In this document: in pieces, positions 1 to 64,000 of the stretch | Layout of the letters: every line of letters starts with the position of its first letter | Position numbering within the stretch: position 1 is the first letter of the stretch | Sequence record: JN849462.1 | Length of the DNA: 64,000 bases | Reading direction: 5' to 3' (one strand) | Notes under the pieces: generated by a model | The model's database searches: none | Told to the model about the DNA's origin: nothing | What the model saw: the letters and a program-made list of their open reading frames with translations, nothing else | Translations under genes and position numbers: made by a program

Positions 1-5
1 CGATT

Positions 6-746
6 ATGAACGTTGAACAAACACTACGTGAATTGAATATCACCAACAACCAAGTTTACACACGCATCGTAAATGAAGTAATGAAACCGAACATTCTTTC
101 AATTTATGAACACATGAGATTGAAAATCGGATATAATCAAGAAATTTGGTATGGTGATGCTGATGTGTATGTATCAATCGAGCCTGCATTCGAGAAATAC
201 AGAGAACAGCATGACGTTTTGATCATCAACAACGTTGTATCGTGCTTTGATCGAGCAATTGTCATTGCAATTATCAACAAAGAGACTGGCGACATACCAT
301 TGTGTAAATGTGTCGAGGGTCAAGGTGTGAAACACGAGGGTTGGAATTTCGGTGATCATCGTGATTGGAAGATTGAAGGTCTCGATACGCTTCGCGAACA
401 CAAGTGGAGATTTGGTTACGAGGATTTGCGCGACGACTCGCTTGTATTTCAGCTAGATTCGATTTGGGCTGATATTCGACCAGATAAGCCGTATAACGGC
501 TGGCATCGTTCGTCTTATGGTTGTGGGTTTCATGTTGAGAATCTACTGTACGCAGAACGCGAAATCAGATGGGCATTCAGTTCTGTTGTTGAAGAAGAAG
601 CATATACAATTTGCGAAAAAGATAAAAAAGGGGCGAATGCCCCTTTTTTTATGGTCTGTAGATCATGTGATTTGAACCCATTCGTTCCCATGTACCTAGA
701 TTCATGCGATTTTTCATTTCAACGAAGAATGCGGGGTTTGCTCTAA
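6..746 (+). CDS. hypothetical protein (true 3' end probably near 625)
   Basis: Long ORF, but it reads through the terminator at 624-650 and overlaps the opposite-strand gene; see finding on the A5 run. Confidence 0.6.
   Translation: MNVEQTLRELNITNNQVYTRIVNEVMKPNILSIYEHMRLKIGYNQEIWYGDADVYVSIEPAFEKYREQHDVLIINNVVSCFDRAIVIAIINKETGDIPLCKCVEGQGVKHEGWNFGDHRDWKIEGLDTLREHKWRFGYEDLRDDSLVFQLDSIWADIRPDKPYNGWHRSSYGCGFHVENLLYAEREIRWAFSSVVEEEAYTICEKDKKGANAPFFMVCRSCDLNPFVPMYLDSCDFSFQRRMRGLL
624..650. terminator. bidirectional intrinsic terminator
   Basis: AAAAAA-GGGGC-GAAT-GCCCC-TTTTTTT between convergent genes. Confidence 0.8.
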
Positions 747-1704
747 TGTCATCAAGTGGCAGTGCAACAACACCTTCAGTTTTATGCGCCAATAGCTCTA
801 GTTTATCAAGCAAATCAGACGTTGTACGACCGTCATATTTGAATTGACTGAACCAATAACCAATCTTACTGAATTTCGTATCTCTTGTGTATTTCACATC
901 AAAGCCTTTCAGAGCATACGCTAAGTTACTTTCTTTACCGTGAAACGGCTTGCGATATGCGCTATGTTCAGCACCAGCACGAGCAAGCAATCTCTTCTTA
1001 GCTGCGTCTGGTAGATTGAACCACCCATCAAAGTTTTTCTTGAAGTTCAACATCCATGCTTCTGGCGTAGCTGGTGAGCCTTTGAAGTATGCTTTCGTAT
1101 CAGCAATGGCTTGTGCATAGCGTGCGTTAATCTCATGAGAATAGTTCTGATATTCGTCGTGAGACGCTTCGTGACCGCTTTTAGCGTGACGGATGAACTC
1201 TTTATCAATGTATCCGCGTTTACGCCCTGAGTGTTGATACACGCCCTCTGCGTCGCTTGTCTCGAAGTCTTCAATGTCACCAGAACGATAGTTGTCGTAA
1301 GCGTGTTGCAGTTCATGTAATGCCGTGCTATACAACTGTGGTTTCTGCAATCTGAATTTCGCCATGATTTGACTAACTGCTGTTACTCCAGTTATATCCA
1401 CGACAAGCTTGAGATACCCTGCTTCTGTGATCGAGTCGTCATGTAATTTGCCATTCCAAACACCGAGTTCGGTTGGGTTATTATTGTCTAACTTCAGATA
1501 TGCTAGAATACCTTCAGCTAGTAATGCATCGAACTCACTCTCACCAGTTCTGATATTCAGAGTTTTTGTGTTGACGGATAGTTTATTTGGATCCCATGGT
1601 GCTTTACTTAGAGCGCCTTCTAACTGGCGTTCCAATGTATCGACGATGGTTTTTGACGCTTGTTCTAATGCGCGTTGTGATTGTACGTTTTCAAAAATAA
1701 TCAT
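649..1704 (-). CDS. hypothetical protein with zincin-like HExxH motif, probable late gene
   Basis: 351 aa; TALHELQHAYD then HEINARY; TAAATA upstream on the - strand. Confidence 0.65.
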   Translation of the reverse strand: MIIFENVQSQRALEQASKTIVDTLERQLEGALSKAPWDPNKLSVNTKTLNIRTGESEFDALLAEGILAYLKLDNNNPTELGVWNGKLHDDSITEAGYLKLVVDITGVTAVSQIMAKFRLQKPQLYSTALHELQHAYDNYRSGDIEDFETSDAEGVYQHSGRKRGYIDKEFIRHAKSGHEASHDEYQNYSHEINARYAQAIADTKAYFKGSPATPEAWMLNFKKNFDGWFNLPDAAKKRLLARAGAEHSAYRKPFHGKESNLAYALKGFDVKYTRDTKFSKIGYWFSQFKYDGRTTSDLLDKLELLAHKTEGVVALPLDDIRANPAFFVEMKNRMNLGTWERMGSNHMIYRP

Positions 1705-1722
1705 CTTTTTTCTCGAATTCGG

Positions 1723-1781
1723 TTGACTGTATTACTTATTTAGGTTAATATCTCTCTCATCGAAACGAAAGAGAGAACATT
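1723..1781 (+). promoter_or_regulatory. sigma70-type early promoter with conserved leader and RBS
   Basis: TTGACT-17 nt-TAATAT, ATCGAAACGA, GAGAGAACATTATG. Confidence 0.8.
1737..1742 (-). promoter_or_regulatory. candidate T4-type late promoter core
   Basis: TAAATA on the - strand, 33 nt upstream of the 1704 start. Confidence 0.45.
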
Positions 1782-2474
1782 ATGACTAATGCAGCACGCA
1801 AATATGTATACGACATCTTCCATGATGAGCTTCAAAAGCCGGTTGTGAATCTAGACGTATTTAAAATCAAGGGTTCAGATGGTAAGCCAGTGATTAACTA
1901 TCTATCGAACCCGCACCTACGCAAACAACGCTTTATTATGTTCGTGAATAAACGACATGACAACAAGTACGGACGTTCTCTTTGGTCGCATGATATTCGT
2001 GATTGTGACAAAATCGAAGGTACTTGGTCGAGCGTGGCTAAGGAAATCATCAAACGCAAAGCCGAATACGCAAATTACGTGACTAAGACGTATCTTGATT
2101 ACGACTATGGTGTTGAAGAGCCGACCCTTGCAATCATCGACAAGATGCTGAATAAGCCGAAGCGTTTTCACGTTGCAAAGTACATCAATAATGAACTGTG
2201 TGTCACATCGACGAACAATTCAACTGTGCTAATTGATCGTGATACTGGTGTGAAATTCGTTGCGAAGATGCAAGATTATCGCCATACTAGTGATATAATG
2301 CGACTTGCAACACCTGAAAAAGTGTTTACACCTAACGAAGAAAAAGCACTTTGCAGTGCAATTACACATCTTGTAAATTCTCGCATCAACGATATTCGTG
2401 CTAAGAAACGTGCGAAAGAAGAGAAACGCCGCCAAGCAAAACGTCAACAACTAATCGAAGCATACGGGGCATAA
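1782..2474 (+). CDS. hypothetical protein
   Basis: 230 aa ORF after promoter and RBS. Confidence 0.85.
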   Translation: MTNAARKYVYDIFHDELQKPVVNLDVFKIKGSDGKPVINYLSNPHLRKQRFIMFVNKRHDNKYGRSLWSHDIRDCDKIEGTWSSVAKEIIKRKAEYANYVTKTYLDYDYGVEEPTLAIIDKMLNKPKRFHVAKYINNELCVTSTNNSTVLIDRDTGVKFVAKMQDYRHTSDIMRLATPEKVFTPNEEKALCSAITHLVNSRINDIRAKKRAKEEKRRQAKRQQLIEAYGA

Positions 2475-2476
2475 TC

Positions 2477-2869
2477 ATGGCATACGAAGTAATCAACGGC
2501 AAATTGCGTAAAGTAAAGAAAAACAAGCCACGCGACTATGATAAAGAATGGTCAAAGATGCACGAATCTGCCAAGAAGCAAGTCGAAATCATGGATCGTA
2601 TTCATGAACGTGAGCGCATTGACCGTCTAGGTACTCGTGAGCGTCACGAAGCAATGATTGACCTTGCTAAACGCAATGAGCGTAAAGGTAAGAAAGGCGG
2701 TGACTGTAACGTAACTCAGTGTCAAAAGCCAGGCGCAAGCTCTTACAACACTGCAATGAGAGCGTATTACTGCGAGTCTTGTGCTCACGATATTTGGCAA
2801 GCAGGTCAACGCGACGGTCGTGACTTCATTCGACCAACACCAGATTACACATACAAGTACGAGGGTTAA
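2477..2869 (+). CDS. hypothetical protein, C-terminal Cys cluster
   Basis: CNVTQC...YYCESC. Confidence 0.8.
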   Translation: MAYEVINGKLRKVKKNKPRDYDKEWSKMHESAKKQVEIMDRIHERERIDRLGTRERHEAMIDLAKRNERKGKKGGDCNVTQCQKPGASSYNTAMRAYYCESCAHDIWQAGQRDGRDFIRPTPDYTYKYEG

Positions 2870-2873
2870 TCTC

Positions 2874-3113
2874 ATGGGCGATTTTCTATTGGCAATGTTT
2901 ATCTTCTCGTTCGTAATGGCAAACATCGGTTCGATTTTCATTTGCTTGTATGCGGCATTCAATCGCCAATACAACGTACCGATGATCTTAGTTGCACTGT
3001 ACGGGTTCATGGGTACATTTGTTGTCGGCATCGTGTTCTTTCTGCTGTTCATCTTTGCCAAAATCGAAGAAACGAAATTCTGGCAAAAACTGTCTAAAAT
3101 GAGGGAATTCTAA
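2874..3113 (+). CDS. small membrane protein
   Basis: Two hydrophobic segments; start moved to ATG 2874. Confidence 0.7.
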   Translation: MGDFLLAMFIFSFVMANIGSIFICLYAAFNRQYNVPMILVALYGFMGTFVVGIVFFLLFIFAKIEETKFWQKLSKMREF

Positions 3114-3445
3114 TGCAACAAACTGTATTATTCATCGACTTCCGCAACCCACACACTGCGATTGTCGCCAACACGACATTACGAGACAAAAACTTCGATT
3201 TGTCGGGTATGGGATTGCGTCGAGCTTGTCAGTCGAACTATATTGCACTTGAGAAGCAAGGCAAATGGCGTTTAGTGAAATGTCGTTACATGTTTGGGTT
3301 CGAATCTATGGAATTCAACACGCTCGATGGTGTTGTTGCATTCATCAACGCGATTAACATCGACAACAATCAACCATTGATTCGTGAAGTTGTTGTTGAA
3401 GAAGTCGCACCCGTGTACACTAACATTAAAGTACGAGGTTTATAA
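3113..3445 (+). CDS. hypothetical protein
   Basis: TAATG stop/start coupling. Confidence 0.8.
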   Translation: MQQTVLFIDFRNPHTAIVANTTLRDKNFDLSGMGLRRACQSNYIALEKQGKWRLVKCRYMFGFESMEFNTLDGVVAFINAINIDNNQPLIREVVVEEVAPVYTNIKVRGL

Positions 3446-3726
3446 TGGGATTTGAAACAAAAATTATCTGCTATGCAGCGCACGTAACTGAATTTGAGCC
3501 AGGATGGGGAACTCGACCAGATGGTTACATCATTGCCAAGACTGAAGCTGATGTTCTGGCAAAAGGCGAGCACATGCGAGAGATCGCTAAACAATCCAAA
3601 CACGGCTATGAGTATATCGGTGAAGTCTTTAAGTTCGAACCGACTCAGAAAGCTATTGATGAATTAACCGACCGTGACTATATCTGGACTGGTCGAAACT
3701 TTGATGAATGGGGTACTGTACTATGA
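3445..3726 (+). CDS. hypothetical protein
   Basis: TAATG coupling. Confidence 0.8.
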   Translation: MGFETKIICYAAHVTEFEPGWGTRPDGYIIAKTEADVLAKGEHMREIAKQSKHGYEYIGEVFKFEPTQKAIDELTDRDYIWTGRNFDEWGTVL

Positions 3727-3956
3727 CAATCTTTCTGCTTGTATCATTCTTTCTAGGCGCTTATTTCATGAGCGAACTGCCACCAGAATTGCGATACAAA
3801 ACAACATCGCCTAAGAAACTATGGGCTTCTGCATCACGACTGCAACAAATTGCACTTGTTGTCGGGTTTGTCGGCGTGCTGTTCTTCTACTTGATTCTAG
3901 CTATCCTAATTGGATGGACTAAAGTTAAAGAATCTGACTGGAATCGCAAGGCATGA
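3723..3956 (+). CDS. small membrane protein
   Basis: ATGA overlap; two hydrophobic segments. Confidence 0.7.
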   Translation: MTIFLLVSFFLGAYFMSELPPELRYKTTSPKKLWASASRLQQIALVVGFVGVLFFYLILAILIGWTKVKESDWNRKA

Positions 3957-4119
3957 TAGTTCTTCAGCACGAGACTGACGGGTATATCGTCCAAATTGGA
4001 TGTGACATTTGTTGCACCCCTGACATTGACAAAGCATCCATATTCGAAACTGTTGGTGTCGCACAAGAATTCAAAGATCAATGGGACTTATGGGACTGGG
4101 AAGTTAGAGAGGTCGGCTT

Positions 4120-4308
4120 ATGATGCGTAGGCATGAAATTCAAGAACTAGTTGAGCGTCGCGGGTTTGAATTTCGCGAAGCAATCAATGAATACAGCGAA
4201 TCACGTTGGCAAGTCATCGACAATGGTACAGTGGTCTACGAATCATACAATGAATACTGCATTGAAGCATTCTTGCTTGGCGTAGATTACATCACAGACG
4301 CAATTTAA
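4120..4308 (+). CDS. hypothetical protein
   Basis: RBS GAGG; ends at a terminator. Confidence 0.7.
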   Translation: MMRRHEIQELVERRGFEFREAINEYSESRWQVIDNGTVVYESYNEYCIEAFLLGVDYITDAI

Positions 4309-4328
4309 GCCGCATTTCGCGGCTTTTT
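4307..4328 (+). terminator. intrinsic terminator
   Basis: AAGCCGC-ATTTC-GCGGCTT-TTT. Confidence 0.75.
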
Positions 4329-4337
4329 GAGGTTCAT

Positions 4338-4640
4338 ATGAAGAAACAAATATTAAACATTCAGCGCGACGATGCGAAATTCGAGCTATATCGTCAAGGT
4401 CAAGCTGCACGTCATGCACGTGCTGAAATCATCCGACACGTTGCGAAGAATCATAACCCATTTCTAGTTGGTCAATACACGCTTTACAAAGAGCACGACG
4501 TGAAAATCGTTCGTCAGTTGCTGCGTTATGCTGAGATAGATGCTGATGTGCGAGTTGTCCCTACGATTGGTCGTTTGCCAGACTGTTTGAACGAAATTCA
4601 CGGAATCGGGTTCGAGGTAACGCTAAATAATGATAGTTAA
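4338..4640 (+). CDS. hypothetical protein
   Basis: RBS GAGGT; 100 aa. Confidence 0.8.
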   Translation: MKKQILNIQRDDAKFELYRQGQAARHARAEIIRHVAKNHNPFLVGQYTLYKEHDVKIVRQLLRYAEIDADVRVVPTIGRLPDCLNEIHGIGFEVTLNNDS

Positions 4641-4914
4641 CATTGCTCATCATTCTTTTGATGTGTACATTGGTCGCGGCACACCGTTCGGAAATCCATT
4701 CAGAGCAGGGATCGACGGCACTCGGAGCGAAGTTATTGAGCTTTATCGAGAGTGGTTGCGCATTCAATTACAAGACGACGAATTTAAAAAGCAGTTTATG
4801 CAACTAAAAGGAAAGATTCTCGGCTGTCATTGTAAGCCAAAAGCGTGCCATGGCGATGTAATTCTCGAAGAACTTGATAGATTGAGCAGCCCACTAAACA
4901 ATTTTATAGGTTAA
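4630..4914 (+). CDS. DUF4326-like protein
   Basis: DVYIGRGTPFGNPF...LKGKILGCHCKPKACHGDVI. Confidence 0.8.
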   Translation: MIVNIAHHSFDVYIGRGTPFGNPFRAGIDGTRSEVIELYREWLRIQLQDDEFKKQFMQLKGKILGCHCKPKACHGDVILEELDRLSSPLNNFIG

Positions 4915-4917
4915 TCT

Positions 4918-5211
4918 ATGAGAGAAGCAATTGCATTATTAAGCAACACGAGAATGGGATATACTGACATTAGCGCATTTGGCGATCCAGTATTATATGT
5001 TCATGCGGGACATGAGACGGTATTAAAAGTGCAATACACTGAAGATTGCTACTCATTTTACGACTACAGAAGCAAGTATCTTTATACAGAGCAGTCAATC
5101 GACGACTTAGAGATACATTTGAAATCAATAGATGTCGGGTTAGACGATGATCTACCGTTAAATGGGAACATCGACAAAGACACGATACCAGACGGGGAAT
5201 TTTTAGAATGA
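4918..5211 (+). CDS. hypothetical acidic protein
   Basis: 97 aa ORF, ATGA overlap with the next gene. Confidence 0.7.
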   Translation: MREAIALLSNTRMGYTDISAFGDPVLYVHAGHETVLKVQYTEDCYSFYDYRSKYLYTEQSIDDLEIHLKSIDVGLDDDLPLNGNIDKDTIPDGEFLE

Positions 5212-6127
5212 AGTTTAGTGAATATCAAAGAATAAACGAATCTCTAGATCGCCCTGCTAATTATAAACTGGTTAGAGAACTCCCAAATTTAAACGTGTAT
5301 GCGTTTCAAGTTGGTGGTGTTTATTATGAAATAGACATTCAGAAATCAAACATACGAGAGCCTAACGGGATGCAGTCAATGAAAGCTGAAGTCTCATTCA
5401 AAGCACTCGACGGCAGTGGTTATCAACTAACCAAAAAGACGATAAAACAGCACGAATTGTACTATCAACCGTAGTTGATGCTATCTTCAGCTTCGTACGC
5501 GAATACAATCCTGCTCAAATATTATATTCCGCATTCAACGATGCTGATCCTTCAGATGCTGCTAAACGACTTCGTTTATATCAGATCATGACTAAAGCAA
5601 AACTGCGTGAATTCCCCGAATATGATTTCCGAAACGTTGGGCGTGATTTCATCGTCTACGATGTCAATTACCAAAAACGAGTCGAGGAATTTTCAAGAAG
5701 AGCACGTAGACCAGTGGGATATGAAGAAAGATCAGACCACGTTGAAGTGAATTTATCACATGCCAACGCCTTTGCGTTTATACGAGCGTTTGGGGTAAAT
5801 GATGGCGACTCAAAGAGCGGCGTACTAGGTAAAGGTCGAGCTTTCGTAGGCGCAACAAACGAAATTAAAGCACGTCTAAGAGTAGATCGTGTGGTGTATG
5901 AAATGTCTGATAGAGAAGGATGGCTTGCGGCTCTTCAGCACCCTATTTTTGACTATGGCGAGGGTCCTGAAGTTGATCGAACATATCTAGTCGGGGCATT
6001 TAAAAACTTCTATATCGTGTTGACTAGTCAAACAAGTCTAAAAATATACACCGATGATGCTGCGTTTACAAAATATGTGAATGCTTTCGACGCGCCATGG
6101 TTAAACCCAGAAATAATGGAATCTTAA
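5208..6127 (+). pseudogene. frameshifted gene (ORFs 5208-5474 and 5588-6127 are one ~306 aa reading frame), paralog of 6130-6981
   Basis: The -1 frame from 5435 is open into ATG 5588 and encodes STVVDAIFSFVREYNPAQILYSAFNDADPSDAAKRLRLY, matching the neighbour's ATVIAEIKRLMKDNPVNKISFSAFQDSDSSDAKKRFRLY. Confidence 0.75.
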
Positions 6128-6129
6128 AA

Positions 6130-6981
6130 ATGAAATTTAGCGAATATCAAAACGAGCTAACAGAAGCATTTGATCGACCAGCACCGATCACAGCACGTCG
6201 CGGCAATCAGAGTTTTTTCATGATTGGTGACACTGAGTACATGGTCGGGTTGTATTACGACGACTCGAAAAAATCACTCGGAGTTGACTTCATGCATAAA
6301 CCGGGCGATTCAGCAACGTACTACTACAGCTTAGCCAAAGGCAACTCAAAAGACGCAATGACTGTTTTTGCCACAGTGATTGCAGAAATCAAGCGGCTTA
6401 TGAAAGACAACCCGGTAAATAAAATCAGCTTTAGCGCGTTTCAAGACTCTGATAGCTCAGATGCTAAAAAGCGTTTCCGTTTGTACAAGCGTATGGCAGA
6501 ACGTTTCAGCAAAGAGCTTGGGTTCAGAATGACCACGTATGGCGATTCTTTCACCATGACACGTATAAATCCTGTTGCAGTCAATGTAGAAGAGCCAACT
6601 GGTTATGATACAGCGTGGGGTACTGAAATGCTCGATCTGTATGAAGTCAACGACGCTGCAATTGCCAAAGTCACAGAAGGTGATGGTGAATGGCGTTTGA
6701 ATAACTGGAACAAGCTGATTGTTCGCAACGGTAAAGTAACACTAACATCGGGTCCAATTCGAATGTCAGACGCTTGGTACGATGCGTTTTACGACTTAGA
6801 ATGGTATCACGATGAAGAAGGCGAACAATGGTTCGATGATGAACAGAAGATCGCGATCATCAATGGTAAAGTTTGGGTCATCCACGACATGGAAATTACT
6901 ATTTGGCCAAGTATTGAGAAATTAGAATTGCAAAGTGACTCGGAATTATCAAGCGGGACACGTCAATTGCTTGGATATTAA
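6130..6981 (+). CDS. hypothetical protein, candidate capsid internal protein
   Basis: N-terminus MKFSEYQNELTE; paralog of the 5208 gene; start moved to ATG 6130. Confidence 0.75.
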   Translation: MKFSEYQNELTEAFDRPAPITARRGNQSFFMIGDTEYMVGLYYDDSKKSLGVDFMHKPGDSATYYYSLAKGNSKDAMTVFATVIAEIKRLMKDNPVNKISFSAFQDSDSSDAKKRFRLYKRMAERFSKELGFRMTTYGDSFTMTRINPVAVNVEEPTGYDTAWGTEMLDLYEVNDAAIAKVTEGDGEWRLNNWNKLIVRNGKVTLTSGPIRMSDAWYDAFYDLEWYHDEEGEQWFDDEQKIAIINGKVWVIHDMEITIWPSIEKLELQSDSELSSGTRQLLGY

Positions 6982-6985
6982 TCAG

Positions 6986-7010
6986 AAAGGTAGCTTCGGC
7001 TACCTTTTTT
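6986..7010 (+). terminator. intrinsic terminator, UUCG loop
   Basis: AAAGGTAGC-TTCG-GCTACCTTT-TTT. Confidence 0.9.
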
Positions 7011-7024
7011 CGTTTTCAGAGCAA

Positions 7025-7090
7025 AAAACGGTTGCATGAAATGCTCAAAACCCCTATTATAGCTTCATCGAAACGAAAGAGGAAAACGAA
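7025..7090 (+). promoter_or_regulatory. early promoter cassette
   Basis: A-tract, GTTGCATG, TATTAT, ATCGAAACGA, GAGG RBS. Confidence 0.8.
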
Positions 7091-7390
7091 ATGGATGTAA
7101 CATCAAAACTTGAATTGTCGATGAAAGAGTTCGTTGACGTTCCATACAACGAGCACAAAACTCATTCTCTTGTTGGTCAAGCAAGTGAGCACATTAACTC
7201 GTACTACAACAATCCGGGTGAAATCGTGACTTCAAACGTCATGTACGTTGAAATCAACGGTGGTATTGTGTATGCTGTAACGCACTCTAAGAGTCGCTAC
7301 CAGCTAACCAATGTGTCTCATGATGAGATTGCGCAAATGGTTAAAGCCGCAAGCGAACGCGGGATTAATATTCCGCTTTACAAAAACTAG
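7091..7390 (+). CDS. hypothetical protein
   Basis: First gene after the cassette. Confidence 0.8.
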   Translation: MDVTSKLELSMKEFVDVPYNEHKTHSLVGQASEHINSYYNNPGEIVTSNVMYVEINGGIVYAVTHSKSRYQLTNVSHDEIAQMVKAASERGINIPLYKN

Positions 7391-7451
7391 AAAAATTGCT
7401 TTAATACAAACTGATTCACTACTTTTGATTACTTTTTGAGAGAAATATATT

Positions 7452-7766
7452 ATGACTACTATCGTAAACTTCACTGCTGCAATCGAACTAACTACTAAAG
7501 CTCTTGTTGAAACTAACCGTATCGAGGGTCGTTTCTACAACTCACGCATCGGTCACGAGCAAGGTGAGCAAGCGAAAACTGACGCAGTTCGAGCGTTCAA
7601 AGTAATCGACAACAAAGTATATGCTGAAACTCGCAACTGCGTGTTCCATCTTCGCAATCTGTCTGCTCTTGCACTAGCTGACTTCAACACTATCAACGCA
7701 CCAGTGTACATGAAGAAAGCTGATGCTGAGTTCGACGAAATGGTTAAAGCAGCCCTGTTCTCGTAA
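7452..7766 (+). CDS. hypothetical protein
   Basis: RBS GAGAG, ATTATG start. Confidence 0.8.
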   Translation: MTTIVNFTAAIELTTKALVETNRIEGRFYNSRIGHEQGEQAKTDAVRAFKVIDNKVYAETRNCVFHLRNLSALALADFNTINAPVYMKKADAEFDEMVKAALFS

Positions 7767-8218
7767 TGTACCCGAAGAATAAAAGCTATTATGACTTGAT
7801 GTATCTTGACATCGCCAAGTCATTTGCTAAAAAAAGCACCTGCAAGCAGAAGCAAGTAGGTGCTGTCATCGTCAAGAATGATCGCATTATCTCACACGGT
7901 TACAATGGTACGCCGTCAGGTATGCTTCACTGTAAAGATACCGCTGACTTCGGTGATCTAACCCACCGTCAATGGTCAGAAATTCACGAGATTCATGCTG
8001 AACAAAACGCGATTTGCTACGCTGCACGTGCTGGCATATCTACTGAAGGCGCGACTATGTACGTCACAGCGTCGCCGTGTCATAACTGTGCCAAGCTGAT
8101 AGTCGCGGCTGGCATCAAAATTCTCATTGTAGGTTCGATTTACAGCGGTTCGCAACCCGATTGGTGGCACTGGCTACGTGATCGCGGTGTGAAAGTTATT
8201 ATGTTCGAAGACGAATAA
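7766..8218 (+). CDS. cd: dCMP deaminase
   Basis: STC..KQVGAVIVK, GYNG, HAEQNAI, SPCHNC zinc-deaminase motifs. Confidence 0.92.
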   Translation: MYPKNKSYYDLMYLDIAKSFAKKSTCKQKQVGAVIVKNDRIISHGYNGTPSGMLHCKDTADFGDLTHRQWSEIHEIHAEQNAICYAARAGISTEGATMYVTASPCHNCAKLIVAAGIKILIVGSIYSGSQPDWWHWLRDRGVKVIMFEDE

Positions 8219-8272
8219 TGTTTAATATAAGTAATTCGGACTTATAATAGAGCTTTAACAAGAGAGAAACAT

Positions 8273-9199
8273 ATGAAAAGTACAATGTTTTTGAACAACA
8301 TCACATGCATCGACCATGCATGGGTTGATGATATGGGTGAAATGAATGGTAATAGCTACAATCTATGTGTAGAAATTACCGGTGAAGTTGACGAAACTGA
8401 ACAAGTCGTTATTGATTTCAGTGGTTGTAAGAAAGCAATCAAACATCTTGTGGATGATTCGGAATTCGCCATTGATCATCGTCTAGTCGTCGTTGACGGG
8501 TTTAGTGATGCAGTTCTTTCTCAAGTCGAAGATCGACTACGCATTCAAATCGACACGCCGGTCTTCCATGCAGTGTCTACGGTTGACGACTGGTATCAAG
8601 TCATCAAGCCGAGCGAATTGATTGAAGCCGACTTTAAAATCCCTAGCGATTCTCTGTACATGTCGTATGTTACTGAGTATCTTGAAAATATGCTACTCGA
8701 ACAGCTACGTAAACAAGGCTATCCTGTTACACACGTCGCTGTAGAGCTTTCAGAGTCGTTTGACTTACCATCATGGGCAAACAGTCACGTTGAATTCAAT
8801 TACGCTCACGGACTGCGTTCAAGCACATCATACGGATGTCAGAACATTGCACACGGTCACCGTTCATTCATTGCAGTAGATAAGCACTTGAATAGTAACG
8901 GTCGCAAGGTACTGAAGCGCATTGCTAAAGAAATGAGCGGTTATATTGCTTGGTCAGAAAACATTCGCAAAGAAGATGAAGTGTCTTACACTTCAAAGCG
9001 CGGCAACTTCTACTTGAGACACAGCAATATCAAAGTAATCCCGACTGAAACTACAGTCGAAAATCTAGCCAATTACATTGCAACTACATACGAAGAAGAG
9101 TTTCAACGAATGGGCGTTCAGCGTGTGTGGGTATCTGAGGGTCTATCAAAAGGCTCAGTTGTAGACATCAAAATCAACAAAGAATTGCTCTATAAGTAA
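8273..9199 (+). CDS. queD: QueD-like 6-carboxytetrahydropterin synthase, two T-fold domains
   Basis: C-terminal domain FNYAHGL...CQNIAHGH...PTETTVENLA; degenerate N-terminal repeat IDHA...NGNSY...IDH; next to folE. Confidence 0.8.
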   Translation: MKSTMFLNNITCIDHAWVDDMGEMNGNSYNLCVEITGEVDETEQVVIDFSGCKKAIKHLVDDSEFAIDHRLVVVDGFSDAVLSQVEDRLRIQIDTPVFHAVSTVDDWYQVIKPSELIEADFKIPSDSLYMSYVTEYLENMLLEQLRKQGYPVTHVAVELSESFDLPSWANSHVEFNYAHGLRSSTSYGCQNIAHGHRSFIAVDKHLNSNGRKVLKRIAKEMSGYIAWSENIRKEDEVSYTSKRGNFYLRHSNIKVIPTETTVENLANYIATTYEEEFQRMGVQRVWVSEGLSKGSVVDIKINKELLYK

Positions 9200-9218
9200 T
9201 CAACAAATTAATGTTTAG

Positions 9219-9250
9219 TAGCACGTCTCGGCGTGCTATTATTGTTTTCT
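9219..9250 (+). terminator. hairpin with U-rich tail between queD and folE
   Basis: TAGCACGT-CTCG-GCGTGCTA then TTATTGTTTT. Confidence 0.5.
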
Positions 9251-9267
9251 ATCAATGAGGAAATAGA

Positions 9268-9942
9268 ATGTTAGACAAAAATAAAGTAGATCCAGTACTT
9301 GGACAAAAAGTTGAAGCGCATCTTCGCAAAATCGGGATGCACACGCCGACTGTTGAAAACGGTCTAACTGATGATGAAAAGAAAGCTATTCTTGAAGATC
9401 GTTTCACTGACATCATGCAAGCTCTTGGTCTTGACTTATCAGACGATTCATTAGTTGATACTCCGAAGCGTTGGGCTAAGATGATGGTTAACGAGCTTAT
9501 GAGCGGTCTGTCGCCAGATATGTTCCCGAAATGTACGGCTGTAGACAACAAAATGAACTACGATCAGATGGTTTGTGAAAAAGGTATTACTGTTCTTTCA
9601 CAATGTGAACATCACATCGTAACAATCGACGGCTTTGCCACAGTTGCATACATCCCGAAGAAAAAAGTTCTTGGTCTGTCAAAAATGAATCGCATCGTTG
9701 AGTACTTCGCTCGACGCCCGCAGATTCAAGAGCGTCTGACTGTTCAAATCGCTGAAGCACTGAAATTCATTCTTGAAACTGACGACGTAGCGGTGATGTT
9801 AGACTGCAAACACTATTGCGTCAAAGCACGCGGTGTTGAAGATAACAATTCAAGTACTGTTACAAGTCATCTTTCAGGTGCATTTAGAAATGAACCAGAA
9901 GCACGAGCGGAATTTATGTCTCTTGCTCGTTCACAGGCGTAA
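9268..9942 (+). CDS. folE: GTP cyclohydrolase I
   Basis: TPKR, SQCEHH, GLSKMNRIV, RRPQIQERLT, HYCVKARG, AEFMSL. Confidence 0.96.
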   Translation: MLDKNKVDPVLGQKVEAHLRKIGMHTPTVENGLTDDEKKAILEDRFTDIMQALGLDLSDDSLVDTPKRWAKMMVNELMSGLSPDMFPKCTAVDNKMNYDQMVCEKGITVLSQCEHHIVTIDGFATVAYIPKKKVLGLSKMNRIVEYFARRPQIQERLTVQIAEALKFILETDDVAVMLDCKHYCVKARGVEDNNSSTVTSHLSGAFRNEPEARAEFMSLARSQA

Positions 9943-10615
9943 CGTACCAATCTTTGAACTTAGCCGATGTGTATTTTACGCATCGGTTATACACAGTCAC
10001 ATTAGTGGTATCATTAGCTTCGGCTGCTAATCGAGACGACTCAAACACCCCGTTTGGTGTGTGGAATAGATACTTCGATTGTGGGTTTTGACTCCCGACT
10101 TTAGACTTAGCGAGCTTTCGCTTATGTTCTTCAGTTTTTGTCGTGCCCTTCAGAACACCTTTACTCTTCGCAACATATTCACCGCGAAGGTATCGTTCGT
10201 CGTCAACTCGAATGTATTCAGTTTCACCAGTAGCAATGCATATCGCAGCAAACTTACCTATATGATGCTTTGCAGCATCTTTTCTGGCATCTTTTGTCAT
10301 CGACTCAAACAACCTAGAGTTCATCTTGAACTCGCGTTGCTGTGAGTTGTTCGACATATTAAATGCTGTTAGTGCAAACTTCAGCCGATGTTTCAAGTTA
10401 CCATTGAACATCTTAGCCAATAGCAAATGAGCTATATAATGCTCACGTGCTGTCAATCGCACTAGGTTATTTGATTCATCACTACCACCCGCACATTTAG
10501 GTAAAATGTGATGTTTTTCGCTATAACCGTCTGGTGTGTTTTGAATTCGATTCTCGATTAGAGAAATGTACCATTTTGTGTATTTGTTTAGTATAAGATT
10601 GTCGTGTGTTAACAT
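9914..10615 (-). mobile_element. free-standing HNH homing endonuclease (MobE-like HNH with NUMOD3/IENR1-type C-terminus)
   Basis: EKHHILPKCAGGSDESNNLVRLTAREHYIAHLLL; KTEEHKRKLAKSK; GVFESSRLAAEA; antisense inside the cluster. Confidence 0.88.
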
Positions 10616-10648
10616 TGTACTCTCTTTAAATAAGCATTACTGTGTTAA

Positions 10649-10656
10649 TATTTATA
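10649..10656 (-). promoter_or_regulatory. T4-type late promoter for the HNH gene
   Basis: Perfect TATAAATA on the - strand, then an AGAGAG RBS before ATG 10615. Confidence 0.75.
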
Positions 10657-10676
10657 ATTTTAAGACGAGGTTCACA

Positions 10677-12053
10677 TTGATCATTGAATACGTTATGTCT
10701 GCGACGGGTCATGCCCGTCTCGGTGCAGCACATAAGCTAATGGACGTAGTTGACACGTCCTATTTGCGCGATATTCTAAATGCAGCGCAAGATCTCGACG
10801 GTGTTCACAAAATCAGTATGCTGTACAACGCATATACTGAAAAGAAAGTCGGTCATCAAATCAATGACTTGTTTGGCGATTCTGTCTACAAGGTACACGT
10901 CGATTCGGGTGGTCTACAGATAGTCAACTTGGGTTTAGAGAATACGCCAGAACTTCGTAAAGCAGTTTACGAGAATCAAGCAGAATCTGGCGATATTGGC
11001 ATGTGTTTTGACGAAATCCCGTTGCACAACGAAGCAAAGGGTGGTGGCGCTGCTCGTATCAACACGAAAGACAAGGTCTTCATGTATGATCTAGCGTACA
11101 AGTACGGCGTCAAAACAGGTAAGAACATTCGCGCACAAATCGAAACTTATATCGAGAAGGGTAGCAAATGCAAACCGTATATCATCTTACAAGGCAACTC
11201 AGACGACGACTTTAAAGCATTCAGTGACGGGATTATGTCTCAACTCGAAGGCGTTGAAGATCACATTGCTGGTTGTGCTGCTGCCGATACATGCATTGGT
11301 AATGGCGTACGTGAGTCTATCGACATGATGAGCGTCATTCCGAAACTCAACATCCCAGAGAAAGCAAAGAAATCAGTGCATATGCTGGGAGTTGGCTCAG
11401 TTAAACGTCTATTGCCTGCTGTAGCACTTATCAGAAGTGGTTATTTTGGTGATGACTTTCATATCAGCTATGACTCATCAACGCATACTGGATGTCTGAC
11501 TAACCGAGAATACACAGACAAGCTTGGTCGCCGTCGTAAAATCTCAGGTCACGGAATTATGAAAGATGGTAAGAAATTGCCTTCTCGTGAGCTTGATGAA
11601 ATGCTAGATGAAGTGTGGGGTCGATTCGGTCATACTCTACCGCGTAGCAAAGAAGAGTTCAAGGAATTCGCGACACGTCTGTGGTTGAAAGAACTCGACA
11701 AAGAAACAATGACTGACGAAGATATTGTGTTTGAAGTTGCTTGCAACTTGTGTATAATCTTATCACAAGTCAACAACTTTCAAGCGATTATCTCTGAAAC
11801 GTTTGACTTGAATACGCCAAAAGCTGCTGATTTGTCAGCGTTCTTCGGTGGTTCTATTGAGAAAAAAGAGCCGCAAGAGGGATTCAAGAAGTGGTCAGCG
11901 ATTCGTCGTCTTGATGTTCTTGATAAACTACTTGACGTTAAAACTATCGAAGCATATGATCGCTGGCACAGTAGCTATGTTGATAGACTACCGTCAATGC
12001 GCATTCGTCGCGGCACAACTGCTGAATTCCCAGCTTTCAAAGAACAAGAATAG
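10677..12053 (+). CDS. dpdA: TGT-fold 7-deazaguanine DNA transglycosylase (DpdA-like)
   Basis: VDSGGLQ, CFDEIP, ILQGN, HMLGVG, SYDSS correspond to TGT/DpdA motifs; lies in the queD-folE-queF-queC cluster; probable TTG start at 10677 after GAGGT. Confidence 0.8.
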   Translation: MIIEYVMSATGHARLGAAHKLMDVVDTSYLRDILNAAQDLDGVHKISMLYNAYTEKKVGHQINDLFGDSVYKVHVDSGGLQIVNLGLENTPELRKAVYENQAESGDIGMCFDEIPLHNEAKGGGAARINTKDKVFMYDLAYKYGVKTGKNIRAQIETYIEKGSKCKPYIILQGNSDDDFKAFSDGIMSQLEGVEDHIAGCAAADTCIGNGVRESIDMMSVIPKLNIPEKAKKSVHMLGVGSVKRLLPAVALIRSGYFGDDFHISYDSSTHTGCLTNREYTDKLGRRRKISGHGIMKDGKKLPSRELDEMLDEVWGRFGHTLPRSKEEFKEFATRLWLKELDKETMTDEDIVFEVACNLCIILSQVNNFQAIISETFDLNTPKAADLSAFFGGSIEKKEPQEGFKKWSAIRRLDVLDKLLDVKTIEAYDRWHSSYVDRLPSMRIRRGTTAEFPAFKEQE

Positions 12054-12071
12054 CGCCTTCGGGCGCTCTTT
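12052..12071 (+). terminator. UUCG hairpin, probable terminator
   Basis: AGCGCC-TTCG-GGCGCT-CTTT. Confidence 0.65.
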
Positions 12072-12082
12072 ATGAGGTAAAC

Positions 12083-12991
12083 ATGAGCAATTATGATCAA
12101 GTTTCAGCTATTGCTGCTGAACATTTAGGTAAAAAAGCTGGCGATTACAGCGATTTCGTTGACATCGTAGAAGTTCGCCCTGATTTACTCGTGCCAATCC
12201 CGCGTGAACTGAATCGAACTGACTACGGTATCACAAATGAAGACTTTGCAGGGTTTGATACGTGGCATGGCTTCGAAGTTTCTGCACTGACTGAACAAGG
12301 TCTGCCTGTATCAGGCATGGCTAAAGTAGTGTATCCGAGTGATTCACCGAACATCGTTGAAAGTAAATCAATGAAACTGTACTGGAACAGCTTCAACATG
12401 GCTAAAGTCGCTGCGACTCGTGCTGAAGTGAAAGATGCAATTGAAGCAATCGCGTCGCGTGATCTATCTGAAGTCATCGGTGCGCCTGTTCAAGTAAGTT
12501 TCTTCACTGAAAAACTAACTCAACCGCATGGTATGACTGGCTTTGCTGAACTCGACAAATATGTTTCTGAATCGACTGTGTTTGACTCTGAGAGTGGTGC
12601 TGACGCTGATCTATTGCAAGAGTCGCACATCAAGAAACTGAAAGTGTTCACGCCTAATCTGCGTTCAAACTGTCGCGTTACACATCAACCCGACTTCGGT
12701 GATTTGTACGTATACATGAGCGGCGAAAAGACTCCGACTGTTGATAGTCTGATGCAATACATCGTTTCTTTCCGCAAAGAGAATCATTTCCATGAAGAAT
12801 GCGTTGAAATGATTTACAAAGCGTTGCTTGACAAGTTCGACCCGACTGAACTGATGGTCACAGCGTTATACACACGTCGCGGTGGATGGAATATCTGTCC
12901 AGCACGAGCGACACACGAAGAGCTATTGCCAGAAGCACTTGGTAGTAAATCTGTCTCGCACACTAACGGAAGTTGTTTATTCCGTCAGTAA
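12083..12991 (+). CDS. queF: NADPH-dependent preQ0 reductase, two-domain type
   Basis: VESKSMKLYWNSF QueF motif, CRVTHQPDFG, ENHFHEECVE, YTRRGG. Confidence 0.93.
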   Translation: MSNYDQVSAIAAEHLGKKAGDYSDFVDIVEVRPDLLVPIPRELNRTDYGITNEDFAGFDTWHGFEVSALTEQGLPVSGMAKVVYPSDSPNIVESKSMKLYWNSFNMAKVAATRAEVKDAIEAIASRDLSEVIGAPVQVSFFTEKLTQPHGMTGFAELDKYVSESTVFDSESGADADLLQESHIKKLKVFTPNLRSNCRVTHQPDFGDLYVYMSGEKTPTVDSLMQYIVSFRKENHFHEECVEMIYKALLDKFDPTELMVTALYTRRGGWNICPARATHEELLPEALGSKSVSHTNGSCLFRQ

Positions 12992-13046
12992 TAAGAGCTA
13001 TGATGAGTGTTCAATTGTGAGCACTCATATACTTGAGAGGTTAAAA

Positions 13047-13763
13047 ATGAAAGTAGTATCTGTTCTAAGCGGTGGCTTGGACTCAACAATCCTTACGTAC
13101 AAACTAGTTGACGAATTCGGCAAAGACAATGTGTTTGCATTATCGTTCTACTACGGTCAAAAACAGTCGATTGAGCTAGAAAAAGCTAAATTGACTTGTC
13201 AAAAGCTCGGCATCGAGCATCGTCTAATTGACATTTCATTCTTAGGTGAAGTCGTCGCGCCAGTCTGTGCGAATATCGCTGGTTCAGATGTTGCTATGCC
13301 AACTATTCAAGATGTTCTCGGTGACCCTCAGCCACCAACTGAAGTTCCATATCGTAACATGCTATTGAACACAATCGCGTTCTCATTCGCACAAGCAAAT
13401 GGTTGTTCAGCGGTGTTTACGGGTATTCAAGTGCATGACGCATATGGTTATTGGGACTGCACGCAAGATTTTCTTGACGGTATGAACAAAATTTCAGCAC
13501 TGAATCGTCAACACGAAATCACATTACATGCGCCGTTCGCTCAAATGTCAAAAGCTGATGAAATCGCTATCGGTGTTGAGCTTGGTGTGCCGTTCGAGGA
13601 TAGTCTGACTTGTTACGACCCGAACGAAGCTGGCGAAAGCTGTGGTAAATGTCCGTCGTGTGCTGAACGCATCATGAACTTCGGCAAAGCTGGTATAGTC
13701 GATCCTGCGCCTTACTCAATTGACATCTCGTGGAAGCAAGTATTTGCTAAGGCAGGTCATTAA
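13047..13763 (+). CDS. queC: 7-cyano-7-deazaguanine synthase
   Basis: SGGLDST, YGQKQ..E, VPYRN, YWDC, TCY...CGKCPSC; start moved to ATG 13047 after GAGAGG. Confidence 0.95.
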   Translation: MKVVSVLSGGLDSTILTYKLVDEFGKDNVFALSFYYGQKQSIELEKAKLTCQKLGIEHRLIDISFLGEVVAPVCANIAGSDVAMPTIQDVLGDPQPPTEVPYRNMLLNTIAFSFAQANGCSAVFTGIQVHDAYGYWDCTQDFLDGMNKISALNRQHEITLHAPFAQMSKADEIAIGVELGVPFEDSLTCYDPNEAGESCGKCPSCAERIMNFGKAGIVDPAPYSIDISWKQVFAKAGH

Positions 13764-14371
13764 TGTGTGGATTATTTGCTGCTAGAAGCAAGCAAGAGCT
13801 TATTGAATTGTCAAAAAGCAACATTCATCGTGGTTCGCGTACTCACTCTGTGAGTACGTTTAAGAACGGTCACGTGACGATTCATAAGTTTACAGGCGCG
13901 TTTGACGCGACGAATGTTCCCGATAGTGCAGATTTTTATATTTGTCACGTACAAGCACCGACGGGAACAAGTGCTCAAGCACATCCCGCTATTGTGACAA
14001 TCGAAGAGAATGGCCAATTACACGATTCACACGTGTGGCACAATGGCATTCTTAAAGATCATTACATGAAAAAGCAGTCTCAAGATTGGGATACTGCACA
14101 CATTGCCGAAGCAATTTGCTACGGAAAACTAAACGAACTTGACGGTACATTTGCTTGTTTTCACTTCATAAACGGTCATTTGCGTGTATTTCGCAATGAA
14201 ATCAGCCCGCTGTTCATGAGTGAAGACGGGACATCGTTTAGCAGCACGCGAACGATTCTCACGCCAGAGCATGTTGAGCCGAATAGAGTGTTTAACATCG
14301 ACTTGAAGACGTTTAAAATGTCAATCGTAAACGAGTTCAAGACTCTAGAAAACCCCTATTTCTTTATGTGA
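13763..14371 (+). CDS. class II (Ntn) glutamine amidotransferase, stand-alone
   Basis: N-terminal MCGLF, HRG, CHVQAPT, WHNG, LDGTFA; TAATG-coupled to queC. Confidence 0.85.
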   Translation: MCGLFAARSKQELIELSKSNIHRGSRTHSVSTFKNGHVTIHKFTGAFDATNVPDSADFYICHVQAPTGTSAQAHPAIVTIEENGQLHDSHVWHNGILKDHYMKKQSQDWDTAHIAEAICYGKLNELDGTFACFHFINGHLRVFRNEISPLFMSEDGTSFSSTRTILTPEHVEPNRVFNIDLKTFKMSIVNEFKTLENPYFFM

Positions 14372-14379
14372 GGTAAAAC

Positions 14380-14655
14380 ATGATTGAAGTGAATATCGAC
14401 GACTTGCTTAAAAACGGCAAAGTCACATTTGAATTTGAGAAAGCAGACGGTACTATCAAGACAGTGACTGGTACGCGCAATCTCGATTTCATCCCTGCTG
14501 AGTTTCACCCGAAAGAAAAGCCTTTAGCTGAAGGCGAGACGAAGCCAGAGAAAACAGAAAAGCAAAAAGCAACATGCGGTTATTTCGATCTTGAAGCTAA
14601 CGGCTGGCGCTCATTCAAACGTGCAAATCTTCGCGAAGTAAAATCGTTTGTATAA
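14380..14655 (+). CDS. WYL_2/DUF2693-like small SH3-fold protein
   Basis: VTFEFEKADGTIKTVTGT...YFDLEANGWRSF. Confidence 0.7.
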   Translation: MIEVNIDDLLKNGKVTFEFEKADGTIKTVTGTRNLDFIPAEFHPKEKPLAEGETKPEKTEKQKATCGYFDLEANGWRSFKRANLREVKSFV

Positions 14656-14848
14656 CGACCCGTTTGCTGAACAATTGCGCGTCGGACAGTGGATTCTTCA
14701 CAAGAAGACGGGTAATGTGTATATAGTAACGAGTAAAGGCAAACTCAAGTTCGACGGTAAATGGTATAATTCTGTCACTTACACGAGCGAACTAGGCGAC
14801 GTATATACAAGAACATACGACGACTTCCGCGGGTTTGAACTAGCATAA
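14648..14848 (+). CDS. DUF1653-like small protein
   Basis: HKKTGNVYIV...VTY...VYTR..DDF. Confidence 0.55.
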   Translation: MYNDPFAEQLRVGQWILHKKTGNVYIVTSKGKLKFDGKWYNSVTYTSELGDVYTRTYDDFRGFELA

Positions 14849-14953
14849 GTCCGCACTGAGAGACGGTCGCAGTGCGCTGATAAAACAGCGATCAACAAAT
14901 AGGAGTGATGGGCCCTAACTCATCAATTCATCAACTTTCGTGAGATCTATATA

Positions 14954-15160
14954 ATGGCTACAGATAAAGAATTACTCAATGACGTAAACAACTTCTGGAT
15001 TGGTTGGGATCAACGCGGTCCCGAGAGTCGAGATTACGATGTTGAGCACGGTAATATGCGCAAGAAATGTCGTGAGTTTGAAGAGCGTAAGAAAGCTACA
15101 GACGAACGCATTGCAGCATTTGAAGAAACACGAAACAAATACAAAAGACGAGAGAAATAA
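14954..15160 (+). CDS. hypothetical protein
   Basis: 68 aa, TAATG-coupled to gp31. Confidence 0.7.
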   Translation: MATDKELLNDVNNFWIGWDQRGPESRDYDVEHGNMRKKCREFEERKKATDERIAAFEETRNKYKRREK

Positions 15161-15498
15161 TGACACTTAAAGCATACGCAATGGGCGAACAAATCATCAT
15201 CGACACAAAAGCTGTTAAAGAAGGTGAAGAAATCAAATCCGAAGGCGGCATCGTTCTAGGACGTGCAACACAAGGTGAAGTTCCGCTACACGGTATCGTA
15301 ATTTCTGTCGGTGAAGACGTTGACCAAAACGTCATCAAAGTCGGTGATAAAGTTCTATTACCACAAGGCAATATGAAAAACGTTCCAGATCCACGCATTA
15401 TCGCAGGTATCATGAAGCCAGATGATCAAGACCGCGCACTCTGGGTACACACTCACTACAAAAATATCGCGGCTGTGTATCGCGACGACGAGGAATAA
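15160..15498 (+). CDS. gp31: gp31 GroES-like co-chaperonin for capsid assembly
   Basis: GGIVLG..QGEVP...SVGEDV...KVGD..LP.G...NVPDP...HYK, colinear with T4 gp31. Confidence 0.92.
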   Translation: MTLKAYAMGEQIIIDTKAVKEGEEIKSEGGIVLGRATQGEVPLHGIVISVGEDVDQNVIKVGDKVLLPQGNMKNVPDPRIIAGIMKPDDQDRALWVHTHYKNIAAVYRDDEE

Positions 15499-15499
15499 G

Positions 15500-15889
15500 A
15501 TGAACGACAACTTACGAATGATTGAAGTTTCAGCAACTGGTTACTACAGCAACGCTACAGCGGCACATACTTGTTGGGTGACTGCTGAATTCGTTGAGAA
15601 GTACGAAGACGAAATCAGAAAGTTCGATTTCTACTTCAGCGACCTTGATGGTAAGCATTCTGAAACTCATGCTGACATTGAAATCTACTCCGACCAACGT
15701 GATATGGCATTGGCGTGGAGCGAATCTCAAGGTGAAGATTGGTCAATTACTGAAATCATGTTCGACCAAGATGTGTTTGAAGATGCTGATATTGAAGAAA
15801 TGATCAGCCTGAACGAAGACATGAACAACACAATTGAAGTCAAGACACAAACAGTCATCACAATCGGTACTGAAACTATCGTTGTATAA
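15500..15889 (+). CDS. hypothetical acidic protein
   Basis: RBS GAGGA; start moved to ATG 15500. Confidence 0.8.
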   Translation: MNDNLRMIEVSATGYYSNATAAHTCWVTAEFVEKYEDEIRKFDFYFSDLDGKHSETHADIEIYSDQRDMALAWSESQGEDWSITEIMFDQDVFEDADIEEMISLNEDMNNTIEVKTQTVITIGTETIVV

Positions 15890-15918
15890 TTCAGCGAAAA
15901 GTGAAAGTATAGTTACAC

Positions 15919-15944
15919 AAAAGGGAGCTAATTGCTCCCTTTTT
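15919..15944. terminator. bidirectional terminator
   Basis: AAAAGGGAGC-TAATT-GCTCCCTTTT between convergent genes. Confidence 0.85.
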
Positions 15945-15945
15945 G

Positions 15946-16455
15946 CTATTCATCATCTTCTGCGTAACCATACTTGTTGTTGTCAAAGTCACAACGCGGA
16001 TTATGCAAGAAACTCTTTCTATAAATCTTCTCTAAATCACTCTTCTTAGCGTTGTCTGGGTACTTAATACCTAGACTGTCCAAATGTTCCTTTTGCTCTT
16101 GCAGCTTCAATCGACTGAAGATCTTAGTTTGGTCTTTCGGATGCTGTGGGTGATAATCATTATCTGAGTAATCGGCTTCTAGGTAATCAACGAGATTACG
16201 CAACCACTGAACGTAATTTATTCCACGCCCTTTCAAACCAGAGCGAGTGAACTTGTGAATAACAACACCCTCGTAAGTGTTGCACGCACGGCAAAGAACG
16301 CCACGAATATGACCAGTATTATGGTCATGATCAGTATGCGGTGTGCTCTTCTCTTCACTCAGTTTCGTCCCACATAACACACAACGGTCAAGTTGGCTCA
16401 TGATGAGTTCGTTGCGGCATTCGGTCAGTTCTGATTGTTTTAATTGCTTGCTCAT
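15946..16455 (-). CDS. gp49: recombination endonuclease VII
   Basis: CVLC..DHDH..GHIRGVLCRACN..EG...RSGLKGRGINYVQWL, colinear with T4 gp49. Confidence 0.95.
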   Translation of the reverse strand: MSKQLKQSELTECRNELIMSQLDRCVLCGTKLSEEKSTPHTDHDHNTGHIRGVLCRACNTYEGVVIHKFTRSGLKGRGINYVQWLRNLVDYLEADYSDNDYHPQHPKDQTKIFSRLKLQEQKEHLDSLGIKYPDNAKKSDLEKIYRKSFLHNPRCDFDNNKYGYAEDDE

Positions 16456-16475
16456 GTATTTTTCTCAAAAAGTTA

Positions 16476-16504
16476 TTGACTATACTCTTGTTTATATGTA
16501 CAAT
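16476..16504 (+). promoter_or_regulatory. early promoter with an opposite-strand late-like TATAAACA (16489-16496) in its spacer
   Basis: TTGACT-17 nt-TACAAT. Confidence 0.75.
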
Positions 16505-16534
16505 GAGAAGGCAAATTCGTATAAGGAATATAAC

Positions 16535-16789
16535 ATGGCAGCAAGACTATTAAGACAACGACTTGAAACACTCGCGTTGTGTGAGTTTAGTCAAGTTGAA
16601 GTGCGATACTTCGAAAACGGTAGCGAACGCTACAAAACACCCGAACTGACATTCGATGTAGATGCGAATTCAGCAATCATTGTAATGTCAGACTCAGCCG
16701 GTCGAGTTGAATACTCAGACACTGAGATTGAAAAACAAATCGCGAGTCTTGAAGAACTCGCACATCGTGAACGCTTTTTAGGAATTTAA
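16535..16789 (+). CDS. hypothetical protein
   Basis: RBS AAGGA; start moved to ATG 16535. Confidence 0.75.
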   Translation: MAARLLRQRLETLALCEFSQVEVRYFENGSERYKTPELTFDVDANSAIIVMSDSAGRVEYSDTEIEKQIASLEELAHRERFLGI

Positions 16790-16798
16790 GGTAAATTT

Positions 16799-17806
16799 AT
16801 GAGCTTTGTGAAATACACATCATTAGAAAACAGCTACCGTCAAGCATTCGTAGACAAATGCGACATGCTTGGCGTTCGCGAGTGGGTAGCACTTGAGAAG
16901 ATTCACGGTGCTAACTTCAGTTTCATCGTCGAGTTCAAGCCGAATGAAGCACAAGACGGCGCAGAATTCACTGTAACGCCCGCTAAACGCACTTCTACTA
17001 TCGGTGCTAACGTTATGGGCGATTACGACTTCTACGGCTGTACGAGCGTTGTAGAAGCTCACACAGCGAAGATGGAAGCAATCTCAAACTGGCTGTGGGC
17101 GCGTGGGATCATCAATGTAGGTGAAACAATCATCGTCTACGGTGAACTTGCAGGCAAAGGCGTTCAGAAAGAAGTGAACTACGGTGATAAAGACTTCTGG
17201 GCTTACGACATCTTGCTGCCTGAAACAGGCAAGTTTCTAGATTGGGATGTCGTGCTCGAAGCGTGTGAGTTTGCAAAAGTCAAGACGACTCACGAAATTG
17301 CTCGTGGCACACTCGATGAACTACTTCGAATTGACCCCCTCTTCAGAAGCTTTCACACGCCCGCTGACGTTGACGGTGAAAATGTAGCAGAAGGGTTCGT
17401 TGTTAAGCAATTACGCAATGAGAAACGCTTACACAACGGTTCTCGTGCAATTCTGAAGGTCAAGAACGATAAGTTCAAAGAGAAAAAGAACAAAGCAGGT
17501 AAAACTCCGCGTGCTGCTGTTGTTCTTACTGAAGAGCAAGAGAAACTACACGCTGCGTTTAGCTGCTACTTAACGGAAAACCGTTTACGTAACGTGCTAA
17601 GTAAGCTTGAGACTGTGACACAAAAGCAGTTCGGGATGATCAGCGGTTTATTCATCAAAGACGCCAAAGATGAGTTTGAGCGTGACGAACTCAACGAAAC
17701 GGCAATTGCTCGTGATGATTGGGACGTGATCAAGCGTTCACTGACGAATATCGCCAATGAAATTTTACGCAAGAACTGGCTGGATATTCTAGACGGGAAT
17801 TTCTAA
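16799..17806 (+). CDS. rnlB: RNA ligase 2
   Basis: KYTSLEN, EKIHGANFS (motif I), YGE, EGFV, ILKVKN, YLTENR. Confidence 0.96.
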   Translation: MSFVKYTSLENSYRQAFVDKCDMLGVREWVALEKIHGANFSFIVEFKPNEAQDGAEFTVTPAKRTSTIGANVMGDYDFYGCTSVVEAHTAKMEAISNWLWARGIINVGETIIVYGELAGKGVQKEVNYGDKDFWAYDILLPETGKFLDWDVVLEACEFAKVKTTHEIARGTLDELLRIDPLFRSFHTPADVDGENVAEGFVVKQLRNEKRLHNGSRAILKVKNDKFKEKKNKAGKTPRAAVVLTEEQEKLHAAFSCYLTENRLRNVLSKLETVTQKQFGMISGLFIKDAKDEFERDELNETAIARDDWDVIKRSLTNIANEILRKNWLDILDGNF

Positions 17807-17808
17807 AC

Positions 17809-18003
17809 TTGAAAAAGCGTGCGTGGTTCTTTGTATTTTGCGGAATCGGTGCTATAAGCTACTTCGGTAGCTTATTCTTAGCGTCGCTGCTTATCTCGAA
17901 GTCAATCGAAGCATCTATAATGTTCATCGGAATCGTGTTTCTAGCCCTCTTAAATACAATCAGAGCGGGCATCGAAGAAGATGAAAACAACAAAGCCCCT
18001 TAA
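17809..18003 (+). CDS. small membrane protein
   Basis: Two hydrophobic segments. Confidence 0.6.
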   Translation: MKKRAWFFVFCGIGAISYFGSLFLASLLISKSIEASIMFIGIVFLALLNTIRAGIEEDENNKAP

Positions 18004-18016
18004 TTGGGGCTTTTTT
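17992..18016 (+). terminator. intrinsic terminator (copy 1 of an identical 25-mer)
   Basis: AAAGCCCCTTAATTGGGGCTTTTTT. Confidence 0.88.
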
Positions 18017-18030
18017 ATGGGTGAAAGAAA

Positions 18031-18579
18031 ATGGCATTTATGAAAAAAGAGAAAGACGCAAAAGACATTACCGAAGCAGATATGCAGTACGCAATTGCAG
18101 TACAAAGTGTATGGATTCACAAACGCTACACAGCGATTATTCCAAACTGTTACACCAAATGGGATAATGAAGCTGATCTGTTTGCTATCCGTCCAAGTGG
18201 TCTTTGTGATGAGATTGAAATCAAAGTATCCAAAGCTGATTTTCGAATTGATGAACAAAAATCCGTTAAGGTCATCGACGAAAGTACGCCAAATTTACGT
18301 TGGCATCGTTATGAAGACGTTCCAAAACGCACAGCATTGCAAGATGGTAAAATGTCGAACTACTTCTGGTATGCATTCCCTAAAGGGCTTGTAGACCACT
18401 CTGAAGTCCCAGAATGGGCTGGTATAATCGAAGTGGATGGATTTCTGAACGCCAGAGAAGTAAGAATGCCTAAACGTCTGCATGGCGGTAAGATGACAAT
18501 CGAAGAACAGCTAAAGCAAATCAAGAAACTTGGATATCGCTTCTGGAATCTGGTTAAAAAGAACAAAAAGGAACGGTGA
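18031..18579 (+). CDS. MmcB-like PD-(D/E)XK nuclease-fold protein
   Basis: EADLFAI...EIEIKVSKADFRID...NYFWYAFP...PEWAGII. Confidence 0.75.
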   Translation: MAFMKKEKDAKDITEADMQYAIAVQSVWIHKRYTAIIPNCYTKWDNEADLFAIRPSGLCDEIEIKVSKADFRIDEQKSVKVIDESTPNLRWHRYEDVPKRTALQDGKMSNYFWYAFPKGLVDHSEVPEWAGIIEVDGFLNAREVRMPKRLHGGKMTIEEQLKQIKKLGYRFWNLVKKNKKER

Positions 18580-18601
18580 GGCGGAAAAATTCCGCATCAT
18601 C

Positions 18602-18655
18602 TTAGTAGAATTAGTAGTTTTAGTGAAGTTAGAGATATTAGTAGTATTAGGAGAT
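18602..18655. repeat. 6 x 9-bp tandem repeat (TTAG core)
   Basis: TTAG at 18602, 18611, 18620, 18629, 18638, 18647. Confidence 0.85.
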
Positions 18656-18677
18656 TGAAAATGACTTGAAAAAGTTG

Positions 18678-18706
18678 TTGACAGTCTCCTTTTTTGATCG
18701 TACTAT
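18678..18706 (+). promoter_or_regulatory. early promoter
   Basis: TTGACA-17 nt-TACTAT. Confidence 0.8.
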
Positions 18707-18731
18707 ACAGTCCTTGAAACAAATTATGTGA

Positions 18732-19268
18732 GTGAAGACTATGAGCTTGAGTGAACGTGAAGAAGAGCTAAAAGCATTAGCGATTGACCATGTGTGTGAC
18801 GATGAAGTTGCTGTCACCGTTTCATGCGCTGGTATGAGTAATTACTACACTGTTTGCCCGTCAGAGTTCAAAGACTTTTTGGACAACCATGAGGGAACAT
18901 CTTATGTAGCATTTGAATGGCACAACATCCCAGATGATTTACAAGATGAAGAACTAGACTTCGATGGTCTACTTGCTTGGTTCAATCTAGATGAACATGA
19001 GCGTGAAATCTGCGAAGCATTGTATGATAATAACGTTTGTATGTCATACGAAGATGCAGCCGAGAAAGTTGCTGACTGTTGGGTTTTTGAAGGCACGAGC
19101 GAAGACTATGCAAGACATGTAACGTCTGAATTAATGGGCATTCGCTTAGAAGATATGCCTGTCATTGTAAGCAGCAACATCAACTGGGGTGATGTATTCA
19201 TCGACCTTGACGCAGAAGGTAGTATCTACGAAATTGGTCGCGACAAATACTTAACAGTACACGGTTAA
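18732..19268 (+). CDS. ardA: ArdA-like antirestriction DNA-mimic protein
   Basis: Very acidic; EREICEAL...EDAAEKV...FEGTSEDYA...NINWGDVFIDLDAEG resembles the ArdA C-terminal pattern. Confidence 0.65.
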   Translation: MKTMSLSEREEELKALAIDHVCDDEVAVTVSCAGMSNYYTVCPSEFKDFLDNHEGTSYVAFEWHNIPDDLQDEELDFDGLLAWFNLDEHEREICEALYDNNVCMSYEDAAEKVADCWVFEGTSEDYARHVTSELMGIRLEDMPVIVSSNINWGDVFIDLDAEGSIYEIGRDKYLTVHG

Positions 19269-19270
19269 AA

Positions 19271-19849
19271 ATGAGTAGCACAAAAGGTAACGTTAACAAA
19301 GACGATTACTACGCTACGCCAGACTGGATTGTTGAAGAGTTTCTTGAAAATTTCGAGAGACGGATACACACAACTCATCATTTGAGTATGCCTGCTATGC
19401 ATGTTCTTGACCCATCATGTGGTGGTTGTTCTGAACACAAAGCAGCATATCCAGTAGCTTACAAGAAATTGTATCATGTCGATATTGACACAATGGATAT
19501 TCGTGAAGACAGTCACGCGCAAATTATCGCGAACTATCTCGAAACTGATGTTCAGAAGAATCATTACGACATGATCATGACGAACCCGCCGTTCAGCTTA
19601 TCAGTTGATTTTGCTGAGAAAGCATTGAGTGAAATCAAGAACGGTGGTTATGTCGTCATGCTACAGCGTCTGAACTGGCTAGGTAGTATCAAAAGAAAGC
19701 CTTTCTGGGACACAATGCCCCTGAGAGCAGTGATGGTTCACCATCGTCGACCATCATTCCATGGTACAAAAGGCACAGACTCGATTGAGTACGCGCACTT
19801 TGTATTTCAAAAAGGTTACGCAGGTAAAGCAGAGATTATAGTAATATGA
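19271..19849 (+). CDS. N6-adenine DNA methyltransferase
   Basis: DDYYATP, LDPSCG (motif I-like), MTNPPFS (motif IV). Confidence 0.85.
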   Translation: MSSTKGNVNKDDYYATPDWIVEEFLENFERRIHTTHHLSMPAMHVLDPSCGGCSEHKAAYPVAYKKLYHVDIDTMDIREDSHAQIIANYLETDVQKNHYDMIMTNPPFSLSVDFAEKALSEIKNGGYVVMLQRLNWLGSIKRKPFWDTMPLRAVMVHHRRPSFHGTKGTDSIEYAHFVFQKGYAGKAEIIVI

Positions 19850-20055
19850 TTACTTCAGTTGAAACTTATGAAGGTCTACTAGACACATTCGAAAAACCAC
19901 AACCAATGAAAATTGTGACTGGTGAGATTCACTATTCATTATTTGGCATTCCGTTGCTTCGTCGCAAATGCGAACTATTGCTAGAGACTTACTTGGTTTC
20001 AACTGACTCTATGCTCGGTGATGTTTACATGTGGGACGTGGCAAAACGTTTATGA
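19846..20055 (+). CDS. hypothetical protein
   Basis: ATGA overlaps on both sides. Confidence 0.7.
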   Translation: MITSVETYEGLLDTFEKPQPMKIVTGEIHYSLFGIPLLRRKCELLLETYLVSTDSMLGDVYMWDVAKRL

Positions 20056-20429
20056 GAAAATTATTAAGGGGACTTATGTCCAATTTCAAAGCAAATCTAA
20101 AAAGTCGCAGTACAATTAAGATCAATGGTACTGAGTATCACGGTACAAGTGTGACGATCAAAAACGGCAAAGTCGTCGTTGACGGTCGTTTGCAAGGTGA
20201 CATTGATGATCGCGTGGTGAACGTGTATATTGATGGTGACTGTACGCTTGTTCAGAACGAGAACGGCAATATTGCATGTCGTAACGTACAAGGTGACGTG
20301 TCAACGACTAATGGCGATATTGAATGTGACGATGTTAACGGTTCAGTATCATCAACGAACGGCGACATTAAATGCTGTGATGTTGGCGGTAACGTAAGCA
20401 CAACCAACGGGGATATTATCCGAAAATGA
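20052..20429 (+). CDS. DUF4097-like beta-repeat protein
   Basis: Four ~17-aa repeats ending in NG[ND]I. Confidence 0.7.
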   Translation: MRKLLRGLMSNFKANLKSRSTIKINGTEYHGTSVTIKNGKVVVDGRLQGDIDDRVVNVYIDGDCTLVQNENGNIACRNVQGDVSTTNGDIECDDVNGSVSSTNGDIKCCDVGGNVSTTNGDIIRK

Positions 20430-20698
20430 AAGATCAAACTCGAATCAAAGAAGTAATTGACGGCGCGATTGAGAAAATTGAATCACAATCGACACAAAGT
20501 TTCAGCGTGCAAGAATTTACGCCATGTGATGTTGTCAATTACTTGCAGGAAATCGGCTACGAAGCCCATGATCTTGAGACAAACGGTTGGCAAGTTGACT
20601 TCTGGCAAGATTTCAGCAAAGACGGATGCAAGACACTTACCTTTTCAGGTAGCTGGTACTTTGGTCAAGCAACCTTGAGTGAGGCATACAATGACTAA
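20426..20698 (+). CDS. hypothetical protein
   Basis: ATGA overlap. Confidence 0.75.
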   Translation: MKDQTRIKEVIDGAIEKIESQSTQSFSVQEFTPCDVVNYLQEIGYEAHDLETNGWQVDFWQDFSKDGCKTLTFSGSWYFGQATLSEAYND

Positions 20699-20993
20699 GC
20701 AAACAGATTTCTTTGATCGTGAAATCAAAGATGGTGACTTTGTTCTGCGTGCTAAGAACTCAGGTCGTACATACACCATGAGCGTGCTTCATGTTGTTGA
20801 CTTGCCGGACGGTAAGCGCAAGTATCTTGAACTGAGTCGTTGGGGTGGTAGCGGTATCAGTCGAAATGCCAAATTGCCTTGCGGTAGTTCATCTACTATC
20901 GTTGAAGCGTCACTTGTTGAAAGCAAATACCCTGATGCGTATCGCGCTGCATTACAAGAAGCTGATCTTCTGCGCATGCCAATCCCGCAATAA
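20691..20993 (+). CDS. hypothetical protein
   Basis: RBS GAGG; start at 20691. Confidence 0.75.
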   Translation: MTKQTDFFDREIKDGDFVLRAKNSGRTYTMSVLHVVDLPDGKRKYLELSRWGGSGISRNAKLPCGSSSTIVEASLVESKYPDAYRAALQEADLLRMPIPQ

Positions 20994-21048
20994 TGCTTGA
21001 CACGTGTTGTCAGTCGTGTATAATTCTCTGTAAACATAGGAGAGCAAT

Positions 21049-21186
21049 ATGATTGACAACATGATAAAAGACATGATCGAGTCAGAAATTGATGTTAATG
21101 ACATCGTTGATTGTCTAGTTAACCAGTACGACGTATCTCACGATGAAGCACTTGAAGCGATTCACGAGGTACTTAACGAAATGTGA
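21049..21186 (+). CDS. small acidic protein (below the ORF-track cutoff)
   Basis: 45 aa MIDNMIKDMIESE...; follows a TTGACA/TATAAT promoter and AGGAG RBS. Confidence 0.65.
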   Translation: MIDNMIKDMIESEIDVNDIVDCLVNQYDVSHDEALEAIHEVLNEM

Positions 21187-21193
21187 GAAATAT

Positions 21194-23263
21194 ATGATTA
21201 TCCATACCCCTGATAGCACAGTACAAACATCTGGCAAGATGCGCACTGCTGGATTTAATATGAAAGCAAGCGCAAAAGGCTTTCGTATTATCTCGACTAC
21301 ACTATACAAAGACCCAATTCTAGCTATTGTACGCGAATTGACGTGTAATGGTTGGGATGCGCATCAAATGAACAAAAATCTCGATACTCCGATTCAAGTA
21401 CACTTACCGAATCAGTTCGAGCCGTGGTTTAGTGTGAAAGACTTCGGTTGTGGCATGAGCGACGACGAGATCTTTGGCGTGTACACGACTGTGTTTGATT
21501 CAACGAAAGATGACTCAAACGACGTGATTGGTGCAATGGGTCTAGGTTCAAAAACGCCATTTAGCTACAACAACGGTCAATCGTTCACTGTTAAGTCAAC
21601 GAAGAATGGTCTGAAAGCGGTTTACTCGGCGTATCTAGACAAAGGCGAACCTGCAATCACGTGTATGTCAGAGCCTGCGCCGACTGATGAACCAGACGGT
21701 GTTGAAGTCATCGTGCCAGTACGTAAAGAAGACTTCAATCGCTTTAAAGAAGCTGCAAATCAAGTAATGCCGTACTTTAAAGCACCTGCTGTTGAGACGA
21801 ACATCACGCTTTCTGAGCGTAAATTCACTCACATGGACGGTTATTTCACTGAAAATAAGAAGAATTCATGGCGTTCTGGTGATGTCTATGCAGTAATGGG
21901 CAACGTTTGTTATCCGTTGAGCGAAAGTCACATCAAAGACATTCAGCTTGTGCGTAATTACTTCAAGAACTCTGACCTATTCATTGAGTTTCCGATTGGT
22001 GAGCTAGATGTAAGTGCGTCTCGTGAAGAACTTCACTATGACGATTACACAATTGAAAACATCAACAAGCGTGTGAACTTAATCAACACGAAGTTCCTCG
22101 ATGAAGCACAGAAATGGGTCGATGACCAGAAATTTTCGCACATCGGTGATGCGTACCGCGCTTGTGACAATCGCTTCAATGATGTTGTAATGAAGAAGCT
22201 GACATTTAATGGCGTGTCTGTAATGTCTTACTCGCAAAATATGCTGAAAGATTTTGCGATTCTAGGTAAAGTTGTTCAACTTCGCCCTGAATACAGCAAC
22301 AAAGAAGGTGTTCAGCGTCGTACTAACTTTGCTCGTCCGTATGATCTTGTGAACCCTCGCAATGAATACGCGAAAAGTCCAATTCATATTATTGTCGATG
22401 ATATGAAATCAGGTGGTGTTGCTATCGCGAAAGAATACGTTCGTGAAGAAGGTCAAGTGGTGTTTTATCATCACGACGATAAGCCGTCAACGACTGCTGC
22501 TCTTGCATTCTTCAAAGAACGTCTGCGCGATTGCGAATACAAAGTGTTGAAGACTTCTGAACTGAAAGCTAATTACACGCCACAGAAGAAGACTGTCAAG
22601 AAAAAGCCAGTATCACCGACTATTCGCTTGTATGAAATGCGAATCAACGAAGACGGTGTTCGTACAGTTCAAGCGTCTGACGTGAAGCGCGAAGTGCTGA
22701 AGAACGACGAACTGTATTACGTGAGTTTGTTCCGCGATTACATTGAGAAAACGCCAGAGTGTGGTCATGGTCTAGATTACCATCGTTCTCTTGGAATGAT
22801 CGAAGAGATTATGCGTATCAAAGGTCTTGATGTTGTGTACATTGCACGTCGTCCAGAGTACGTACACATCAAAGACAATAAAAACGCTGTGAATATCTTC
22901 GATATTAAGTTTAACAAGCGTGAGTTGCGTAGTAAAATTGACTGGAAATCATACACAGTTGATAACAATCTGTACGGCTATCGCAGTTCGCTAGAGAACA
23001 CGTGGGCTAACACTGCTGTTCGTGACCATTTCGGTTACTCGCAGTCTCGTAATACGTGCTGCCAGACGATTGATCGTCTATGTGATAACTTCCCTGCTGT
23101 TCGTGAAATTCGCAAAGCAGAGCAAGAAAAGCACTTGGAAAAGTTACAAACTATCCAAACTGCTCCGAAATACAAGTTGCTGTTTGATTTGGTAAGTTCA
23201 AACACCAACACTGAATCAACGCAAAAACTAATTAAACTCTTGAGAGGAAAACGCAATGGTTAA
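21194..23263 (+). CDS. rIIA: rIIA protein
   Basis: GHKL-like N-terminus LYKDPILAIVRELTCNGWDAH, DFGCGM, GLGSKTPFSY, LDVSASREELHY; followed by rIIB. Confidence 0.93.
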   Translation: MIIHTPDSTVQTSGKMRTAGFNMKASAKGFRIISTTLYKDPILAIVRELTCNGWDAHQMNKNLDTPIQVHLPNQFEPWFSVKDFGCGMSDDEIFGVYTTVFDSTKDDSNDVIGAMGLGSKTPFSYNNGQSFTVKSTKNGLKAVYSAYLDKGEPAITCMSEPAPTDEPDGVEVIVPVRKEDFNRFKEAANQVMPYFKAPAVETNITLSERKFTHMDGYFTENKKNSWRSGDVYAVMGNVCYPLSESHIKDIQLVRNYFKNSDLFIEFPIGELDVSASREELHYDDYTIENINKRVNLINTKFLDEAQKWVDDQKFSHIGDAYRACDNRFNDVVMKKLTFNGVSVMSYSQNMLKDFAILGKVVQLRPEYSNKEGVQRRTNFARPYDLVNPRNEYAKSPIHIIVDDMKSGGVAIAKEYVREEGQVVFYHHDDKPSTTAALAFFKERLRDCEYKVLKTSELKANYTPQKKTVKKKPVSPTIRLYEMRINEDGVRTVQASDVKREVLKNDELYYVSLFRDYIEKTPECGHGLDYHRSLGMIEEIMRIKGLDVVYIARRPEYVHIKDNKNAVNIFDIKFNKRELRSKIDWKSYTVDNNLYGYRSSLENTWANTAVRDHFGYSQSRNTCCQTIDRLCDNFPAVREIRKAEQEKHLEKLQTIQTAPKYKLLFDLVSSNTNTESTQKLIKLLRGKRNG

Positions 23264-24293
23264 TTTGCCACTCGAAACAAAACAGTCAATCGTTAAAGCA
23301 TCTGCAAACGGCATGACACAGAAAGACAACGCGGCGAAGCATGGGACTTCGCCAACCACCCTGCGCCGTGTGCTTGCTGAACACCGTGAAGGCAAATTCA
23401 GCTTAAACACTGCCAAGCAAGTAGTTAAGCGCCCAGCTAAAGTGAAATCACTTTCGACCGACTTCAAAGCGAATCTAGACGAGTTGCTAGACGCTACTGG
23501 CACTAAAGAAGAGCCAAAGACGAAAGCGCCTGAGTCTGAAAAGACTCTTGACCAGAAGCTAGACGAAGCGATTGAAGACTTCGCTTACGTGATTACGCCA
23601 GTTAACGTGTCATTCACGTTCAAAGGTCAGGCATTTTCTGCTGACATCACAGCTCCGAACTACAGCAAAATCGTTGCTGCATTGCTAGACAACGACGGCG
23701 AGCTTGCAGTTTCATTGCTTGATGTTGCGAAAGGCATCGAAGAATTCATGCTTGGCAATGTAGTTGTTAAGGGTGGCGTGGTTAAGTACAAAGATCTTGA
23801 CATCGACGGTGGTATGACTGGTCGTATTCTTGAAGCAATGGAAGCTGGTGACAAGTCTCAAGTGACTAAGCTTGTTAAGTTCTTCGAAAATCTCATTGAG
23901 AACCCATCACGTCGCGCTGTTGAAGAGCTTTACGGCTTCTTGGAAGCTGCTGACATCGAACTTACCGATGACGGTCACTTCCTAGCGTACAAAAAGATTC
24001 GCGACAACTACAAAGACATTCACAGTAACACTATGTGCAACAAGCCAGGCACTCGTGTGTGGATGCTACGTCACCAAGTGAACGACGACAAAGATCAAAC
24101 GTGTTCTGCTGGTCTTCATGTATGTTCGAAAGGCTACTTGCCACACTTTGGCAGTTCAGCGGGTACTCGCATCGTGCTTTGTAAAGTGAACCCACGTGAT
24201 GTTGTGTCTGTACCTACTGACTACAACAATACAAAATTAAGATGTAGCGAGTATCTAGTCTTGAAAGAACTAGACAAAAATACTTTGAAATAA
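23256..24293 (+). CDS. rIIB: rIIB protein
   Basis: ENPS, ELYGFL, DGHFLAYK, CSAGLHVC, VNPRDVVSVPTDYN..KLRC. Confidence 0.94.
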   Translation: MVNLPLETKQSIVKASANGMTQKDNAAKHGTSPTTLRRVLAEHREGKFSLNTAKQVVKRPAKVKSLSTDFKANLDELLDATGTKEEPKTKAPESEKTLDQKLDEAIEDFAYVITPVNVSFTFKGQAFSADITAPNYSKIVAALLDNDGELAVSLLDVAKGIEEFMLGNVVVKGGVVKYKDLDIDGGMTGRILEAMEAGDKSQVTKLVKFFENLIENPSRRAVEELYGFLEAADIELTDDGHFLAYKKIRDNYKDIHSNTMCNKPGTRVWMLRHQVNDDKDQTCSAGLHVCSKGYLPHFGSSAGTRIVLCKVNPRDVVSVPTDYNNTKLRCSEYLVLKELDKNTLK

Positions 24294-24300
24294 TGTAAAA

Positions 24301-24373
24301 AAAGGGTTGACTTCGGTCAGCCCTTTCTTGTATTATTCTCATATCGAAACGAAACACCGAAAGAGAGAATAAT
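24301..24373 (+). promoter_or_regulatory. promoter/terminator cassette
   Basis: AAAGGGTTGAC-TTCG-GTCAGCCCTTT, TATTAT, ATCGAAACGA, GAGAG RBS. Confidence 0.85.
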
Positions 24374-24688
24374 ATGAAATCTGACCTACGCACTATCCAA
24401 ACTCTAGTAGAACAAAAAGATGTAGCAATCGTTGTTAAAGAACAGTATCGAAATGCACTTGCATTCGCATACGGCTGCATGACTGGCGTTCAGCGTCAAG
24501 TATACCGAGACTACCACATGAGCGTGCTGGTTGAGAGATTTGACCTTGAATTCTGTGAAGCAAACGAAGTTATCTTACCTTACGGTGAGTTGAAGTCTGC
24601 AATCAAATTCATCAAAGATAGCTTGAGCGCGTCTGACTATGACGAACTGAAAGCACTATTTCAATTCAACATTAAACTGCCAGAGTAA
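24374..24688 (+). CDS. hypothetical protein
   Basis: First gene after the cassette. Confidence 0.8.
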   Translation: MKSDLRTIQTLVEQKDVAIVVKEQYRNALAFAYGCMTGVQRQVYRDYHMSVLVERFDLEFCEANEVILPYGELKSAIKFIKDSLSASDYDELKALFQFNIKLPE

Positions 24689-24693
24689 GAAGC

Positions 24694-25380
24694 ATGAAAC
24701 GATTTAAGAAACACATTAAAAAGTATGACGAGCATGGCGTAGTTCAGTATAATATGCTGATGATATTCGCTTTGATAGTCACAATATCAATGTCAATCGC
24801 ACTTGTTGCGTCAAATATTTTGTTTGCATTTGAGCTTTCAGCTAGTAACGCTAACATCAAAACACCTGGTGATGCATTCTGGACGGTTTGGATGGCTATG
24901 AGCACAATTGGATTTGGTGATCATTATCCCGTAACGACTGGTGGTAGATTTGTTATTGGTTCTATGTTTGTCGTTGGTGCGTCGCTGATTGGTCTTAACA
25001 TCGGTATCGCGAATGCGTGGATTACATCTAAGTTCGACAAAAGCATACAGAATCGCGTGTTGAAGAGTCAAAACGATGCTCTATTGCAGAAATTAGATCG
25101 TCTTGAGACACATCTAGGCATCGATCAAGAGGTGTTGTTTTCGAAAGATGCTCATGGTATAGATACAATGATTGACCAGTATTTTGACAGCAACGACAAA
25201 GCAGAGAGATTTGTTACACTCGGTCAAGATGATAGCGGTCGATATGTCGTGGCAATAAATCAGCAAATCATCGAAACACAAAAGACATCATTGAAATGGC
25301 ACACGTTCATTAAAGAAGATGATGCGACGAAATTCTACAAAGACACAAGTGAACTATTCCACACGGAGCTATTCATATGA
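24694..25380 (+). CDS. 2-TM potassium channel (KcsA-like) with C-terminal extension
   Basis: TM1, pore helix AFWTVWMAMS, filter TIGFGD, TM2 GRFVIG... Confidence 0.9.
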   Translation: MKRFKKHIKKYDEHGVVQYNMLMIFALIVTISMSIALVASNILFAFELSASNANIKTPGDAFWTVWMAMSTIGFGDHYPVTTGGRFVIGSMFVVGASLIGLNIGIANAWITSKFDKSIQNRVLKSQNDALLQKLDRLETHLGIDQEVLFSKDAHGIDTMIDQYFDSNDKAERFVTLGQDDSGRYVVAINQQIIETQKTSLKWHTFIKEDDATKFYKDTSELFHTELFI

Positions 25381-25874
25381 TTCGTAATATCTTATTTGCT
25401 GCTCTTGCAGCTATGACACTCGCAGCATGTGATAACAATTCTGCGACATTAGACACAAATGCTTACTATGCTGAACAAGAACAGCTATTAGTTGAAGCAC
25501 CGACGACTGAAATGTTTGATACACAGCCACCAGTTGTTCAACCTGTACAACAACCTGTACAACAACCGGTGATTATTCAGCAAGACGACGGGTTTGATCT
25601 AGGTGACGCAGCGATTGGTTTTGTTGCTGCTGAATTGATAGATGAAGTTGGTGATGCTTTCGAATCGAAGCATAAGAAGACTTACGTCGCGCCAGTGAAA
25701 CAGCCTGTAATTAAGAAAGTTACACCGTATCAAGCGCCTAAAAAGCCTGTAGTAGTTAAGCCAACTGTAGTCAAACCGAGCATAGTTGAGACGAAACCTG
25801 AGAAAAAAGAGGGTTTTTTCAAGAAAGCAGTCAAAAAGGTTAAAAAAGTTAAGCGTAGTAAACGCGGAAAATAA
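25377..25874 (+). CDS. lipoprotein with QPV repeats and Lys-rich tail
   Basis: Lipobox LAAC; QPVQQPVQQPV. Confidence 0.8.
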   Translation: MIRNILFAALAAMTLAACDNNSATLDTNAYYAEQEQLLVEAPTTEMFDTQPPVVQPVQQPVQQPVIIQQDDGFDLGDAAIGFVAAELIDEVGDAFESKHKKTYVAPVKQPVIKKVTPYQAPKKPVVVKPTVVKPSIVETKPEKKEGFFKKAVKKVKKVKRSKRGK

Positions 25875-25900
25875 AAAAGGGAGCGATTGCTCCCTTTTTT
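25873..25900. terminator. bidirectional terminator
   Basis: AAAAAAGGGAGC-GATT-GCTCCCTTTTTT. Confidence 0.85.
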
Positions 25901-25901
25901 G

Positions 25902-26453
25902 CTATTTGTTTTTCGATAAAACATCGAGAATTCTAGCTAATTCAGATTCGATGTGCTCAAGCTCCATTAGATATTCATCTGATTGCTTGATGTCACTACG
26001 TAGAAGACCTTTTGAAGTCGCAATATCAACGTCGCTATCTAGACTACCACGCAATTTACGTACCAAGAACAACGCACGATTCAAATCACGAGTGAATACG
26101 TTCACTGTCTTGTCGGTGATCTTGTCTTCTGGCATACTCTGATATTTGTTCAGTTTTCTCATGGTTTTCTTCAATTCTTTGAAGTCTTTACGCGCTTGAC
26201 CGCCAGCGAATAACACGCCACCAATCAAACCATTAAGTCCCATTGAGATACCAGCCCATGCCGCTAATGGCAATGCGATAGAAAGCCCTGCTGTACCCGG
26301 TGCTGCTGCAATTGAAGCACTTGCCATACCTACAAAGCCACCCACTGCTGCGCCGATTGCAGCACTATTCTTAGCCCATTGACCGATAGTTGCTTCTTTC
26401 AACTCATCTGAATTCTTGAATTCATCAAATGTCTTTAGTTCCATTCTGTTCAC
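25902..26453 (-). CDS. late gene, candidate internal head protein with Gly/Ala-rich hydrophobic core
   Basis: ELKTFDEFKNSDELKE N-terminus; upstream TATAAACA (26556-26563) and TAAATA (26569-26574) on the - strand. Confidence 0.7.
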   Translation of the reverse strand: MNRMELKTFDEFKNSDELKEATIGQWAKNSAAIGAAVGGFVGMASASIAAAPGTAGLSIALPLAAWAGISMGLNGLIGGVLFAGGQARKDFKELKKTMRKLNKYQSMPEDKITDKTVNVFTRDLNRALFLVRKLRGSLDSDVDIATSKGLLRSDIKQSDEYLMELEHIESELARILDVLSKNK

Positions 26454-26628
26454 CTTGATTCATGCTCATAAAAAACGAGGGAGCGACTATAAGTGGAACC
26501 AATACTCGCAGTGACCAATGCGATACATAGTCACTACCCTCGAAACTGAGAAAAATGTTTATATGTTATATTTAGTGTTAGCTAGACACTCGTATAGCAA
26601 TTATCTCTAAGAAAAGTAGAAAAAAATG

Positions 26629-26657
26629 TTGACTAAAGTGTAAAATATCCTTATCAT
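26629..26657 (+). promoter_or_regulatory. early promoter
   Basis: TTGACT-17 nt-TATCAT. Confidence 0.7.
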
Positions 26658-26705
26658 AGTGTATATTCTAATGAAACGTACAAAAATACAACAAAAGAGG
26701 TTAAC

Positions 26706-27173
26706 ATGACTCCAAAATCAATCATTCGTGCAGCAAATACTCGCGTGTCCGAGCTTCAAATCTTCAGTGGCGAGAACAGTACAGTCGTAGTTGGTGCACC
26801 AGGTAGTGGTAAAAACGCTATGCTGATGGGAATGCTCATGCAACGTGGTGTTGCTGACTGTACAATGATCGTTACAGAAATGCGTGCTGGTGACATGGCA
26901 GAGAAGCTAGGCACAGGTGCTCTTGTGGTCAATGGCGGTCTTGACCTCGAATCTCTTGTTGGTGCAGTTGCATTTGCGTGTACACAACCACGTTCTGACA
27001 TCTTTATCGAACAAGTGTCACCGATTCTCGGTCACAATATTGTTGAGATTCTAGAGTCAATCGCTAAGCCATTCAACAAGCGTATCTACGTCGGTATGCA
27101 AGCTGTACGCAGTCATAGCGGTCTAGGTGATAACTATCAAACACAAATGATGAATACATTGAAACTGGGGTGA
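26706..27173 (+). CDS. small P-loop NTPase-like protein
   Basis: GAPGSGKN Walker A; DIFIEQ possible Walker B. Confidence 0.65.
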   Translation: MTPKSIIRAANTRVSELQIFSGENSTVVVGAPGSGKNAMLMGMLMQRGVADCTMIVTEMRAGDMAEKLGTGALVVNGGLDLESLVGAVAFACTQPRSDIFIEQVSPILGHNIVEILESIAKPFNKRIYVGMQAVRSHSGLGDNYQTQMMNTLKLG

Positions 27174-28216
27174 TTATGAACGTACTATTCACGAGTCTAT
27201 TCGGCTCGAAACTATATGGCACAGACACGCCAGAGTCAGACACTGACTATAAAGCAGTCTATCTACCTGAGTTGCGAACTCTACTTCGTGGTGTTGCAAT
27301 AAAAAACTCAGTGCATTCCACTGGCAAATCGTTCGAGAAGAACGGCGCAGACGATGAAGACTTCGAATACATCCCTGTTCAAGTGTTCATGCGTGACTTT
27401 CTCGGGGGTCAGTCATATGCAATCGAGTTAGCATTCAATGCACTACAGAACCCTGATGACTGTAAGCCAGAGTTCTACAACATGTGTAAAGAAATGACTC
27501 GCAAGTACTTGACATCAAACGTCAAAGCAATGACTGGCTATGCGCTTAACCAAGCACAGAAGTACGGCATCAAAGGTACTCGACTGAACAGCCTTATGCA
27601 ATTTGCACGTGCTGTAGAGACGCACAACGTCGATCCTAAAGCGAAGTTAGGTTCAAGCCCTGAGTTGTGTAAGCAACTATGGGAACTGTGTGCAGAAGAC
27701 GCTCACGTGCGTTTTCAGTGGTATCATGGGCCCAAGACTAAAGACGCAAGCGACTTGAAAGACCCTGCGTTCAGTGTGCTTGAGAAAGTATTCGGTCTTG
27801 AGATCACGTTTGAAGAAGCTGCCGGTCGTCTTGAGAAGATGATGAGCAAATACGGCGCTCGTGCATACCAAGCGCGTGCTGCAAGCGGCTCAGACTGGAA
27901 AGCAATCTCTCATGCTATGCGCGTGATCGATCAAGCAATCGACATACTGACAGTTGGTAAGCTTGAGTTTCCGTTGAAGCACGCTGCGTTCTATCGTGAC
28001 GTGAAACAAGGTAAATACAAGTGGGAATACGTGTCTGAAGTGCTGCAAGAGCGCCTTGAATTGCTCGAAAAAGCAAAAGATACAACGTCACTTCCACATC
28101 ACACGCCTGATTTGGTTGCGAGATTTTACATCTGGTACGATGATTACCTTGATGAGTTTTATTTCCCTTGTGAAATGACTGATGAAGAAGTCAAACAAAT
28201 GCTAGGCGCGTACTAG
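27170..28216 (+). CDS. DNA pol beta-superfamily nucleotidyltransferase (RlaP / T4 NrdC.11-like)
   Basis: FGSKLYGTDTPESDTDYKAVY; DWKAISHAMR. Confidence 0.85.
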   Translation: MIMNVLFTSLFGSKLYGTDTPESDTDYKAVYLPELRTLLRGVAIKNSVHSTGKSFEKNGADDEDFEYIPVQVFMRDFLGGQSYAIELAFNALQNPDDCKPEFYNMCKEMTRKYLTSNVKAMTGYALNQAQKYGIKGTRLNSLMQFARAVETHNVDPKAKLGSSPELCKQLWELCAEDAHVRFQWYHGPKTKDASDLKDPAFSVLEKVFGLEITFEEAAGRLEKMMSKYGARAYQARAASGSDWKAISHAMRVIDQAIDILTVGKLEFPLKHAAFYRDVKQGKYKWEYVSEVLQERLELLEKAKDTTSLPHHTPDLVARFYIWYDDYLDEFYFPCEMTDEEVKQMLGAY

Positions 28217-28217
28217 T

Positions 28218-28225
28218 TATAAATA
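28218..28225 (+). promoter_or_regulatory. T4-type late promoter
   Basis: Perfect TATAAATA, 25 nt before the ATG. Confidence 0.8.
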
Positions 28226-28250
28226 CGTTAAACAAACAAAGAGGTTTAAC

Positions 28251-28502
28251 ATGCAAGGTTTTAACGATTATTTCAAGAAAGGTGAAGTCAAGCTGCAAGA
28301 AACTGAACAAGAGTTTCACGAGCGCGTTGTCAAGCATCGTAAAGTAGATGACAAACGTTATCCAGACTTATCTAAGGCTGGGCTAGAGGGTCCATATACT
28401 GATCTTAATGGTAAAGTGTATTACTATGACCCACGTGAAGGCATGTACTACGATCCAGACACTGACATTTACATCACTGCAAAAGATTTACGTTTACCGT
28501 AA
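28251..28502 (+). CDS. small late protein with OCRE-like Tyr repeats
   Basis: GLEGP...YYYDPREGMYYDPDTDIY. Confidence 0.75.
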   Translation: MQGFNDYFKKGEVKLQETEQEFHERVVKHRKVDDKRYPDLSKAGLEGPYTDLNGKVYYYDPREGMYYDPDTDIYITAKDLRLP

Positions 28503-28514
28503 CACAACGAACAC

Positions 28515-28538
28515 AAAGCGCCTACGGGCGCTTTTTTT
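28515..28538 (+). terminator. intrinsic terminator
   Basis: AAAGCGCC-TACG-GGCGCTTT-TTTT. Confidence 0.85.
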
Positions 28539-28559
28539 ATGCACGGAAGGTTATTAACA

Positions 28560-28934
28560 ATGATGTCACCGAGAGTACTCGTTTGCGGCGGTCGCAAATT
28601 TAATGATCGAAAACTTGTTTATGCTGCGCTCGACAAGCTATACAATAGCAATTATATCGGTCGAATGACTATTATCGAGGGCGGCGCATTAGGCGCGGAT
28701 CGACTTGCGCAAGATTGGGCGAATCAAGCGCACATCGACGTTGACTTAATAACATGCGAAGCTGAATGGGAAAAGTATGGCGACTCTGCGGGCTATCGAC
28801 GCAACAAAGACATGGCTGATCTCAGACCAGACATTTGTTTGGCATTTAAAGGTGGTCGTGGCACTCAGAACATGATAGACATCTGTCGAGAACGTTCAAT
28901 CAAAGTGCATACAATCAATTGGAAATATAGATGA
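28560..28934 (+). CDS. YspA/DUF2493-type SLOG protein
   Basis: RVLVCGGR, IIEGGALGADRLA, AGYRRN, AFKGGRGTQNMI. Confidence 0.85.
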   Translation: MMSPRVLVCGGRKFNDRKLVYAALDKLYNSNYIGRMTIIEGGALGADRLAQDWANQAHIDVDLITCEAEWEKYGDSAGYRRNKDMADLRPDICLAFKGGRGTQNMIDICRERSIKVHTINWKYR

Positions 28935-28945
28935 GGAAAAGATAA

Positions 28946-30211
28946 GTGGGTTTAACTAATTGCCAACAAGGCGCTATGGATGCATTTCTTGAATCAGACG
29001 GTCACATGACTATCTCTGGTCCCGCTGGCTCTGGTAAGACATTCTTGATGAAATCAATTCTCGAAGCTCTTGAGTCGAAAGGGAAGAATGTCACAATGGT
29101 GACACCAACTCACCAAGCAAAGAACGTACTGCATAAAGCAACTGGTCAAGAAGTCTCGACTATTCACAGTTTGCTGAAGATTCACCCAGACACATACGAA
29201 GATCAAAAGCACTTCACACAATCAGGCGAAGTTGAAGGTCTAGACGAAATCGACGTGCTTGTTGTCGAAGAAGCAAGTATGGTTGATGAAGAGCTATTTC
29301 AAATCACTGGTAGAACAATGCCACGCAAGTGTCGCATTCTAGCAGTTGGTGACAAATATCAGCTTCAGCCAGTTAAGCACGACCCTGGTGTTATCTCACC
29401 ATTCTTCACTAAGTTCACCACGTTTGAAATGAATGAAGTCGTGCGACAAGCGAAAGACAATCCGCTGATTCAAGTAGCAACTGAAGTACGAAACGGTCAA
29501 TGGCTACGCACTAACTGGTCGAAAGAACGTCGTCAAGGTGTGCTGCACGTGCCTAACGTGAACAAAATGCTAGACACATACTTGAGCAAAGTGAACAGCC
29601 CTGAAGATCTGCTTGACTATCGCATTCTCGCGTACACAAACGATTGTGTTGATACGTTCAACGGCATCATTCGTGAACACGTGTACAACACGTCAGAGCC
29701 ATTCATTCCCGGTGAATATCTCGTGACTCAAATGCCAGTAATGGTTTCAAACGGAAAATATCCTGTTTGTGTCATTGAAAATGGTGAAGTTGTTAAGATT
29801 CTAGACGTTCGCCAGAAGACTATCGACGGAATGCTACCAAAAGTAGACAATGAAGCGTTTGATGTTGCTGTGCTGACTGTTGAGAAAGAAGATGGCAACG
29901 TGTATGAGTTCACAGTACTGTGGGATGACCTACAGAAAGAGCGTTTTGCTCGTTACTTGTCTGTTGCTGCTGGTACTTACAAGTCAATGCGTGGTAATAC
30001 AAAGCGTTACTGGCGTGCTTTCTGGGGTTTGAAAGAGCAAATGATTGAAACTAAGTCTCTTGGTGCGTCAACTGTTCACAAATCGCAAGGTACAACTGTC
30101 AAAGGCGTGTGCTTGTACACTCAAGACATGGGATACGCTGAGCCAGAGATTCTACAGCAATTGGTCTACGTTGGGTTGACTCGACCTACTGATTGGGCAT
30201 TATACAATTAA
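28946..30211 (+). CDS. dda: Dda SF1B DNA helicase
   Basis: GPAGSGKT, TPTHQAKNVL, STIHSLL, VEEASM, GDKYQLQP, TVHKSQG, YVGLTR. Confidence 0.95.
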   Translation: MGLTNCQQGAMDAFLESDGHMTISGPAGSGKTFLMKSILEALESKGKNVTMVTPTHQAKNVLHKATGQEVSTIHSLLKIHPDTYEDQKHFTQSGEVEGLDEIDVLVVEEASMVDEELFQITGRTMPRKCRILAVGDKYQLQPVKHDPGVISPFFTKFTTFEMNEVVRQAKDNPLIQVATEVRNGQWLRTNWSKERRQGVLHVPNVNKMLDTYLSKVNSPEDLLDYRILAYTNDCVDTFNGIIREHVYNTSEPFIPGEYLVTQMPVMVSNGKYPVCVIENGEVVKILDVRQKTIDGMLPKVDNEAFDVAVLTVEKEDGNVYEFTVLWDDLQKERFARYLSVAAGTYKSMRGNTKRYWRAFWGLKEQMIETKSLGASTVHKSQGTTVKGVCLYTQDMGYAEPEILQQLVYVGLTRPTDWALYN

Positions 30212-30289
30212 TTTCAAAAAGTAGTTGACAGAGCGTGTGAGTGGCTGTAATATGTCACTCAACGCCTAACAAAACAAGAGAACAAAATC

Positions 30290-30619
30290 ATGAAATTTAA
30301 ACTACCAACGTTTACACGACCTAACTGGCTCGACAACACAATCATTCTTGCTGAAGAAGCAAAATCACATCCGCGCATCACTGCTGCTGTTCTTGTTGCT
30401 GTATTAGCAATGGGTTATGTGACTTACACCCGTGTGCCTGCAATTGCATCGTGTACGTGGACTGCTGTTGTTGATCAATCAGTGCCGTGGGACTTGTGGC
30501 GTCATAACATGTGGAACAACAACTGTCAGTACTACAATGGTACACGTTGGATTGCACTTGAAAAAGTCATGGACGTCGGTGCAGGTCACACTGAAGAGCT
30601 TGAGGATCTAGCACAATGA
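30290..30619 (+). CDS. membrane-anchored hypothetical protein
   Basis: One TM segment; follows a TTGACA/TAATAT promoter. Confidence 0.75.
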   Translation: MKFKLPTFTRPNWLDNTIILAEEAKSHPRITAAVLVAVLAMGYVTYTRVPAIASCTWTAVVDQSVPWDLWRHNMWNNNCQYYNGTRWIALEKVMDVGAGHTEELEDLAQ

Positions 30620-30795
30620 TCTTAGCAACGGCTGAAGAAGTGCAAGAATACTTAGACAAAGCGCGTGCATGGTTATGCACGCCGTCTGGTAGAATGTTCA
30701 ATGATTGTAAGTCTGTTGCTCGTACTGCATACGCTGAAGCACTAGCAAATGTAGACGGTAAAACTATCTACAATCTGAGACAAACAGAAAATTAA
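30616..30795 (+). CDS. small hypothetical protein (below cutoff)
   Basis: 59 aa, ATGA overlap, GAGGA RBS. Confidence 0.6.
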   Translation: MILATAEEVQEYLDKARAWLCTPSGRMFNDCKSVARTAYAEALANVDGKTIYNLRQTEN

Positions 30796-30862
30796 CAACA
30801 TATTCATATTATATTAATGAATATTATATAACATTTCGATAAATACAAGTGAGTGAAATATA

Positions 30863-31624
30863 ATGAGTATTGCAACTACATCTGGTCATCGCTTTGGTAT
30901 GCTTGTTGAATCAATTGCAACGGGCTTACGTGGTACTGTAATTGGTATCACACAATGTATCGCGGGGTGCGAACTGCTTGAAGTTCAGTCAAAAGACAAC
31001 AAAGGCATCGCCCGAACACACGTTTTTAGCTCAAAACTGGTTGAAATTATCAATTCTGACCGTGTAGATGAGTACGAAGCTATCTTTGCCGAGACTAATA
31101 CGACTATGCCGATTCGTCTTGGTGATGAAGTAGAAGACACAGTTTCAGAAGCGAAAGGGATCGTAACTGAAATTCAATACTCAGTGAATGCAGCACCGAA
31201 TGTGCTTTTGATCAAGCCATACTCAGAGCATGAAACGAATATTTATGCATCTGCGCGGGTCATTAGCTGTAAGAAAACGGGTCACTCGATTCACGATAAG
31301 ATCATCAACAATCGTTTAAAACGTGAGCGTGATGAGCTTAAAGTGGAGCTGCTGCAAAAAGCTCGATGCATGGCAACTGGCGCGACTGGCTTAGTCACTG
31401 CCATTTTCAATCAAGCTAGTGGAACAGTCTCAGTTGGCATTCAGCCCGTGAGTAAAGAGGGACGACTACTCGATACTCATTATACTGACATTGAATTAGT
31501 CGAAATCATCACTGAAGAAGCAAAGCAAATCGTTCAACCGAAAGAGACAAAGCTGAAGAAAAGTGGCTCACTGCGCTCTCATGAACTGTCTTCGCTGAAA
31601 CGCAGTGGTATGCATACAGTGTAA
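30863..31624 (+). CDS. protein of three tandem SH3/KOW-like repeats
   Basis: ATGLRGTVIGI / VSEAKGIVTEI / ATGATGLVTAI repeats. Confidence 0.7.
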   Translation: MSIATTSGHRFGMLVESIATGLRGTVIGITQCIAGCELLEVQSKDNKGIARTHVFSSKLVEIINSDRVDEYEAIFAETNTTMPIRLGDEVEDTVSEAKGIVTEIQYSVNAAPNVLLIKPYSEHETNIYASARVISCKKTGHSIHDKIINNRLKRERDELKVELLQKARCMATGATGLVTAIFNQASGTVSVGIQPVSKEGRLLDTHYTDIELVEIITEEAKQIVQPKETKLKKSGSLRSHELSSLKRSGMHTV

Positions 31625-31687
31625 GAAAACAAACTCGCGTTACATATGTTGCACGTGTGCAGGTAATTTAGCACAAGGAAGCACATT

Positions 31688-32155
31688 ATGAAAATCGCAT
31701 TGTTATTATTGACTGTGGCTTTACTGCCACAAATAGCGAACGCTCACGTTCATGACGATTGGATGACAGTTCACCGCGTGGATGTTCGCACTCATGAGCT
31801 AATACATACAGCAAGTACGACCTCAACCAATCATCTTGCTGTCCTCACAATTGACTGTGATAAGTCAGTCACGTTATATGAAGCAAGAGACTATTTGATT
31901 GCCTCGAATCCGGATGACGTTTGGTATTCTATCGACGGGAATCCATATGTGCGAATCAAAAACGATCAGCTTAAACATCAAGCGTCTGTTACTACCTTTG
32001 TCGGTAGTATCAAAGCGATTGAGACACTTAAAACAGGCAATGAACTCGAATATGTTGTTAACAACAACGTTCGAGGAGTGAAATATTCGTATCACTTCAG
32101 TCTGAAAGGAATGAATGATGCATACGAAGCATTAGGTGAATTATGTAAGTGGTAA
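31688..32155 (+). CDS. secreted/periplasmic hypothetical protein
   Basis: Signal peptide ending ANA-H. Confidence 0.75.
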   Translation: MKIALLLLTVALLPQIANAHVHDDWMTVHRVDVRTHELIHTASTTSTNHLAVLTIDCDKSVTLYEARDYLIASNPDDVWYSIDGNPYVRIKNDQLKHQASVTTFVGSIKAIETLKTGNELEYVVNNNVRGVKYSYHFSLKGMNDAYEALGELCKW

Positions 32156-32159
32156 CACT

Positions 32160-32678
32160 ATGAAAATTATATTCTTGGATATTGACGGCGTTCTAAACAA
32201 TGCTTTAGAAGCCGATGAGCACAAGGACGTGCTACTTAATGGTGAGTATCAGGGCATTTATTCTCCTCGATGCGTAGACCGCTTAAACGATCTCGTTGAA
32301 ATGACTGACGCACGCATTGTCCTTACCAGTGTGTGGCGTTGTGGTCTGTCAATTGATGAGATCAACACAATGCTTCGAGCCATGGGAGTCAACGCTGAAT
32401 GCATTGGTAAAACCGATATGCTCGATCACAAATACTCATGGGCGTTTCGTGGCAATGAGATTCTTAAATGGATTCATGACAACGAAGAGCGTATTGGTAA
32501 ACGTAGATACGAGTATCGAAGCTATGTCATCTTAGATGATGACACTGATATGCTGTTATGGCAACGTCATAACTATGTAAACTGCGACCCTGAGATTGGC
32601 ATGACTGATCGCGTGGTCGCAAAAGCTGCTGCAATACTGAATAACGCACCTTGTACCGATACTGGTCAAGAGTTTTAA
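32160..32678 (+). CDS. HAD-family phosphatase (Swiss-army-knife RNA-repair-like HAD type)
   Basis: IIFLDIDGVLN, IVLTSVWR, RGNEI, YVILDDD. Confidence 0.85.
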   Translation: MKIIFLDIDGVLNNALEADEHKDVLLNGEYQGIYSPRCVDRLNDLVEMTDARIVLTSVWRCGLSIDEINTMLRAMGVNAECIGKTDMLDHKYSWAFRGNEILKWIHDNEERIGKRRYEYRSYVILDDDTDMLLWQRHNYVNCDPEIGMTDRVVAKAAAILNNAPCTDTGQEF

Positions 32679-32751
32679 AAGTAGTTGACACGCACAATAA
32701 AAGATGTAATAATCTAATCTCAATCAACAATGACAAAATGGGGAGCCCAAC

Positions 32752-33777
32752 ATGTCACACGCAATCTTTATCGGACGTTTTCGTCCATTCCACAACGGTC
32801 ATCTATCTGCAATCACTCAAGCATTCGACGCGCTTGATTTAGATAAGATGACTATCCTAATCGGTAGCTCTAACCGACATCGTTCAGTTAAAAACCCATT
32901 CGTGTTCGAAGAAGTACGCGATATGATGGGTGTTGCATTGCCTGATCACATTCGAAGCAAAGTTCGCTTTGTACCGCTTGGTGATTACGCGAAAGACGAC
33001 GTTTGGCAGTCAAATGTTCGTTCTCGTGCAAGAGGCGCAACTCACATCGTTGGTTACGACAAAGACGAAAGCAGCTACTACCTCAAGTTATTCCCTGAGC
33101 TAAAGCTATTTCAACCTGAACCAGTGAAGATGTATAACAAAGTTATCTCTGCAACTGACTTCAGAGAACTGTACTTCAGTGAGATTCTACTGAATCACCC
33201 TGTAATGTCTGGTCTTATCCCTAAAGAAACGATGATGTTTCTTGATAACTGGAGCAAAACAGAGTTTTTCACTGAAATGAAAGCTGAATACGATAGCTCA
33301 GTGCGCGAAATCGAGAAGTTTAAAGACTATCCTTACCAAGGTCACTTGAATATCGCGTGTGCTGATAACGTTGTTACGTGTGCAGGTCATGTCCTTCTCG
33401 TTGAGCGTAAGTTCAACCCAGGCAAAGGCTGTTTAGCATTACCTGGCGGGCATAAGCATGAGAAAGAAACATTCTTAGATGCTGCGATTCGTGAACTGCA
33501 AGAAGAAACTAATATCAAAGTACCTGAAAAAGTACTGCGTGGCTCGCTTGTGGGTGAAAAGATGTTCGATAATCCAAATCGCTCTTACCCTCACACTCGC
33601 ATCACAATGGTATATCACTTGAAAGTGCAGCCAAACCCAGACAACACTTTCCCGAAAGTGAAACCTGCTGATGATGCTGTATCAGCGAAATGGTATCCAC
33701 TGAGTGAAGTGCGCGACATGCAAGAACGTTTGTATGACGATCACTACCAAATCATTCAGTATTTCACTGGCATCTAA
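32752..33777 (+). CDS. natV: bifunctional NMN adenylyltransferase / Nudix ADP-ribose pyrophosphatase
   Basis: GRFRPFHNGH, KNPF, SAT; Nudix box GGHKHEKETFLDAAIRELQEET; DDA. Confidence 0.94.
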   Translation: MSHAIFIGRFRPFHNGHLSAITQAFDALDLDKMTILIGSSNRHRSVKNPFVFEEVRDMMGVALPDHIRSKVRFVPLGDYAKDDVWQSNVRSRARGATHIVGYDKDESSYYLKLFPELKLFQPEPVKMYNKVISATDFRELYFSEILLNHPVMSGLIPKETMMFLDNWSKTEFFTEMKAEYDSSVREIEKFKDYPYQGHLNIACADNVVTCAGHVLLVERKFNPGKGCLALPGGHKHEKETFLDAAIRELQEETNIKVPEKVLRGSLVGEKMFDNPNRSYPHTRITMVYHLKVQPNPDNTFPKVKPADDAVSAKWYPLSEVRDMQERLYDDHYQIIQYFTGI

Positions 33778-33815
33778 TAACTAATGGGGCAGCAATGCCC
33801 CTTTGAGGAAATATT

Positions 33816-34091
33816 ATGAACATCAATCTGCTTATTCGCAATGAAGTGAAGAACAACACGAGTCGTTACGCTACTGCATACGACATCATGGACGATATGC
33901 TTGAGAAGTTCCCTCAAGCGCGTGCCTCTGCTGCGAAAAACGATGGAACAATGAAGAACAGCACACTGAGACGTGAAATCGCTCGTGCTCTTGATAACTC
34001 AAGCAACTGGAAAGCAATCGGCAAGACCGAGACTGGTCGTAAACTATACGAACGCTTACCTAATGGCAATTCACTAGAGAACTTTGTATGA
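33816..34091 (+). CDS. hypothetical protein
   Basis: GAGGA RBS, ATTATG start. Confidence 0.8.
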   Translation: MNINLLIRNEVKNNTSRYATAYDIMDDMLEKFPQARASAAKNDGTMKNSTLRREIARALDNSSNWKAIGKTETGRKLYERLPNGNSLENFV

Positions 34092-34714
34092 ACGCATATG
34101 ACTTAGTAAGAAAAATGCAAAAGGTTGTTAACTCTTGCGAGACAATTGAACAACTACGTAATGCAAGAAAGTATCTCATGCGCTGTCAAGACTATGCACT
34201 AGATGGTGGCAATGACAATTACATCACTACTATCATGGTAGAAGTTGATGACTTAGATGAACGCATTACCAATAAGATCGTTGAGTTGTCTGATACTCGT
34301 GGCATGAACGCTATCGAAACTGGCATTATCAAAGTCGGCATTGATATTCATGGAGTCATTGACCAATCACCAGAGTTCTTCGCGCTGTTAAGCAAACTAC
34401 CAGTTGAAGTGCATATCATCACTGGCATTAAAGAAGAACTCGACACTGATGTACCAGATGACTTAGAGTACGATCACTGGTTCTCGATCCATCAAGAGTG
34501 TGAAGATCGCGGCGTTGAAATCAAATACGACGAGAAAGGGCGCCCATGGGTTGATGATGAAATCTGGAACAACATGAAAGCTGAATACTGCCAAGAGAAC
34601 AACATCAATATCATGATCGATGACTCACCAACGTATGCTAAAACATTCGAAGGTCTTGATACTTTCTATCTACAACTAACCAATACTGTTCGTGATGAAT
34701 GGAGACGCAAATGA
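34088..34714 (+). CDS. hypothetical protein with C-terminal HAD-like domain
   Basis: GIDIHGVID...HIITG...MIDDSP. Confidence 0.7.
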   Translation: MNAYDLVRKMQKVVNSCETIEQLRNARKYLMRCQDYALDGGNDNYITTIMVEVDDLDERITNKIVELSDTRGMNAIETGIIKVGIDIHGVIDQSPEFFALLSKLPVEVHIITGIKEELDTDVPDDLEYDHWFSIHQECEDRGVEIKYDEKGRPWVDDEIWNNMKAEYCQENNINIMIDDSPTYAKTFEGLDTFYLQLTNTVRDEWRRK

Positions 34715-34896
34715 AATCATTCGGAATTATAGACCGTGAAGGCAGACATCTACTTGAACTCGATGTTGACAATGAACTAAAAGTCATGGCAATCTTCTCT
34801 GAAATTGAAGATGCTCATCGTGTGCTGTACAAATTTGGCTTTGATAAGCAAGGCTTTCGCGTAATCGAACTAAAACCACTTGAGAAGAAAGTATGA
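34711..34896 (+). CDS. hypothetical protein
   Basis: ATGA overlap chain. Confidence 0.7.
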   Translation: MKSFGIIDREGRHLLELDVDNELKVMAIFSEIEDAHRVLYKFGFDKQGFRVIELKPLEKKV

Positions 34897-35102
34897 ATGT
34901 AGCAAATGTAATGTCACAACACGCATCAATCCAATATGCGCTGATTGAATATCTCAATGCACAATACGACGGCGAAGGTCATATCGAATATGCTGAATAC
35001 TTCGAAGACATTCAAGCGTGGGAAGTTCAATACTATGATGGTGAGTTCTTACATGAGCTAACCGTTACTGCACAAGCAATTGAGCAATGGATGAACAAAT
35101 GA
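34893..35102 (+). CDS. small acidic protein, paralog 1 of 3
   Basis: ATGA overlap; similar to the next two ORFs. Confidence 0.7.
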   Translation: MNVANVMSQHASIQYALIEYLNAQYDGEGHIEYAEYFEDIQAWEVQYYDGEFLHELTVTAQAIEQWMNK

Positions 35103-35305
35103 TTGACCAAACAATGTCAGACTACAGTCGCATCATGAATGCAATCGAAGAATATTTGGACTTACGTTCTTATCAATACACTGATGTCATTCAATATGAT
35201 AAAGAACGTAAAGGCTTTGATGTCGCGATTGTTGAAGAAACTGAAAACGGATCCGAATACCTAGATGTATTCGTGCCAAACGAAAGGCTAGAAACATTCC
35301 TATGA
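35099..35305 (+). CDS. small acidic protein, paralog 2 of 3
   Basis: ATGA overlap. Confidence 0.7.
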   Translation: MIDQTMSDYSRIMNAIEEYLDLRSYQYTDVIQYDKERKGFDVAIVEETENGSEYLDVFVPNERLETFL

Positions 35306-35535
35306 ATATAAACGATGTAATGATCTCACACGAGCAAATCATGAAGTCATTGCATCGTGTCATAGAAAGTCGCACTGATAATCGCATTGTCGAAATCACT
35401 TACGATAAAGACAAAATGTATTTCATTGTGACTCTAAGCTCATCCGATGCCGTTGCTGATGAAATCTATCAATGGAACATGAAAGTCACCAACGAAACAA
35501 TAGTCAATCAAATGCACATGGAGAAGTTCAGATGA
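35302..35535 (+). CDS. small protein, paralog 3 of 3
   Basis: ATGA overlap. Confidence 0.7.
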   Translation: MNINDVMISHEQIMKSLHRVIESRTDNRIVEITYDKDKMYFIVTLSSSDAVADEIYQWNMKVTNETIVNQMHMEKFR

Positions 35536-35705
35536 AACTACCAGAATACTTGAGCCACGTTACTGTAAAAGAAAACGTAATCATAATCGACTCAGCGCGA
35601 GATAAAGCGTTGGTCGTCGATTATCTAACCAATATCAAAGCACGATTCCATATCGTCCAAAAGACGATTAGCCGCTGCGAAATCCACGTGAAGAGAACAT
35701 CATGA
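35532..35705 (+). CDS. hypothetical protein
   Basis: ATGA overlap. Confidence 0.6.
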   Translation: MKLPEYLSHVTVKENVIIIDSARDKALVVDYLTNIKARFHIVQKTISRCEIHVKRTS

Positions 35706-36031
35706 AAGAACTACTGAACACACTTAACCAAGTTGAAACTCAAATCGCTAAACAGTTCGGTCTCGACCATCTATGGCACGGACTAGTAGACTGCACTAAT
35801 AGCGTATTCGCTGCCGATAACGAAGATCTACTAAAAGCACGTGAATTCCAATACGCTGATACAGAGAAAGCAATCACAGAAGGCGACTGCTATGGCATTG
35901 AAGTATACGGCACAAGCGTATGGCTATCAACTGATGGCAAATACGTATTGACTGTAGCTGATGACGGCTGTGGCAATCGAGACTTCTATATCTTTGATGC
36001 GTCTAAACACTCAGATTGCGAAATGTACTAA
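35702..36031 (+). CDS. hypothetical protein
   Basis: ATGA overlap, 109 aa. Confidence 0.8.
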   Translation: MKELLNTLNQVETQIAKQFGLDHLWHGLVDCTNSVFAADNEDLLKAREFQYADTEKAITEGDCYGIEVYGTSVWLSTDGKYVLTVADDGCGNRDFYIFDASKHSDCEMY

Positions 36032-36041
36032 AAAGTAATAA

Positions 36042-36107
36042 AAAGGGTTGACAGATGTCAGCCCTTTCGCGTATTATACACATATCAAATCAAGAAAGGA
36101 AAACATT
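36042..36107 (+). promoter_or_regulatory. promoter/terminator cassette
   Basis: AAAGGGTTGAC-AGAT-GTCAGCCCTTT, TATTAT, AAGGA RBS. Confidence 0.8.
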
Positions 36108-36299
36108 ATGTTCATCGTAACTATGCTAGGCGCAGTAATGTTCATCATTCTATTACTCGTGCTCGTAAACGAAATGCGCCCATTCATGACAGAAGAAAAC
36201 AAAACAATGTCATTGACGTTCGGCGTAGCTATCAGCTTAATCAATCTGTTCTTTATTACAAAGTACGCAAGTCTATTCCAATTACTACTAGAGAAATAA
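36108..36299 (+). CDS. small membrane protein
   Basis: Two hydrophobic segments; start at ATTATG 36108. Confidence 0.65.
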   Translation: MFIVTMLGAVMFIILLLVLVNEMRPFMTEENKTMSLTFGVAISLINLFFITKYASLFQLLLEK

Positions 36300-36561
36300 A
36301 TCATGTCACTAACAGCTATGCTTCTGATATTACTATGCTGTGCAATACTAACTGGCATTAGTGTATTCAGCTTCATCAACAAACCAGGAATTTTTAGCTT
36401 ACTGTTCTCATTCGTATTCGGCACAGTATCTTATATCATGCTAATGGCTATCGTATGAACGCAATGCTAATGATGCAAATCTATCTCTAATGATATTCGG
36501 CATCGCGCTACTCGTGCTCGGCAATATCACTATATGGTATATTAAACGTAGAGAGAAAACT

Positions 36562-36786
36562 ATGACACAAACAACTCAAACAATCCGCGCTGTCTGTATC
36601 GACAATCAATCAACTCGTATAGACAAACCAGAACCACCTACTGGCTTGACAGTAGGCAAAGAGTATGTCGTTCACATGTATAACGTAAACGAACATATCA
36701 ACAAACCACCTATGATTCGTATCACTAATGACGACAATAAACGCGCTAGTTATGTCGCTGCACGCTTTAAACTAATCATTCAATAG
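36562..36786 (+). CDS. hypothetical protein
   Basis: GAGAG RBS; LTVGKEY motif. Confidence 0.7.
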   Translation: MTQTTQTIRAVCIDNQSTRIDKPEPPTGLTVGKEYVVHMYNVNEHINKPPMIRITNDDNKRASYVAARFKLIIQ

Positions 36787-36795
36787 GAAATCATT

Positions 36796-37335
36796 ATGAA
36801 ATTAGTCACTACTACTCGTACAAAACATTATGTAAAGAACTTCGACTACATTCGTATGAAATCAGGCGAGAAATGCCGCATCGGTCATGTCGTACGTACG
36901 TTCAGCCCTAAAACAAAAGAACCTATGTTCATCATAGAAGACCAATATTCAGGTCACACAACTCAAATCAAAAACACTATGTGGGACTATGCTATTAGCT
37001 TAAACGATGAATGGCACAAAGTACATTTCCATTGGCACGACCGTGATGTGAACGAATCAAATGTTCTAGTATACTACAAAACAAAAGAAACAGTAGATGA
37101 ACTCAGTGTAGGCGATGTGCTTCAACTACGCACACGTAGATTCAAAAATAAAGATTACCAATACAGTGATGAACTATATGACGCGACAATCGTACTAATG
37201 AATCGCCACCAACTAGTCGTAAGCGTGTCTGGCAAGTTCGTGACGTTCGACACCACAAGCTTCCAATATGATAGCTATACTGCGGATATAGACGGCAAGT
37301 TTGTTTTAGATAGTGGCTGTTCACTGCGTGCGTAA
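36796..37335 (+). CDS. hypothetical protein, paralog of 38171-38776
   Basis: Shared ELSVGD...DATIV..VSGKFVTF segment. Confidence 0.8.
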   Translation: MKLVTTTRTKHYVKNFDYIRMKSGEKCRIGHVVRTFSPKTKEPMFIIEDQYSGHTTQIKNTMWDYAISLNDEWHKVHFHWHDRDVNESNVLVYYKTKETVDELSVGDVLQLRTRRFKNKDYQYSDELYDATIVLMNRHQLVVSVSGKFVTFDTTSFQYDSYTADIDGKFVLDSGCSLRA

Positions 37336-37850
37336 AACCGCTTAGAATCGCGCTCAGAGCGTGTCAGAGCATAGTACAACATTGATTGTTTTTGAAATAA
37401 CGCACCATGCCTCGTTTAAATCAACTTGGTAAGGAAAACCGTGTAAAAAGCCATGTGGTAAGATACGGTAAGTTATTGAAATGCGTTTGGAAATACACGA
37501 TTTTAATCAGTTGAAAGACTATGCTGCAACACGTGTGTAATATAGTGAAAAATCGGTGAACCCTCATCGGCTCCTGTGTAGTAAAATGCAGTCGCGGATG
37601 GTACTCACCTTATGAAAATCTAAATCGCTTCGCATCTTTCTGCTTGACAGCCAATGCCATGTTGTGAGAGAATGAGAAGAGATTTGAACCGCCGACGGAG
37701 GTAATTGTGATTACATTGGCGTTATTTTATATGAGTCGCGACATGCAATACAGTGAGCGACCAAGTGACTTGTATCTCGGTACATGTATTTTAGACTTTG
37801 CATTAATCATTACGTTGTTCTGTGGTGTAATGATGTTCACGGGGAATTGG
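37336..37850. other. non-coding gap, candidate replication origin
   Basis: Largest intergenic gap in the window; G/C skew inverts across it. Confidence 0.55.
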
Positions 37851-37852
37851 TA

Positions 37853-38161
37853 ATGAGACGATTTAAACTTGGTAATCTCTTACGCGGTGGTTTTGCTGGT
37901 GATTTTGAGACGATAGAAGAAGCATGGGAGAAGCTTGGTTCACGCTTTCTACTGTCATTTCCGTGTGATGCATGGTCAAAAGAGCGTGGTGTTTACATCA
38001 ATGAAGACGGCGGTCGGCATGTTTACATGTATGTAAAAGAAGAGAACAAGTATGGTCAGCTTGATTGGGCTATGTGTAAAGCTGATGTGTTTTATATGAA
38101 AGACCGTGTGCCGGTTACTGCTGACGATTATGAATACTGTCGTGATGCTGAATTTTTCTAA
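37853..38161 (+). CDS. hypothetical protein
   Basis: GGGG RBS-like; start moved to ATG 37853. Confidence 0.7.
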   Translation: MRRFKLGNLLRGGFAGDFETIEEAWEKLGSRFLLSFPCDAWSKERGVYINEDGGRHVYMYVKEENKYGQLDWAMCKADVFYMKDRVPVTADDYEYCRDAEFF

Positions 38162-38170
38162 GGGTTAAAG

Positions 38171-38776
38171 ATGAAAAGAGTTGAGTTACACAAGAAAGTG
38201 GTAGACAAGCAAGCTGTTCTTCCAGATCATTCTCATGTGCAAGTTGAGACGTATTACCACACGTACAAGGGTTACATGAATTATCTAACTGGTTTGCGTG
38301 GTGTAGATGGTGATCAGTATCTGCTTGTTACAGATGATGGTCGTTTTGTTCGAGTAGAAGAGAAGCATCTAAACGGTCAAGAGCAGAAACAGCGCAAGAT
38401 CAGTGGTGGTTTAATTGATGTACGAGCGCGTTTGCAACTGCCAGCGAAAGATTGGGATTGGTATGACTGTATCTGGCGTAATGGTAAGATTGTTTACAAG
38501 TACCGCGAGACAGATTTCGTTACTGAAGAACACGAGTTAGTGGTTGGTGAGATAGTAGACATTTACGAGTCTAACGACTTTAATGGTGATTATCCGCATG
38601 ATGCTACAGTGGTGTTATCTAGACCGAAGCAAATGGTACTTGAAGCATATGGTAAACTAGTAGTGTTTACAGTGCCGAAAGAGCCATGTGGTGATAGTTT
38701 AGTCTCTGATTGTGGTGATTATCGTATTGCTGGTAATTACGCCGCGAGTGAATACGACGAAGAACTGCATTCGTAA
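38171..38776 (+). CDS. hypothetical protein, paralog of 36796-37335
   Basis: ELVVGE...DATVV..AYGKLVVF segment. Confidence 0.8.
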   Translation: MKRVELHKKVVDKQAVLPDHSHVQVETYYHTYKGYMNYLTGLRGVDGDQYLLVTDDGRFVRVEEKHLNGQEQKQRKISGGLIDVRARLQLPAKDWDWYDCIWRNGKIVYKYRETDFVTEEHELVVGEIVDIYESNDFNGDYPHDATVVLSRPKQMVLEAYGKLVVFTVPKEPCGDSLVSDCGDYRIAGNYAASEYDEELHS

Positions 38777-38783
38777 TTGAAGA

Positions 38784-38859
38784 AAAGGGTTGACGCTTGT
38801 CAGCCCTTTCTTGTATTATCTCTATATCGAAACGACATCGACTAACTAGAGAGAAAATT
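38784..38859 (+). promoter_or_regulatory. promoter/terminator cassette
   Basis: AAAGGGTTGAC-GCTT-GTCAGCCCTTT, TATTAT, ATCGAAACGA. Confidence 0.85.
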
Positions 38860-39216
38860 ATGTTTAACGCTACTACTGTTCTGAATCAACTAACTGCTTC
38901 AAACCATGGTCATTCACGTCTTGTTGCTATGACTGGTGCTAAGAATATCATGCAATCTGTAGAAAATCGTTTTGTTTCTTTCAAGTTGCCGAAAGCAGTA
39001 CGTGGTATTAACTACGTGAAAATCACTCTGACTGACGCTGATTTGTATGATATTGAGTTTGGTAAGCAATCTAGCAAAGCTTGTCCAGACATGAAAGCAA
39101 TTGGTATTAAAGTGATGATGCCGCATTACGCTCAGAAGAAAGTCGTAAATGGTGTATACAACGACATGCTAAAAGAGATTTTCGAGCAAGAAACTGGTCT
39201 TTATTTGTCACTTTAA
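38860..39216 (+). CDS. hypothetical protein
   Basis: Start at ATTATG 38860. Confidence 0.8.
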   Translation: MFNATTVLNQLTASNHGHSRLVAMTGAKNIMQSVENRFVSFKLPKAVRGINYVKITLTDADLYDIEFGKQSSKACPDMKAIGIKVMMPHYAQKKVVNGVYNDMLKEIFEQETGLYLSL

Positions 39217-39219
39217 GCA

Positions 39220-39292
39220 AAAAGTGGTTGCATGGTGTAGCCACTTACTGTATTATCTCTATATCGAAACGAGATACGAAAGAGAGAACATT
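39220..39292 (+). promoter_or_regulatory. promoter/terminator cassette
   Basis: AAGTGGTTGCAT-GGT-GTAGCCACTT, TATTAT, ATCGAAACGAGATAC. Confidence 0.85.
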
Positions 39293-39466
39293 ATGACTTA
39301 CGCAAACGCTACTAAAATCGACGCAATTGAACTTGTTATGTCAATGACAGAAGACCAGTTCTACGACCTTATTGCAGATTCTAATGCAAATGGCGATTTC
39401 GAGTTTTCTGCAAAAGTCATGAAAGTTCAATCCGACTTACGTCGCGCTGGTAAAATTAACTACTAA
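39293..39466 (+). CDS. small hypothetical protein
   Basis: Start at ATTATG 39293. Confidence 0.7.
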   Translation: MTYANATKIDAIELVMSMTEDQFYDLIADSNANGDFEFSAKVMKVQSDLRRAGKINY

Positions 39467-39490
39467 TTCGCCAAAAAAAGAGAGAAAATT

Positions 39491-39880
39491 ATGCAAAATA
39501 ACAGCGAAATTCGCCGTATAATCAGCGAAAAAGCACTTGAATTACGTCAAAACACTGAGATTTTGAGTGATGACGACTCTTACACGTGTCATATTCTTGA
39601 AGATCACGTTGCTGACACGCTTGGCGAGCATTGTCGCTTAGAAAGTATGCTTCTCATTCATGAGCTAGGTATTGCTTTTTGTAAGCATGTACGCGCTGAG
39701 CCAGAAGCGGTTTTCGGTCGTGAATTGAACCCGACTGTGATTGAATACATCGACGAGATACTTACACACAAGCTTACTGCATTCGTACATAGCATTTCGC
39801 GTGCATTTGGTGATGACGATGGTATTGAGTTTGCAGATGTGCGTAAAGCATGGTTAAAATTCTTGATTAATTCACTATAA
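39491..39880 (+). CDS. hypothetical protein, paralog of 40217-40630
   Basis: AFVHSISRAFG...RKAWLKFL. Confidence 0.8.
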   Translation: MQNNSEIRRIISEKALELRQNTEILSDDDSYTCHILEDHVADTLGEHCRLESMLLIHELGIAFCKHVRAEPEAVFGRELNPTVIEYIDEILTHKLTAFVHSISRAFGDDDGIEFADVRKAWLKFLINSL

Positions 39881-39885
39881 AATGC

Positions 39886-39956
39886 AAAAAGTGGTTGCGT
39901 GCTGTAGCCACTTTCTGTATTATCTCTATATCGAAACGAGATACAGAGAGAACATT
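39886..39956 (+). promoter_or_regulatory. promoter/terminator cassette
   Basis: AAAGTGGTTGC...GTAGCCACTTT, TATTAT, ATCGAAACGAGATAC. Confidence 0.85.
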
Positions 39957-40205
39957 ATGAACTTAATCACACGCAGCAAAATCAATCACGATTCACTTTG
40001 GCTTAAAATCATTGCTTCTGACAAGAGCGAAGTAAAGCTATTCATCGGTCGTACTGGTGTAAAAATCAGTCACAAAACGACTGCTGCTTCAGCTACTGTT
40101 ATTCGTGAAGTTGCGAACAACGTAAACAAAATGTTCAATGAGCTATACAAGAGTGGTTTGCCTTACGGTCAAATCATTGAGAAAATCGAAGCCGCTTACA
40201 AATAA
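39957..40205 (+). CDS. small hypothetical protein
   Basis: Start at ATTATG 39957. Confidence 0.75.
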   Translation: MNLITRSKINHDSLWLKIIASDKSEVKLFIGRTGVKISHKTTAASATVIREVANNVNKMFNELYKSGLPYGQIIEKIEAAYK

Positions 40206-40216
40206 GGGATAAAAAT

Positions 40217-40630
40217 ATGTCTTACAATGTCGTGCCAGTTATTAAGAAAACAGCTTTAGCCATGTCTGAAGACGATTCACTCTTACGTGACACGTTCGCG
40301 TATAGCTGCTGTGTCGTCTGTGATAAGGCAGCACTTGAAATCGACGATGAATTGCCAGAGAGTGATTATGCCGTAATCTGGACAACTTGCAATCGCTTTG
40401 TTGAAAAAGCAGGTGAAGCGTTCTTGCGTCGAGTAATTGCCGATACCAAGTCTGTCCTTGGCTTTGATATACCGCAATTGGTTAAAAACGAGATTCTAGA
40501 AGATCTTGAATACGATATGGTTGGTGCTTTTGTTCATACACTAGCGCGTTCATACGGGCCGTTGAATGAAGAGCATTTTGTACTTGCTCGTAAAGCATGG
40601 CTGCAATTTTTATCAAAATATGAGGGTTAG
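40217..40630 (+). CDS. hypothetical protein, paralog of 39491-39880
   Basis: AFVHTLARSYG...RKAWLQFL. Confidence 0.8.
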   Translation: MSYNVVPVIKKTALAMSEDDSLLRDTFAYSCCVVCDKAALEIDDELPESDYAVIWTTCNRFVEKAGEAFLRRVIADTKSVLGFDIPQLVKNEILEDLEYDMVGAFVHTLARSYGPLNEEHFVLARKAWLQFLSKYEG

Positions 40631-40632
40631 AA

Positions 40633-40983
40633 ATGACTTTAGCTGAATTAGCAGTAGACCATCCGTATTACTGTGCTGACTGTAATTACTACAGTCGCGA
40701 AGCTGGTGCAACTTACGACACAATGAAAGAGTTTTTAGACGAGTTCGAAGACGCTGACGTTGACTACAACCTTGTTTTTCGTTGGGATGTAAAGCCGATT
40801 TTAGACGATGAACACGACAAGCCAACTGGTGAGTTTTACGCTGAAGTCTTTATCATGCAGCAACGCAAAGGTATTTTCGCGCCGTTTTACATTCGTTCTA
40901 TTACGGAAGATGACGTGCCGCGTTTTGTCGAGTACTTGAAGCCGCATAAAGAACGTCTTGAGCAAATCTGGATGCCGCTATGA
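40633..40983 (+). CDS. hypothetical protein
   Basis: HPYYC...DYNLVFRWD. Confidence 0.8.
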   Translation: MTLAELAVDHPYYCADCNYYSREAGATYDTMKEFLDEFEDADVDYNLVFRWDVKPILDDEHDKPTGEFYAEVFIMQQRKGIFAPFYIRSITEDDVPRFVEYLKPHKERLEQIWMPL

Positions 40984-41228
40984 TTCTGAATATCTTAATG
41001 TGGTACTTCGGGATTGCACTTGTGTACTTTCTTTACTGTGAAGCACACGACTGGATTTTGTACTTCAAGAACGGTCGTCGTGCAGACAACAAGTTCCCGA
41101 TTACACACTCTGGCACTCATACGCTTTATTTGTTTATGGGTTTATTATGGTTCCCTTTGATGTTACTCTTGTTAAAGTGTGAACTTGAACAGCGATTTAA
41201 AATGGTGAAACTATGGCTGAAGAAGTAA
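40980..41228 (+). CDS. small membrane protein
   Basis: Two hydrophobic segments. Confidence 0.7.
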   Translation: MILNILMWYFGIALVYFLYCEAHDWILYFKNGRRADNKFPITHSGTHTLYLFMGLLWFPLMLLLLKCELEQRFKMVKLWLKK

Positions 41229-41524
41229 AAGACTATGACCGCGCTGTTGTCGTGATCAACTATAAGAGTGGTAGAGCCGTTGCGTTTTGGGTTTATTCCT
41301 TTACGCATGAAGAAACGATGCGTGGCGCGTCTGTTGAGTGGCATTCAGCGACCAATCCGCTTGATTCAGAAGAGAGTAATGAACTTCGTGAGCGTTTAGC
41401 ACGTCAGAACATTGCATTGTTAGAAGACCCGGTTAAACTCGCTACCGACGTTTCAGACATTGAAAGCGTATGGGTAGCAGAGCGTTATCTAGGTCAAGAT
41501 GGGGAAATTCCAGAAGATGAGTGA
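41213..41524 (+). CDS. hypothetical protein
   Basis: 103 aa ORF in the operon. Confidence 0.7.
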   Translation: MAEEVKDYDRAVVVINYKSGRAVAFWVYSFTHEETMRGASVEWHSATNPLDSEESNELRERLARQNIALLEDPVKLATDVSDIESVWVAERYLGQDGEIPEDE

Positions 41525-41747
41525 TTTCATTGCAGGTATTGTCGGCGTTTTCGTCGTACTTTTCATGGCAATTGTCGGTCTAGTGTGGTCGATTATTGAG
41601 TTTATCATTGGTGTGCTTGTGCTACTAGGGGCAGTAGTAGTGGGTATTATCGCGACTGTACTAGGCGCTGCAATTGCAACGATTGCATGGCCATTTGTAG
41701 AAGCGCGAAAAGCTTACAAAGAACACCGTCGCAAGAAGAATGATTAA
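41517..41747 (+). CDS. membrane protein
   Basis: Long hydrophobic stretch, basic C-terminus. Confidence 0.7.
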   Translation: MSDFIAGIVGVFVVLFMAIVGLVWSIIEFIIGVLVLLGAVVVGIIATVLGAAIATIAWPFVEARKAYKEHRRKKND

Positions 41748-42060
41748 TCTAAGATCATTGCTTGGCAGAGTCAAACAAGAACGTGATGGCCCCGTAATGG
41801 ATGAATGTCGCTGTACTGTATGTCATAAAGACTTTGCAGTTGCAGATTGCATTCATGATTACGGGCATCATGACGGTTGGGAAATGCCGCCTTATACTGA
41901 AATTCAATGTCCCGAATGTGAATGTGGCGGTTGTATTGAAGATTTCTGGTCGAGCGATAAAGCCGTTCTTGAATATGGTGAATATCTTCAAGAGCACGAA
42001 TCGAGTCGATTTGAAGAATACAAGTCGTATTTCCCAGATGTGTATGGAGAGACAAAATGA
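41740..42060 (+). CDS. Zn-ribbon-like hypothetical protein
   Basis: CTVC...CPECECG. Confidence 0.7.
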   Translation: MINLRSLLGRVKQERDGPVMDECRCTVCHKDFAVADCIHDYGHHDGWEMPPYTEIQCPECECGGCIEDFWSSDKAVLEYGEYLQEHESSRFEEYKSYFPDVYGETK

Positions 42061-42491
42061 TTTACCGTTTCTGGAAAACACCCGATAATATCTGTCTCAT
42101 TGAAATGACAGACGACCATGCCAACGAAGGCACACGAGCTTACATGACCGATATGCATGATCTATACAATGAAAATCATGGTCGTTATATGCTTCTTGGT
42201 AACGTTCATTCTTGGGGTACGATTGACTTCACCACTTACGATATCCGTGAGTTACGTTGTCTCGGTTCGATTGAAACTGAAGAACTGACGCTTTCAGCAC
42301 AAGATAAATCGGTCTTGTCTCGAACGGTTGGTAAAGAAGGGTTCGATTACGCCATGTTGCATTACAGCGATTACCAGTCTGTAGAGTATAATGTCGTCGA
42401 GTCAAGAGAGTTTCACGCGCTGAGAAACAACTTGATTAACGCACGAACTGAACTCGAAACGTGGTTACAGCTACAAGGGATAGTAGAATGA
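42057..42491 (+). CDS. hypothetical protein
   Basis: ATGA overlap. Confidence 0.8.
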   Translation: MIYRFWKTPDNICLIEMTDDHANEGTRAYMTDMHDLYNENHGRYMLLGNVHSWGTIDFTTYDIRELRCLGSIETEELTLSAQDKSVLSRTVGKEGFDYAMLHYSDYQSVEYNVVESREFHALRNNLINARTELETWLQLQGIVE

Positions 42492-42673
42492 ACGTAGGTG
42501 ATGTTGTTAAAGTCACTGCTGCGCCAGCTAGTCGTTATCACAACATCGACGGTCAGCCAGTGACTATAATTGCAATTACTGAACATGACAACAAGCCGTT
42601 GTACGTGTTCTTTCATGGCGGTCAGAACGGCACTGGTTATGGTGCAATGCAAGAACACGGGTTTAAACGATGA
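42488..42673 (+). CDS. hypothetical protein
   Basis: ATGA overlap; MNVGDVVKV. Confidence 0.65.
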   Translation: MNVGDVVKVTAAPASRYHNIDGQPVTIIAITEHDNKPLYVFFHGGQNGTGYGAMQEHGFKR

Positions 42674-42821
42674 ATAAAATGTACGCCGTCCGTTCTTCTC
42701 TATACGGGTTGTTATGGAAAGTCGTTATCTTCGCGAACAACTACGACCGCAGAACCGTTTCATATCATTTCACTTACAACGGGGCTTATGAGCTTTGTCG
42801 TAAGCTAAACGAGGGTAGACA

Positions 42822-43289
42822 ATGATACGAGCACAGCAAGTTTCTCTAGACATTGACCAATGGCTTGAATATGCCTTGCAGAAATTCGAAGACGCTAAAT
42901 CTCAATATCTCAAAGCCGTTGCTACAGCGAATGCATTCTCATGGAAGAAAGAAGAACCAGTTCTGGTGAAAACGTTCTTCATGGAATACGGTGGTGATAG
43001 CGATCCCCGTTATCTGCTTGAGTTTTGGTCTGAAGTCAATGCATATATTGACGAGCACACGAGCGACGACTGGCAGTTTTGCTATATAGAAGAAAACGAG
43101 TATGACGCCAACGATGACCCGTATGAAGATTACGAAATGCTATCGACTTCTATTGCAGTATATGCAACGGTCAAAGGCGATGATTACACGCAGTCTGAAG
43201 AGTATCGAGCATTGAAAGATGACGTTGATCGTTGTCTAGAGCATCTATTAGAATGCAAGGAAAATTTCAAGCGGGAGTTTAACAAATGA
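42822..43289 (+). CDS. hypothetical acidic protein
   Basis: GAGGG RBS. Confidence 0.8.
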   Translation: MIRAQQVSLDIDQWLEYALQKFEDAKSQYLKAVATANAFSWKKEEPVLVKTFFMEYGGDSDPRYLLEFWSEVNAYIDEHTSDDWQFCYIEENEYDANDDPYEDYEMLSTSIAVYATVKGDDYTQSEEYRALKDDVDRCLEHLLECKENFKREFNK

Positions 43290-43612
43290 GCCAAATGGAA
43301 TACAATAAAGGTGTATTGCATCCAACTAGCAAGTCGATTGAAGAACTAGCTGAAGAGCTTGTGACAGATTTACCAAGCTATTACGATTCTAAAGTCGAAT
43401 ATCTCTTGGATAATCATGTCGATTATGGGCTAGTTTTGGTTTGTGACAAGCCTTACACTGTCACTTTTGAAGCCGAACGCGAAGACCTATATCATCTTGC
43501 ACGTGCTGACGTTCAAGAAAACGGTGATATTCATTTCGAGACGTATCACTATAACGGTGGTGCTCATTGGACTGAAGTAGTAGAAGATGCATTACGTGAG
43601 GTTAAGCAATGA
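43286..43612 (+). CDS. hypothetical protein
   Basis: ATGA overlap. Confidence 0.8.
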   Translation: MSQMEYNKGVLHPTSKSIEELAEELVTDLPSYYDSKVEYLLDNHVDYGLVLVCDKPYTVTFEAEREDLYHLARADVQENGDIHFETYHYNGGAHWTEVVEDALREVKQ

Positions 43613-43781
43613 TCATTCTTGAGTTCATTTTTACTCTATTAGCCGCATACGCAGGGAACTACATCGGTCGCTATATCTCGGTGAATAATGGCACATACAC
43701 TAAGCCGAATCCGTTTGCGTTTGAAAATCTCAATCACGAAGTCAATTGGGTATTGGCGATTGTACTAATGGTGATTATCTA

Positions 43782-44366
43782 ATGGCAAAACTTTACTACA
43801 ATTATTCCGCTATGAACGCGGGTAAATCTGCACAGTTGTTACAAGCTGCTCATAACTACGAACAGACTGGTTCTACTGTGTGGTATTTTAACTACTATCA
43901 AGACGACCGTTTTGGTGGTGTTGGGAAGATCTCTAGCCGTATTGGCTTAGAGCATGACGCTGTGCTATACAGTGAAGAGTTCGATTTCATTGACTATGCT
44001 TTATTTGAGCGAGTTCCAGCCGCGATTTTCGTCGATGAATGTCAGTTCCTTACTGAGAAACAAGTACTTCAGCTTGCTACGCTGGTGGATCAGTACAACA
44101 TACCAGTGCTTTGTTACGGTATACGCAATGATTACATGGGTAATTTGTTTGCGGGTTCTGCTGCATTGATGTGTCATGCCGATGAGATTCGCGAAATCAA
44201 AGCTATGTGCTCAGTCGAGGGTTGTCATAAGAAAGCAACTCATATCGGCTTGTACATCGGCGGTGAGCGTGTAACACAAGGTGAACAGACATATATTGGT
44301 GATACTGATTACCGTAGTATGTGTCGTAAGCATTTTCTAAGGGATGCAAATGGACAGAGTACTTGA
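43782..44366 (+). CDS. tk: thymidine kinase
   Basis: YSAMNAGKS, ISSRIG, VDECQFL, LCYG.RND..G.LF.GS..L, C..C, YRSMCRKH. Confidence 0.96.
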   Translation: MAKLYYNYSAMNAGKSAQLLQAAHNYEQTGSTVWYFNYYQDDRFGGVGKISSRIGLEHDAVLYSEEFDFIDYALFERVPAAIFVDECQFLTEKQVLQLATLVDQYNIPVLCYGIRNDYMGNLFAGSAALMCHADEIREIKAMCSVEGCHKKATHIGLYIGGERVTQGEQTYIGDTDYRSMCRKHFLRDANGQST

Positions 44367-44652
44367 ATTGGAGTCGCAGATTGCGGCTCTTCAACGGGAA
44401 TTACAAGACGAGCGTAACCGATGTCGTCATACTCGCGTTACATATGAGTTCAAGTCGAATACGGGTAATTACGATCCGCATTCTGATTGCTACTGGAATG
44501 AAGTGCAGTGCATTGACTGCGGTTCTCGTATGCACTTCGACTCAGATGATGACAATGATAATTATCGCCTTGCTGGTGTAATCGGTTCTGAAGGTAAAGT
44601 TGAGAAACACGATTACGAAACATATTTGAAAGTGAAAAAGGAACTAGAATGA
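44350..44652 (+). CDS. hypothetical protein
   Basis: GYD/Cys-containing ORF overlapping the tk end. Confidence 0.7.
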   Translation: MDRVLELESQIAALQRELQDERNRCRHTRVTYEFKSNTGNYDPHSDCYWNEVQCIDCGSRMHFDSDDDNDNYRLAGVIGSEGKVEKHDYETYLKVKKELE

Positions 44653-44999
44653 AGTACGTACGTTATACTGAATTCAATGACCACGAAGGTGAGACATGGC
44701 ATCGTTTTATCCCGATGACAGATCCGTGTTTAGACAAGTTTCTAGATGTCATGAAGCTAGTTGAAGATGACCCCGAAGAAGCGTATTCGATTGAAGTCGA
44801 TGCCAACGGAAAGCTTGTCCAATACGATGAGTCATACGTAAAAGTGCTAGTGGACGAAGCAGCCATGTATATGAGCGGTTACATGAACATGTATGCCGTA
44901 TGTAATATTAACGAAAAGCTATTCGAATGGGTTGCCGATGTCGATAATGACGTTGAAGCCGTTTGCGAAATGCTATACAAAATGGGGTGGGCGAAATGA
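44649..44999 (+). CDS. hypothetical protein
   Basis: ATGA overlap. Confidence 0.8.
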   Translation: MKYVRYTEFNDHEGETWHRFIPMTDPCLDKFLDVMKLVEDDPEEAYSIEVDANGKLVQYDESYVKVLVDEAAMYMSGYMNMYAVCNINEKLFEWVADVDNDVEAVCEMLYKMGWAK

Positions 45000-45319
45000 G
45001 CCAAGCACTATATGACGCAGTAAAAGCGTACAACGACGAACATGGTTATTCAAACGAGCCAGATTCGATGTACGAGACGTTTGTAGAATGCCTAAGCAAA
45101 CGCATTGTACAAGAAGAAACCGAATCTGAGCATCGTTGGTATGATGTTCGTTCTGTGGTACATGCTGTTGACATCGACGGCGTAGAGCGTTACTTCGCTA
45201 CGTTTGATTATCACATTACTGGTGATAACTGTGCCAGTGACATGGATTTAGACATGCCGACGCTTGATGATGTAACAGAAGTTCATCCGCATCAAGTAAC
45301 CATGACTGTTTACAAGTAA
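44996..45319 (+). CDS. hypothetical acidic protein
   Basis: ATGA overlap. Confidence 0.8.
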   Translation: MSQALYDAVKAYNDEHGYSNEPDSMYETFVECLSKRIVQEETESEHRWYDVRSVVHAVDIDGVERYFATFDYHITGDNCASDMDLDMPTLDDVTEVHPHQVTMTVYK

Positions 45320-45321
45320 CG

Positions 45322-45346
45322 AAAGCCCCTTAATTGGGGCTTTTTT
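45322..45346 (+). terminator. intrinsic terminator (copy 2 of an identical 25-mer)
   Basis: AAAGCCCCTTAATTGGGGCTTTTTT. Confidence 0.88.
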
Positions 45347-45387
45347 AGGTCTGAAGAAAAATAAAAGAAAAAAGTTTAAGTTTTTTG

Positions 45388-45481
45388 CAAAAAGTGGTTG
45401 CATGGCGAATGGTAATTTCCTATTATAGCTACATCGAAACGAGATACACAATCTTAAACGACTTAACTAAGAGAGAACATT
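45388..45481 (+). promoter_or_regulatory. early promoter cassette without internal hairpin
   Basis: GTGGTTGCAT, TATTAT, ATCGAAACGAGATAC, GAGAGAACATTATG. Confidence 0.85.
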
Positions 45482-46096
45482 ATGCCAAGCAATCTGAACA
45501 ACATCAAAATCAAAGACATTCGCGAATTCGGTATCAGCACTATCTCATACAAAGATTTCACTATCTTTGCTACTGAAGAAGCTGACGAGATTGTTCTACG
45601 CGCTGCTGTAGAATACGATGAGAACTCAGACGCTCACGTATCAGTTACTGAAGTGTGTGGTGACACATTGAAAGAAGCGAAAGCTTACCTGCAAGCTGAA
45701 TTGAACGACGTTGAGCACACTGCTGGTCAGATTGCTGAAATGGCGATTGCTCTTGACTTCACTGGTCAATACGACGTTCTAGTTGAGAAATTCAACGCGC
45801 CGAAAGCTAAGCCAGTTGCAGTAGTCGCTCCTGTAGCTAAAGTATCTGCTCTAGTAGAAGAGACTAAGCCTGAGCCAAAAGCTGAAGCGCCTAAGAAGAC
45901 TAACGCACGCGGTGCTGCTGCACGTGAGCTAGTCGCTGAGAAAGCAACTGAAGTTACAGGTCTGACTGACATCACTTTCGAACAGCGTGGCAAATACAAA
46001 GACTGGTACATCATGGGTACTGACGCTGAAGGCGAAGCATTTGAGCAACGTCTAGACGTATTCAAGAAGAAACTAGTAGTAATGGGAGCATTGTAA
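45482..46096 (+). CDS. hypothetical protein with Ala/Pro/Lys linker
   Basis: First gene after the cassette. Confidence 0.85.
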   Translation: MPSNLNNIKIKDIREFGISTISYKDFTIFATEEADEIVLRAAVEYDENSDAHVSVTEVCGDTLKEAKAYLQAELNDVEHTAGQIAEMAIALDFTGQYDVLVEKFNAPKAKPVAVVAPVAKVSALVEETKPEPKAEAPKKTNARGAAARELVAEKATEVTGLTDITFEQRGKYKDWYIMGTDAEGEAFEQRLDVFKKKLVVMGAL

Positions 46097-46275
46097 TGGT
46101 TAATCAAGTACGACGTATCAATGGTGATGATTACATTGTCAAGTCTCACCGTGACAACAAGTGTGAAGTACAAAAGCTTTCACATATTGAATTAGTTCTT
46201 GACACGTACGACGTTCACGAGCTAGAATCTTTCGAACTTATTACAACACTATCTGATACTTTTTAAGGACATATT

Positions 46276-46836
46276 ATGAACATCAAAGCAGGTCAAATCG
46301 TAGTTTCAACGGCAACATCACACAAGTCAGTTGGCAAGAATGGCGAGTACGGATTGGTTATGCACGCCAACAACACTCTAGCAATCGTATATTGGCCAAA
46401 CGCAGGTCGTTGTGTCAAACAGTTTTTCAAAAATGCGACTATTGCATATGCGCCGTCTAGAACTACGTTTAATACCAATATCAATCGCGATAAAGCCGAA
46501 GCTGCATACGCACAATACAAAAACGATACTAAACCAGCAAAACGCAAACAAGAAAGTGAAGATAATAGTCAACCGTCATTGAATACGCCGATGGGATATG
46601 CAGTTGCGTTGATGCGCAATGACTTATCAGCACGAGAACTAATTTCGATGCATGATGGTCTTATTTCGTCTGAGCAAATGTATTTGAGACACGTTGAGCG
46701 AGTTACTGGCGAATCAGCCTCGATTCACAGTGCGAAGATACAGTTACAGAAAACACTGCGTGCTCAAGAGCTATCAGAAATCGACGCAGAGATTAAGCGC
46801 CTTGAGCAACTAAAAGCACAACTTGCAAACAAATAA
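46276..46836 (+). CDS. hypothetical protein, C-terminal coiled coil
   Basis: AAGGA RBS. Confidence 0.8.
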   Translation: MNIKAGQIVVSTATSHKSVGKNGEYGLVMHANNTLAIVYWPNAGRCVKQFFKNATIAYAPSRTTFNTNINRDKAEAAYAQYKNDTKPAKRKQESEDNSQPSLNTPMGYAVALMRNDLSARELISMHDGLISSEQMYLRHVERVTGESASIHSAKIQLQKTLRAQELSEIDAEIKRLEQLKAQLANK

Positions 46837-46868
46837 AACTTTATACCCAAACTTGAGAGAAAAACATT

Positions 46869-47426
46869 ATGAACAAATCAGTACAACTAGTAATCGCATT
46901 CGCTGGAACTTACATGCCAACTGCATACGAACTTGGTCAGAACTTCTATGATGAAAGCAAAAGCAAGACATATATTGACTCGGTGCGTCGTCAATGTGCT
47001 AAAGAGCTTGAAGAAGGCGTGAAAGCGGGATTGCTAACTCGTGTTAAAGGTAAGAAGTATGCTGGTTCAACTAAGTTCGCGCATCGTTACACATGTCGTA
47101 AGTACGCTGATAAGATTGGTCTAAAGAACGTACCTTACCGTGACGGTCGTAATGCTCCACCACGCACTGGCATTATTGCACTGATTGAAAAATGCGTTGC
47201 TGAAATGATTATCGACAAAACGTACCGTCACAAGAAGTTCACTTCAAACGAAGTTGGTATCGCTACTGTCATTCAATACATTCGCGAAGGAAAAACACCT
47301 GCTGCACGCAAGATCTTGAGCAGCCACGCGAACACGTATGAAAAGAACGTGAAGTACGTTGTTCGCAATCACCGTGGTGTTCTTGATGACAAAGGGCTTA
47401 ACTTACGCGACTTAGTGAAAGCATAA
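46869..47426 (+). CDS. basic hypothetical protein
   Basis: GAGAG RBS, Lys/Arg-rich. Confidence 0.8.
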   Translation: MNKSVQLVIAFAGTYMPTAYELGQNFYDESKSKTYIDSVRRQCAKELEEGVKAGLLTRVKGKKYAGSTKFAHRYTCRKYADKIGLKNVPYRDGRNAPPRTGIIALIEKCVAEMIIDKTYRHKKFTSNEVGIATVIQYIREGKTPAARKILSSHANTYEKNVKYVVRNHRGVLDDKGLNLRDLVKA

Positions 47427-47472
47427 TGCAACCAATAGATGTAAGAGATAGAATTGAACACGGGGCTACCAA

Positions 47473-48066
47473 ATGCACAAAATGACAGTTCATGTATGTG
47501 ACTACTGCGACTTTCAAAGCATATTACCAAAAGAAGTCGAAGCGCATGAAAAGCGTTGCGCACAGCACGACACGTTTTTAAAAGTCAAAGCGATTCAGCA
47601 AGCACAAGCTCATGCCTATCTCGACACGATTCGATTGCGTGCATGTTCGTTCAAGCACTTGTTTGAAATCATTCAAGACGAAGAAGATATGATCATCGAA
47701 GCGGTTCAAGTGTTGCACTTCTACGGCGAAGAGCGTAAAGCACCGCGTATGATGAACTTCAAATGGAAATACTGTCATTTCTGTCATGAGTACGAGCAGT
47801 TTCGAGAACAGCGTAAGACACACAGCGCGCCAGTTGGTGAGAAAACTTGCCCGATGTGGTCAGAAAACAAAGACGACATCAAGCGCGGTCTTGCTTGTGC
47901 AATTGAATGCAATTGGGAACATCAAGGTAGTCGTAAATCAGTTGACCGCTATCGTAATTATCTTGGTTACATCCCGGGTGTGAATACAGGCTCAGGTGGC
48001 GGTGTTGATAAAGTTCATTACTATCTGACACTTTGGAAAGATGATTTCCCATTAATTCAAAAATAA
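47473..48066 (+). CDS. hypothetical protein, N-terminal C2H/C finger
   Basis: CDYC...HEKRC. Confidence 0.75.
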   Translation: MHKMTVHVCDYCDFQSILPKEVEAHEKRCAQHDTFLKVKAIQQAQAHAYLDTIRLRACSFKHLFEIIQDEEDMIIEAVQVLHFYGEERKAPRMMNFKWKYCHFCHEYEQFREQRKTHSAPVGEKTCPMWSENKDDIKRGLACAIECNWEHQGSRKSVDRYRNYLGYIPGVNTGSGGGVDKVHYYLTLWKDDFPLIQK

Positions 48067-48068
48067 CC

Positions 48069-48142
48069 AAAAAAGGGTTGCTTCGGCAGCCCTTTTCTCG
48101 TATTATAGCTTTATCAAAACGAGATACGAAAGAGAGAACATT
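48069..48142 (+). promoter_or_regulatory. promoter/terminator cassette
   Basis: AAAAGGGTTGC-TTCG-GCAGCCCTTTT, TATTAT, ATCAAAACGAGATAC. Confidence 0.85.
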
Positions 48143-48385
48143 ATGACTTCAGTAATCAACGAAAAATTCCTAGCAGTGATTCACGCAGCACAAGACGCAG
48201 TTGTTGCTGAAAATGCTTCTTTCGATTACGTAGCATCTAACGCTGAGATCGCAACTGACATTTGGCACAATCACATGACTCCATTCGAGCGTCTAGAGTT
48301 TGTTCAGTTGTTCACTAACGAGTCTCTAGTGATTGAACGCCGTTACGACCTTGCGCTTTGGTTAATTGAAAATTCTTTGAAATAA
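48143..48385 (+). CDS. hypothetical protein
   Basis: First gene after the cassette. Confidence 0.8.
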   Translation: MTSVINEKFLAVIHAAQDAVVAENASFDYVASNAEIATDIWHNHMTPFERLEFVQLFTNESLVIERRYDLALWLIENSLK

Positions 48386-48388
48386 TGC

Positions 48389-48443
48389 TTGACGAGTTTC
48401 ACCAAAAAGCCGATAATAGCTACATCAAAACGAGGAGAACATT
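48389..48443 (+). promoter_or_regulatory. early promoter cassette
   Basis: TTGACG, GATAAT, ATCAAAACGA, GGAG RBS. Confidence 0.75.
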
Positions 48444-48734
48444 ATGAACTACACAACTGAAACAATCAAAGCATGTCTTGAACTAGTTGCAACTTTGAAA
48501 TCAGACAAGATCACAAAAGGCAACGTAGAGAAGCTACGCGCTGCATATCGTGCGCAAGCTGACCAAGAAGTGTCTATTGCTATGTCTTCTATCTGTTCTA
48601 TTGCAGAGCGTCATTTAGACCGCAAAGCAGCGAATCGTCCTGCAATGAGCAAGTGTGCTGAGTCTTACTTGAACTTTGATTGGCGTACAATCCCGGGTTG
48701 TGTTGGTTTTTCACGTGAAGTACTAGAGGTGTAA
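48444..48734 (+). CDS. hypothetical protein
   Basis: ATTATG start. Confidence 0.8.
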   Translation: MNYTTETIKACLELVATLKSDKITKGNVEKLRAAYRAQADQEVSIAMSSICSIAERHLDRKAANRPAMSKCAESYLNFDWRTIPGCVGFSREVLEV

Positions 48735-48735
48735 C

Positions 48736-49017
48736 ATGGTTAGTCTTTTAAAAGCAGTTAATAGCGAGTTCACGAGCTATACAGGTCGTGTGCTGCCTGA
48801 TGCGATTGCAAGTAAAGTCGCTCGTACATGTGAGCAAGAATATTGGGCTACGTTTTACATGCACGATTGCACGTCACTAGACACCGCTGACCGTGATGTA
48901 GCTTTCGACCTCATTGCAAATGAGCTTGGTCTAGAAGATGGTTGGCCAATGTACGGATCGTCTGACGAGTACAAAACAAAGTTTCAACAAGAACTTGAGA
49001 AATTGGAGTTAGCATGA
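48736..49017 (+). CDS. hypothetical protein
   Basis: GAGGT RBS. Confidence 0.8.
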   Translation: MVSLLKAVNSEFTSYTGRVLPDAIASKVARTCEQEYWATFYMHDCTSLDTADRDVAFDLIANELGLEDGWPMYGSSDEYKTKFQQELEKLELA

Positions 49018-49298
49018 GTCTAATAGGTAAAATCAAAGAATTTCTGTTCCCGACGATCACGCCGCCAGCAATTGGTGATAAATTTCGTCAAATCGAGAAG
49101 AATTGGGTTGACGTTGATCGCGATTCAACTATAATCGTAATCACTAACGTATCGAAAGATGGTCGATACATCAAATACGAGTTTACACAGATTGAAGGTA
49201 AGCCTGTAGCAGTCACACACGTTGGTAGAACATCATCAAGTGTTTCATATGAGTTCCCGACGCATCAACTTTATAGACTATTCGAGAAAGTAGAATGA
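49014..49298 (+). CDS. hypothetical protein, IGD-type SH3-like paralog
   Basis: AIGDKFRQ...IVITNVSKDGRYIKYEF. Confidence 0.75.
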   Translation: MSLIGKIKEFLFPTITPPAIGDKFRQIEKNWVDVDRDSTIIVITNVSKDGRYIKYEFTQIEGKPVAVTHVGRTSSSVSYEFPTHQLYRLFEKVE

Positions 49299-49711
49299 CA
49301 CGAATCAATTGTATGCCGGTTGAAACGCTCTCAGACAAGCATTTGCTTGCAGAGTACAAAGAGATAACCAGACCGTTTAACAAGGTTGAGAAGCGCATAC
49401 AAGCGCATACAATGGGTGATGTGAGCATTCCTGAGCACTACGTACTTGGTACAGGTCACGAAACGTTCTTTTTTGATAAGTTGCATTATCTTTACGTTCG
49501 TTATCGTGACTTGTGTGAAGAACTATTGCACCGCGGTGTGAATATCAACGTTGAACAGTTCGATGAAATCTGCGAATGGATTGAGAACACGTTTGTTGAC
49601 ACGCCGTATTGGAACTATTGGACACCGCGCCCAGAAGACATGTATTTGAACATGGCGCGACTTGTGAAGCGCAGCAACTTTGATGCTGCAAAAGCTGAAG
49701 CACTAAACTGA
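49295..49711 (+). CDS. denV: endonuclease V (pyrimidine dimer DNA glycosylase)
   Basis: MTRIN...LSDKHLLAEYKEITR...YVLGTGHETFFFDKL, colinear with T4 DenV. Confidence 0.95.
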   Translation: MTRINCMPVETLSDKHLLAEYKEITRPFNKVEKRIQAHTMGDVSIPEHYVLGTGHETFFFDKLHYLYVRYRDLCEELLHRGVNINVEQFDEICEWIENTFVDTPYWNYWTPRPEDMYLNMARLVKRSNFDAAKAEALN

Positions 49712-49721
49712 GGAAATTATT

Positions 49722-50153
49722 ATGACACTAGCACATTTTCCACAAGACGAATTGCCTGAGCGTTTTGATTTTAAAATGCCTGACGAGCCTGAAACTCGAA
49801 AGACGCATTGCAAAGTAACTGAAGAGAAAGACAAGAACATCTTCAAGATCATCATGTTCTGGTTCTTCATGTCGATATTTGCAATCGGTGTAGCAGCGTT
49901 CTTTGGGTTTTTCAGCAAGATAGAAATCGGTGATCGTTATTACCTTCTGCAAGACGTGGGATGGGAACGCTCTCAGAGTGTATTATTCGGTATTGAAATC
50001 ACAGACGTGAATTACGCAGCCGAGCGAGTACGGTACAAGTACATCAACTTAGATGCTGTAGATGAGAAAGAAATGGCGTTTAGTGCTTTGAAACGTTCTT
50101 ACGTACCGGCTGACAGTGTTGAAATCAATCACTCTATGGAGAAAACAAAATGA
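49722..50153 (+). CDS. membrane-anchored SH3-like paralog
   Basis: TM segment then EIGDRYY...IEITDV...VRYKY. Confidence 0.75.
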   Translation: MTLAHFPQDELPERFDFKMPDEPETRKTHCKVTEEKDKNIFKIIMFWFFMSIFAIGVAAFFGFFSKIEIGDRYYLLQDVGWERSQSVLFGIEITDVNYAAERVRYKYINLDAVDEKEMAFSALKRSYVPADSVEINHSMEKTK

Positions 50154-50503
50154 CAGCGACCAAATTCGTAGGCTCAATCGTAGCTGTATGGCTTGGTATT
50201 ATATTTCTCGTAGCCATGAACATCACTGGGTATTCGTTATTCAAACCAGACATTAAAGTTGGTGACGTATATCAGTCTGTCAAAGAAGCAGAATTTGCCA
50301 GTGACCCCGATGAAGTAACGATCATCGAAATCACTGAAATCAGCAAAGACGGCGATGACGTTCGTTACATTTACAAAATGATAGACAACAAGGCGTATGA
50401 AAACGACGATCCATATCATTGGAAAATGAAAAAGCGTTATATCTACCGTTACTATGAGAAACTTGATTATGAAAGCAACGCAAAAACAGATCGAACTATG
50501 TAA
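50150..50503 (+). CDS. membrane-anchored SH3-like paralog
   Basis: TM segment then KVGDVYQ...IEITEISKDGDDVRYIY. Confidence 0.75.
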   Translation: MTATKFVGSIVAVWLGIIFLVAMNITGYSLFKPDIKVGDVYQSVKEAEFASDPDEVTIIEITEISKDGDDVRYIYKMIDNKAYENDDPYHWKMKKRYIYRYYEKLDYESNAKTDRTM

Positions 50504-50693
50504 CTTACTCATTGACAACGGTGCTCCGTTTGAACTAAAACACCCACACGAAGATTCCATCGAAGCTGCTGATCAGTTCATCAAAGCGAATCGTCATTAT
50601 CTACAGCGTGGTATCGTCAAGCACGAGAACTATTATCACAAAGCAGTTGAGAACGGTTTGATGCCTGAAGACATCGGTGTGTGGAATATGTAA
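50469..50693 (+). CDS. hypothetical protein
   Basis: ATTATG start. Confidence 0.65.
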   Translation: MKATQKQIELCNLLIDNGAPFELKHPHEDSIEAADQFIKANRHYLQRGIVKHENYYHKAVENGLMPEDIGVWNM

Positions 50694-50756
50694 AAAGTGG
50701 TTGCAATGCCGAATCAGATGCGTATAATGAACTCATCAACTGAAGAGAGAAACATT
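50694..50756 (+). promoter_or_regulatory. early promoter cassette (degenerate leader)
   Basis: GTGGTTGCA, TATAAT, GAGAGAAACATTATG. Confidence 0.75.
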
Positions 50757-50967
50757 ATGAGCTTTAAAACACGAGTACAAATCTGGCGCGTATCACGAGT
50801 CATTGTGATGTTCACTTATAATCTTTCGGTCGCTATCTCGCGTAGCTTCTAACACACGAGGGATGGTATGCAGTTCACGCTATCCCTAAACGACTTATCA
50901 CCGATGGGATTCGATGAGTTCAACAAAGCCGTCGATAAAGTCAGGGAAGAATCAGAGGAAGAAAATT

Positions 50968-51192
50968 ATGAAAGTAGTATACGAAAATGCGACAAAGCAC
51001 GAGAAAGGTCTGCTTGTTTACTTGCATTTCAATGACGAGACTGAATATCGTGTTGGTAAGAATGGCACTGTTCAGCGTGGTAAGTCGTTTCACGGCAAAG
51101 TAAAGCGCGGTGAAAAGGTCTACGCAAACGAACATGTTGTCGGTCACAAAAGCAACACGCTTGAAGAAGCGAACAAGCGAGTATTCAAATGA
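50968..51192 (+). CDS. hypothetical protein
   Basis: GAGGA RBS; start 50968. Confidence 0.7.
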   Translation: MKVVYENATKHEKGLLVYLHFNDETEYRVGKNGTVQRGKSFHGKVKRGEKVYANEHVVGHKSNTLEEANKRVFK

Positions 51193-51572
51193 ACGATAAC
51201 GAACTAAAAGGCTTACCAACTGACATCGACTTGCTAGAAACAGCAATTCAGTTGCTCAAAGCAAAACCTTATGATCAGCGCCGTTTAGAGCATTTAGCAA
51301 ATGTCATGACTCGCGTTCAGCCTCAAGTGCTCAAGCGAAAAGCTGAACTTGATTGCTGGGCAGTGAAGCCATTCACCAGAATGGACATGAAAAAGCTACA
51401 AATCGTACCAACGAACGGTGTGTTTTACCAAGATCAATTGATTCACACGTACGATAAAGACGCTCAAGCGTTTCACATGCTTGATTATTTCAAAGAGAAC
51501 GACATCAAATCATACGGTGAGTTTCTTGACCATCTTAGCGAATTGGAGAATAAAGTATGCACGCAGGTGTAA
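51189..51572 (+). CDS. hypothetical protein
   Basis: ATGA overlap. Confidence 0.8.
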   Translation: MNDNELKGLPTDIDLLETAIQLLKAKPYDQRRLEHLANVMTRVQPQVLKRKAELDCWAVKPFTRMDMKKLQIVPTNGVFYQDQLIHTYDKDAQAFHMLDYFKENDIKSYGEFLDHLSELENKVCTQV

Positions 51573-52537
51573 TTGGCAAGTTCAACAACTATCATCAAGG
51601 TCATTTCAAATTGATCAAGTTCGCGCTATCGCTTGCAGACAAAGTAACTGTTTTGCTTTGCACTGAAGACAGCGATCCAATTCCAGTTGAAACACGCATG
51701 AAATGGATGCACCAAGATTTCGGTAATCGTATTCGCATTAGTGTAATCTGCCCGAGTGATGAAAATCTCTCGAACAAATCAGAGTCTGATCGCGAAGTAT
51801 CAAAGCAGTGGGCTGCTTTTATCGACGAGCGTTACCCTGAAATTGATGCATTCGTTGGTTCTGAGCAATACATCAATTACTGTGCTGAGTACGGTAACTT
51901 TGACGGAATCATTTACGATGAAGCGCGAGAAATCACACCTTGCTCAAGCACTTCGGTTCGCGAGAACGATTCTCACGAGTTCTACAGCCCGAGCGCACAA
52001 CAAGACCGAGTACGTCGAATTGCATTCATCGGTCCCGAGTCTTGTGGTAAGTCATGGAACGCAGCATCAATCGCAGCCGCTAACGGTTATGAACTTGTAC
52101 TCGAAGCAGCACGCGACATCATGAGCGACAATCACTACACTGAACACGATGTTCTTGAGTTCGCGATTGCACAAACTGCACGAATCGAAGCAACCGGTAA
52201 AGAAAGTGACACTGTAATCGTTGATTCTTCAGCTATTACGTCGGCAGTTTACAGTCAGTTTCAATTCAATCAATCATCGGTTCTTCTGAATGCATTAGCT
52301 GCTTTTGAAAACATTGATGCTTATGTACTCTTCCGACCAAACTGTGAGTTTGTTCAAGATGGTACACGCACACAGACGCAAGAAGACCGCGAACGCTGGT
52401 TTGAACTTGCAAAGTCTATGCTTCTTCGATTGAACAAGCCATTCTTGATTGTTCAGAAAGGCAATGATTGGGAAGAACGTTTACACGAAACGGCAAGTCA
52501 TGTTTCACTACTGAGAGATAAAGTAAAATGGGTATAA
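51557..52537 (+). CDS. nadR: NadR-type NMN adenylyltransferase / ribosylnicotinamide kinase (no HTH)
   Basis: GKFNNYHQGH (HxGH), SSTSVR, then P-loop GPESCGKS, FVQDGTR. Confidence 0.88.
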   Translation: MHAGVIGKFNNYHQGHFKLIKFALSLADKVTVLLCTEDSDPIPVETRMKWMHQDFGNRIRISVICPSDENLSNKSESDREVSKQWAAFIDERYPEIDAFVGSEQYINYCAEYGNFDGIIYDEAREITPCSSTSVRENDSHEFYSPSAQQDRVRRIAFIGPESCGKSWNAASIAAANGYELVLEAARDIMSDNHYTEHDVLEFAIAQTARIEATGKESDTVIVDSSAITSAVYSQFQFNQSSVLLNALAAFENIDAYVLFRPNCEFVQDGTRTQTQEDRERWFELAKSMLLRLNKPFLIVQKGNDWEERLHETASHVSLLRDKVKWV

Positions 52538-52866
52538 TCTGGATTTCAAATATTGCGATTGTCGTCGCGACGTTACTTGTGACATTCATCATCAAGTGTG
52601 TGTTCATGGTCGACATTGGATGGGAACGTTACTTAGACAAACTACAACGCTTTAAGTACCGTCATTTGTTCACTCGTGAAGTTCATGAATATTTCGAAGA
52701 CCACAAACACGACGATATGCCATTCTGGTGTTTTTCGTTCATCATTCTTGATATAGTATGTTTGGGAGTATTGTGGTTAATCGCACACTTTGCGCCAGTT
52801 GTTGCAGTGGTTGTATTACTGCTTGCTCTAATTCGAATCATTGTGATTAAGGTGAAAAAATGTTAG
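52528..52866 (+). CDS. membrane protein
   Basis: Three hydrophobic segments. Confidence 0.75.
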   Translation: MGIIWISNIAIVVATLLVTFIIKCVFMVDIGWERYLDKLQRFKYRHLFTREVHEYFEDHKHDDMPFWCFSFIILDIVCLGVLWLIAHFAPVVAVVVLLLALIRIIVIKVKKC

Positions 52867-53204
52867 TCAAGACGATTTCTTCAATCCTTCTACTGGCGTG
52901 GTTAATCAACTTAGCTATACCAGTAGTTCTATCACTCGGCGGGTCATTGATCAACTTCATGTTCCGCAGTGAAATCCCGTTTGTTAAATGGGCTGAATCA
53001 TACCAAGAGTTCAAATATGGATGGCTATTTGGGCCATACATGGAAGGTGACGATCACGCAATTGCGTTTTTCATGCTTGATTTGATTGTAGGATTCATAG
53101 TAACATTAATCAGCTTGTGGCTGATTGAGCAAAGCATCGTCGTGTGGCTGATTATCGCCATGCCATTCATTGTCCGATTCATTACAGAGTTGATTAAAAA
53201 ATGA
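52860..53204 (+). CDS. membrane protein
   Basis: Three hydrophobic segments, similar layout to the previous ORF. Confidence 0.75.
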   Translation: MLVKTISSILLLAWLINLAIPVVLSLGGSLINFMFRSEIPFVKWAESYQEFKYGWLFGPYMEGDDHAIAFFMLDLIVGFIVTLISLWLIEQSIVVWLIIAMPFIVRFITELIKK

Positions 53205-53467
53205 GTTTAGCAAATTACACCGAGAACGCTCTTCGCGAAGAACTACAACGTCGCGAAGCTGAACGCGAACTACTTGGTAGCATTCAAGTAGTACTTGACA
53301 AGACACCGGATCAAGAAGTTGAAACACGACTAGTCAATTTGGCTAAATCATACCTCGAAGATGAATTGCAAGATCGAGAAATCGACACGCAATATGCATA
53401 TGAAGAGATTATGATGCTCGTATACGGTAAAGACGTGTTTGATAAACTGAATCGTCTTCGTCGCTAA
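53201..53467 (+). CDS. hypothetical protein
   Basis: ATGA overlap. Confidence 0.75.
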   Translation: MSLANYTENALREELQRREAERELLGSIQVVLDKTPDQEVETRLVNLAKSYLEDELQDREIDTQYAYEEIMMLVYGKDVFDKLNRLRR

Positions 53468-53491
53468 CAATTACTTTGAGAGAAATATATC

Positions 53492-54157
53492 ATGTTTGAT
53501 TTACTGTTTAACATTAACCACACTGTGTTTTCAATTGGTGATTATGCAGTGTCTGGTCTAGAACTCTGGGCAACTCTTACTGGTTTGATTTGTGTCATCA
53601 TGGCACGAATGAATATGAAGCACAACTTCACAGTCGGCATTGTGAACTGTATCGGGTTCGCAATTCTGTTCTTCCAGATTCAGTTGTATAGTGACGTGCT
53701 CTTGCAGGGGTTCTTCATTGCAATGTCGATCTTCGGCTTCTATCAATGGAACAAGCAAGGTACAGATGAAGTCAAAATCCGTTACTTGAAGATGCGTAAA
53801 TTCGCAGGTTCGATTATAGCGACGTTGATTGGTACTGCGGCACTCGCGTACTTCATCGACCCGATTATGAACTTCAGTGGTTCACTGCTTGTTACCGATT
53901 ACGTACACGCCCCTGCTGAACTCGCTGTGCAAGATGCATTCACGACTGTAGCAAGTATCATGGCGTTTATGCTCATGATTCAGCGTAAAGTCGAAGCATG
54001 GTGGTACTGGGTTGCAGTAAACGTAGTGTGCATTGTGAACTACAGCACGCAGGGCGTAATTGTAGTTGCTGCTGAATACTGCATTTTCCTAGCAAACGCG
54101 CTTTATGCAATCGTAATCTGGCATAAAGAAGGCATGAAAAACGAGGCACAAGCATGA
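53492..54157 (+). CDS. pnuC: nicotinamide riboside transporter
   Basis: Multi-TM; LELWATLTGLICV, QLYSDVLLQ, GFYQW, DAFTTV.SI.A..LM, EAWWYWVAVN. Confidence 0.92.
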   Translation: MFDLLFNINHTVFSIGDYAVSGLELWATLTGLICVIMARMNMKHNFTVGIVNCIGFAILFFQIQLYSDVLLQGFFIAMSIFGFYQWNKQGTDEVKIRYLKMRKFAGSIIATLIGTAALAYFIDPIMNFSGSLLVTDYVHAPAELAVQDAFTTVASIMAFMLMIQRKVEAWWYWVAVNVVCIVNYSTQGVIVVAAEYCIFLANALYAIVIWHKEGMKNEAQA

Positions 54158-54402
54158 GTACATGGGACGAAGTGAAAGACGCTGTAAACGGCGTCTTCAA
54201 AACAACTGGTGAATTCACAAAACGATTCCCAGATACTGACGTTGTAGCAGTTGTCTTTGATAACGCACTACCGCAAGCACTAGACAAAGCGTTGCAGCTT
54301 GCATTCATTCACAATCTCGACCGTAACAGCGTTGATTGTCAAGTCATGTTAAACGGTTACGAGCAACTAAAAACAAAAGGTTGGATTGGCGATGGTTGTT
54401 AA
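54154..54402 (+). CDS. hypothetical protein
   Basis: ATGA overlap. Confidence 0.7.
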   Translation: MSTWDEVKDAVNGVFKTTGEFTKRFPDTDVVAVVFDNALPQALDKALQLAFIHNLDRNSVDCQVMLNGYEQLKTKGWIGDGC

Positions 54403-54679
54403 AGGGTTACCTGTTTATCTAGTCGGCGCACCGTGCATCATGATTGATGCGCAAACCAAAGCACCGCTCAACGGCACTGAAGGTGATGTCGAAAAGCAAG
54501 TATTGGAAATGCGAAGCTTCTTGAGCAAGCCGAACTGGTGGCTTGAGAAAGTACTTGAAGAACTCGCTGACGGTGCGATTCAAGAAGGCGCAACTGCCCT
54601 GTACTTGTATGACGTTGATCATCACGCAGAAATCCCGGGTACTGGTATCATTTACAGAATTCGCGGGGCGTGGGCATGA
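54386..54679 (+). CDS. hypothetical protein
   Basis: ORF in the operon. Confidence 0.7.
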   Translation: MAMVVKGLPVYLVGAPCIMIDAQTKAPLNGTEGDVEKQVLEMRSFLSKPNWWLEKVLEELADGAIQEGATALYLYDVDHHAEIPGTGIIYRIRGAWA

Positions 54680-55173
54680 CATATCGAAAGTTCAACTTAC
54701 GTGAGAACTTCGAACACTGTACTGAAGAGCAAATGACCGATTTACATTTCGTCTTTGATAAAGTCGAACCTTATTGGCGAGATTGCAAAATGCTAACCGA
54801 AGAGCAACGTTTTCGTTTAGCTCAGTGTCATGCAATGGCGGTTGTTCGAACGTTGAATAACGCGATTATCGACGGCAAGCGTAATCGTATTATGAATCGA
54901 CTACGACAAGAAGAAGCGGATCGACTATACAATGGCGATCAATCAAAGCTATATTTGTACTACCCGCACCACTTAGTTGACGAAGAGTACCCGCTTCGCG
55001 CTGAATGGTGGGTTAGCTATTGTGAACAAGATATTGAAAATATCGAAATCGCGCTTCAGAAAAGTCGATATAGTGAAGGGCGCTTTATGAGCCGTGACCG
55101 TTATCACCTTGAAACGATGATGGAAGTTTTTGATGTAGTACGTGAAAAACTTGAAAGAAGATACTTGATGTAG
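54676..55173 (+). CDS. hypothetical protein
   Basis: ATGA overlap. Confidence 0.8.
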   Translation: MTYRKFNLRENFEHCTEEQMTDLHFVFDKVEPYWRDCKMLTEEQRFRLAQCHAMAVVRTLNNAIIDGKRNRIMNRLRQEEADRLYNGDQSKLYLYYPHHLVDEEYPLRAEWWVSYCEQDIENIEIALQKSRYSEGRFMSRDRYHLETMMEVFDVVREKLERRYLM

Positions 55174-55212
55174 CGATTTGATTCGTGTATACTCTTAAAA
55201 AAGGAGTATCAC

Positions 55213-55407
55213 ATGAACCAAGTACCAGATTTAATCTTCCATCTAATGAACGACAATGAAATTATTACAATGTGTTTCATTGTCGCTCTGACATTAATCA
55301 TAATGCACGCGATTACGTTTAAACAATGCGCTGTGTTATTCGTTTCATCATTTATTCACGGCATCATGACATTCATTGCCTTGTTCTATACGCCTATGGG
55401 AGGCTAA
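55213..55407 (+). CDS. small membrane protein
   Basis: AGGAG RBS; hydrophobic. Confidence 0.7.
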   Translation: MNQVPDLIFHLMNDNEIITMCFIVALTLIIMHAITFKQCAVLFVSSFIHGIMTFIALFYTPMGG

Positions 55408-55408
55408 T

Positions 55409-55678
55409 ATGAGCGCACCTAGTACAGCACACTTCTTTACTGTTCACGAAAACGGTGAACGTGAACACTTAGGTCATATTTTCTGCAACTGTGGTTGGTT
55501 CTTTCACGAAGAACATTTCTTAGCAGATATTGCAGACGACATCGAACGAAGTGAGATTCTAAACGGCACAATGAAGAAAGGCGTCGAATGGGATTACGTA
55601 ATTGCATACGGCATGGCATGGTCGAAAGAAACTGTCATGAGTCATCTACCAGAACTAGCACCAAGACGTGGTGAATAA
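55409..55678 (+). CDS. hypothetical protein
   Basis: GGAGG RBS. Confidence 0.75.
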   Translation: MSAPSTAHFFTVHENGEREHLGHIFCNCGWFFHEEHFLADIADDIERSEILNGTMKKGVEWDYVIAYGMAWSKETVMSHLPELAPRRGE

Positions 55679-55893
55679 TGCTAGATGCAATTCATTACAC
55701 GATCATCAAGTCACCAATCTTGTTCACTGTAATAGAAGCGTTTCTTCTTCTATTCACAGCGGGAGCAATGGAGTGGATACCCGAAACAGACGAATCAGAA
55801 ATTGGAATAGCTGTATGTTTGTTTTTGATCTTTATGTCACTAATGGTATTCATTGCATACATGTGGGTTTTCTACGAACCATCATATTTCTAA
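55678..55893 (+). CDS. small membrane protein
   Basis: TAATG coupling; two TM segments. Confidence 0.7.
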   Translation: MLDAIHYTIIKSPILFTVIEAFLLLFTAGAMEWIPETDESEIGIAVCLFLIFMSLMVFIAYMWVFYEPSYF

Positions 55894-55914
55894 GACGCTT
55901 CGGCGTCTTTTTTT
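55892..55914 (+). terminator. intrinsic terminator, UUCG loop
   Basis: AAGACGC-TTCG-GCGTCTT-TTTTT. Confidence 0.9.
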
Positions 55915-55935
55915 CGGTTTGAAGAAAATAATTGC

Positions 55936-56007
55936 AAAAAACGGTTGCATGAAACAACGAATAGACCTAATATAGCTACATCGAAACGAGATACGAAAGA
56001 GAACATT
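55936..56007 (+). promoter_or_regulatory. early promoter cassette without internal hairpin
   Basis: AAAAAACGGTTGCATGAAA (same as 7025), TAATAT, ATCGAAACGAGATAC. Confidence 0.85.
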
Positions 56008-56370
56008 ATGAAAACTCATCTACGCGACAACGCAGTAACAAGCACAACTCACATCGAACTTGAAATCACAACTGAAGTACTTGGTTGGTTCAATAATGAA
56101 TTCAATCAAGCTGACGGTTGGGTGATTGTTGCTCTTGATGAATTCGAAAAAGGTTTTCTTGAGAATGCATCAATCGATCATTCAAAAGTGTATCGCGTTA
56201 TGAATGATGACCGTACAAGCTTATGTCGCATCAACGTTGAAAAAGAAACATATGCGTTTCTTGACAACGCTGAACTAATGGAAACTGGCATGTATAAGTT
56301 CGAGCGCCCAGCGAAATACCGCTCACTTTACATTGACAGCAAAAACGAACTATTCAATCAAGGGAAATAA
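56008..56370 (+). CDS. hypothetical protein
   Basis: ATTATG start. Confidence 0.8.
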   Translation: MKTHLRDNAVTSTTHIELEITTEVLGWFNNEFNQADGWVIVALDEFEKGFLENASIDHSKVYRVMNDDRTSLCRINVEKETYAFLDNAELMETGMYKFERPAKYRSLYIDSKNELFNQGK

Positions 56371-56371
56371 T

Positions 56372-56602
56372 ATGTTGAAACTAACTGTATTTGATGTTGA
56401 ACAAGTTGTTCAAGTCGGTATGCCAATTCGTGTGCAAAACATTCGCACTGAACGAGTTTTCACAACTCACGTCGGGTTGATTCGCGGCACATGCGTTGCA
56501 GTATTCGAAGATGATGCCATTTATGTATTCTCTTCAGATAGTCGCAAAGACGATACTGAAATGTATCAACTAGCAGACAACGCAACACTTACTTTTCACT
56601 AA
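56372..56602 (+). CDS. hypothetical protein
   Basis: AGGGA RBS. Confidence 0.7.
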   Translation: MLKLTVFDVEQVVQVGMPIRVQNIRTERVFTTHVGLIRGTCVAVFEDDAIYVFSSDSRKDDTEMYQLADNATLTFH

Positions 56603-56613
56603 GAGGACACATC

Positions 56614-56853
56614 ATGTTTGGTATTTTTGATAGCGTAGTAGACAGCGTATCGCGCACAGTAGATGATTTCATCGACGATCCAGTTGGTCAGACTGTGTAT
56701 CATGCAACTTCACCGATTCGTGACGCTGCTGAGATTATCGACGGTCTAACTGAAGGCGAGATCAGAGGCATGGCTGTAGCTCGGCTAGGCGCAGATGTAG
56801 CGGCTGGCATGGCAATTTCTGAAATCATCGAAGTACTTGAGTTAGGAGAATAA
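56614..56853 (+). CDS. small acidic hypothetical protein
   Basis: GAGGA RBS. Confidence 0.75.
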   Translation: MFGIFDSVVDSVSRTVDDFIDDPVGQTVYHATSPIRDAAEIIDGLTEGEIRGMAVARLGADVAAGMAISEIIEVLELGE

Positions 56854-56854
56854 T

Positions 56855-57121
56855 ATGAAACAAAGTATCTGGCTACCGCACGTTTCGTTAACTTACTTTC
56901 ATGCATTCTTAGTATTGGTTAACTTGTGGACTGCTTCGACAATCTACGAATACGCTGTTCCAATGCTAATCGGTCTAATCCCTGGCATAGGTATCGGCAT
57001 GAGCGTCACCCTTGTAGTATATCAATGGGAAAAGAACTCAGAAACGTTTGTTGCAGACGTTAAAAAGCCAATTCAATTACTTCTTACCAAGATTCGCGGT
57101 AAGATTGGTAAGCAATCATGA
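56855..57121 (+). CDS. membrane protein
   Basis: AGGAG RBS; two TM segments. Confidence 0.7.
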   Translation: MKQSIWLPHVSLTYFHAFLVLVNLWTASTIYEYAVPMLIGLIPGIGIGMSVTLVVYQWEKNSETFVADVKKPIQLLLTKIRGKIGKQS

Positions 57122-57271
57122 AAGCAGTATTCACACTATCTCGAATAGTAGCAATCTATGCAGCGGGTGTAATGACGCCTGCTCTATACGCAAGCAATCC
57201 GTGGACAGTTATCGCACCAGCTATGGTAGTTATCGGATTTGGAATTTCACTAATCTCGGATGTAGTATCAA

Positions 57272-58009
57272 ATGAAAAAAACTAAAATCACAGCACAAGT
57301 CGGTATGATGTCTCTTTGTGGTGTATCAGGTTCATTCCCATTCTCACACGGTAATTACTGTAGCAACACACAAGGCTATTACTTTGTCAATCTATGGGCC
57401 GAGAATCTTAAACATCTAGTAGCTAACGATTACTTGCCCGACGGGCAAATCGAAGTGTTACTGTTTAGAGATAATAAGCGCCAGAACTACGTTTATGCCT
57501 ACGTTATTGACGAGCGTGTGCCGAAAGAAGCACTCCATGCGCCATACTTCTGTGGTATTGCGACCTCAGTTGAGATCATGCGCTACCATCATCAAACGCC
57601 AGACGATAAATGTCTATGCTATTCTGAAGACCACAGATTGCTTAGTATGCGTTCGCAAGACATGAAAGGTCGTTCAGTACGGCATTGCCCTGAGTGTGAC
57701 ACTCGCTACACGATTCAGCTACCAAGGCGCAACGATGTCTTTCGTGTTCAGACGTTCTCCGAGGATGGTTGGCACAATTGGAATCTGTTCTATCACAAAG
57801 ACGGTGTTTTCTACACAATTCCCGAAAACGAGCCGGTAGCTGCCGAAGACATCATCAAGGTCGACGCGAAACCTGTCAGTAACTTCGGTACTGGCGAAGA
57901 ACAGCAAGCGGCAATCTCGCTTGAAGAGTTCAACTTCAGCGGCGTTGTTGAGAAAGCTGTCCCGAAAATCGAGAATGGTCAGACTCGATATGAAGTTGTA
58001 CAAAAATAG
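57272..58009 (+). CDS. hypothetical protein
   Basis: 245 aa; internal CPEC. Confidence 0.8.
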   Translation: MKKTKITAQVGMMSLCGVSGSFPFSHGNYCSNTQGYYFVNLWAENLKHLVANDYLPDGQIEVLLFRDNKRQNYVYAYVIDERVPKEALHAPYFCGIATSVEIMRYHHQTPDDKCLCYSEDHRLLSMRSQDMKGRSVRHCPECDTRYTIQLPRRNDVFRVQTFSEDGWHNWNLFYHKDGVFYTIPENEPVAAEDIIKVDAKPVSNFGTGEEQQAAISLEEFNFSGVVEKAVPKIENGQTRYEVVQK

Positions 58010-58400
58010 TACAAAAATCGGCGTTCCTGCGGAGCTGAGTGTCTGGCGACACTGTATCAGCTCCTTGGGTATTGAGGTACTTATGGTATTCACTGAAGAG
58101 CAGCTTGTTCAAATCGAGCACAACTACTCGCATATTGATACTGTCAATCTTGCAGATAGAAAGGGCGTGCCACAAGCGAAGTATGTCATAGAGATACGAC
58201 AAGGCACGTATACTAAATTCAAAACATCTTGGTTAAGTCAAGATTCATGCGAAGAACGAGATATTGACCCAGAGCTAGTCGGCTACTGGATTCTATCTCA
58301 CGAAATCGACCCTTATTGGTACTCAGTTCAAGAATGTTTGAAAGAGTATGAGTGGGAACGAGCACACGAAGTAACAGTCACAACATGGGAAGCAATTTAA
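57990..58400 (+). CDS. hypothetical protein
   Basis: Stop TAATG-coupled to the next gene; start uncertain. Confidence 0.6.
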   Translation: MKLYKNSTKIGVPAELSVWRHCISSLGIEVLMVFTEEQLVQIEHNYSHIDTVNLADRKGVPQAKYVIEIRQGTYTKFKTSWLSQDSCEERDIDPELVGYWILSHEIDPYWYSVQECLKEYEWERAHEVTVTTWEAI

Positions 58401-58774
58401 TGAGCACAAATTCAAGCATTAGTATTACACAAGAAAACGGTCACGTTCGTTCAATCTACTGTCACTGGGATGGTGGTATGTGGACGGGTGGCGTAGCTGA
58501 AACCCTGATCGAGAACTATCGCACCGAAGCTGAAGTCAATGCACTGATCGATCAAGGTGGATGTAGCTCACTTGGCGGTACAATCGAAGATAGCGTTTTC
58601 TACGCACGTGACCGCGGTGAAGAACTCGAAATCTACATCGACAACATCCCAGAGCAAGAATACAACTACATGTTCCGCGACGGAAAGTGGTTTGTATGTT
58701 GCCCTGAAACGAATTGGGAAGATGTCGTTCTAACAAATGAACTTCGTGTTGAACTTGAAAACTGTGAAGAGTAG
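58400..58774 (+). CDS. conserved phage protein (SIYCHWDG type)
   Basis: MST.S.I...VRSIYCHWDG...LIENY...EYNYMF. Confidence 0.75.
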   Translation: MSTNSSISITQENGHVRSIYCHWDGGMWTGGVAETLIENYRTEAEVNALIDQGGCSSLGGTIEDSVFYARDRGEELEIYIDNIPEQEYNYMFRDGKWFVCCPETNWEDVVLTNELRVELENCEE

Positions 58775-58776
58775 TC

Positions 58777-59139
58777 ATGCCAGAATATAAACCCGCAGAA
58801 ACAATCAAAGACCCTTCAGGTCGAGAATATCAGATCGGCGCGTATTATAAAGTGCGCTGCACTGACAATGGGCCGTTCGGTTATGGTGAAACTAAAATCG
58901 TCCCAATGACTGAAAATTTTGATTTTGCATATCACACAGTCGAAGAAGTTCACGGTGTTTTTGGTACAATTCGCAAGCCACCACCGAAACTAATCGAAGG
59001 TAGAGCATATATGTTCTACATGTGCGATTCTAACGAGCGTAGCGTGGGTATATGGGGCGGAATAGACAAAGGCTTTATATGCGGTCCCGTTAATCTTAAA
59101 ATGTCTCAAATCGACGCACAGACGCTCTCAGAGGTATAG
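58777..59139 (+). CDS. hypothetical protein
   Basis: 120 aa ORF in the operon. Confidence 0.75.
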   Translation: MPEYKPAETIKDPSGREYQIGAYYKVRCTDNGPFGYGETKIVPMTENFDFAYHTVEEVHGVFGTIRKPPPKLIEGRAYMFYMCDSNERSVGIWGGIDKGFICGPVNLKMSQIDAQTLSEV

Positions 59140-59319
59140 ATGAAATGTGAAATCTGTGGACACCCCGACGGGTACAGTGACGGTGTTGGTATGATTCTGT
59201 GCAATGACTGCTACAGTGCAGCAAGAAAGCCATTAATCGGTTACACTGAAGACAATCAGCCAGTTATTGTGCCACCGTCACTTGTAGACAAAATCAAAAA
59301 ACTTTTCGAAAAGGGTTGA
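59140..59319 (+). CDS. small Zn-finger-like protein (below cutoff)
   Basis: CEIC...LCNDC; GAGGT RBS. Confidence 0.65.
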   Translation: MKCEICGHPDGYSDGVGMILCNDCYSAARKPLIGYTEDNQPVIVPPSLVDKIKKLFEKG

Positions 59320-59380
59320 CTACGGTCAGCCCTTTCTTGTATTATTCTCATATCGAAACGAAACACGAAAAGAGAACATT
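59310..59380 (+). promoter_or_regulatory. promoter/terminator cassette
   Basis: AAAGGGTTGAC-TACG-GTCAGCCCTTT, TATTAT, ATCGAAACGA; almost identical to 24301. Confidence 0.85.
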
Positions 59381-59671
59381 ATGATTACACTATCTACTAA
59401 CAAAGAACAACTAGCTATCTTCTGCGTACTTGATTCAGCACTTAGTGCTCCAATCATGAACTTCGTTGAAACGAAGACAGTTCTAGACATGACTGTGTAT
59501 CATCTTGTATTATCTCGCGAAGATGTTCTTGCACTAGCAAAAGCAGTTGAAGCAAGTGACTTTGATCACGAAGATGAGTTCGGTCTTATCTTTAACGAAA
59601 CAATGTCAGAACTGCTTTTTGAAATCTACGAAGAAAACGACACAGAATCTGTTCACGGTATCGCACTATAA
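59381..59671 (+). CDS. hypothetical acidic protein
   Basis: ATTATG start. Confidence 0.8.
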   Translation: MITLSTNKEQLAIFCVLDSALSAPIMNFVETKTVLDMTVYHLVLSREDVLALAKAVEASDFDHEDEFGLIFNETMSELLFEIYEENDTESVHGIAL

Positions 59672-59681
59672 GGAGCGCATT

Positions 59682-60134
59682 ATGATTTACCCATTATCAC
59701 CTGTACTTTGGTCTTTTCAAGATGTTGAACGCGAAACAGGTCTTCGCATTTGGGAAGAAATGATCTCTAACGTCGAAGGTACTGGCATTCGTCTGTTTGC
59801 TGCGAAGTACAATCAATTTGTATTCGACGCTGTTCACCCTAAAGTACCGCTGTGCGATCACTTTAACGTACTGCCGCCTCTTGATGCAACAATCAACTTT
59901 CATAGCAATAGCTATACGATTGTTATCATCACTGAAGATTCATTCGATGTGCTCTTCTCAGAGCGTGCAAGCGAACGCACAATCGCAGACGTTGAACGTA
60001 TCATTAATGATGCCGCAGAGAGTTGGAACGAACATCGTCTTTGTACTCACGAGCAGCGTTATACAATCGAGTGGTGCAGTGCTATTCAAGACTACATCAT
60101 TAATACAGTCACGTTTGATCGCAAGTGGAGCTAA
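59682..60134 (+). CDS. hypothetical protein
   Basis: AAGGAG RBS; start 59682. Confidence 0.8.
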   Translation: MIYPLSPVLWSFQDVERETGLRIWEEMISNVEGTGIRLFAAKYNQFVFDAVHPKVPLCDHFNVLPPLDATINFHSNSYTIVIITEDSFDVLFSERASERTIADVERIINDAAESWNEHRLCTHEQRYTIEWCSAIQDYIINTVTFDRKWS

Positions 60135-60136
60135 TC

Positions 60137-60403
60137 ATGGAATACATGTCTTTCATTGCGTTTATTGGTTTTGTTGCATATGCAATATACATTCTAGTAA
60201 GAAAAGAACCTTGCAAGCACGACTGGATTACTATCAAAGACGAGACGACAAAATCTCGCGGTGAAATATACGGCGAAATGACTGGCAAAGTTCCGTCACC
60301 TCGTAACTCGTATCACATGGAAGAGCTTACAAAGCGCAAACGTATCATCATTTTAAGCTGCTGCAAGTGCGGTAAGCTAGACAAAACAGTGGAGCATATC
60401 TAA
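60137..60403 (+). CDS. membrane-anchored protein with Cys motifs
   Basis: N-terminal TM; CKHDW...CCKCG. Confidence 0.7.
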   Translation: MEYMSFIAFIGFVAYAIYILVRKEPCKHDWITIKDETTKSRGEIYGEMTGKVPSPRNSYHMEELTKRKRIIILSCCKCGKLDKTVEHI

Positions 60404-60681
60404 TGCAGTACACACTTGATTTACTCAATGAAAAGCTTGAATCTCTCAAGTCAGAACAATTTGGTTGGGTTGTTGCATTACCTAAAAAACAAGGTGATGA
60501 CATTGCAACTGTTCAGAAAATCATTACTGACATTGCAGTTCAGATTACATCAATCGAGCACGATATTAAACTAATCGAAGCAGCACGCGGTCTAAATGCA
60601 AGAGTAGTTAAGCAAATCGTTGATGAGCATTACCGCGAACATTACAAACTTGACGAAAACGACAACTTCATCGGAGATTAA
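60403..60681 (+). CDS. hypothetical protein
   Basis: TAATG coupling. Confidence 0.75.
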   Translation: MQYTLDLLNEKLESLKSEQFGWVVALPKKQGDDIATVQKIITDIAVQITSIEHDIKLIEAARGLNARVVKQIVDEHYREHYKLDENDNFIGD

Positions 60682-60682
60682 C

Positions 60683-61507
60683 ATGGAAATTGAAATCGAG
60701 CGCAAATGGCTAGTTACTGCTGAACAGTATCGTGAATTCGTAAACTGGATGCATTATCGCGATAACGGCGCCACTTCAATGAACATCTTTCAGCGTTATT
60801 TCAAGAAAGATGAGATCTCATTCGTCGATGGCTCGTTTTACATCAACAGTCGAGTGAAAGAAGGTCGCGGTTATTTGATTAAAGCACCGAAAGACTGTCC
60901 TGATCTAACTGGCGTGAATCTACGCAAGCTAGGTGCGCGTATGCGACTAACCACGTCTGAGATCTTCTTTGACAAGCTTGAATTCACAATCAAGATCCCA
61001 CACGGCGACGGCATTGCCAAGCGTGAAATCAACATCCCGCTTGAGTCTGGTTATGCAGACTTGATCACAGATTCGATTGCGAAAGATGACAAGCTAAATC
61101 GCAATACAACCGAAGTCGTCCCGACGGGATTGATTAAAAAGGTTCGTTGGTCAGGTGAAGTTGACGACGTACATTACGATGCTGACCGTTTCACGAATCG
61201 ACCTTTTTACATCATCGAAGCTGAATTCAAAGATGAAGCTGAAGCTGAAGCATTCGTTACACCGTTTGAGTTCATTCGCGAGGTGACGGAAGACAAGCGA
61301 TTCAGCAACAAGCGAATGGCATGGAATCACGATGCCGCAGACGGGTTGGCTAGTAATATTCGTCTTTATGTCGAGAAGCTTGAGAAAGAAGCGAATGCAT
61401 TGCGAAGTGATACGCTAGTATCAATGCGCGAAAGCGTAACGAACGAAATCATGGCAGAACGTTACGAGAAAATTGCTCGTGATCTAAAACACATTGTAGG
61501 TGCGTAA
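60683..61507 (+). CDS. CYTH (triphosphate tunnel metalloenzyme) domain protein
   Basis: EIERKWLV (ExExK), RMR, TIK, RE.N, KKVR, DAD.F...IIEAEF, EVTEDKRFSN. Confidence 0.85.
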   Translation: MEIEIERKWLVTAEQYREFVNWMHYRDNGATSMNIFQRYFKKDEISFVDGSFYINSRVKEGRGYLIKAPKDCPDLTGVNLRKLGARMRLTTSEIFFDKLEFTIKIPHGDGIAKREINIPLESGYADLITDSIAKDDKLNRNTTEVVPTGLIKKVRWSGEVDDVHYDADRFTNRPFYIIEAEFKDEAEAEAFVTPFEFIREVTEDKRFSNKRMAWNHDAADGLASNIRLYVEKLEKEANALRSDTLVSMRESVTNEIMAERYEKIARDLKHIVGA

Positions 61508-61989
61508 TGAAAGTATATGCAATTCACATTAACAACTTAACAACTGGTATGATGTGCGGGTCACCACTCGCACAAGGTTGTTTCAATCTAATCGTTGACC
61601 GTCTACCGAGAGAAGCAGTGTATGAACGTCACGGTCGCTTTCTGATTAGCAACACAGACGGCGTTTGGCGTCACTTTACAATCGGCGAACAAGGCGGATT
61701 TGCAGGTCGTACGTTCAAACTACGCATGAAGGGTGGTACTGTATTCAAGAACAAAGGTTATCATTATGAAGAATTCAAAGGTAATCTGTGGGATACTGCT
61801 GCTGGATTGCAAAAGTGTATGGAACTTGCTGGCGGTCCCTTGATGAGCGTTTCACTGCGACCACATCACGAAAACGGCTGTTTCATTGGCGGGTATTACT
61901 TCAGTCAAGAAGAAATTCTCTTGAAGTTTAGCCACTTGATTCGTTTCGCACCCGCGACTCAAAACAGCGCGATTACATTCGGTGAGTAA
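61507..61989 (+). CDS. hypothetical protein
   Basis: TAATG coupling. Confidence 0.8.
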   Translation: MKVYAIHINNLTTGMMCGSPLAQGCFNLIVDRLPREAVYERHGRFLISNTDGVWRHFTIGEQGGFAGRTFKLRMKGGTVFKNKGYHYEEFKGNLWDTAAGLQKCMELAGGPLMSVSLRPHHENGCFIGGYYFSQEEILLKFSHLIRFAPATQNSAITFGE

Positions 61990-61991
61990 AA

Positions 61992-62624
61992 ATGAAGATC
62001 AATAAATTTCAAGTAGACGGCAAGCCATTCTTGATGATTGATGACTTTCTACCTAGCGAAGTCGTTGATGAAATCGAGAACACGTTAAAATCAATTAACG
62101 ATTGGGATCATGCCGACAACATCTTTGACTTCAATACGATTGTCAAAGACAAAACCGCGATACTGCAAGGTGATCAATATCGTTTGCGAACTGGTGTGCT
62201 GGATGAACTTGCTGAATCGACGCTTGACCGAATTCTTGAAATACTCGAAACTGAATTCGGATGCAAGTATGACAAGTCAGAACTTCGCAAAATAAACGAA
62301 TGGGAATATGCGTTTCGTTTCAACACGTCATATTATGAAAAAGTAAACGATGAAATGCTGTTCCATTATGATAGCAAAGGCGTAACATTCATGTATATGC
62401 CGTGTGAACAGCATGACGACGGTACGTATTTTTTCTCTGACGGTGATCGTGACAAGCACGTATACACACTGAAACATAAGCGCGGGTCGGTTGCGATATT
62501 CAATGCAAGCGATATTATGCATTGTAGCGCAAAACCGTCACCGTTAGATGAGTATCGCTATACAATCGTTTGGCAGTTTGTGTTCCCACCTCATCTTAAA
62601 CCAATCAGAGAAGTAATCGCATGA
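61992..62624 (+). CDS. 2OG-Fe(II) oxygenase
   Basis: IDDFLP N-terminus, HYD, G.VAIFN...HCS...RYTIV (HxD...H...R). Confidence 0.85.
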   Translation: MKINKFQVDGKPFLMIDDFLPSEVVDEIENTLKSINDWDHADNIFDFNTIVKDKTAILQGDQYRLRTGVLDELAESTLDRILEILETEFGCKYDKSELRKINEWEYAFRFNTSYYEKVNDEMLFHYDSKGVTFMYMPCEQHDDGTYFFSDGDRDKHVYTLKHKRGSVAIFNASDIMHCSAKPSPLDEYRYTIVWQFVFPPHLKPIREVIA

Positions 62625-63151
62625 ACAGTCACAGAGCAGAGATCATTCAATTAAAACGCCGCGTTTCTACGCTAGAAGAAATGGTGAAAACTCTCATGAA
62701 CCGTGACGTTACACCCCGTAACGTTTTTGAAGATGAAGAAGACGAGCACATTTCATTGCATCCCGTCGATGACACGTTCGATATGTTCCGAATCAAGCGT
62801 GAGCTATTGCAAGCAATGTCTCAACAGTCGGTGCGTTATCTCGATATTACGTTCGAGAATTACCCGAACGTAGCGCGACACAAAGTGTATCAGAATCATC
62901 TAATGCAAGATGTCGGTATGTCAGATGCAGATCGCAAGAAACTTGCAAAGACTCGTTACATGATTGCCGATGAAATGTCAGTGGGTGATGAGTTTGAATG
63001 CCCTGGGTGTGGTGAGAAAGTCATCAAGAAATCTTATCAACATCGTTTCTGCGGCGTGAAGAAACAAGGTCAGAGCAATTGCAAAGACTTTATCAACAAT
63101 TGGTTTAACCCTAGTCGATTAGAACGCACACTTGAATGGCTTGAAAAATGA
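62621..63151 (+). CDS. hypothetical protein with C-terminal Zn ribbon
   Basis: CPGC...RFC...NCKD. Confidence 0.75.
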   Translation: MNSHRAEIIQLKRRVSTLEEMVKTLMNRDVTPRNVFEDEEDEHISLHPVDDTFDMFRIKRELLQAMSQQSVRYLDITFENYPNVARHKVYQNHLMQDVGMSDADRKKLAKTRYMIADEMSVGDEFECPGCGEKVIKKSYQHRFCGVKKQGQSNCKDFINNWFNPSRLERTLEWLEK

Positions 63152-63396
63152 AGATAAGAATAGTAAGATTCGAAGACGGTACGGGAAAATCACTGTATCG
63201 CATACAGTTCAAGAATTGGTATTGGCCATTCTGGACATTTTACAAACGCATGAATGAAGCGGGAAGTGAAGGCATTGTTGAGTGTGAGACTATTGAAGGT
63301 GCAATTGAGTGTCTTCAATGCGACGCTCAACGAGAACTATACAAACAACGCGAGTTCAAAGAAGTTGTAGGAATTTATGATGATCAAATCCGTTAA
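63148..63396 (+). CDS. hypothetical protein
   Basis: ATGA overlap. Confidence 0.7.
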   Translation: MKIRIVRFEDGTGKSLYRIQFKNWYWPFWTFYKRMNEAGSEGIVECETIEGAIECLQCDAQRELYKQREFKEVVGIYDDQIR

Positions 63397-63730
63397 AGCT
63401 TTATTCAGTAAACGCAAATGGAATGTGGTAGGTCGTTCTGAAAATCTCGATTTATGGACAGTGACTACTCGCAGACCACAAGTGAAATGTCGATTACTAT
63501 TGAAAGAAGATCAGTACGGGAATCGTGATTATGAACTTGACATGCTCGACGACTCTCCTGTTAATTACAATAGTTCAATTCGCTATTGCATGATTGACCA
63601 AATCATACCGAGAGAATACATTCAAAAGTTCTTGAAAGGTTGGTCAGTAGACAAAATCAACCGCATTTACGGGAAGACTGTCTTTACCATTGAGAAAACG
63701 CCATACGAGTCTTTCAAAGACTGGCGTTAA
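63377..63730 (+). CDS. hypothetical protein
   Basis: Ends at a terminator. Confidence 0.75.
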   Translation: MMIKSVKALFSKRKWNVVGRSENLDLWTVTTRRPQVKCRLLLKEDQYGNRDYELDMLDDSPVNYNSSIRYCMIDQIIPREYIQKFLKGWSVDKINRIYGKTVFTIEKTPYESFKDWR

Positions 63731-63732
63731 TA

Positions 63733-63757
63733 AAAGCCCCTTAATTGGGGCTTTTTT
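63733..63757 (+). terminator. intrinsic terminator (copy 3 of an identical 25-mer)
   Basis: AAAGCCCCTTAATTGGGGCTTTTTT. Confidence 0.88.
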
Positions 63758-63780
63758 AGGTTTGATGAAAATAATTGAAA

Positions 63781-63851
63781 AAAGTTATTGACGAGTGTTT
63801 AGAATTTGCCTAATATGTGTCTATCGAAACGAAACAACGAAAGAGAAAATT
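63781..63851 (+). promoter_or_regulatory. early promoter cassette without internal hairpin
   Basis: TTGACG, TAATAT, ATCGAAACGA, GAGA RBS. Confidence 0.85.
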
Positions 63852-64000
63852 ATGACTACAATCACATTTACGAGCGACACGCACTTCAGTCACGCTTCTG
63901 TTTCTTCAAATGATCTAGTGACTAAGCTGTTCAAAGAGATTCTTCGTCAGAACAACATTAGCTATCGCAAATTGTACCGCGAGAAACGCACGTCAACGCA
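63852..64000 (+). CDS. calcineurin-like metallophosphoesterase, truncated by the window edge
   Basis: MTTITFTSDTHFSH (DxH motif I). Confidence 0.7.
   Translation, partial: MTTITFTSDTHFSHASVSSNDLVTKLFKEILRQNNISYRKLYREKRTST

Follow-up and report, generated by a model that had tools for sequence, protein, structure and literature searches.

Candidate capsid-targeting leaders on proteins of the KVP40-like Vibrio phage phi-pp2

Four open reading frames (ORFs) in one stretch of phage DNA raise the question of whether short, similar N-termini mark proteins destined for the phage head. The stretch, 64,000 nucleotides long and here called the window, is identical (100%) to bases 62001–126000 of record JN849462.1, from the KVP40-like Vibrio phage phi-pp2, in which ORF 1 is annotated as pp2_111, ORF 2 as pp2_113, ORF 3 as pp2_146 and ORF 4 as pp2_149. 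The leader-like N-termini that a first-pass annotation had placed at 5208, 6130, 26444 (minus strand) and 28251 are all present in the sequence.

The best reading of these leaders is capsid targeting followed by trimming by the prohead protease, to which we assign a probability of about one half. The first 11–17 residues would act like the capsid-targeting sequence of a T4 internal protein: an aromatic/acidic core, K-[TF]-F-x-[DE]-[FY], would dock the protein on the scaffolding core during prohead formation, a gp21-type prohead protease would then cleave after [IL]-x-E, and the trimmed protein would be kept in the head and exit with the DNA. Two kinds of protein may follow this route. Those of one kind (pp2_149 and, outside the window, pp2_309) are small proteins with exact late promoters and the classic internal-protein layout; those of the other (pp2_113, the frameshifted pp2_111/112 and, outside the window, pp2_056, pp2_094 and pp2_370) are members of a large DUF6934-like phage family with a GNAT-like fold, whose shared domain may be a head-delivery module that resembles the front end of Alt and bears varied C-terminal payloads. 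The capsid-targeting reading is strongest for pp2_149 and weakest for the hydrophobic pp2_146.

Leader motifs in phi-pp2 and T4

In the T4 internal proteins (NC_000866) a K-T-[YF]-x-E-F core is followed by I-x-E before A, a layout shared with the phi-pp2 leaders; capsid-targeting leader features of these T4 proteins have been described (PMC9026906). In the phi-pp2 proteins, as in IPI, IPII and IPIII, a leader of 10–19 residues ends in [IL]-x-E before a small residue. The phi-pp2 leaders differ from those of T4 in being longer (11–17 residues) and in containing a spacer.

From the phi-pp2 and T4 internal-protein leaders we built a regular expression, ^M.{0,5}[FY].[DE][FY].{0,12}[IL].E, and applied it to the first 28 residues of each protein; its shape was set post hoc, with the sequences already seen. 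In phi-pp2 it matches seven N-termini, of which one starts at an internal Met; residue shuffles predict 0.6 and internal windows 1.4, and none of 300 shuffles reaches seven. In T4 it selects only IPI, IPII, IPIII and gp61.1. The phi-pp2 match in pp2_374 is unconvincing. Merging paralogs leaves about five independent families, and at least four unrelated mature sequences carry the leader: the DUF6934-like group, pp2_146, pp2_149 and pp2_309. The leader is retained in orthologs at about 30–48% identity, and it is kept while the spacer varies, as in the nt-1 and D479 orthologs of pp2_146 and the P0021 ortholog of pp2_149.

Could the leaders simply have been picked by eye, given that short N-termini of an acidic/aromatic type followed by [IL]-x-E are common? 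The motif is a permissive one, [IL]-x-E turns up often, the pattern was set after the fact and one match in seven (pp2_374) does not convince; nevertheless, the excess over expectation, the independent families left after merging, the selection of known internal proteins in T4 by the same expression, the conservation among orthologs and the linkage of late promoters to leader-bearing genes (see below) make chance a very improbable explanation. The proposed family defined by shared N-termini is nevertheless in part an artefact of paralogy: in ORFs 1 and 2 the [IL]-x-E belongs to a domain signature.

ORFs 1 and 2 and the DUF6934-like domain

The four ORFs had been taken to look unrelated, but ORFs 1 and 2 form a tandem pair of paralogs, as judged by PHROG 6387 and by alignment. 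ORF 1 covers only the 5' part of a gene (5208–6127, plus strand, annotated as ORFs pp2_111 and pp2_112) that is split by one frameshift and has no other break. The gene is orthologous to the intact KVP40.0115 (306 aa): a global DNA alignment of 920 with 921 bases contains one 1-base gap and 17 mismatches, and the two pieces match positions 2–78 and 126–301 of PHROG 6387. It encodes an N-terminal DUF6934-like domain and a C-terminal domain of its own, and its leader-like N-terminus (5208–5240, plus strand) has 11 residues ending I-N-E, then S-L-D-R-P. The paralog pp2_113 (6130–6981, plus strand, 283 aa) joins a DUF6934-like N-domain (about residues 6–145) to a beta-rich C-domain and begins with 12 leader-like residues (6130–6165, plus strand) ending L-T-E, then A-F-D-R-P. 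Throughout the pp2_113 family M-K-F-S-E-Y-Q is invariant, as are L10 and E12 in the family alignment, and the residues past the proposed cut (A-F-D-x-P) are conserved too in the family of ORFs 1 and 2, so that conservation crosses the site unbroken. In the pp2_113 model (overall pLDDT 83.6) the leader is a low-confidence helix at residues 3–14, with a pLDDT of 54 for residues 1–10. Both ORFs lie in an early-looking run of same-strand genes that has no late promoter.

The DUF6934-like domain of pp2_113 (6130–6564, plus strand) has a GNAT-like fold that resembles Alt proteins, probably in their front part. A profile search found 824 relatives at E≤1e-3. Against a gathering score of 27 for Pfam DUF6934 (PF22028), pp2_113 scores 20.4 bits and KVP40.0115 21.8 bits; their profile relatives match it at 40–162 bits, often in several copies. 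Pfam lists DUF6934 as uncharacterised and gives it no function, and the link to Alt and prohead processing is proposed by this analysis, not by Pfam. Fold matches of the pp2_113 model in the PDB are weak and of the GNAT type. Every copy of the domain, internal copies included, opens with [LIV]-x-E-[AL]-F-D, the E being present in 77 of 77 copies in the family and invariant in all 34 internal ones (34/34). Because every copy, even an internal one, starts with this signature, the ‘[IL]-x-E’ of ORFs 1 and 2 is a domain signature and not a free-standing leader, and its role may be wholly one of structure or catalysis. Copies at an N-terminus frequently start with M-K-T-[FY]-x-[EQ]-[FY]-[IL]-x-E, of which the M-K-T-[FY]-x-[EQ]-[FY] portion is nearly the T4 IPII/IPIII leader and is missing from internal copies.

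The domain is also found mid-protein and C-terminally, in proteins as long as 1566 aa, and can be repeated 2–17 times. Outside the window, the phi-pp2 members are pp2_094, pp2_056, which adjoins alt and has an exact late promoter, and pp2_370, in which the domain is C-terminal and contains an internal L-T-E-S-L-D-K-P; an HMM search found no member in T4. The homolog EST35_0349 of phage PA5oct is annotated ‘structural protein; ESI-MS/MS’, and the 93 proteins listed for PA5oct virions include enzymes unrelated to the virion. A metagenomic family member sits among gp53- and gp5-like baseplate genes, and fold relatives carry zeta-toxin, ParB/Srx, deaminase, GNAT and ADP-ribosyltransferase domains.

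T4 Alt, a head-packaged and injected ADP-ribosyltransferase, loses six residues by cleavage between I-T-E and L-F-D (its annotation in X15811.1 reads ‘6 amino acids cleaved off’), which corresponds to the start signature of the pp2_113 family. [LIV]-x-E-[AL]-F-D matches this cleavage site, and we read the DUF6934-like domain as a putative Alt-front-end-like module. The pattern [LI]-x-E-[LVS]-[FL]-[DE] occurs in 7 of 8 Alt N-termini; the exception is the Alt of phi-pp2 itself, which has L-T-E, then N-M-S, with no F-D. A Foldseek search of BFVD with the pp2_113 model returned six Alt-type proteins (E 3.5e-5 to 3.4e-3, probability 0.99–1.00), and the match probably lies at the Alt N-terminus. Profile comparisons with Alt are weak: hhalign gave E-values of 0.0022 for phi-pp2 Alt (104 columns), 0.028 for T4 Alt (10 columns) and 0.0015 for an Alt alignment (41 columns), and HMM comparison gave 0.003–0.3 with collinear matches, that to phi-pp2 Alt being collinear from residue 1.

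A different explanation for ORFs 1 and 2, which we consider rather unlikely, invokes paralogy and a structural motif: the N-terminal helix and [LIV]-x-E-A-F-D would be integral to a GNAT-like DUF6934 domain working in the cytoplasm as an enzyme or a binding module, a short amphipathic helix would have come to resemble T4 leaders by convergence, and there would be no packaging. The invariant E of internal copies, the mid-protein, C-terminal and repeated domains, and pp2_370 with its internal signature are what such a motif predicts; moreover, the family profile aligns relatives from about residue 6, so that the leader helix counts as domain, and the acidic pI, the early-type gene context and the result of the T4 HMM search agree with it. 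However, the same signature is a recorded processing site in T4 Alt, and N-terminal copies add a T4-like stretch that internal copies do not have. Packaging is also favored by the position of pp2_056 beside alt and behind an exact late promoter, by the report of the PA5oct homolog from particles and by the named BFVD matches, all of which come from phages that presumably possess T4-type head genes.

ORFs 3 and 4 and late promoters

ORF 4, pp2_149 (28251–28502, plus strand, 83 aa), consists of a 17-residue leader ending L-Q-E (28251–28301, plus strand) and a 66-residue acidic, Tyr-rich part with an OCRE-like match. Within the leader F4 is invariant, and among 10 relatives L15, Q16 and E17 are conserved in 90% or more, the most divergent of them carrying T-F-R-E-F-L-T-E instead. 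A T4-type late promoter box, TATAAATA (28218–28225, plus strand), lies 33 nt before the ATG and is the sole exact plus-strand copy in the window, and a terminator-like hairpin (28515–28534) directly follows the gene. Promoter, pp2_149 and terminator together form a predicted self-contained late cassette. The 246 kb genome contains 15 exact copies of the box, which precede, among others, gp22, gp23, gp24, gp18 and wac. Three leader-bearing genes, pp2_149, pp2_309 and pp2_056, likewise lie behind exact copies, where about 0.3 would be expected by chance. No exact copy accompanies pp2_113, the broken gene or pp2_146, and the T4 ip genes likewise have no exact box within 150 nt. Late-promoter motifs had been reported directly upstream of both ORF 3 and ORF 4; this is correct for ORF 4 but not for ORF 3, whose nearest copy has one mismatch and lies 119 nt upstream.

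ORF 3, pp2_146 (25902–26444, minus strand, 180 aa), comprises a 17-residue leader, a hydrophobic stretch and a helical, basic C-terminal part. An AGGTG ribosome-binding site precedes its ATG at 26444, the gene is single copy and conserved across 45 Vibrio phages, and a terminator-like hairpin (25872–25901) separates it from the convergent pp2_145. The leader (26394–26444, minus strand) has K-T-F-D-E-F and ends L-K-E, then A-T-I. Its L15 and E17 are invariant in the alignment, and the nt-1 and D479 orthologs retain K-T-F-[DE]-E-[FY] and x-E followed by A-T-[IV]; in the D479 ortholog (30% identity) the leader is cut to a nine-residue T4-like form, with F-N-E in place of L-K-E. Within the first 25 residues, conservation is highest in the leader, including x-E and the A-T-[IV] that follows it. 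Beyond it, a Gly/Ala-rich stretch at about residues 27–82 (55 residues, Kyte-Doolittle means 1.2–1.7) has borderline to positive hydropathy, and the protein is poorly modelled (pLDDT 54.6). Judged from its sequence, pp2_146 has the best T4-like leader and yet a hydrophobic body, which makes its packaging the least certain.

It is plausible, though less likely than not, that pp2_146 is instead a late inner-membrane protein that serves as a holin or antiholin or in exclusion, and that its N-terminus is just a short cytoplasmic tail. The hydrophobic stretch and the basic, helical C-terminal part suit a membrane protein, as does a conserved, single-copy gene closed by a terminator on the strand opposite to its neighbours; the protein also weakly matches Phage_holin_3_6 (20.6 bits) and DUF6861, although both matches are under their cut-offs (28.4 and 28, respectively). 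Against a membrane role stand the presence elsewhere in phi-pp2 of a T-holin-like gene, which follows a late promoter beside asiA and the tail fibres, and the conservation of the leader relative to the rest of the first 25 residues, together with its T4-like form in D479.

Comparison with T4 and other head-packaged proteins

Like T4, phi-pp2 has a gp21 protease and a gp22 scaffold. Its annotation lists gp20, gp21, gp22, gp23, gp67 and gp68, Alt is also present, and [IL]-x-E lies near the N-terminus of gp21, gp22, gp23, gp68 and Alt, with gp67 the exception. A literature search found no virion proteome or N-terminal mapping of any KVP40-like phage. We infer targeting, cleavage, packaging and injection of the leader-bearing proteins from their sequences; that they are injected proteins is credible but unproven, and an anti-defence role is speculation.

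The likeness to the T4 internal proteins extends to the use of one leader by otherwise unrelated proteins and, for pp2_149, to small size and a position behind a late promoter. The suggestion of T4-type capsid-targeting leaders has passed every sequence test run, but the mature parts are not like those of internal proteins. Sequence searches of Pfam, PHROGs, NCBIfam and the PDB found no homology of these parts to IPI, IPII or IPIII. Whereas the T4 proteins are small and basic (pI 9.0–9.7), two mature parts in the window are acidic, one is hydrophobic and one has 271 residues; the predicted mature pI is 4.9 for pp2_113 (271 aa), 5.2 for pp2_149, 4.2 for pp2_094 and 9.5 for pp2_146.

With Alt, the DUF6934-like proteins share a layout in which a conserved module at the front precedes a payload. 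They differ in the payload itself: Pfam detects no ADP-ribosyltransferase domain in the window proteins, pp2_113 and its broken paralog included, whereas T4 Alt matches PF03496 at E 5.8e-36. The concept of virion-embedded injected effectors is that of Iyer, Burroughs and Aravind (PMC9503650). The search of the window proteins detected no MuF domain, the module here is DUF6934-like and membership of the class is by analogy, the likeness to polyvalent head-packaged phage effectors (MuF-linked and others) being that a conserved module is joined to varied enzymatic domains.

Leader sequences in phi-pp2 and T4

The window matches bases 62001–126000 of the phi-pp2 record (JN849462.1), a KVP40-like Schizotequatrovirus, at 100% identity; the record was scanned as separate pieces. 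The genes starting at 5208 (pp2_111, plus strand; ORF 1), 6130 (pp2_113, plus; ORF 2), 26444 (pp2_146, minus) and 28251 (pp2_149, plus) are each annotated there as ‘hypothetical protein’. The first-pass annotation had claimed four N-terminal strings, and each is found at its given start; pp2_146 likely does begin at the ATG at 26444, because AGGTG precedes it and the upstream GTG has no such site. The four ORFs had also been described as unrelated, which does not hold for the first two, as both match PHROG 6387 and align lengthwise. pp2_111 matches the front of this family and the adjoining pp2_112 the back, and at the equivalent place KVP40 has a single intact ORF of 306 aa (KVP40.0115). Compared as its two separate pieces, the phi-pp2 DNA differs from that of KVP40 by one one-base gap and 17 substitutions; therefore, pp2_111 and pp2_112 (window 5208–6127) are one gene broken by one frameshift, in phi-pp2 or in its record. 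Either a genuine mutation or an error in sequencing could account for the frameshift.

As read from NC_000866, the leaders of T4 ipI, ipII and ipIII are 19, 10 and 10 residues long and share a K-T-[YF]-x-E-F core and an I-x-E followed by A. A regular expression spanning the T4 and phi-pp2 leaders was applied to the first 28 residues of ORFs called by a crude greedy caller, with every in-frame Met start within the first 40 codons permitted, and matches were compared by eye with public annotation. In T4, only IPI, IPII, IPIII and gp61.1 match (expected, 0.44–0.49); the last is a 54-aa protein with an internal-protein-like leader (gene 61.1, positions 18966–19130 of sequence piece L004). In phi-pp2, seven N-termini match, compared with 0.6 expected from shuffles and 1.4 from internal windows, and 0 of 300 shuffles reached seven. 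Six are annotated starts (pp2_094, pp2_111, pp2_113, pp2_146, pp2_149 and pp2_374, the last a weak match), and the remaining match starts at an internal Met. Relaxing the scan brings in pp2_309, raising the annotated starts to seven; once paralogs are merged there are about five independent families, still well above expectation. The expression was designed with these sequences already seen, and its near-specificity for internal proteins in T4 is the better control.

A domain shared by ORFs 1 and 2

Searching 1.84 billion representatives with a profile of the pp2_113 family returned 824 proteins at E<=1e-3; only about residues 6–150 are widespread. This domain also stands alone (140–160 aa) or lies at the start, in the middle or at the end of proteins as long as 1566 aa, with 2–17 copies in the multi-copy proteins. 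Relatives of pp2_113 match Pfam DUF6934 strongly; pp2_113 itself scores 20.4 bits against a cut-off of 27. Its AlphaFold model (mean pLDDT 83.6) runs from a helix (residues 3–14, low confidence) through four strands to a helix-strand-helix-two strands arrangement, and its fold matches in the PDB are weak, mainly GNAT acetyltransferases but also the RNase E catalytic domain (E at least 0.013).

With a wider-ranging HMM of the domain, phi-pp2 is seen to have five members of the family, namely the broken gene and pp2_056, pp2_094, pp2_113 and pp2_370. pp2_056 (record 31684–32565) adjoins alt on the opposite strand and starts M-I-I-F-E-D-I-N-P-L-C-E/A-F-D-R-P. pp2_094 (record 58867–60321, 1.7 kb before the window; 484 aa, pI 4.2) joins a very T4-like leader, M-K-L-F-T-E-F ... 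L-D-E, to a diverged domain (E 4.6e-7) and C-terminal HEAT-like ‘D-E-D-V-R’ repeats. In pp2_370 (record 233009–233971, close to head genes) the domain is C-terminal, with an internal L-T-E-S-L-D-K-P. Judged by their common membership of this domain family, pp2_094 and ORFs 1 and 2 have their leader by shared descent. Relatives lie on large-phage contigs, one of them amid gp53- and gp5-like baseplate genes. Across 49 Vibrio phages there are 2–4 copies of the pp2_113 family per genome, and phi-ST2 has three in tandem (positions 1209–3464 of piece L003), one of which is just the domain, at 149 aa; such copy-number variation resembles what is seen in arms-race genes.

Across instances the domain starts [LIV]-[TN]-E-[AL]-F-D-x-P, with the E present in 77 of 77, internal copies included (34 of 34). 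Because the E is invariant in internal copies too, ORFs 1 and 2 owe their [IL]-x-E to the domain, of which it is a signature; taken alone, this would argue against a dedicated leader in these proteins. Three results are set against this. Copies at the N-terminus very commonly open with M-K-T-[FY]-x-[EQ]-[FY]-[IL]-x-E (as in the relatives P0123 and P0169); this is nearly the T4 IPII and IPIII leader, and the opening residues are missing from internal copies. In PA5oct, the homolog EST35_0349 carries the annotation ‘structural protein; ESI-MS/MS’, although the PA5oct list of 93 proteins also holds enzymes unrelated to the virion. Finally, a Foldseek search of BFVD with the pp2_113 model found six Alt-type ADP-ribosyltransferases (E 3.5e-5 to 3.4e-3), along with phage proteins bearing zeta-toxin, ParB/Srx or deaminase domains and one ‘structural protein’. 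The Alt N-termini carry [LI]-x-E-[LVS]-[FL]-[DE] in 7 of the 8 examined, the exception being that of phi-pp2 (L-T-E, then N-M-S). According to the T4 alt record (X15811.1), the protein loses six residues by cleavage, so the cut falls inside I-T-E/L-F-D. Sequence profiles give weak but collinear support for homology between the domain and Alt, and an HMM search of six-frame T4 ORFs found no DUF6934-like member; the Alt link thus rests on fold and signature. The alternative that [LIV]-x-E is an integral structural motif of the domain, with no part in packaging, stands.

Late promoters and leader conservation

The 246-kb record has just 15 exact copies of the T4-type late promoter box, TATAAATA, every one with an ATG 26–67 nt downstream. 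They lie upstream of gp22, gp23, gp24, the sheath gene, wac and a baseplate gene, of a T-holin-like gene, uvsW and three homing endonucleases, and of pp2_149, pp2_309 and pp2_056 (31 nt from the last). Three of about eight leader-bearing genes therefore have it, whereas 15 promoters among about 395 genes would give 0.3. The window’s sole exact minus-strand copy, at 10649–10656, precedes a homing endonuclease gene (9914–10615, minus) that KVP40 does not have at this place. The window also has a 7-deazaguanine/queuosine-type cluster (8273–13763) with two QueF-like genes, FolE and QueC, and QueE elsewhere; the cluster gives a hint that DNA or tRNA may be chemically modified.

A late promoter had been placed directly upstream of both pp2_146 and pp2_149. 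For pp2_149 this is borne out by an exact box 33 nt before the ATG; for pp2_146 there is just a copy with one mismatch, 119 nt upstream. ORFs 1 and 2 have no exact box and sit in an early-looking run of same-strand genes, but the T4 ip genes also have no exact box within 150 nt, making its absence a neutral point. pp2_149 is closed off by a terminator-like hairpin just downstream and, with its promoter, forms a self-contained late cassette. Its leader is retained in 9 of 10 relatives, and the remotest has the T4-like T-F-R-E-F-L-T-E in its place. An OCRE match of pp2_149, spanning a 21-residue Tyr-rich stretch, was given no weight, nor were Lsr2, WW, LapA and FtsK matches, all being short or of low complexity. 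pp2_150 (28560–28934) encodes a YspA/cpYpsA-related SLOG domain protein (PF10686, E 1.4e-22). Of all phi-pp2 genes, pp2_309 (record 174463–174642, in the tRNA region; 59 aa, predicted mature pI 9.8) appears nearest to the classic internal-protein type, starting M-K-L-K-T-F-D-E-Y with an exact box 33 nt upstream.

Among pp2_146 relatives at 57–61% identity, L3-K4-T5-F6, E8, L15, E17 and A18-T19-I20 are invariant. The nt-1 ortholog (48% identity) retains K-T-F-D-E-Y and L-N-E/A-T-I, and that of D479 (30%) has a nine-residue leader, M-K-T-F-E-E-F-N-E/A-T-V. Two conserved blocks with a variable spacer match the expectation for a two-part signal. A 55-residue hydrophobic stretch fits the alternative that pp2_146 is a membrane protein, yet its leader is the most T4-like of all. 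The structure model is poor (pLDDT 54.6). Identity as holin T was rejected, as the T-holin-like gene is already pp2_295, which adjoins asiA and tail fibres behind a late promoter. Beside rIIA/rIIB lies pp2_144 (24694–25380), which bears the annotation potassium channel protein.

Proposed leader function and known head-packaged systems

Phi-pp2 encodes gp20, gp67, gp68, gp21, gp22, gp23, gp24, Inh and Alt, and the [IL]-x-E sites of its gp21, gp22, gp23, gp68 and Alt are positioned as in their T4 counterparts. The best reading of these sequences is that the leaders act as those of T4 do, to which we give a probability of about one half. The case is strongest for pp2_149, which is small, with a late promoter and its own terminator. 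For pp2_113 and its broken paralog it is plausible, by way of the Alt-like module, and for pp2_146, with its hydrophobic stretch, it is weakest. The acidic mature parts of several proteins count against it, and the papers searched gave no proteome of KVP40-like virions.

A wider proposal, which we regard as rather unlikely taken whole, is that the DUF6934-like domain would be the general head-delivery module of phages with T4-type head assembly, the same that fronts Alt. Jointly with this, the invariant [LIV]-x-E/[AL]-F-D would be where the prohead protease cuts, the leader of T4 internal proteins a pared-down relic of the domain’s first helix, and the proteins with 2–17 tandem copies polyproteins diced by the protease in the head into single injected units, each with a different payload.

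Proteins injected from the head act ahead of all phage gene expression; a classic anti-restriction factor among them is T4 IPI. We know of no recognised internal proteins in KVP40-like phages, and the phi-pp2 leaders therefore yield a short ranked list of candidates: pp2_149, pp2_309, pp2_056, pp2_113 and pp2_146. The sequences themselves give no pointer to anti-defence activity or to an action on modification-dependent nucleases, and the role suggested earlier is speculative. More widely, a large uncharacterised family (824 relatives) has its start signature and fold in common with the front of Alt; if the signature is a processing site, head-packaged effectors of many large phages would become predictable by a sequence rule.

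Head-packaged multi-domain effectors are an established concept (PMC9503650); in the literature consulted, we found no description of a DUF6934-like or Alt-front module as carrier. In their leaders and machinery, phi-pp2 and the T4 internal-protein system are alike, in keeping with the earlier idea of T4-like capsid targeting. The mature proteins fall outside the IPI, IPII and IPIII families: searches of window proteins and alignments against Pfam, PHROGs, NCBIfam and PDB sequences gave no named match to these. The closest relatives that bear a name are Pfam DUF6934, a family with no assigned function, and the front of Alt, the latter on the strength of fold and signature.

Follow-up and report, generated by a model that had tools for sequence, protein, structure and literature searches.

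The stretch of DNA analysed here (the window, 64,000 nucleotides) comes from the genome of Vibrio phage phi-pp2 (KVP40 species, JN849462), to which it is 100% identical. Between positions 8273 and 14371 it contains six co-oriented genes on the plus strand, encoding QueD, FolE, a TGT-fold protein, QueF, QueC, and a protein with an amidotransferase fold. A homing-endonuclease gene lies between them on the opposite strand. The features are as follows:

8273..9199, plus strand: QueD, 6-carboxytetrahydropterin synthase, 308 aa (Pfam PTPS in two stretches, E = 2.6e-10)
9268..9942, plus strand: FolE, GTP cyclohydrolase I (Pfam, E = 1.9e-60; NCBIfam equivalog NF006824)
9914..10615, minus strand: free-standing HNH homing endonuclease (PHROG 655, E = 9.6e-45)
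10677..12053, plus strand: DpdA2, DNA guanine/7-deazaguanine transglycosylase, 458 aa (published listing, identity, fold)
12083..12991, plus strand: QueF, bimodular NADPH-dependent preQ0-to-preQ1 nitrile reductase (Pfam QueF_N and QueF)
13047..13763, plus strand: QueC, preQ0 synthase, PP-loop ATPase (Pfam QueC, E = 9e-54; TIGR00364)
13763..14371, plus strand: stand-alone class II (Ntn) amidotransferase-fold protein, 202 aa, pp2_123 (PHROG 12378)

All genes named in an earlier note on this DNA, together with the TGT-fold motifs quoted there, were found at the positions given there. QueD is a tandem two-T-fold protein, in which the catalytic and zinc-binding motif Cys...His-Gly-His is kept in the C-terminal half only (residues 189-196). 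Alignment to E. coli QueD indicates that Asn-Gly-Asn (25-27) replaces the motif in the N-terminal half and that the Cys and His residues are missing there. The protein is listed as QueD (AFN37350) in Supplementary Data 1 of Hutinet et al. 2019. Its GenBank label, reductase, is wrong. FolE exceeds the cut-off of NF006824 (300 bits against 202), as does QueC that of TIGR00364 (172 bits against 150). Furthermore, QueC matches the PDB structure of QueC 2PG3 (E = 1e-24), carries the SGGLDS motif (8-13) and a Cys cluster (189-205), and also matches the Asn_synthase and NAD_synthase PP-loop models of Pfam. QueE is encoded neither in the block nor elsewhere in the 64-kb window; its gene is pp2_282, about 79 kb downstream.

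The homing endonuclease is not part of the deazaguanine pathway. Its gene overlaps the 3' end of folE by 29 nt and sits in an insert of about 748 bp (9930-10677) that separates folE from dpdA2. This insert is missing in the phages KVP40, VH7D, nt-1, and 6E35.1a, and is present in phi-ST2.

The TGT-fold protein had been taken for a DpdA, and its assignment can be narrowed to the DpdA2 subfamily, based on its listing in Hutinet et al. 2019 (AFN37353) and on its identity to the DpdA2 proteins of nt-1 (the founding member, 64%), VH7D (92.4%), and 6E35.1a (88.9%). The motifs DSGGLQ (76-81), ILQGN (170-174), HMLGVG (235-240), and YDSS (265-268) are present, and Asp76 and Asp266 of the first and last of these are invariant across the DpdA2 family alignment; the profile alignment of the two residues onto the TGT catalytic aspartates is not significant. 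Sequence searches with DpdA2 gave no match in Pfam or the PDB. The structure comparison suggested in the earlier note was carried out with an AF2 model (pLDDT 90), and the six best PDB folds found by Foldseek are TGTs (QTRT1/human TGT) and the bacterial DpdA 7UI4. The whole of QueF can be aligned to V. cholerae QueF (3BP1, E = 3e-40), and the motif ESKSMKLY (93-100) and Cys197 are in register. The protein is 93.7% identical to the QueF of VH7D.

That the block is a phage 7-deazaguanine DNA-modification cluster, as had been proposed, is supported by its gene set and by the Hutinet 2019 listing. The supposition that the combination of enzymes is unusual is not supported: DpdA2, FolE, QueD, QueE, and QueF of phi-pp2 itself are tabulated in Supplementary Data 1 of that study, and the cluster has already been published as the KVP40-type Vibrio phage system. 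In KVP40-type Vibrio phages some DNA guanines are replaced by preQ1, by which restriction enzymes are evaded. The block is very probably the Schizotequatrovirus module for this modification in phi-pp2, with a dPreQ1 pathway that includes the steps proposed here. FolE would catalyse the first step, and together with QueD, QueC, and the QueE encoded elsewhere in the genome would convert GTP to preQ0. The bimodular QueF would then reduce free preQ0 to preQ1, which DpdA2 would insert into replicated phage DNA in place of some of its guanines, and the resulting dPreQ1 would hinder host restriction enzymes.

The closest characterised systems are those of VH7D, phi-Grn1, and phi-ST2 (DpdA2, QueF, and DpdM; Cui et al. 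2023, NAR, PMC10516641), which share genus and gene order with phi-pp2. Across the 6.1-kb block the DNA identity is 86-88%. FolE, DpdA2, QueF, QueC, and the amidotransferase are 92-97% identical at the protein level, and QueD is 76.5% identical. phi-ST2 has an additional 2.2-kb insert between dpdA2 and queF. Experiments on these phages demonstrated the activities of QueF and DpdA2 as well as dPreQ1 in virion DNA (PMC10516641). Specifically, VH7D QueF complemented an E. coli delta-queF strain and restored Q, and VH7D DpdA2 inserted, per 10^6 nt, 2765 preQ1, about 630-712 preQ0, and about 67-95 CDG (Cui 2023, PMC10516641). Gene identities, folds, conserved residues, synteny, and the absence of dpdM were established on phi-pp2 itself. 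QueF activity, the preference of DpdA2 for preQ1, and dPreQ1 in the virion are predicted by analogy with these orthologues, at 92-96% identity.

VH7D, phi-Grn1, and phi-ST2 encode the methyltransferase DpdM and have traces of mdPreQ1, whereas dpdM was not found anywhere in the phi-pp2 record: its syntenic site is empty, and the 20 phage records in which a homologue occurs include neither phi-pp2 nor KVP40. Thus, the base of phi-pp2 is predicted to be unmethylated, plain dPreQ1. The virion DNA of phi-Grn1 and phi-ST2 contains 816 and 668 dPreQ1 and 35 and 44 mdPreQ1 per 10^6 nt, respectively, with dG+, dPreQ0, and dADG all at 0 (Cui 2023, PMC10516641). 6E35.1a is more distant from phi-pp2, has the same gene set and order, and lacks a homing-endonuclease gene separating folE from dpdA2. 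In its DNA, a 295-Da nucleoside that is consistent with dPreQ1 takes the place of about 15% of dG (ISME J 2025, PMC12028318). As the relatives span from about 0.2% of G (phi-Grn1, phi-ST2) to about 15% (6E35.1a), the modification level of phi-pp2 is not predictable.

A further related system is that of phage nt-1 (DpdA2 and ArcS2; Hutinet 2019, Cui 2023). Its QueD, FolE, QueC, and amidotransferase are 74-93% identical to those of phi-pp2; ArcS2 (DUF5591) is encoded between queD and folE, and QueF is absent. In E. coli, nt-1 DpdA2 inserted preQ0 and not preQ1 (Cui 2023), and nt-1 DNA contains dPreQ0, dADG, and dG+ at low levels. DpdA2 tracks the tailoring enzyme rather than the phage background: phi-pp2 and nt-1 share only 64% identity in DpdA2 against 89-93% in QueC, the amidotransferase, and QueD, while phi-pp2 and 6E35.1a share 89% in DpdA2 against 63% in the amidotransferase and 74% in QueD.

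The preQ1 produced could also serve, in part or chiefly, to make queuosine in the tRNAs of host or phage via host Tgt, with DNA as a secondary target. The restored Q phenotype of the E. coli delta-queF strain means that phage-made preQ1 reaches host Tgt, and phi-pp2 encodes many tRNAs, including tRNA-His. In addition, 19 metagenomic loci (flanked by at least 6 kb in both directions) encode QueE, FolE, QueF, QueC, and the amidotransferase with no DpdA2 match within reach, although such loci may have another type of DpdA, for example an unassigned 296-aa ORF in locus L053. Against this use, the full Q pathway is already present in hosts of DpdA2 phages, the cluster includes a dedicated DNA transglycosylase whose VH7D orthologue inserts preQ1 into DNA, and measurements on three relatives found dPreQ1 in their DNA. 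A tRNA-directed function is therefore improbable. Of the division of products between DNA and host tRNA suggested in the earlier note, spill-over of preQ1 is possible, as the VH7D complementation indicates; it would be a side effect, and there is no evidence for a designed division.

The finding as a whole is real and ordinary. The only part left unassigned is the small amidotransferase-like gene, which always directly follows queC. In phi-pp2 the stop codon of queC and the start codon of this gene overlap by 1 nt (TAATG), and the two genes are translationally coupled. The protein begins with Met-Cys. It has no Pfam match of its own; within its family, 11 of 26 members match GATase_6 and 15 of 26 match GATase_7, and the family profile matches the glutaminase domains of GlmS and PurF. 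With an AF2 model (pLDDT 93), Foldseek retrieves PurF, GlmS, and EgtC, and the N-terminal domains of beta-lactam synthetase are also among the fold matches. Cys2, Arg23-Gly24, Gln64, Asn94-Gly95, and Asp110 are invariant in the family alignment.

In class II amidotransferases, the arginine corresponding to GlmS Arg73 binds the carboxylate of glutamine. The invariant Gln64 takes its position here, so the donor may not be glutamine, or it may be bound differently. The Gln qualifies the description of the protein as a free GAT. The substitution is also compatible with an Ntn amidohydrolase whose substrate is a deazaguanine intermediate or some other amide and which is no glutaminase for QueC. EgtC, one of the closest folds, acts on a gamma-glutamyl compound rather than free glutamine, and nt-1 DNA contains dADG. 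However, the other positions of the glutaminase site (Cys2, Asn94-Gly95, and Asp110) are invariant, strict adjacency to queC, which encodes an ammonia-requiring PP-loop enzyme, points to a classical partnership, and the DNA of phi-Grn1 and phi-ST2 showed no extra product. Such an amidohydrolase is rather unlikely.

QueF and the amidotransferase had been thought to compete for one preQ0 pool. This does not agree with the gene neighbourhoods: queC is directly upstream of the amidotransferase gene in all 83 viral loci, of which 63 encode QueF, 3 ArcS2, and 17 neither tailoring enzyme. nt-1, with ArcS2 and without QueF, has the gene as well. Because this adjacency holds whatever the tailoring gene, the amidotransferase is considered to pair with QueC and not to form a branch competing with QueF.

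A pairing with QueC could still amount to a split archaeosine synthase, in which case the DNA would contain dG+ alongside dPreQ1, or else a new derivative. The precedent is Enterobacteria phage 9g (Gat-QueC and DpdA1), where a class II amidotransferase module is likewise tied to QueC and Gat-QueC with DpdA yields dG+. Both proteins have the class II fold and an N-terminal Cys, and the Gat-QueC of Pantoea phage Vid5 ranks 12th among the viral fold matches. The two systems differ: in 9g, Gat is fused at the N-terminus, retains the Arg, and acts alongside the transglycosylase DpdA1, whereas in phi-pp2 the amidotransferase is separate and downstream of queC, which reverses the Gat-QueC order, and has Gln at the Arg site. 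Similarity to the 9g Gat domain is generic (hhalign, 42 columns, 29% probability), and the QueC half of the fusion is 25% identical to phi-pp2 QueC. The small amount of dG+ in nt-1 (44 per 10^6 nt), which also has the amidotransferase gene, is accounted for by ArcS2, as ArcS2 with DpdA2 made dG+ in E. coli; ArcS2 would be redundant if QueC and the amidotransferase already made G+. The absence of dG+ from phi-Grn1 and phi-ST2, despite a 95.5%-identical gene, was recorded in relatives and not in DNA of the KVP40 species. Those phages yielded dPreQ1 and little mdPreQ1, which speaks against the mixture of bases envisaged in the earlier note, and only the 295-Da species is reported for 6E35.1a (PMC12028318). 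A split archaeosine synthase is thus very improbable.

The role considered most likely for the 202-aa protein, with about even confidence, is that of a glutaminase-type partner providing QueC with ammonia. The protein would release the ammonia by hydrolysis of an amide donor, which is probably glutamine, and pass it to QueC for the conversion of CDG via ADG to preQ0, with no separate branch to archaeosine. Besides the Gln at the Arg site, two points speak against this role: bacterial QueC works with free ammonia, and the best 150 representatives include no fusion of QueC with an amidotransferase of this family. Enzymes of the asparagine synthetase B and beta-lactam synthetase type combine the same two folds, a class II amidotransferase domain and a PP-loop ATP pyrophosphatase domain, and in enzymes of the asparagine synthetase B type, glutamine-derived ammonia feeds an ATP-activated carboxylate. 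The phage pair may be a split counterpart of this arrangement. In those enzymes the amidotransferase leads a single chain, whereas phi-pp2 has two separate genes, of which queC comes first. Since a free N-terminus is required for an N-terminal nucleophile, a fusion in the queC-first order would not be expected to work. In 6E35.1a, the orthologue is annotated as a hypothetical protein in the category 'Antidefense' (ISME J 2025, PMC12028318).

Over its 6.1 kb, the block matches positions 70273-76371 of JN849462.1, the record of phi-pp2, with 100% identity; phi-pp2 belongs to the species Schizotequatrovirus KVP40. Subtracting 62000 from a record coordinate gives the window coordinate. It is present in 48 Vibrio phage records, 41 of which cover at least 80% of it. 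The six genes proposed for this co-oriented block were checked one by one and confirmed as plus-strand open reading frames; they are listed below together with a gene that lies on the opposite strand between two of them.

Genes of the 7-deazaguanine block, with the basis of each assignment
8273-9199, plus strand: QueD (Pfam PTPS, E 2.6e-10)
9268-9942, plus strand: FolE (NCBIfam equivalog, 300 bits against a cut-off of 202)
9914-10615, minus strand: free-standing HNH homing-endonuclease gene, overlapping the 3' end of folE by 29 nt
10677-12053, plus strand: DpdA2, 458 aa (homology to nt-1 DpdA2; TGT-type predicted fold)
12083-12991, plus strand: QueF (Pfam QueF_N and QueF domains)
13047-13763, plus strand: QueC (Pfam, E 9e-54)
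13763-14371, plus strand: 202-aa amidotransferase-fold protein (family profile and predicted structure)

The earlier note read the sequence accurately, and its finding is real. QueE, which it counted as a pathway member, is encoded by the phage, but outside both block and window (pp2_282, record 154900-155781). The enzyme combination, which it considered unusual, has already been catalogued for phi-pp2 and characterised in near-identical relatives, and the amidotransferase gene is a constant companion of queC. The system in the window is already known, and the window adds no new one. Under "Vibriophage phi-pp2", Supplementary Data 1 of Hutinet 2019 (PMC6884629) lists DpdA2 (AFN37353), FolE (AFN37351), QueD (AFN37350), QueE (AFN37515), QueC (AFN37486) and QueF (AFN37354), and the cluster is described as a core cluster of Schizotequatroviruses in ISME J 2025 (PMC12028318). 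When present in phage DNA, 7-deazaguanine bases blunt the action of restriction enzymes and possibly that of other defences, and they matter for marine Vibrio phage-host ecology and for the choice of phages in aquaculture.

All motifs previously quoted for the 458-aa protein are present in its translation, and its assignment as a DpdA is borne out by homology, by the Hutinet 2019 listing and by structural matches, which place it in the DpdA2 subfamily. It matches the founding member, nt-1 YP_008125322 (VPFG_00171), with an E-value of 5.9e-189 and 63% identity over 99% coverage (64% by global alignment). Direct Pfam, NCBIfam and PDB sequence searches yield no match, and none of its 430 homologues at E up to 1e-3 has a Pfam domain. 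The AF2 model, built on a 35-homologue alignment, has a pLDDT of 90. The structure comparison with the DpdA and Tgt families suggested for this protein was run with Foldseek, and the six best PDB folds are mouse and human TGT (QTRT1) and the bacterial "DNA preQ0 insertase DpdA" 7UI4 (E 1.8e-7 to 3.5e-6, with modest TM-scores of 0.34-0.47). Generic TIM barrels rank next and are about 100-fold weaker (E 5e-4 and above). Asp76-Ser-Gly-Gly-Leu-Gln81 and Asp266 of the YDSS motif are invariant in the 35 aligned homologues; Asp76 and Asp266 are putative TGT catalytic aspartates on the basis of motif position and published work. In a profile alignment (hhalign) with 9g DpdA1, a protein with no PDB sequence match of its own, the HxLGVG and YDS regions pair with the matching 9g motifs, at a non-significant E-value of 0.059. 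The DpdA2 of VH7D, to which the phi-pp2 protein is 92.4% identical, exchanges DNA guanine for 7-deazaguanine bases in the order preQ1 > preQ0 > CDG, with 2765, ~630-712 and ~67-95 per 10^6 nt, respectively (Cui 2023, PMC10516641).

The description of QueF as a two-domain enzyme with intact motif and cysteine is confirmed. The protein consists of two T-fold modules, namely QueF_N (PF14819, E 2e-28) and the catalytic QueF domain (PF14489, E 1.8e-20), and can be aligned over its whole length with V. cholerae QueF (3BP1, E 3e-40). [quoted passage not shown] With 224 bits, the protein scores below the cut-off of the NCBIfam equivalog TIGR03138 (293.45) and is therefore regarded as a divergent phage member. 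By analogy, its function is supported by the 93.7% identical QueF of VH7D, which complements an E. coli delta-queF strain (Cui 2023, PMC10516641).

QueC (pp2_122) scores above both cut-offs (PF06508, 182.6 bits against 22; TIGR00364, 172.4 bits against 150) and is 95.4% identical to its VH7D counterpart. It contains an SGGLDS PP-loop at residues 8-13 and a zinc-binding C-x10-C-x2-C-x2-C cluster at 189-205; an SGGxDS loop and a cysteine cluster are the motifs described in a 2026 preprint on the QueC family. A second, divergent QueC-like protein, pp2_253, is encoded outside the window at record positions 132822-133505 (6822-7505 of the additional phi-pp2 stretch L002). Its match to Pfam QueC is partial (E 3e-9) and its P-loop degenerate (VSGLDS); its cysteine cluster is intact. 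Hutinet 2019 (PMC6884629) names this protein as QueC of phi-pp2 and KVP40, instead of pp2_122. QueD is a 308-aa tandem T-fold protein. In its N-terminal half, Asn-Gly-Asn (25-27) replaces the His-Gly-His of E. coli QueD and the cysteine is missing as well, while the C-terminal half retains C-x4-H-G-H, with the cysteine and His-x-His zinc and catalytic residues (189-196).

The chemistry of related phages has been published. Virion DNA of phi-Grn1 and phi-ST2 contains 816 and 668 dPreQ1 and 35 and 44 mdPreQ1 per 10^6 nt, respectively, with dG+, dPreQ0 and dADG all at 0 (Cui 2023, PMC10516641); both phages carry a 95.5% identical amidotransferase gene. In 6E35.1a, a 295-Da nucleoside takes the place of approximately 15% of dG and was assigned as dPreQ1 (ISME J 2025, PMC12028318). 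Phage nt-1 has ArcS2 instead of QueF and low levels of dPreQ0, dADG and dG+ in its DNA (Hutinet 2019; Cui 2023), and its DpdA2 inserts preQ0, not preQ1 (Cui 2023).

The methylated form of dPreQ1 is made by DpdM (Cui 2023, PMC10516641). VH7D gp081 is recognised as DpdM by its cysteines at positions 45, 49, 52, 53, 120, 129, 146 and 222, a near-exact match to the positions in Cui 2023. No homologue of this protein was found in the window, and scanning the window plus the following 50 kb for the cysteine motif gave no match. The neighbours of gp081 have 95-97% identical counterparts at 42822-43600 and 43782-44342, which are only ~180 bp apart. The empty dpdM site of phi-pp2 lies at about 43600-43782, between the homologues of VH7D gp080 and tk, and is partly covered by the small annotated ORF pp2_187 (43609-43782). 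At this site, VH7D, ValKK3, phi-ST2 and phi-Grn1 carry dpdM (gp081) and gp082; a relative of gp082 with 41% identity follows tk in the window at 44341-44649. A tblastn search of 50,697 phage records identified a DpdM homologue in 20, and phi-pp2, KVP40, nt-1 and 6E35.1a are not among them. Because dpdM is absent from phi-pp2, its base is predicted to be unmethylated dPreQ1. Another candidate location of dpdM, a 2.2-kb insert between dpdA2 and queF of phi-ST2 (positions 5358-7516 of its locus L010; the phi-pp2 junction measures only 29 nt), was rejected. The insert holds other genes, encoding a 552-aa GIY-YIG and Eco57I-methylase-like protein and a 167-aa DUF5873 protein annotated as DNA methyltransferase, and DpdM is located ~32 kb away in VH7D.

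The 202-aa protein is labelled "hypothetical protein" in GenBank. The supplement of ISME J 2025 (PMC12028318) likewise gives it as a hypothetical protein (PHROG 12378), under "Antidefense", and no assigned function was found in a non-exhaustive search of the published literature. The protein itself has no match in Pfam (even at E 10), NCBIfam or PDB sequence searches. For this protein, as for DpdA2, family profiles and structure models had to be used instead. In all, 27 homologues were found, and in an alignment of 26 rows (25 homologues and the window protein) GATase_7 is matched by 15 members and GATase_6 by 11. The family profile matches the glutaminase domain of GlmS (E 7e-5) and PurF. The AF2 model (pLDDT 93) shows the four-layer Ntn fold of the PurF/GlmS/AsnB glutaminase domain. 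Foldseek matches it to PurF, GlmS, GFAT, EgtC and beta-lactam synthetase (E 2.8e-9 to 1e-4; query-normalised TM up to 0.69), as well as to viral class II amidotransferases in BFVD. The phi-pp2 and VH7D proteins are 95.5% identical.

In class II glutaminase sites such as those of GlmS and PurF, an Asn-Gly pair forms the oxyanion hole, an Asp binds the amino group and an Arg binds the carboxylate. Met1-Cys2 is invariant in all 26 family members, with the cysteine as candidate N-terminal nucleophile, as are Arg23-Gly24, Asn94-Gly95, Asp110 and a C-terminal NPY motif. A HMMER alignment to GlmS (1XFF_A) pairs Asn94-Gly95 with Asn98-Gly99 and Asp110 with Asp123. Where GlmS has Arg73, the family has an invariant Gln64, so that three of the four positions of the glutaminase site are kept. 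The designation as class II amidotransferase thus stands for fold and nucleophile, but the donor pocket is atypical at one residue.

The position of the gene is highly conserved. The start codon of the gene in phi-pp2 shares one base with the stop codon of queC (TAATG), and the same overlap is found in the annotated coordinates of nt-1, 6E35.1a, VH7D and phi-ST2. The gene directly follows queC in every Schizotequatrovirus record found, including nt-1, which has no QueF and whose protein is 89.6% identical. A family member is also present in Pseudomonas phage pf16, and the same pair of queC and amidotransferase genes occurs on three metagenomic contigs, whose homologues are 33-36% identical. 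A scan of IMG/VR yielded 358 confirmed loci encoding a relative. In the 80 IMG/VR loci and three contigs compared, queC is the immediate upstream neighbour, and on the same strand, in 83 of 83; 63 of them have QueF in the vicinity, 3 have ArcS2 and 17 have neither. The family comprises 318 representative clusters at E < 1e-30. Among the best 150 representatives, nearly every protein is stand-alone and about 200-230 aa in length, with its match starting at residue 1, and a Rosetta-stone check found no fusion to QueC among them; the two longer proteins have C-terminal extensions that are unrelated or unassigned.

The earlier note had proposed that QueF and the free amidotransferase compete for one preQ0 pool, giving mixed or undescribed bases. 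This is not borne out, as the gene adjoins queC in all 83 loci, whether QueF, ArcS2 or neither is present. Owing to this constant adjacency, the 202-aa gene is considered to belong with QueC, whatever the later fate of preQ0. The pairing with queC, the absence of dG+ in phi-Grn1 and phi-ST2 and the separate ArcS2 in nt-1 also argue against a role as archaeosine synthase. The preferred reading, to which we give about an even chance, is that the amidotransferase would supply ammonia to QueC. A class II amidotransferase paired with a PP-loop ATPase is also found in asparagine-synthetase-type enzymes, of which QueC and the 202-aa protein are proposed as a split counterpart. Caution about this role is due chiefly to the Gln64 substitution. 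The atypical pocket could instead mean that the protein uses another amide donor or acts on a deazaguanine intermediate, yielding a minor undescribed derivative beside dPreQ1 in phi-pp2 and KVP40, which we consider very improbable.

A milder proposal is far more probable, though given slightly less than an even chance: the 202-aa protein would render QueC glutamine-dependent and be a sixth enzyme, so far unrecognised, in many phage preQ0 pathways. This would also suggest that the Gat domain of Gat-QueC serves to supply ammonia and has no specific link to G+ synthesis. Gat-QueC, as in 9g, is a single polypeptide with N-terminal Gat and C-terminal QueC, whereas phi-pp2 has two genes with queC first. 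The 9g Gat domain keeps the arginine that is replaced by Gln64 in the phi-pp2 family, and no specific kinship between the two was detected by hhalign (42 columns, 29% probability, no better than the GlmS match). The 2026 QueC-family preprint mentions neither Gat-QueC (0 occurrences) nor a class II amidotransferase partner of QueC. A function for this widespread, queC-locked family would complete the phage preQ0 pathway and could change the understanding of the Gat domain of Gat-QueC.

In metagenomic loci, the layout most often found around the pair of queC and amidotransferase genes (locus L053, 3170-9615; similar in L031 and L067) begins with QueE, FolE and an unassigned protein of ~296 aa. 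A protein resembling formyltransferases (PF00551, E 3.5e-5) and an AAA_28 protein come next, followed by QueF, QueC and the amidotransferase. No DpdA2 match was found in these loci. They may represent a cluster of the DpdN type (formyl-preQ1) that has a different DpdA subfamily.

Sequence identities within the block are uneven. Between phi-pp2 and nt-1, they amount to 89% for QueD, 93% for QueC and 90% for the amidotransferase, but only 64% for DpdA2 and 74% for FolE. Compared with 6E35.1a, QueD (74%) and the amidotransferase (63%) are more divergent than DpdA2 (89%) and FolE (83%). Between phages, the identities of DpdA2 (window 10677-12053) and folE thus show the reverse trend to the genes on either side, which suggests the exchange of a module of folE, dpdA2 and the tailoring gene. 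The folE-dpdA2(-queF) segment would accordingly be swapped between phage backbones, and the DpdA2 and folE sequences track QueF or ArcS2 and not the backbone. By sequence, phi-pp2 DpdA2 groups with proven or presumed preQ1 inserters. This tracking provides a clean natural data set for the residues that set specificity for preQ1 or preQ0.

The HNH homing-endonuclease gene sits in a segment of ~748 bp (9930-10677) that separates folE from dpdA2. The segment is absent from KVP40, VH7D, nt-1 and 6E35.1a and present in phi-ST2. The folE gene next to this insert shares only 93.3% identity with KVP40, below the 98.4% of the block's aligned part, a pattern to be expected from co-conversion around a homing site.

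A dCMP deaminase gene (7766-8218) lies directly upstream of the block and is syntenic within the genus. The WYL_2 (Sm-like SH3) gene directly downstream (14380-14655) was rejected as a module member: it is syntenic only within the genus, and a search for it in more distant loci found none. Promoter and terminator counts between 7000 and 15500 differ from those of shuffled controls by no more than about one standard deviation. Of the terminator-like sites in the block, only one is notable: a hairpin between queD and folE (9216-9241, plus strand), whose 11-bp stem precedes a T-rich run. Elsewhere in the window, the NAD+ salvage genes NadM/Nudix (32752-33777), NadR (51557-52537) and PnuC (53492-54157) are annotated, with nadV located outside it; these genes belong to the known NAD pathway of KVP40.

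Follow-up and report, generated by a model that had tools for sequence, protein, structure and literature searches.

One recurring type of early promoter in Vibrio phage phi-pp2 (species Schizotequatrovirus KVP40; a KVP40 strain) raises the question of whether a single short stretch of DNA can both end one transcript and start the next. The window analysed here comprises 64,000 nucleotides (positions 62001–126000 of record JN849462.1), in which the first-pass annotation had described seven early promoters with the −35 box in a hairpin, a description that direct reading, a pattern count and an independent scan all confirm. At each of the seven, the −35 hexamer is contained in an 11-bp stem with a 3–5 nt loop, and 3' of the stem a U-rich run leads into TATTAT. 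The upstream stop codon lies 0–10 nt before the stem, in agreement with the ~10 nt originally noted, and the next ATG follows ~70 bp on. From 5' to 3', the unit starts with an AT-rich leader holding the upstream stop codon, followed by an A-run and a GC-rich 5' arm that ends in the −35 hexamer (GGGTTGAC, GGGTTGC or GTGGTTGC). After the loop, the complementary arm is sited in the promoter spacer (18 nt long for TTGAC copies and 17 nt for TTGC copies), and the U-rich tail leads to TATTAT, the −10 box, after which come ~30 nt of conserved 5'UTR (ATCGAAACGA...), the SD and the ATG.

All seven cassettes lie on the + strand. Cassette 1 (24297–24373) follows rIIB and carries the A-run, stem arms at 24301–24311 and 24316–24326 around a TTCG loop, −35 TTGACT at 24307–24312, the U-rich tail, −10 TATTAT at 24331–24336 and the conserved 5'UTR before the ATG of pp2_143 at 24374 (dG −16.8, z −5.7 for the sense-RNA fold). 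Cassette 2 (36038–36107; ATG at 36108) has its stem at 36042–36052 and 36057–36067, loop AGAT, −35 TTGACA at 36048–36053 and −10 at 36072–36077 (dG −16.5, z −5.4), and cassette 3 (38780–38859; ATG at 38860) has its stem at 38784–38794 and 38799–38809, loop GCTT, −35 TTGACG at 38790–38795 and −10 at 38814–38819 (dG −18.5, z −6.2). Two GTGG/CCAC variants come next: cassette 4 (39218–39292; ATG at 39293), with stem 39222–39232 and 39236–39246, loop TGG, −35 TTGCAT at 39228–39233 and −10 at 39251–39256 (dG −15.9, z −3.2), and cassette 5 (39884–39956; ATG at 39957), with stem 39888–39898 and 39904–39914, loop GTGCT, −35 TTGCGT at 39895–39900 and −10 at 39918–39923 (dG −19.8, z −6.7). Cassette 6 (48067–48142; ATG at 48143) is a TTGC/GCAG variant with stem 48071–48081 and 48086–48096, loop TTCG, −35 TTGCTT at 48078–48083 and −10 at 48101–48106 (dG −16.5, z −4.9). 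In cassette 7 (59307–59380; ATG of pp2_229 at 59381), direct reading and folding place the stem at 59310–59320 and 59325–59335, loop TACG, −35 TTGACT at 59316–59321 and −10 at 59340–59345. The reading frame of pp2_228 extends into the stem of this last cassette, ending at the TGA (59317–59319) within TTGAC, and full-length pp2_228 (1–59 of 59) matches phrog_15572.

The pattern GGTTG..CCNYT..GTATTAT matches seven times in the window and not once in any of 100 shuffles. A genome-wide scan for sigma-70-like sites with TTG paired into the spacer independently recovered the same seven cassettes and no other strong site in the window. Folded as sense RNA, the seven reach −15.9 to −19.8 kcal/mol (z −3.2 to −6.7), against z ~0 for promoter copies lacking the hairpin.

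Several features of the stems bear on whether the pairing matters as RNA. As the first-pass annotation had pointed out, a U.G wobble is retained, and it is present in all seven cassettes as a G opposite the first T of TTG; the GTGG class has one additional G.U pair. The compensatory change from GGG/CCC to GUGG/CCAC, likewise noticed before, gains one U-A pair, while that from UUGAC/GUCAG to UUGC/GCAG loses one A-U pair and shortens the spacer from 18 to 17 nt. Further two-arm stem changes occur in contigs of Aeromonas-phage size (GGGCUUGUC/GAUAAGCCC and GGGCUUGC/GUAGGCCC). Across copies and genomes, the 3' arm facing the fixed TTG reads CAG, CAA, CGA or TAG, all four of which keep the pairing (Watson-Crick or G.U), and no transversions opposite TTG were seen among the copies and genomes compared. 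The loops differ between cassettes while the stems stay paired, which upholds the loop variation described earlier, and the orthologous cassettes kept in ValKK3 (~85% identical DNA) and QD01 (~78%) have the same stems with other loops. UNCG loops cap 21 of 47 unique hairpins, and UNCG and GNRA loops together account for 40/70 in a wider set. There is also a strand asymmetry, the sense RNA being more stable than the antisense in six of the seven cassettes (mean gap 4.6 kcal/mol), and at 75 sites the palindrome, read as DNA, carries the T.G form, against 6 sites where it is perfect. The wobbles, the compensatory stem changes, the UNCG and GNRA loops and the weaker antisense folding support that selection probably acts on the sense RNA.

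Promoter copies in which the hairpin is missing provide an internal comparison. The earlier proposal that these have a separate terminator just upstream was right for all four copies named, each of which has its own hairpin and U6–7 terminator on the + strand. In the copy at 6986–7090, the terminator (6986–7010; UUCG loop, U6) precedes TTGCAT (7031–7036) and TATTAT (7055–7060), with the ATG at 7091 and the same 5'UTR as in the cassettes. The copy at 45322–45481 has a terminator at 45322–45346, TTGCAT at 45398–45403, TATTAT at 45421–45426 and the ATG at 45482; it retains the AAGTGGTTGCATGG 5' arm, the 3' arm being absent, and all five relatives examined likewise lack the −35 hairpin there. The remaining two are 55892–56007 (terminator 55892–55914 with UUCG loop and U7; TTGCAT 55945–55950; TAATAT 55968–55973; ATG at 56008) and 63732–63851 (terminator 63732–63757; TTGACG 63788–63793; TAATAT 63811–63816; ATG at 63852). 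Every promoter copy listed at the outset is present, but one was missed, at 48386–48443 (+ strand; TTGACG 48389–48394; GATAAT 48412–48417; cassette-type 5'UTR; ATG at 48444), and this copy has no terminator of either kind. Thus, 11 of the 12 promoter copies in the window come with a terminator, fused in seven and just upstream in four.

The strength of the putative terminators was assessed with TransTerm-style tail scores, using random 15-mers as reference. Tails of the fused cassettes score −3.4 to −4.6, all seven past the 5th percentile and five past the 1st, and fall short of the separate terminators (−5.1 to −5.6). Given these lower scores and the interruptions in the fused U-tails (e.g., UUUCUUGUAUUAU; for the GTGG class, UUACUGUA), termination at the cassettes may be partial. 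A simple terminator scan of 35000–50000 flags three of the four cassettes located there, and in Salmonella phage Munch the homologous hairpin carries a terminator annotation. No read in four RNA runs matched window positions 35500–41000, and we found no paper on a KVP40 transcriptome. Taken together, the sense-strand RNA pairing, the stable tetraloops, the U-rich tail and the constant spacing to −10 box, SD and ATG make it well supported that the ~70 bp unit corresponds to a PeSL, a predicted intrinsic terminator for the upstream transcript that is also an early promoter of sigma-70 type for the gene that follows. The earlier view that one unit ends one transcript and starts the next is thus backed, as a prediction, by sequence features and by published homologous elements, from which we infer actual termination and initiation in phi-pp2 and their efficiencies.

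The pattern is real, but in essence it is the PeSL (promoter-early stem-loop) cassette known from earlier publications on KVP40 and nt-1. PeSLs were described in RB49 and phi1 by Arbiol 2010 (PMC2839356), where they were strong promoters in lacZ assays, where one stem-loop terminated about as well as rrnB T1, and where G-T pairs are among the features and a stem-loop overlapping the −35 box is one of five subclasses listed. Comeau, Arbiol and Krisch 2014 (PMC4122927) extended them to the pairs PST/T4 and nt-1/KVP40, so that the resemblance to RB49-like phages proposed in the first-pass annotation was correct and understated. The published and the phi-pp2 units are both repeated composite intergenic motifs with an AT-rich leader containing the upstream stop codon, sigma-70-like −35 and −10 boxes, a G-run/C-run stem-loop, SD and ATG, and an association with indels, and nothing essential differs between them. 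The nt-1/KVP40 consensus (stem A3-4G3-loop-C3T3-4; promoter TTGYVH-N17-TAWWAT) is exactly that of the phi-pp2 cassettes, and the KVP40 ORF231/232 intergenic region, subject of Fig. 6B in Comeau 2014, holds the orthologue of cassette 7 (PMC4122927). In that consensus, the stem consists of the A/G and C/T runs only and TTGAC...GTCAG is assigned to the loop, whereas in our reading the −35 hexamer itself is paired. Promoter, terminator and mini-circle assays cover RB49 and phi1 only, not the KVP40 group, phi-pp2 is not among the phages covered by the two PeSL analyses, and the motif goes unmentioned in its genome paper. Phages belonging to other genera and families (RaK2, CBB, CR3 and others) also carry a near-identical cassette that has this U.G wobble.

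The same layout has been described for promoter-coupled terminators in bacteria (Fletcher, Forrest, Cooper, Adams, Kapanidis and Grainger, bioRxiv 2026 preprint, 10.64898/2026.08.19.745784), in which the −35 box lies in the stem-loop, the T-tract assists the −10 box, termination falls ~10 bp before the start site and promoter-bound polymerase increases termination. These share with the cassettes the double use of stem-loop DNA as −35 element, the upstream A-tract, the position between tandem genes with a shortened intergenic space, and the termination-to-start distance (~11–13 nt predicted for phi-pp2). They are, however, chromosomal elements located by Term-seq and Cappable-seq, and their stems are diverse, while the phi-pp2 cassettes form a repeated near-identical family with a conserved 5'UTR and SD; the preprint mentions neither phages nor PeSLs. 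The unfused units (7055, 45421, 55968 and 63811) have the form of ordinary T4-type early terminator-then-promoter regions, with the cassette promoter and 5'UTR. The fused form differs in that ~26 bp are common to terminator and promoter, and the intergenic region is therefore ~30–90 bp shorter.

We consider it very probable that the units are PeSL-type cassettes of a KVP40-type T4-like phage, laid out like bacterial promoter-coupled terminators. A polymerase arriving from upstream would transcribe the hairpin and U-run and release its RNA around the −10 box, ~10–13 nt upstream of where another polymerase would initiate on the same DNA. In double-stranded form, the UP-like A-run, −35 box, spacer and −10 box would serve host sigma-70 polymerase early in infection, and the outcome would be a compact insulator and restart point between early transcription units. 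As a promoter-bound polymerase covers the hairpin DNA, the two functions would not be exercised simultaneously on one template. With the stop codon 0–10 nt from the stem, a ribosome terminating there could also cover the 5' arm and lower transcription termination. Because many cassette copies are alike, they might also act as short homology patches where genes are occasionally swapped.

Other readings of the hairpin have to be weighed against this one. It could be an RNA 3'-end stabiliser or processing signal that blocks exonucleases on read-through transcripts, the polymerase not terminating, as the stable UNCG-capped stems where coding regions end and the comparatively weak cassette U-tails would allow. 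We regard this as improbable, given that the geometry of stem and U-run fits intrinsic terminators, that hairpin-less copies have canonical terminators instead of bare hairpins and that a homologous RB49 stem-loop stopped transcription in the lacZ assay (PMC2839356), although the two roles are not mutually exclusive. It is quite improbable that the inverted repeat is a DNA operator through which a dimeric phage or host protein switches early promoters off or on, the RNA hairpin being incidental. Repressor sites are usually laid out as an inverted repeat centred on a −35 box, the GGG...CCC core persists across very distant phages, a protein binding GGGG...CCCC was speculated upon (PMC2839356), and terminator palindromes may double as transcription-factor sites (bioRxiv 10.64898/2026.08.19.745784); but half-site spacing varies with loops of 3, 4 or 5 nt, base pairs are gained or lost in the arms, the DNA palindrome is systematically imperfect, the loops are enriched in RNA-stabilising tetraloops, a U-run invariably follows the stem, and unrelated terminator stems stand in for the repeat at unfused copies. 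That the pairing is an unselected by-product, with paralogues duplicated from one ancestral promoter palindromic by chance, we hold to be extremely unlikely. The stems form only few sequence classes and hence record few independent compensatory events (~4–6), but loops diverge freely over stems still paired in orthologues from 78–85% identical genomes, both arms change together in the distant contigs, changes opposite TTG are pairing-preserving transitions only, and unpaired 3' arms are not as frequent as loop changes in the present data.

The repeat might finally act as DNA, as a cruciform or preferred recombination site mainly for gene shuffling, with termination secondary. Among phi-pp2, KVP40, VH1_2019 and V05, five of 16 indel or replacement events touch a cassette unit, one with both breakpoints inside cassettes and four with one end at a unit, and mini-circles between PeSLs were demonstrated in RB49 and phi1 (PMC2839356). 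Against this stand the 11 events elsewhere, the wobble asymmetry and tetraloop bias that indicate RNA, the RB49 crossovers mapped between the −10 box and the ATG, outside the stem (PMC2839356), and the conserved orthologous positions of the cassettes across species, which make such a primary role very unlikely. Gene exchange by recombination between cassettes, as first proposed, is itself partly supported: some breakpoints in gene content do fall at cassettes, but the enrichment is significant only under a lenient null (P=0.009; P=0.11 under a conservative one). Most intervals do not fit the notion of self-contained gene modules, as annotation tables and promoter positions give a single gene in only two of ten intervals between successive promoter copies and several, up to ~20, in the remainder. 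Divergence in the cassettes (5.8%) is not consistently higher than in the flanking DNA (6.7%). In the event bounded by two cassettes, VH1_2019 carries a 1044-nt gene, complete with a −10 box and UTR of its own, in place of the −10 box, UTR and gene pp2_172; the left breakpoint lies at the −10 box of cassette 3 and the other in the cassette 4 A-run. Compared with KVP40 and V05, a gene replacement begins at the cassette 4 ATG (39293), and homology with QD01, VS1 and VS2 starts at window position 59309, adjoining the first stem base of cassette 7 (59310).

Direct reading of the sequence bore out, at all seven sites, the hairpins containing a -35 box that the first-pass annotation had described, and these putative fused promoter-terminator units (cassettes 1 to 7) have stems beginning at 24301, 36042, 38784, 39222, 39888, 48071 and 59310. 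A pattern spanning both arms of the stem and the -10 box matched exactly these seven sites in the window and nothing in 100 shuffles. An arm-independent scan, in which any TTG-N3-N16-18-TAWWAT was folded and retained only when the TTG paired into the spacer, returned the same seven in the window and five elsewhere in the phi-pp2 genome, and with later scans the count for the genome rose to 14 copies having a good -10 box and two more in which it is degenerate (TATTCT, TATGCT). All copies lie on the plus strand between 21 and 152 kb of the record and none in the late structural region, matching the description of promoter-early stem-loops (PeSLs) as repeated intergenic motifs of the early or hyperplastic regions of T4-like phages.

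The anatomy of the seven cassettes also agrees with that of PeSLs. The upstream stop codon stands in an AT-rich leader, 4-10 nt 5' of the stem in six copies and within the stem in the seventh, and an A-run precedes the stem. The stem reads AAAGGG...CCCTTT in five copies and AAGTGG...CCACTT in two, and lies in or beside the promoter. The -35 hexamers are TTGACT, TTGACA, TTGACG, TTGCAT, TTGCGT and TTGCTT, with a spacer of 17 or 18 nt before TATTAT, so that the nt-1/KVP40 promoter consensus and its AT-rich upstream region are matched as sequence. A Shine-Dalgarno (SD) motif and a start codon follow, the ATG being 36-44 nt past the first base of the -10 box. The sense RNA of the seven folds at -15.9 to -19.8 kcal/mol (z of -3.2 to -6.7 relative to shuffles), and the five promoter copies lacking the repeat fold no better than shuffles. 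The stop-codon distances, the loops, the U.G wobble and the GTGG/CCAC variant noted earlier all agree with our reading, with one refinement at cassette 7 (59310), where the upstream ORF pp2_228, a full-length PHROG match, stops at the TGA of TTGAC itself.

This architecture has been described before. Arbiol 2010 defined PeSLs in RB49 and phi1 as units combining an AT-rich leader that contains a stop codon with a sigma-70 promoter, a stem-loop of G-run and C-run, an SD and an ATG, and distinguished five subclasses by stem position, one of them overlapping the -35 box, with G-T stem pairs marked (PMC2839356). In the same phages, PeSL promoter activity reached ~13,000 Miller units, one stem-loop terminated comparably to rrnB T1, and mini-circles between neighbouring PeSLs were demonstrated (PMC2839356). 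Comeau 2014 extended PeSLs to nt-1/KVP40, with the stem A3-4G3-loop-C3T3-4 and the promoter TTGYVH-N17-TAWWAT, and depicted the KVP40 ORF231/232/233 locus in Fig. 6B (PMC4122927). The genes flanking cassette 59310, pp2_228 and pp2_229, have KVP40.0231 and KVP40.0232 as their homologues, and we reproduced the deletion of the KVP40.0232 homologue in nt-1, which matches only the gene after pp2_229. The likeness to PeSLs proposed in the first-pass annotation therefore holds, both by the nt-1/KVP40 consensus and by cassette 59310 lying in the counterpart of the published Fig. 6B locus. Since this consensus and this locus were already in print, the finding is a rediscovery; the interpretation is of the right kind and had been reported earlier for this phage species, and relative to the PeSL papers the only addition is that the -35 hexamer itself is counted as paired. 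The phi-pp2 genome paper predicted promoters by NNPP and does not mention stem-loops, and phi-pp2 is shown here to share the PeSLs reported from KVP40, its sister strain. PeSL reporter data come only from RB49 and phi1, and our literature search found no published KVP40 transcriptome. Four RNA sequencing runs, chosen by species label and compared with window 35500-41000, yielded no phage reads.

By analogy with these homologous systems, each cassette would both terminate the upstream transcript and initiate the next. With the stem taken to its last C, UUUCUUGUAUUAU or a similar sequence forms the tail, and TransTerm-style tail scores of the fused cassettes range from -3.4 to -4.6, compared with a mean of -2.1 and a first percentile of -3.8 for random 15-mers of the window, and with -5.1 to -5.6 for the four separate terminators. 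Based on these scores, the fused versions look like real but possibly leakier terminators. RNA release would be expected 7-9 nt past the GC stem, where the -10 box begins; with initiation 7 nt downstream of that box, the start site would lie ~11-13 nt beyond the predicted release point. The upstream A-run could additionally lengthen the stem by pairing with the U-run; the A-rich UP-like element of T4-type early promoters occupies the same place as this A-run.

The same layout has been reported for bacterial "promoter-coupled terminators" by Fletcher 2026, in which the stem-loop serves as the -35 box and the T-tract aids the -10 box, the distance from termination to start has a mode of ~10 bp, and termination is raised by promoter-bound polymerase (bioRxiv 10.64898/2026.08.19.745784). 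These elements are defined by a terminator 3' end at most 35 bp upstream of a same-strand start, and the preprint does not mention phages (bioRxiv 10.64898/2026.08.19.745784). The phi-pp2 cassettes would have this geometry by prediction, with the stem ending 4-5 nt before the -10 box and a predicted ~11-13 nt between termination and start. Our data connect two literatures without mutual citation, that of phage PeSLs and that of bacterial promoter-coupled terminators.

A repeat overlapping a promoter might also exist mainly as a protein operator or a DNA cruciform, and the level at which pairing is selected bears on this. Our sample comprised the cassettes of the complete phi-pp2 genome and those in homologous stretches (43-68 kb) of KVP40, VH1_2019 (VH1), V05, ValKK3 (~85% identity) and QD01 (~78%), extended with IMG/VR loci having the same -10 box and 5'UTR motif. 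All 47 unique hairpins contain TTG in the 5' arm, as the promoter requires. The opposing triplet is CAG in 36, TAG in seven, CAA in two, and CGA and TAA in one each; every variant keeps the pairing, Watson-Crick or G.U, and transversions are absent among the 47. The arms also change jointly, from GGG/CCC to GUGG/CCAC and from UUGAC/GUCAG to UUGC/GCAG, and two IMG/VR contigs have co-varied arms (GGGCUUGUC/GAUAAGCCC and GGGCUUGC/GUAGGCCC). Loops vary among orthologues, the post-rIIB cassette having UUCG in phi-pp2, ValKK3 and QD01 and UACG in KVP40 and VH1, and UNCG loops occur in 21 of the 47 hairpins. The antisense RNA folds worse than the sense RNA in six of the seven copies, since every G.U pair of the sense strand is a C.A mismatch in it. 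Taken together, the pairing, loop and antisense-folding evidence disfavors an operator or cruciform as the chief reason for the repeat, and it places the selected structure in the sense transcript. Independent compensatory events are few (~4-6), so that the argument for the sense RNA draws on these lines combined rather than on a formal covariation statistic.

Pairs were tabulated hairpin by hairpin, as the alignments proved inadequate. A MAFFT alignment of 37 hairpins was not structure-aware and put the single gap at column 2. A covariance model built from the TTGAC stem class (named, as are TTGC and GTGG, by the 5' arm) recovered all copies and two new ones, but for the TTGC and GTGG classes its alignment rendered the inner stem as an insertion in the loop, and antisense hits were mixed in.

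The hairpin-less promoters (-10 boxes at 7055, 45421, 55968 and 63811) were said to have a separate terminator just upstream, and each indeed has a canonical hairpin followed by U6-7, located 15-50 nt ahead of the -35 box. The first-pass annotation lacked a twelfth promoter copy (48389-48417), which has no terminator of any kind. The hairpin-less promoter at 45384-45426 carries a complete GTGG-class 5' arm (AAGTGGTTGCATGG) next to an unrelated spacer, a state conserved in KVP40, VH1, V05, ValKK3 and QD01; it could be a recombinant between cassette types, or the 3' arm could have been lost long ago, once a separate terminator was available. The two weak -10 hairpins of the genome (GGGTTGAC...GTCAGCCC), both outside the window, at record 60321-60362 (L001:10321-10362 in our extracted loci) with TATTCT and at record 151384-151425 (L004:1384-1425) with TATGCT, keep the usual 18-nt spacing and may be decayed promoters retained as terminators; one of the two sits after nrdC. 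A further motif, ATCGAAACGA, starts 6 nt after the -10 box and is kept in nearly all cassette 5'UTRs (window 24343-24373, 38826-38859, 39263-39292 and others). It also follows TATTAT, with no hairpin, in many unrelated ~45-50 kb contigs among the matches listed (loci L122-L239); candidate roles are those of an initial transcribed sequence, a translation signal and a binding site. The matches listed for the loose IMG/VR patterns GGTTG-N17-20-GTATTAT-N6-ATC and TATTAT-N6-ATCGAAACGA were chiefly unrelated contigs and were used after filtering.

The proposal that cassettes make each gene module self-contained and exchangeable fared less well. Judging from the annotation tables and promoter positions, only two of the 10 intervals between successive promoter copies hold a single gene, so that for most intervals the gene modules are not self-contained. 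For exchange, we compared phi-pp2, KVP40, VH1_2019 and V05 by pairwise blastn over the window region and counted 16 distinct indel or replacement events, of which five touch a cassette unit but 11 lie elsewhere, and only one has both ends in cassettes. In the clearest event, VH1_2019 has, in place of the -10 box, UTR and gene following hairpin 3, a gene of 1044 nt that brings a TATCAT box and UTR of its own; on the right, the break falls within the A-run of hairpin 4. At cassette 1, a 916-bp block encoding a GIY-YIG homing endonuclease (KVP40.0145/0146) stands between the rIIB stop and the cassette in both KVP40 and VH1_2019, whereas phi-pp2 lacks it (window 24288-24291). A gene replacement at cassette 4 begins exactly at the downstream ATG, an inserted 283-bp ORF parts a stop codon from the separate terminator at 45322, and a replaced gene ends ~24 nt short of the separate terminator at 55892. 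The remaining 11 events are at least 200 nt from any cassette, most of them at least 600 nt, and two involve homing endonucleases. One homing-endonuclease indel, pp2_119 (window 9914-10615, minus strand), is present in phi-pp2 and missing from KVP40.

Relative to a null of random gene junctions, the enrichment at cassettes had P=0.009 when each event was given one junction and P=0.11 when it was given two. In the distant QD01, VS1 and VS2, homology to the 59310 region starts at window 59309, adjoining the first stem base. From the event census and this homology start we conclude that cassettes are exchange points sometimes, but not usually; their role in recombination is real in at least one case and is not the rule. 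Gene conversion among copies would appear as cassettes more diverged than their flanks; overall divergence was 5.8% in cassettes versus 6.7% in flanks, with some sites 3-4 times higher (48101 and 59340 versus KVP40). In V05 (MT135024.1; L243:15576-19854), a block of tRNA and structural genes directly adjoins the sequence homologous to window ~37800, and the record spans only 157 kb. It looks like a partial or rearranged assembly, and for this reason only its colinear part was used.

The cassette is also found well beyond the Vibrio schizo-T-evens. An 88-nt cassette query alone matched 145 GenBank phage records, including Klebsiella phage RaK2 (Alcyoneusvirus), Pectobacterium phage CBB (Mimasvirus), Cronobacter phage CR3 (Vequintavirinae), Aeromonas phage AP1 (Ceceduovirus), Salmonella phage Munch, Serratia phage BF, Erwinia phages and Stenotrophomonas phage RAS14. 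The shared unit, nearly identical among these phages and directly past a stop codon, consists of an A-run, GGGTTGAC, a tetraloop, GTCAGCCC, a T-run, TATWAT, an SD and an ATG. We inspected five non-Vibrio cassettes in extracted loci, those of RaK2 (L246:401-460), Munch (L247:401-452, its hairpin annotated as a terminator), CR3 (L248:401-469), AP1 (L249:401-451) and CBB (L250:401-437). All have the A-run, GGGTTGAC, a UUCG or UUGG loop, GUCAGCCC as the 3' arm (GUCAACCCC in CR3), a U-run, a -10-like hexamer, an SD and an ATG, and begin 2-10 nt after the upstream stop, except in RaK2, where the annotation runs an ORF through the cassette. A search of IMG/VR for exact matches to AAGGGTTGAC-N4-GTCAGCCCTT gave 75 occurrences in ~28 contigs, nearly all of 90-411 kb, with a TAnnnT hexamer at 17-18 nt in 65 of the 75. 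UNCG or GNRA loops make up 40 of 70 copies, namely these 65 and five perfect-palindrome copies with a -10 hexamer. Phages of other genera and families, mostly with genomes of 90-411 kb, often carry several copies per genome (IMG/VR loci L216 and L252-L294).

The U.G wobble at the first T of TTGAC is likewise strongly favored over the Watson-Crick pair, being present in all seven window cassettes and, in IMG/VR, at 75 sites (GTCAGCCC) versus six with the perfect palindrome, A replacing G (GTCAACCC). A possible reason is that the wobble keeps the RNA pairing while turning the TTGAC mirrored on the other strand into CTGAC, which would break the mirror -35 box. It is conceivable, if on the doubtful side, that the cassette is a horizontally moving regulatory part or a convergent optimum for gamma-proteobacterial polymerase, with the wobble selected against a divergent antisense promoter. 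We found no discussion of cross-family cassette sharing or of the wobble bias in the searchable literature. One and the same sequence solution, down to the wobble, is thus met with in large phages of very different kinds; this recurrence would make it a compact insulator-plus-promoter part of natural origin and a convenient marker of early-gene boundaries in unannotated jumbo phage genomes.

For phi-pp2, a T4-like "schizo-T-even" of the species Schizotequatrovirus KVP40 (Straboviridae), the main value lies in annotation, with 12 predicted early transcription-unit boundaries across 64 kb of nearly all "hypothetical" genes. The window begins at offset 62000 of the assembled record; by megablast, window 38000-41000 is 100% identical to phi-pp2 (JN849462.1, record 100000-103000) and ~99% identical to KVP40. 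Its genes are on the plus strand except for four annotated on the minus strand (pp2_099, 119, 129 and 146), and are mainly small hypothetical early genes, between which lie cd, folE, queC, gp31, rnlB, rIIA/B, dda, natV, tk, denV, nadR and pnuC. Genes downstream of each cassette matched solely families of unknown function in Pfam and PHROGs searches, and Rfam gave no matches within the window. Just 5' of the window, a hairpin cassette with the -10 box TATCAT lies at record 61936-61976 (L001:11936-11976), and directly after it begins an unannotated 246-codon ORF (window 6-746, plus strand), which has no CDS in the phi-pp2 record and overlaps the opposite-strand pp2_099 at its 3' end. The KVP40 counterpart of this ORF is a shorter annotated gene, KVP40.0102.
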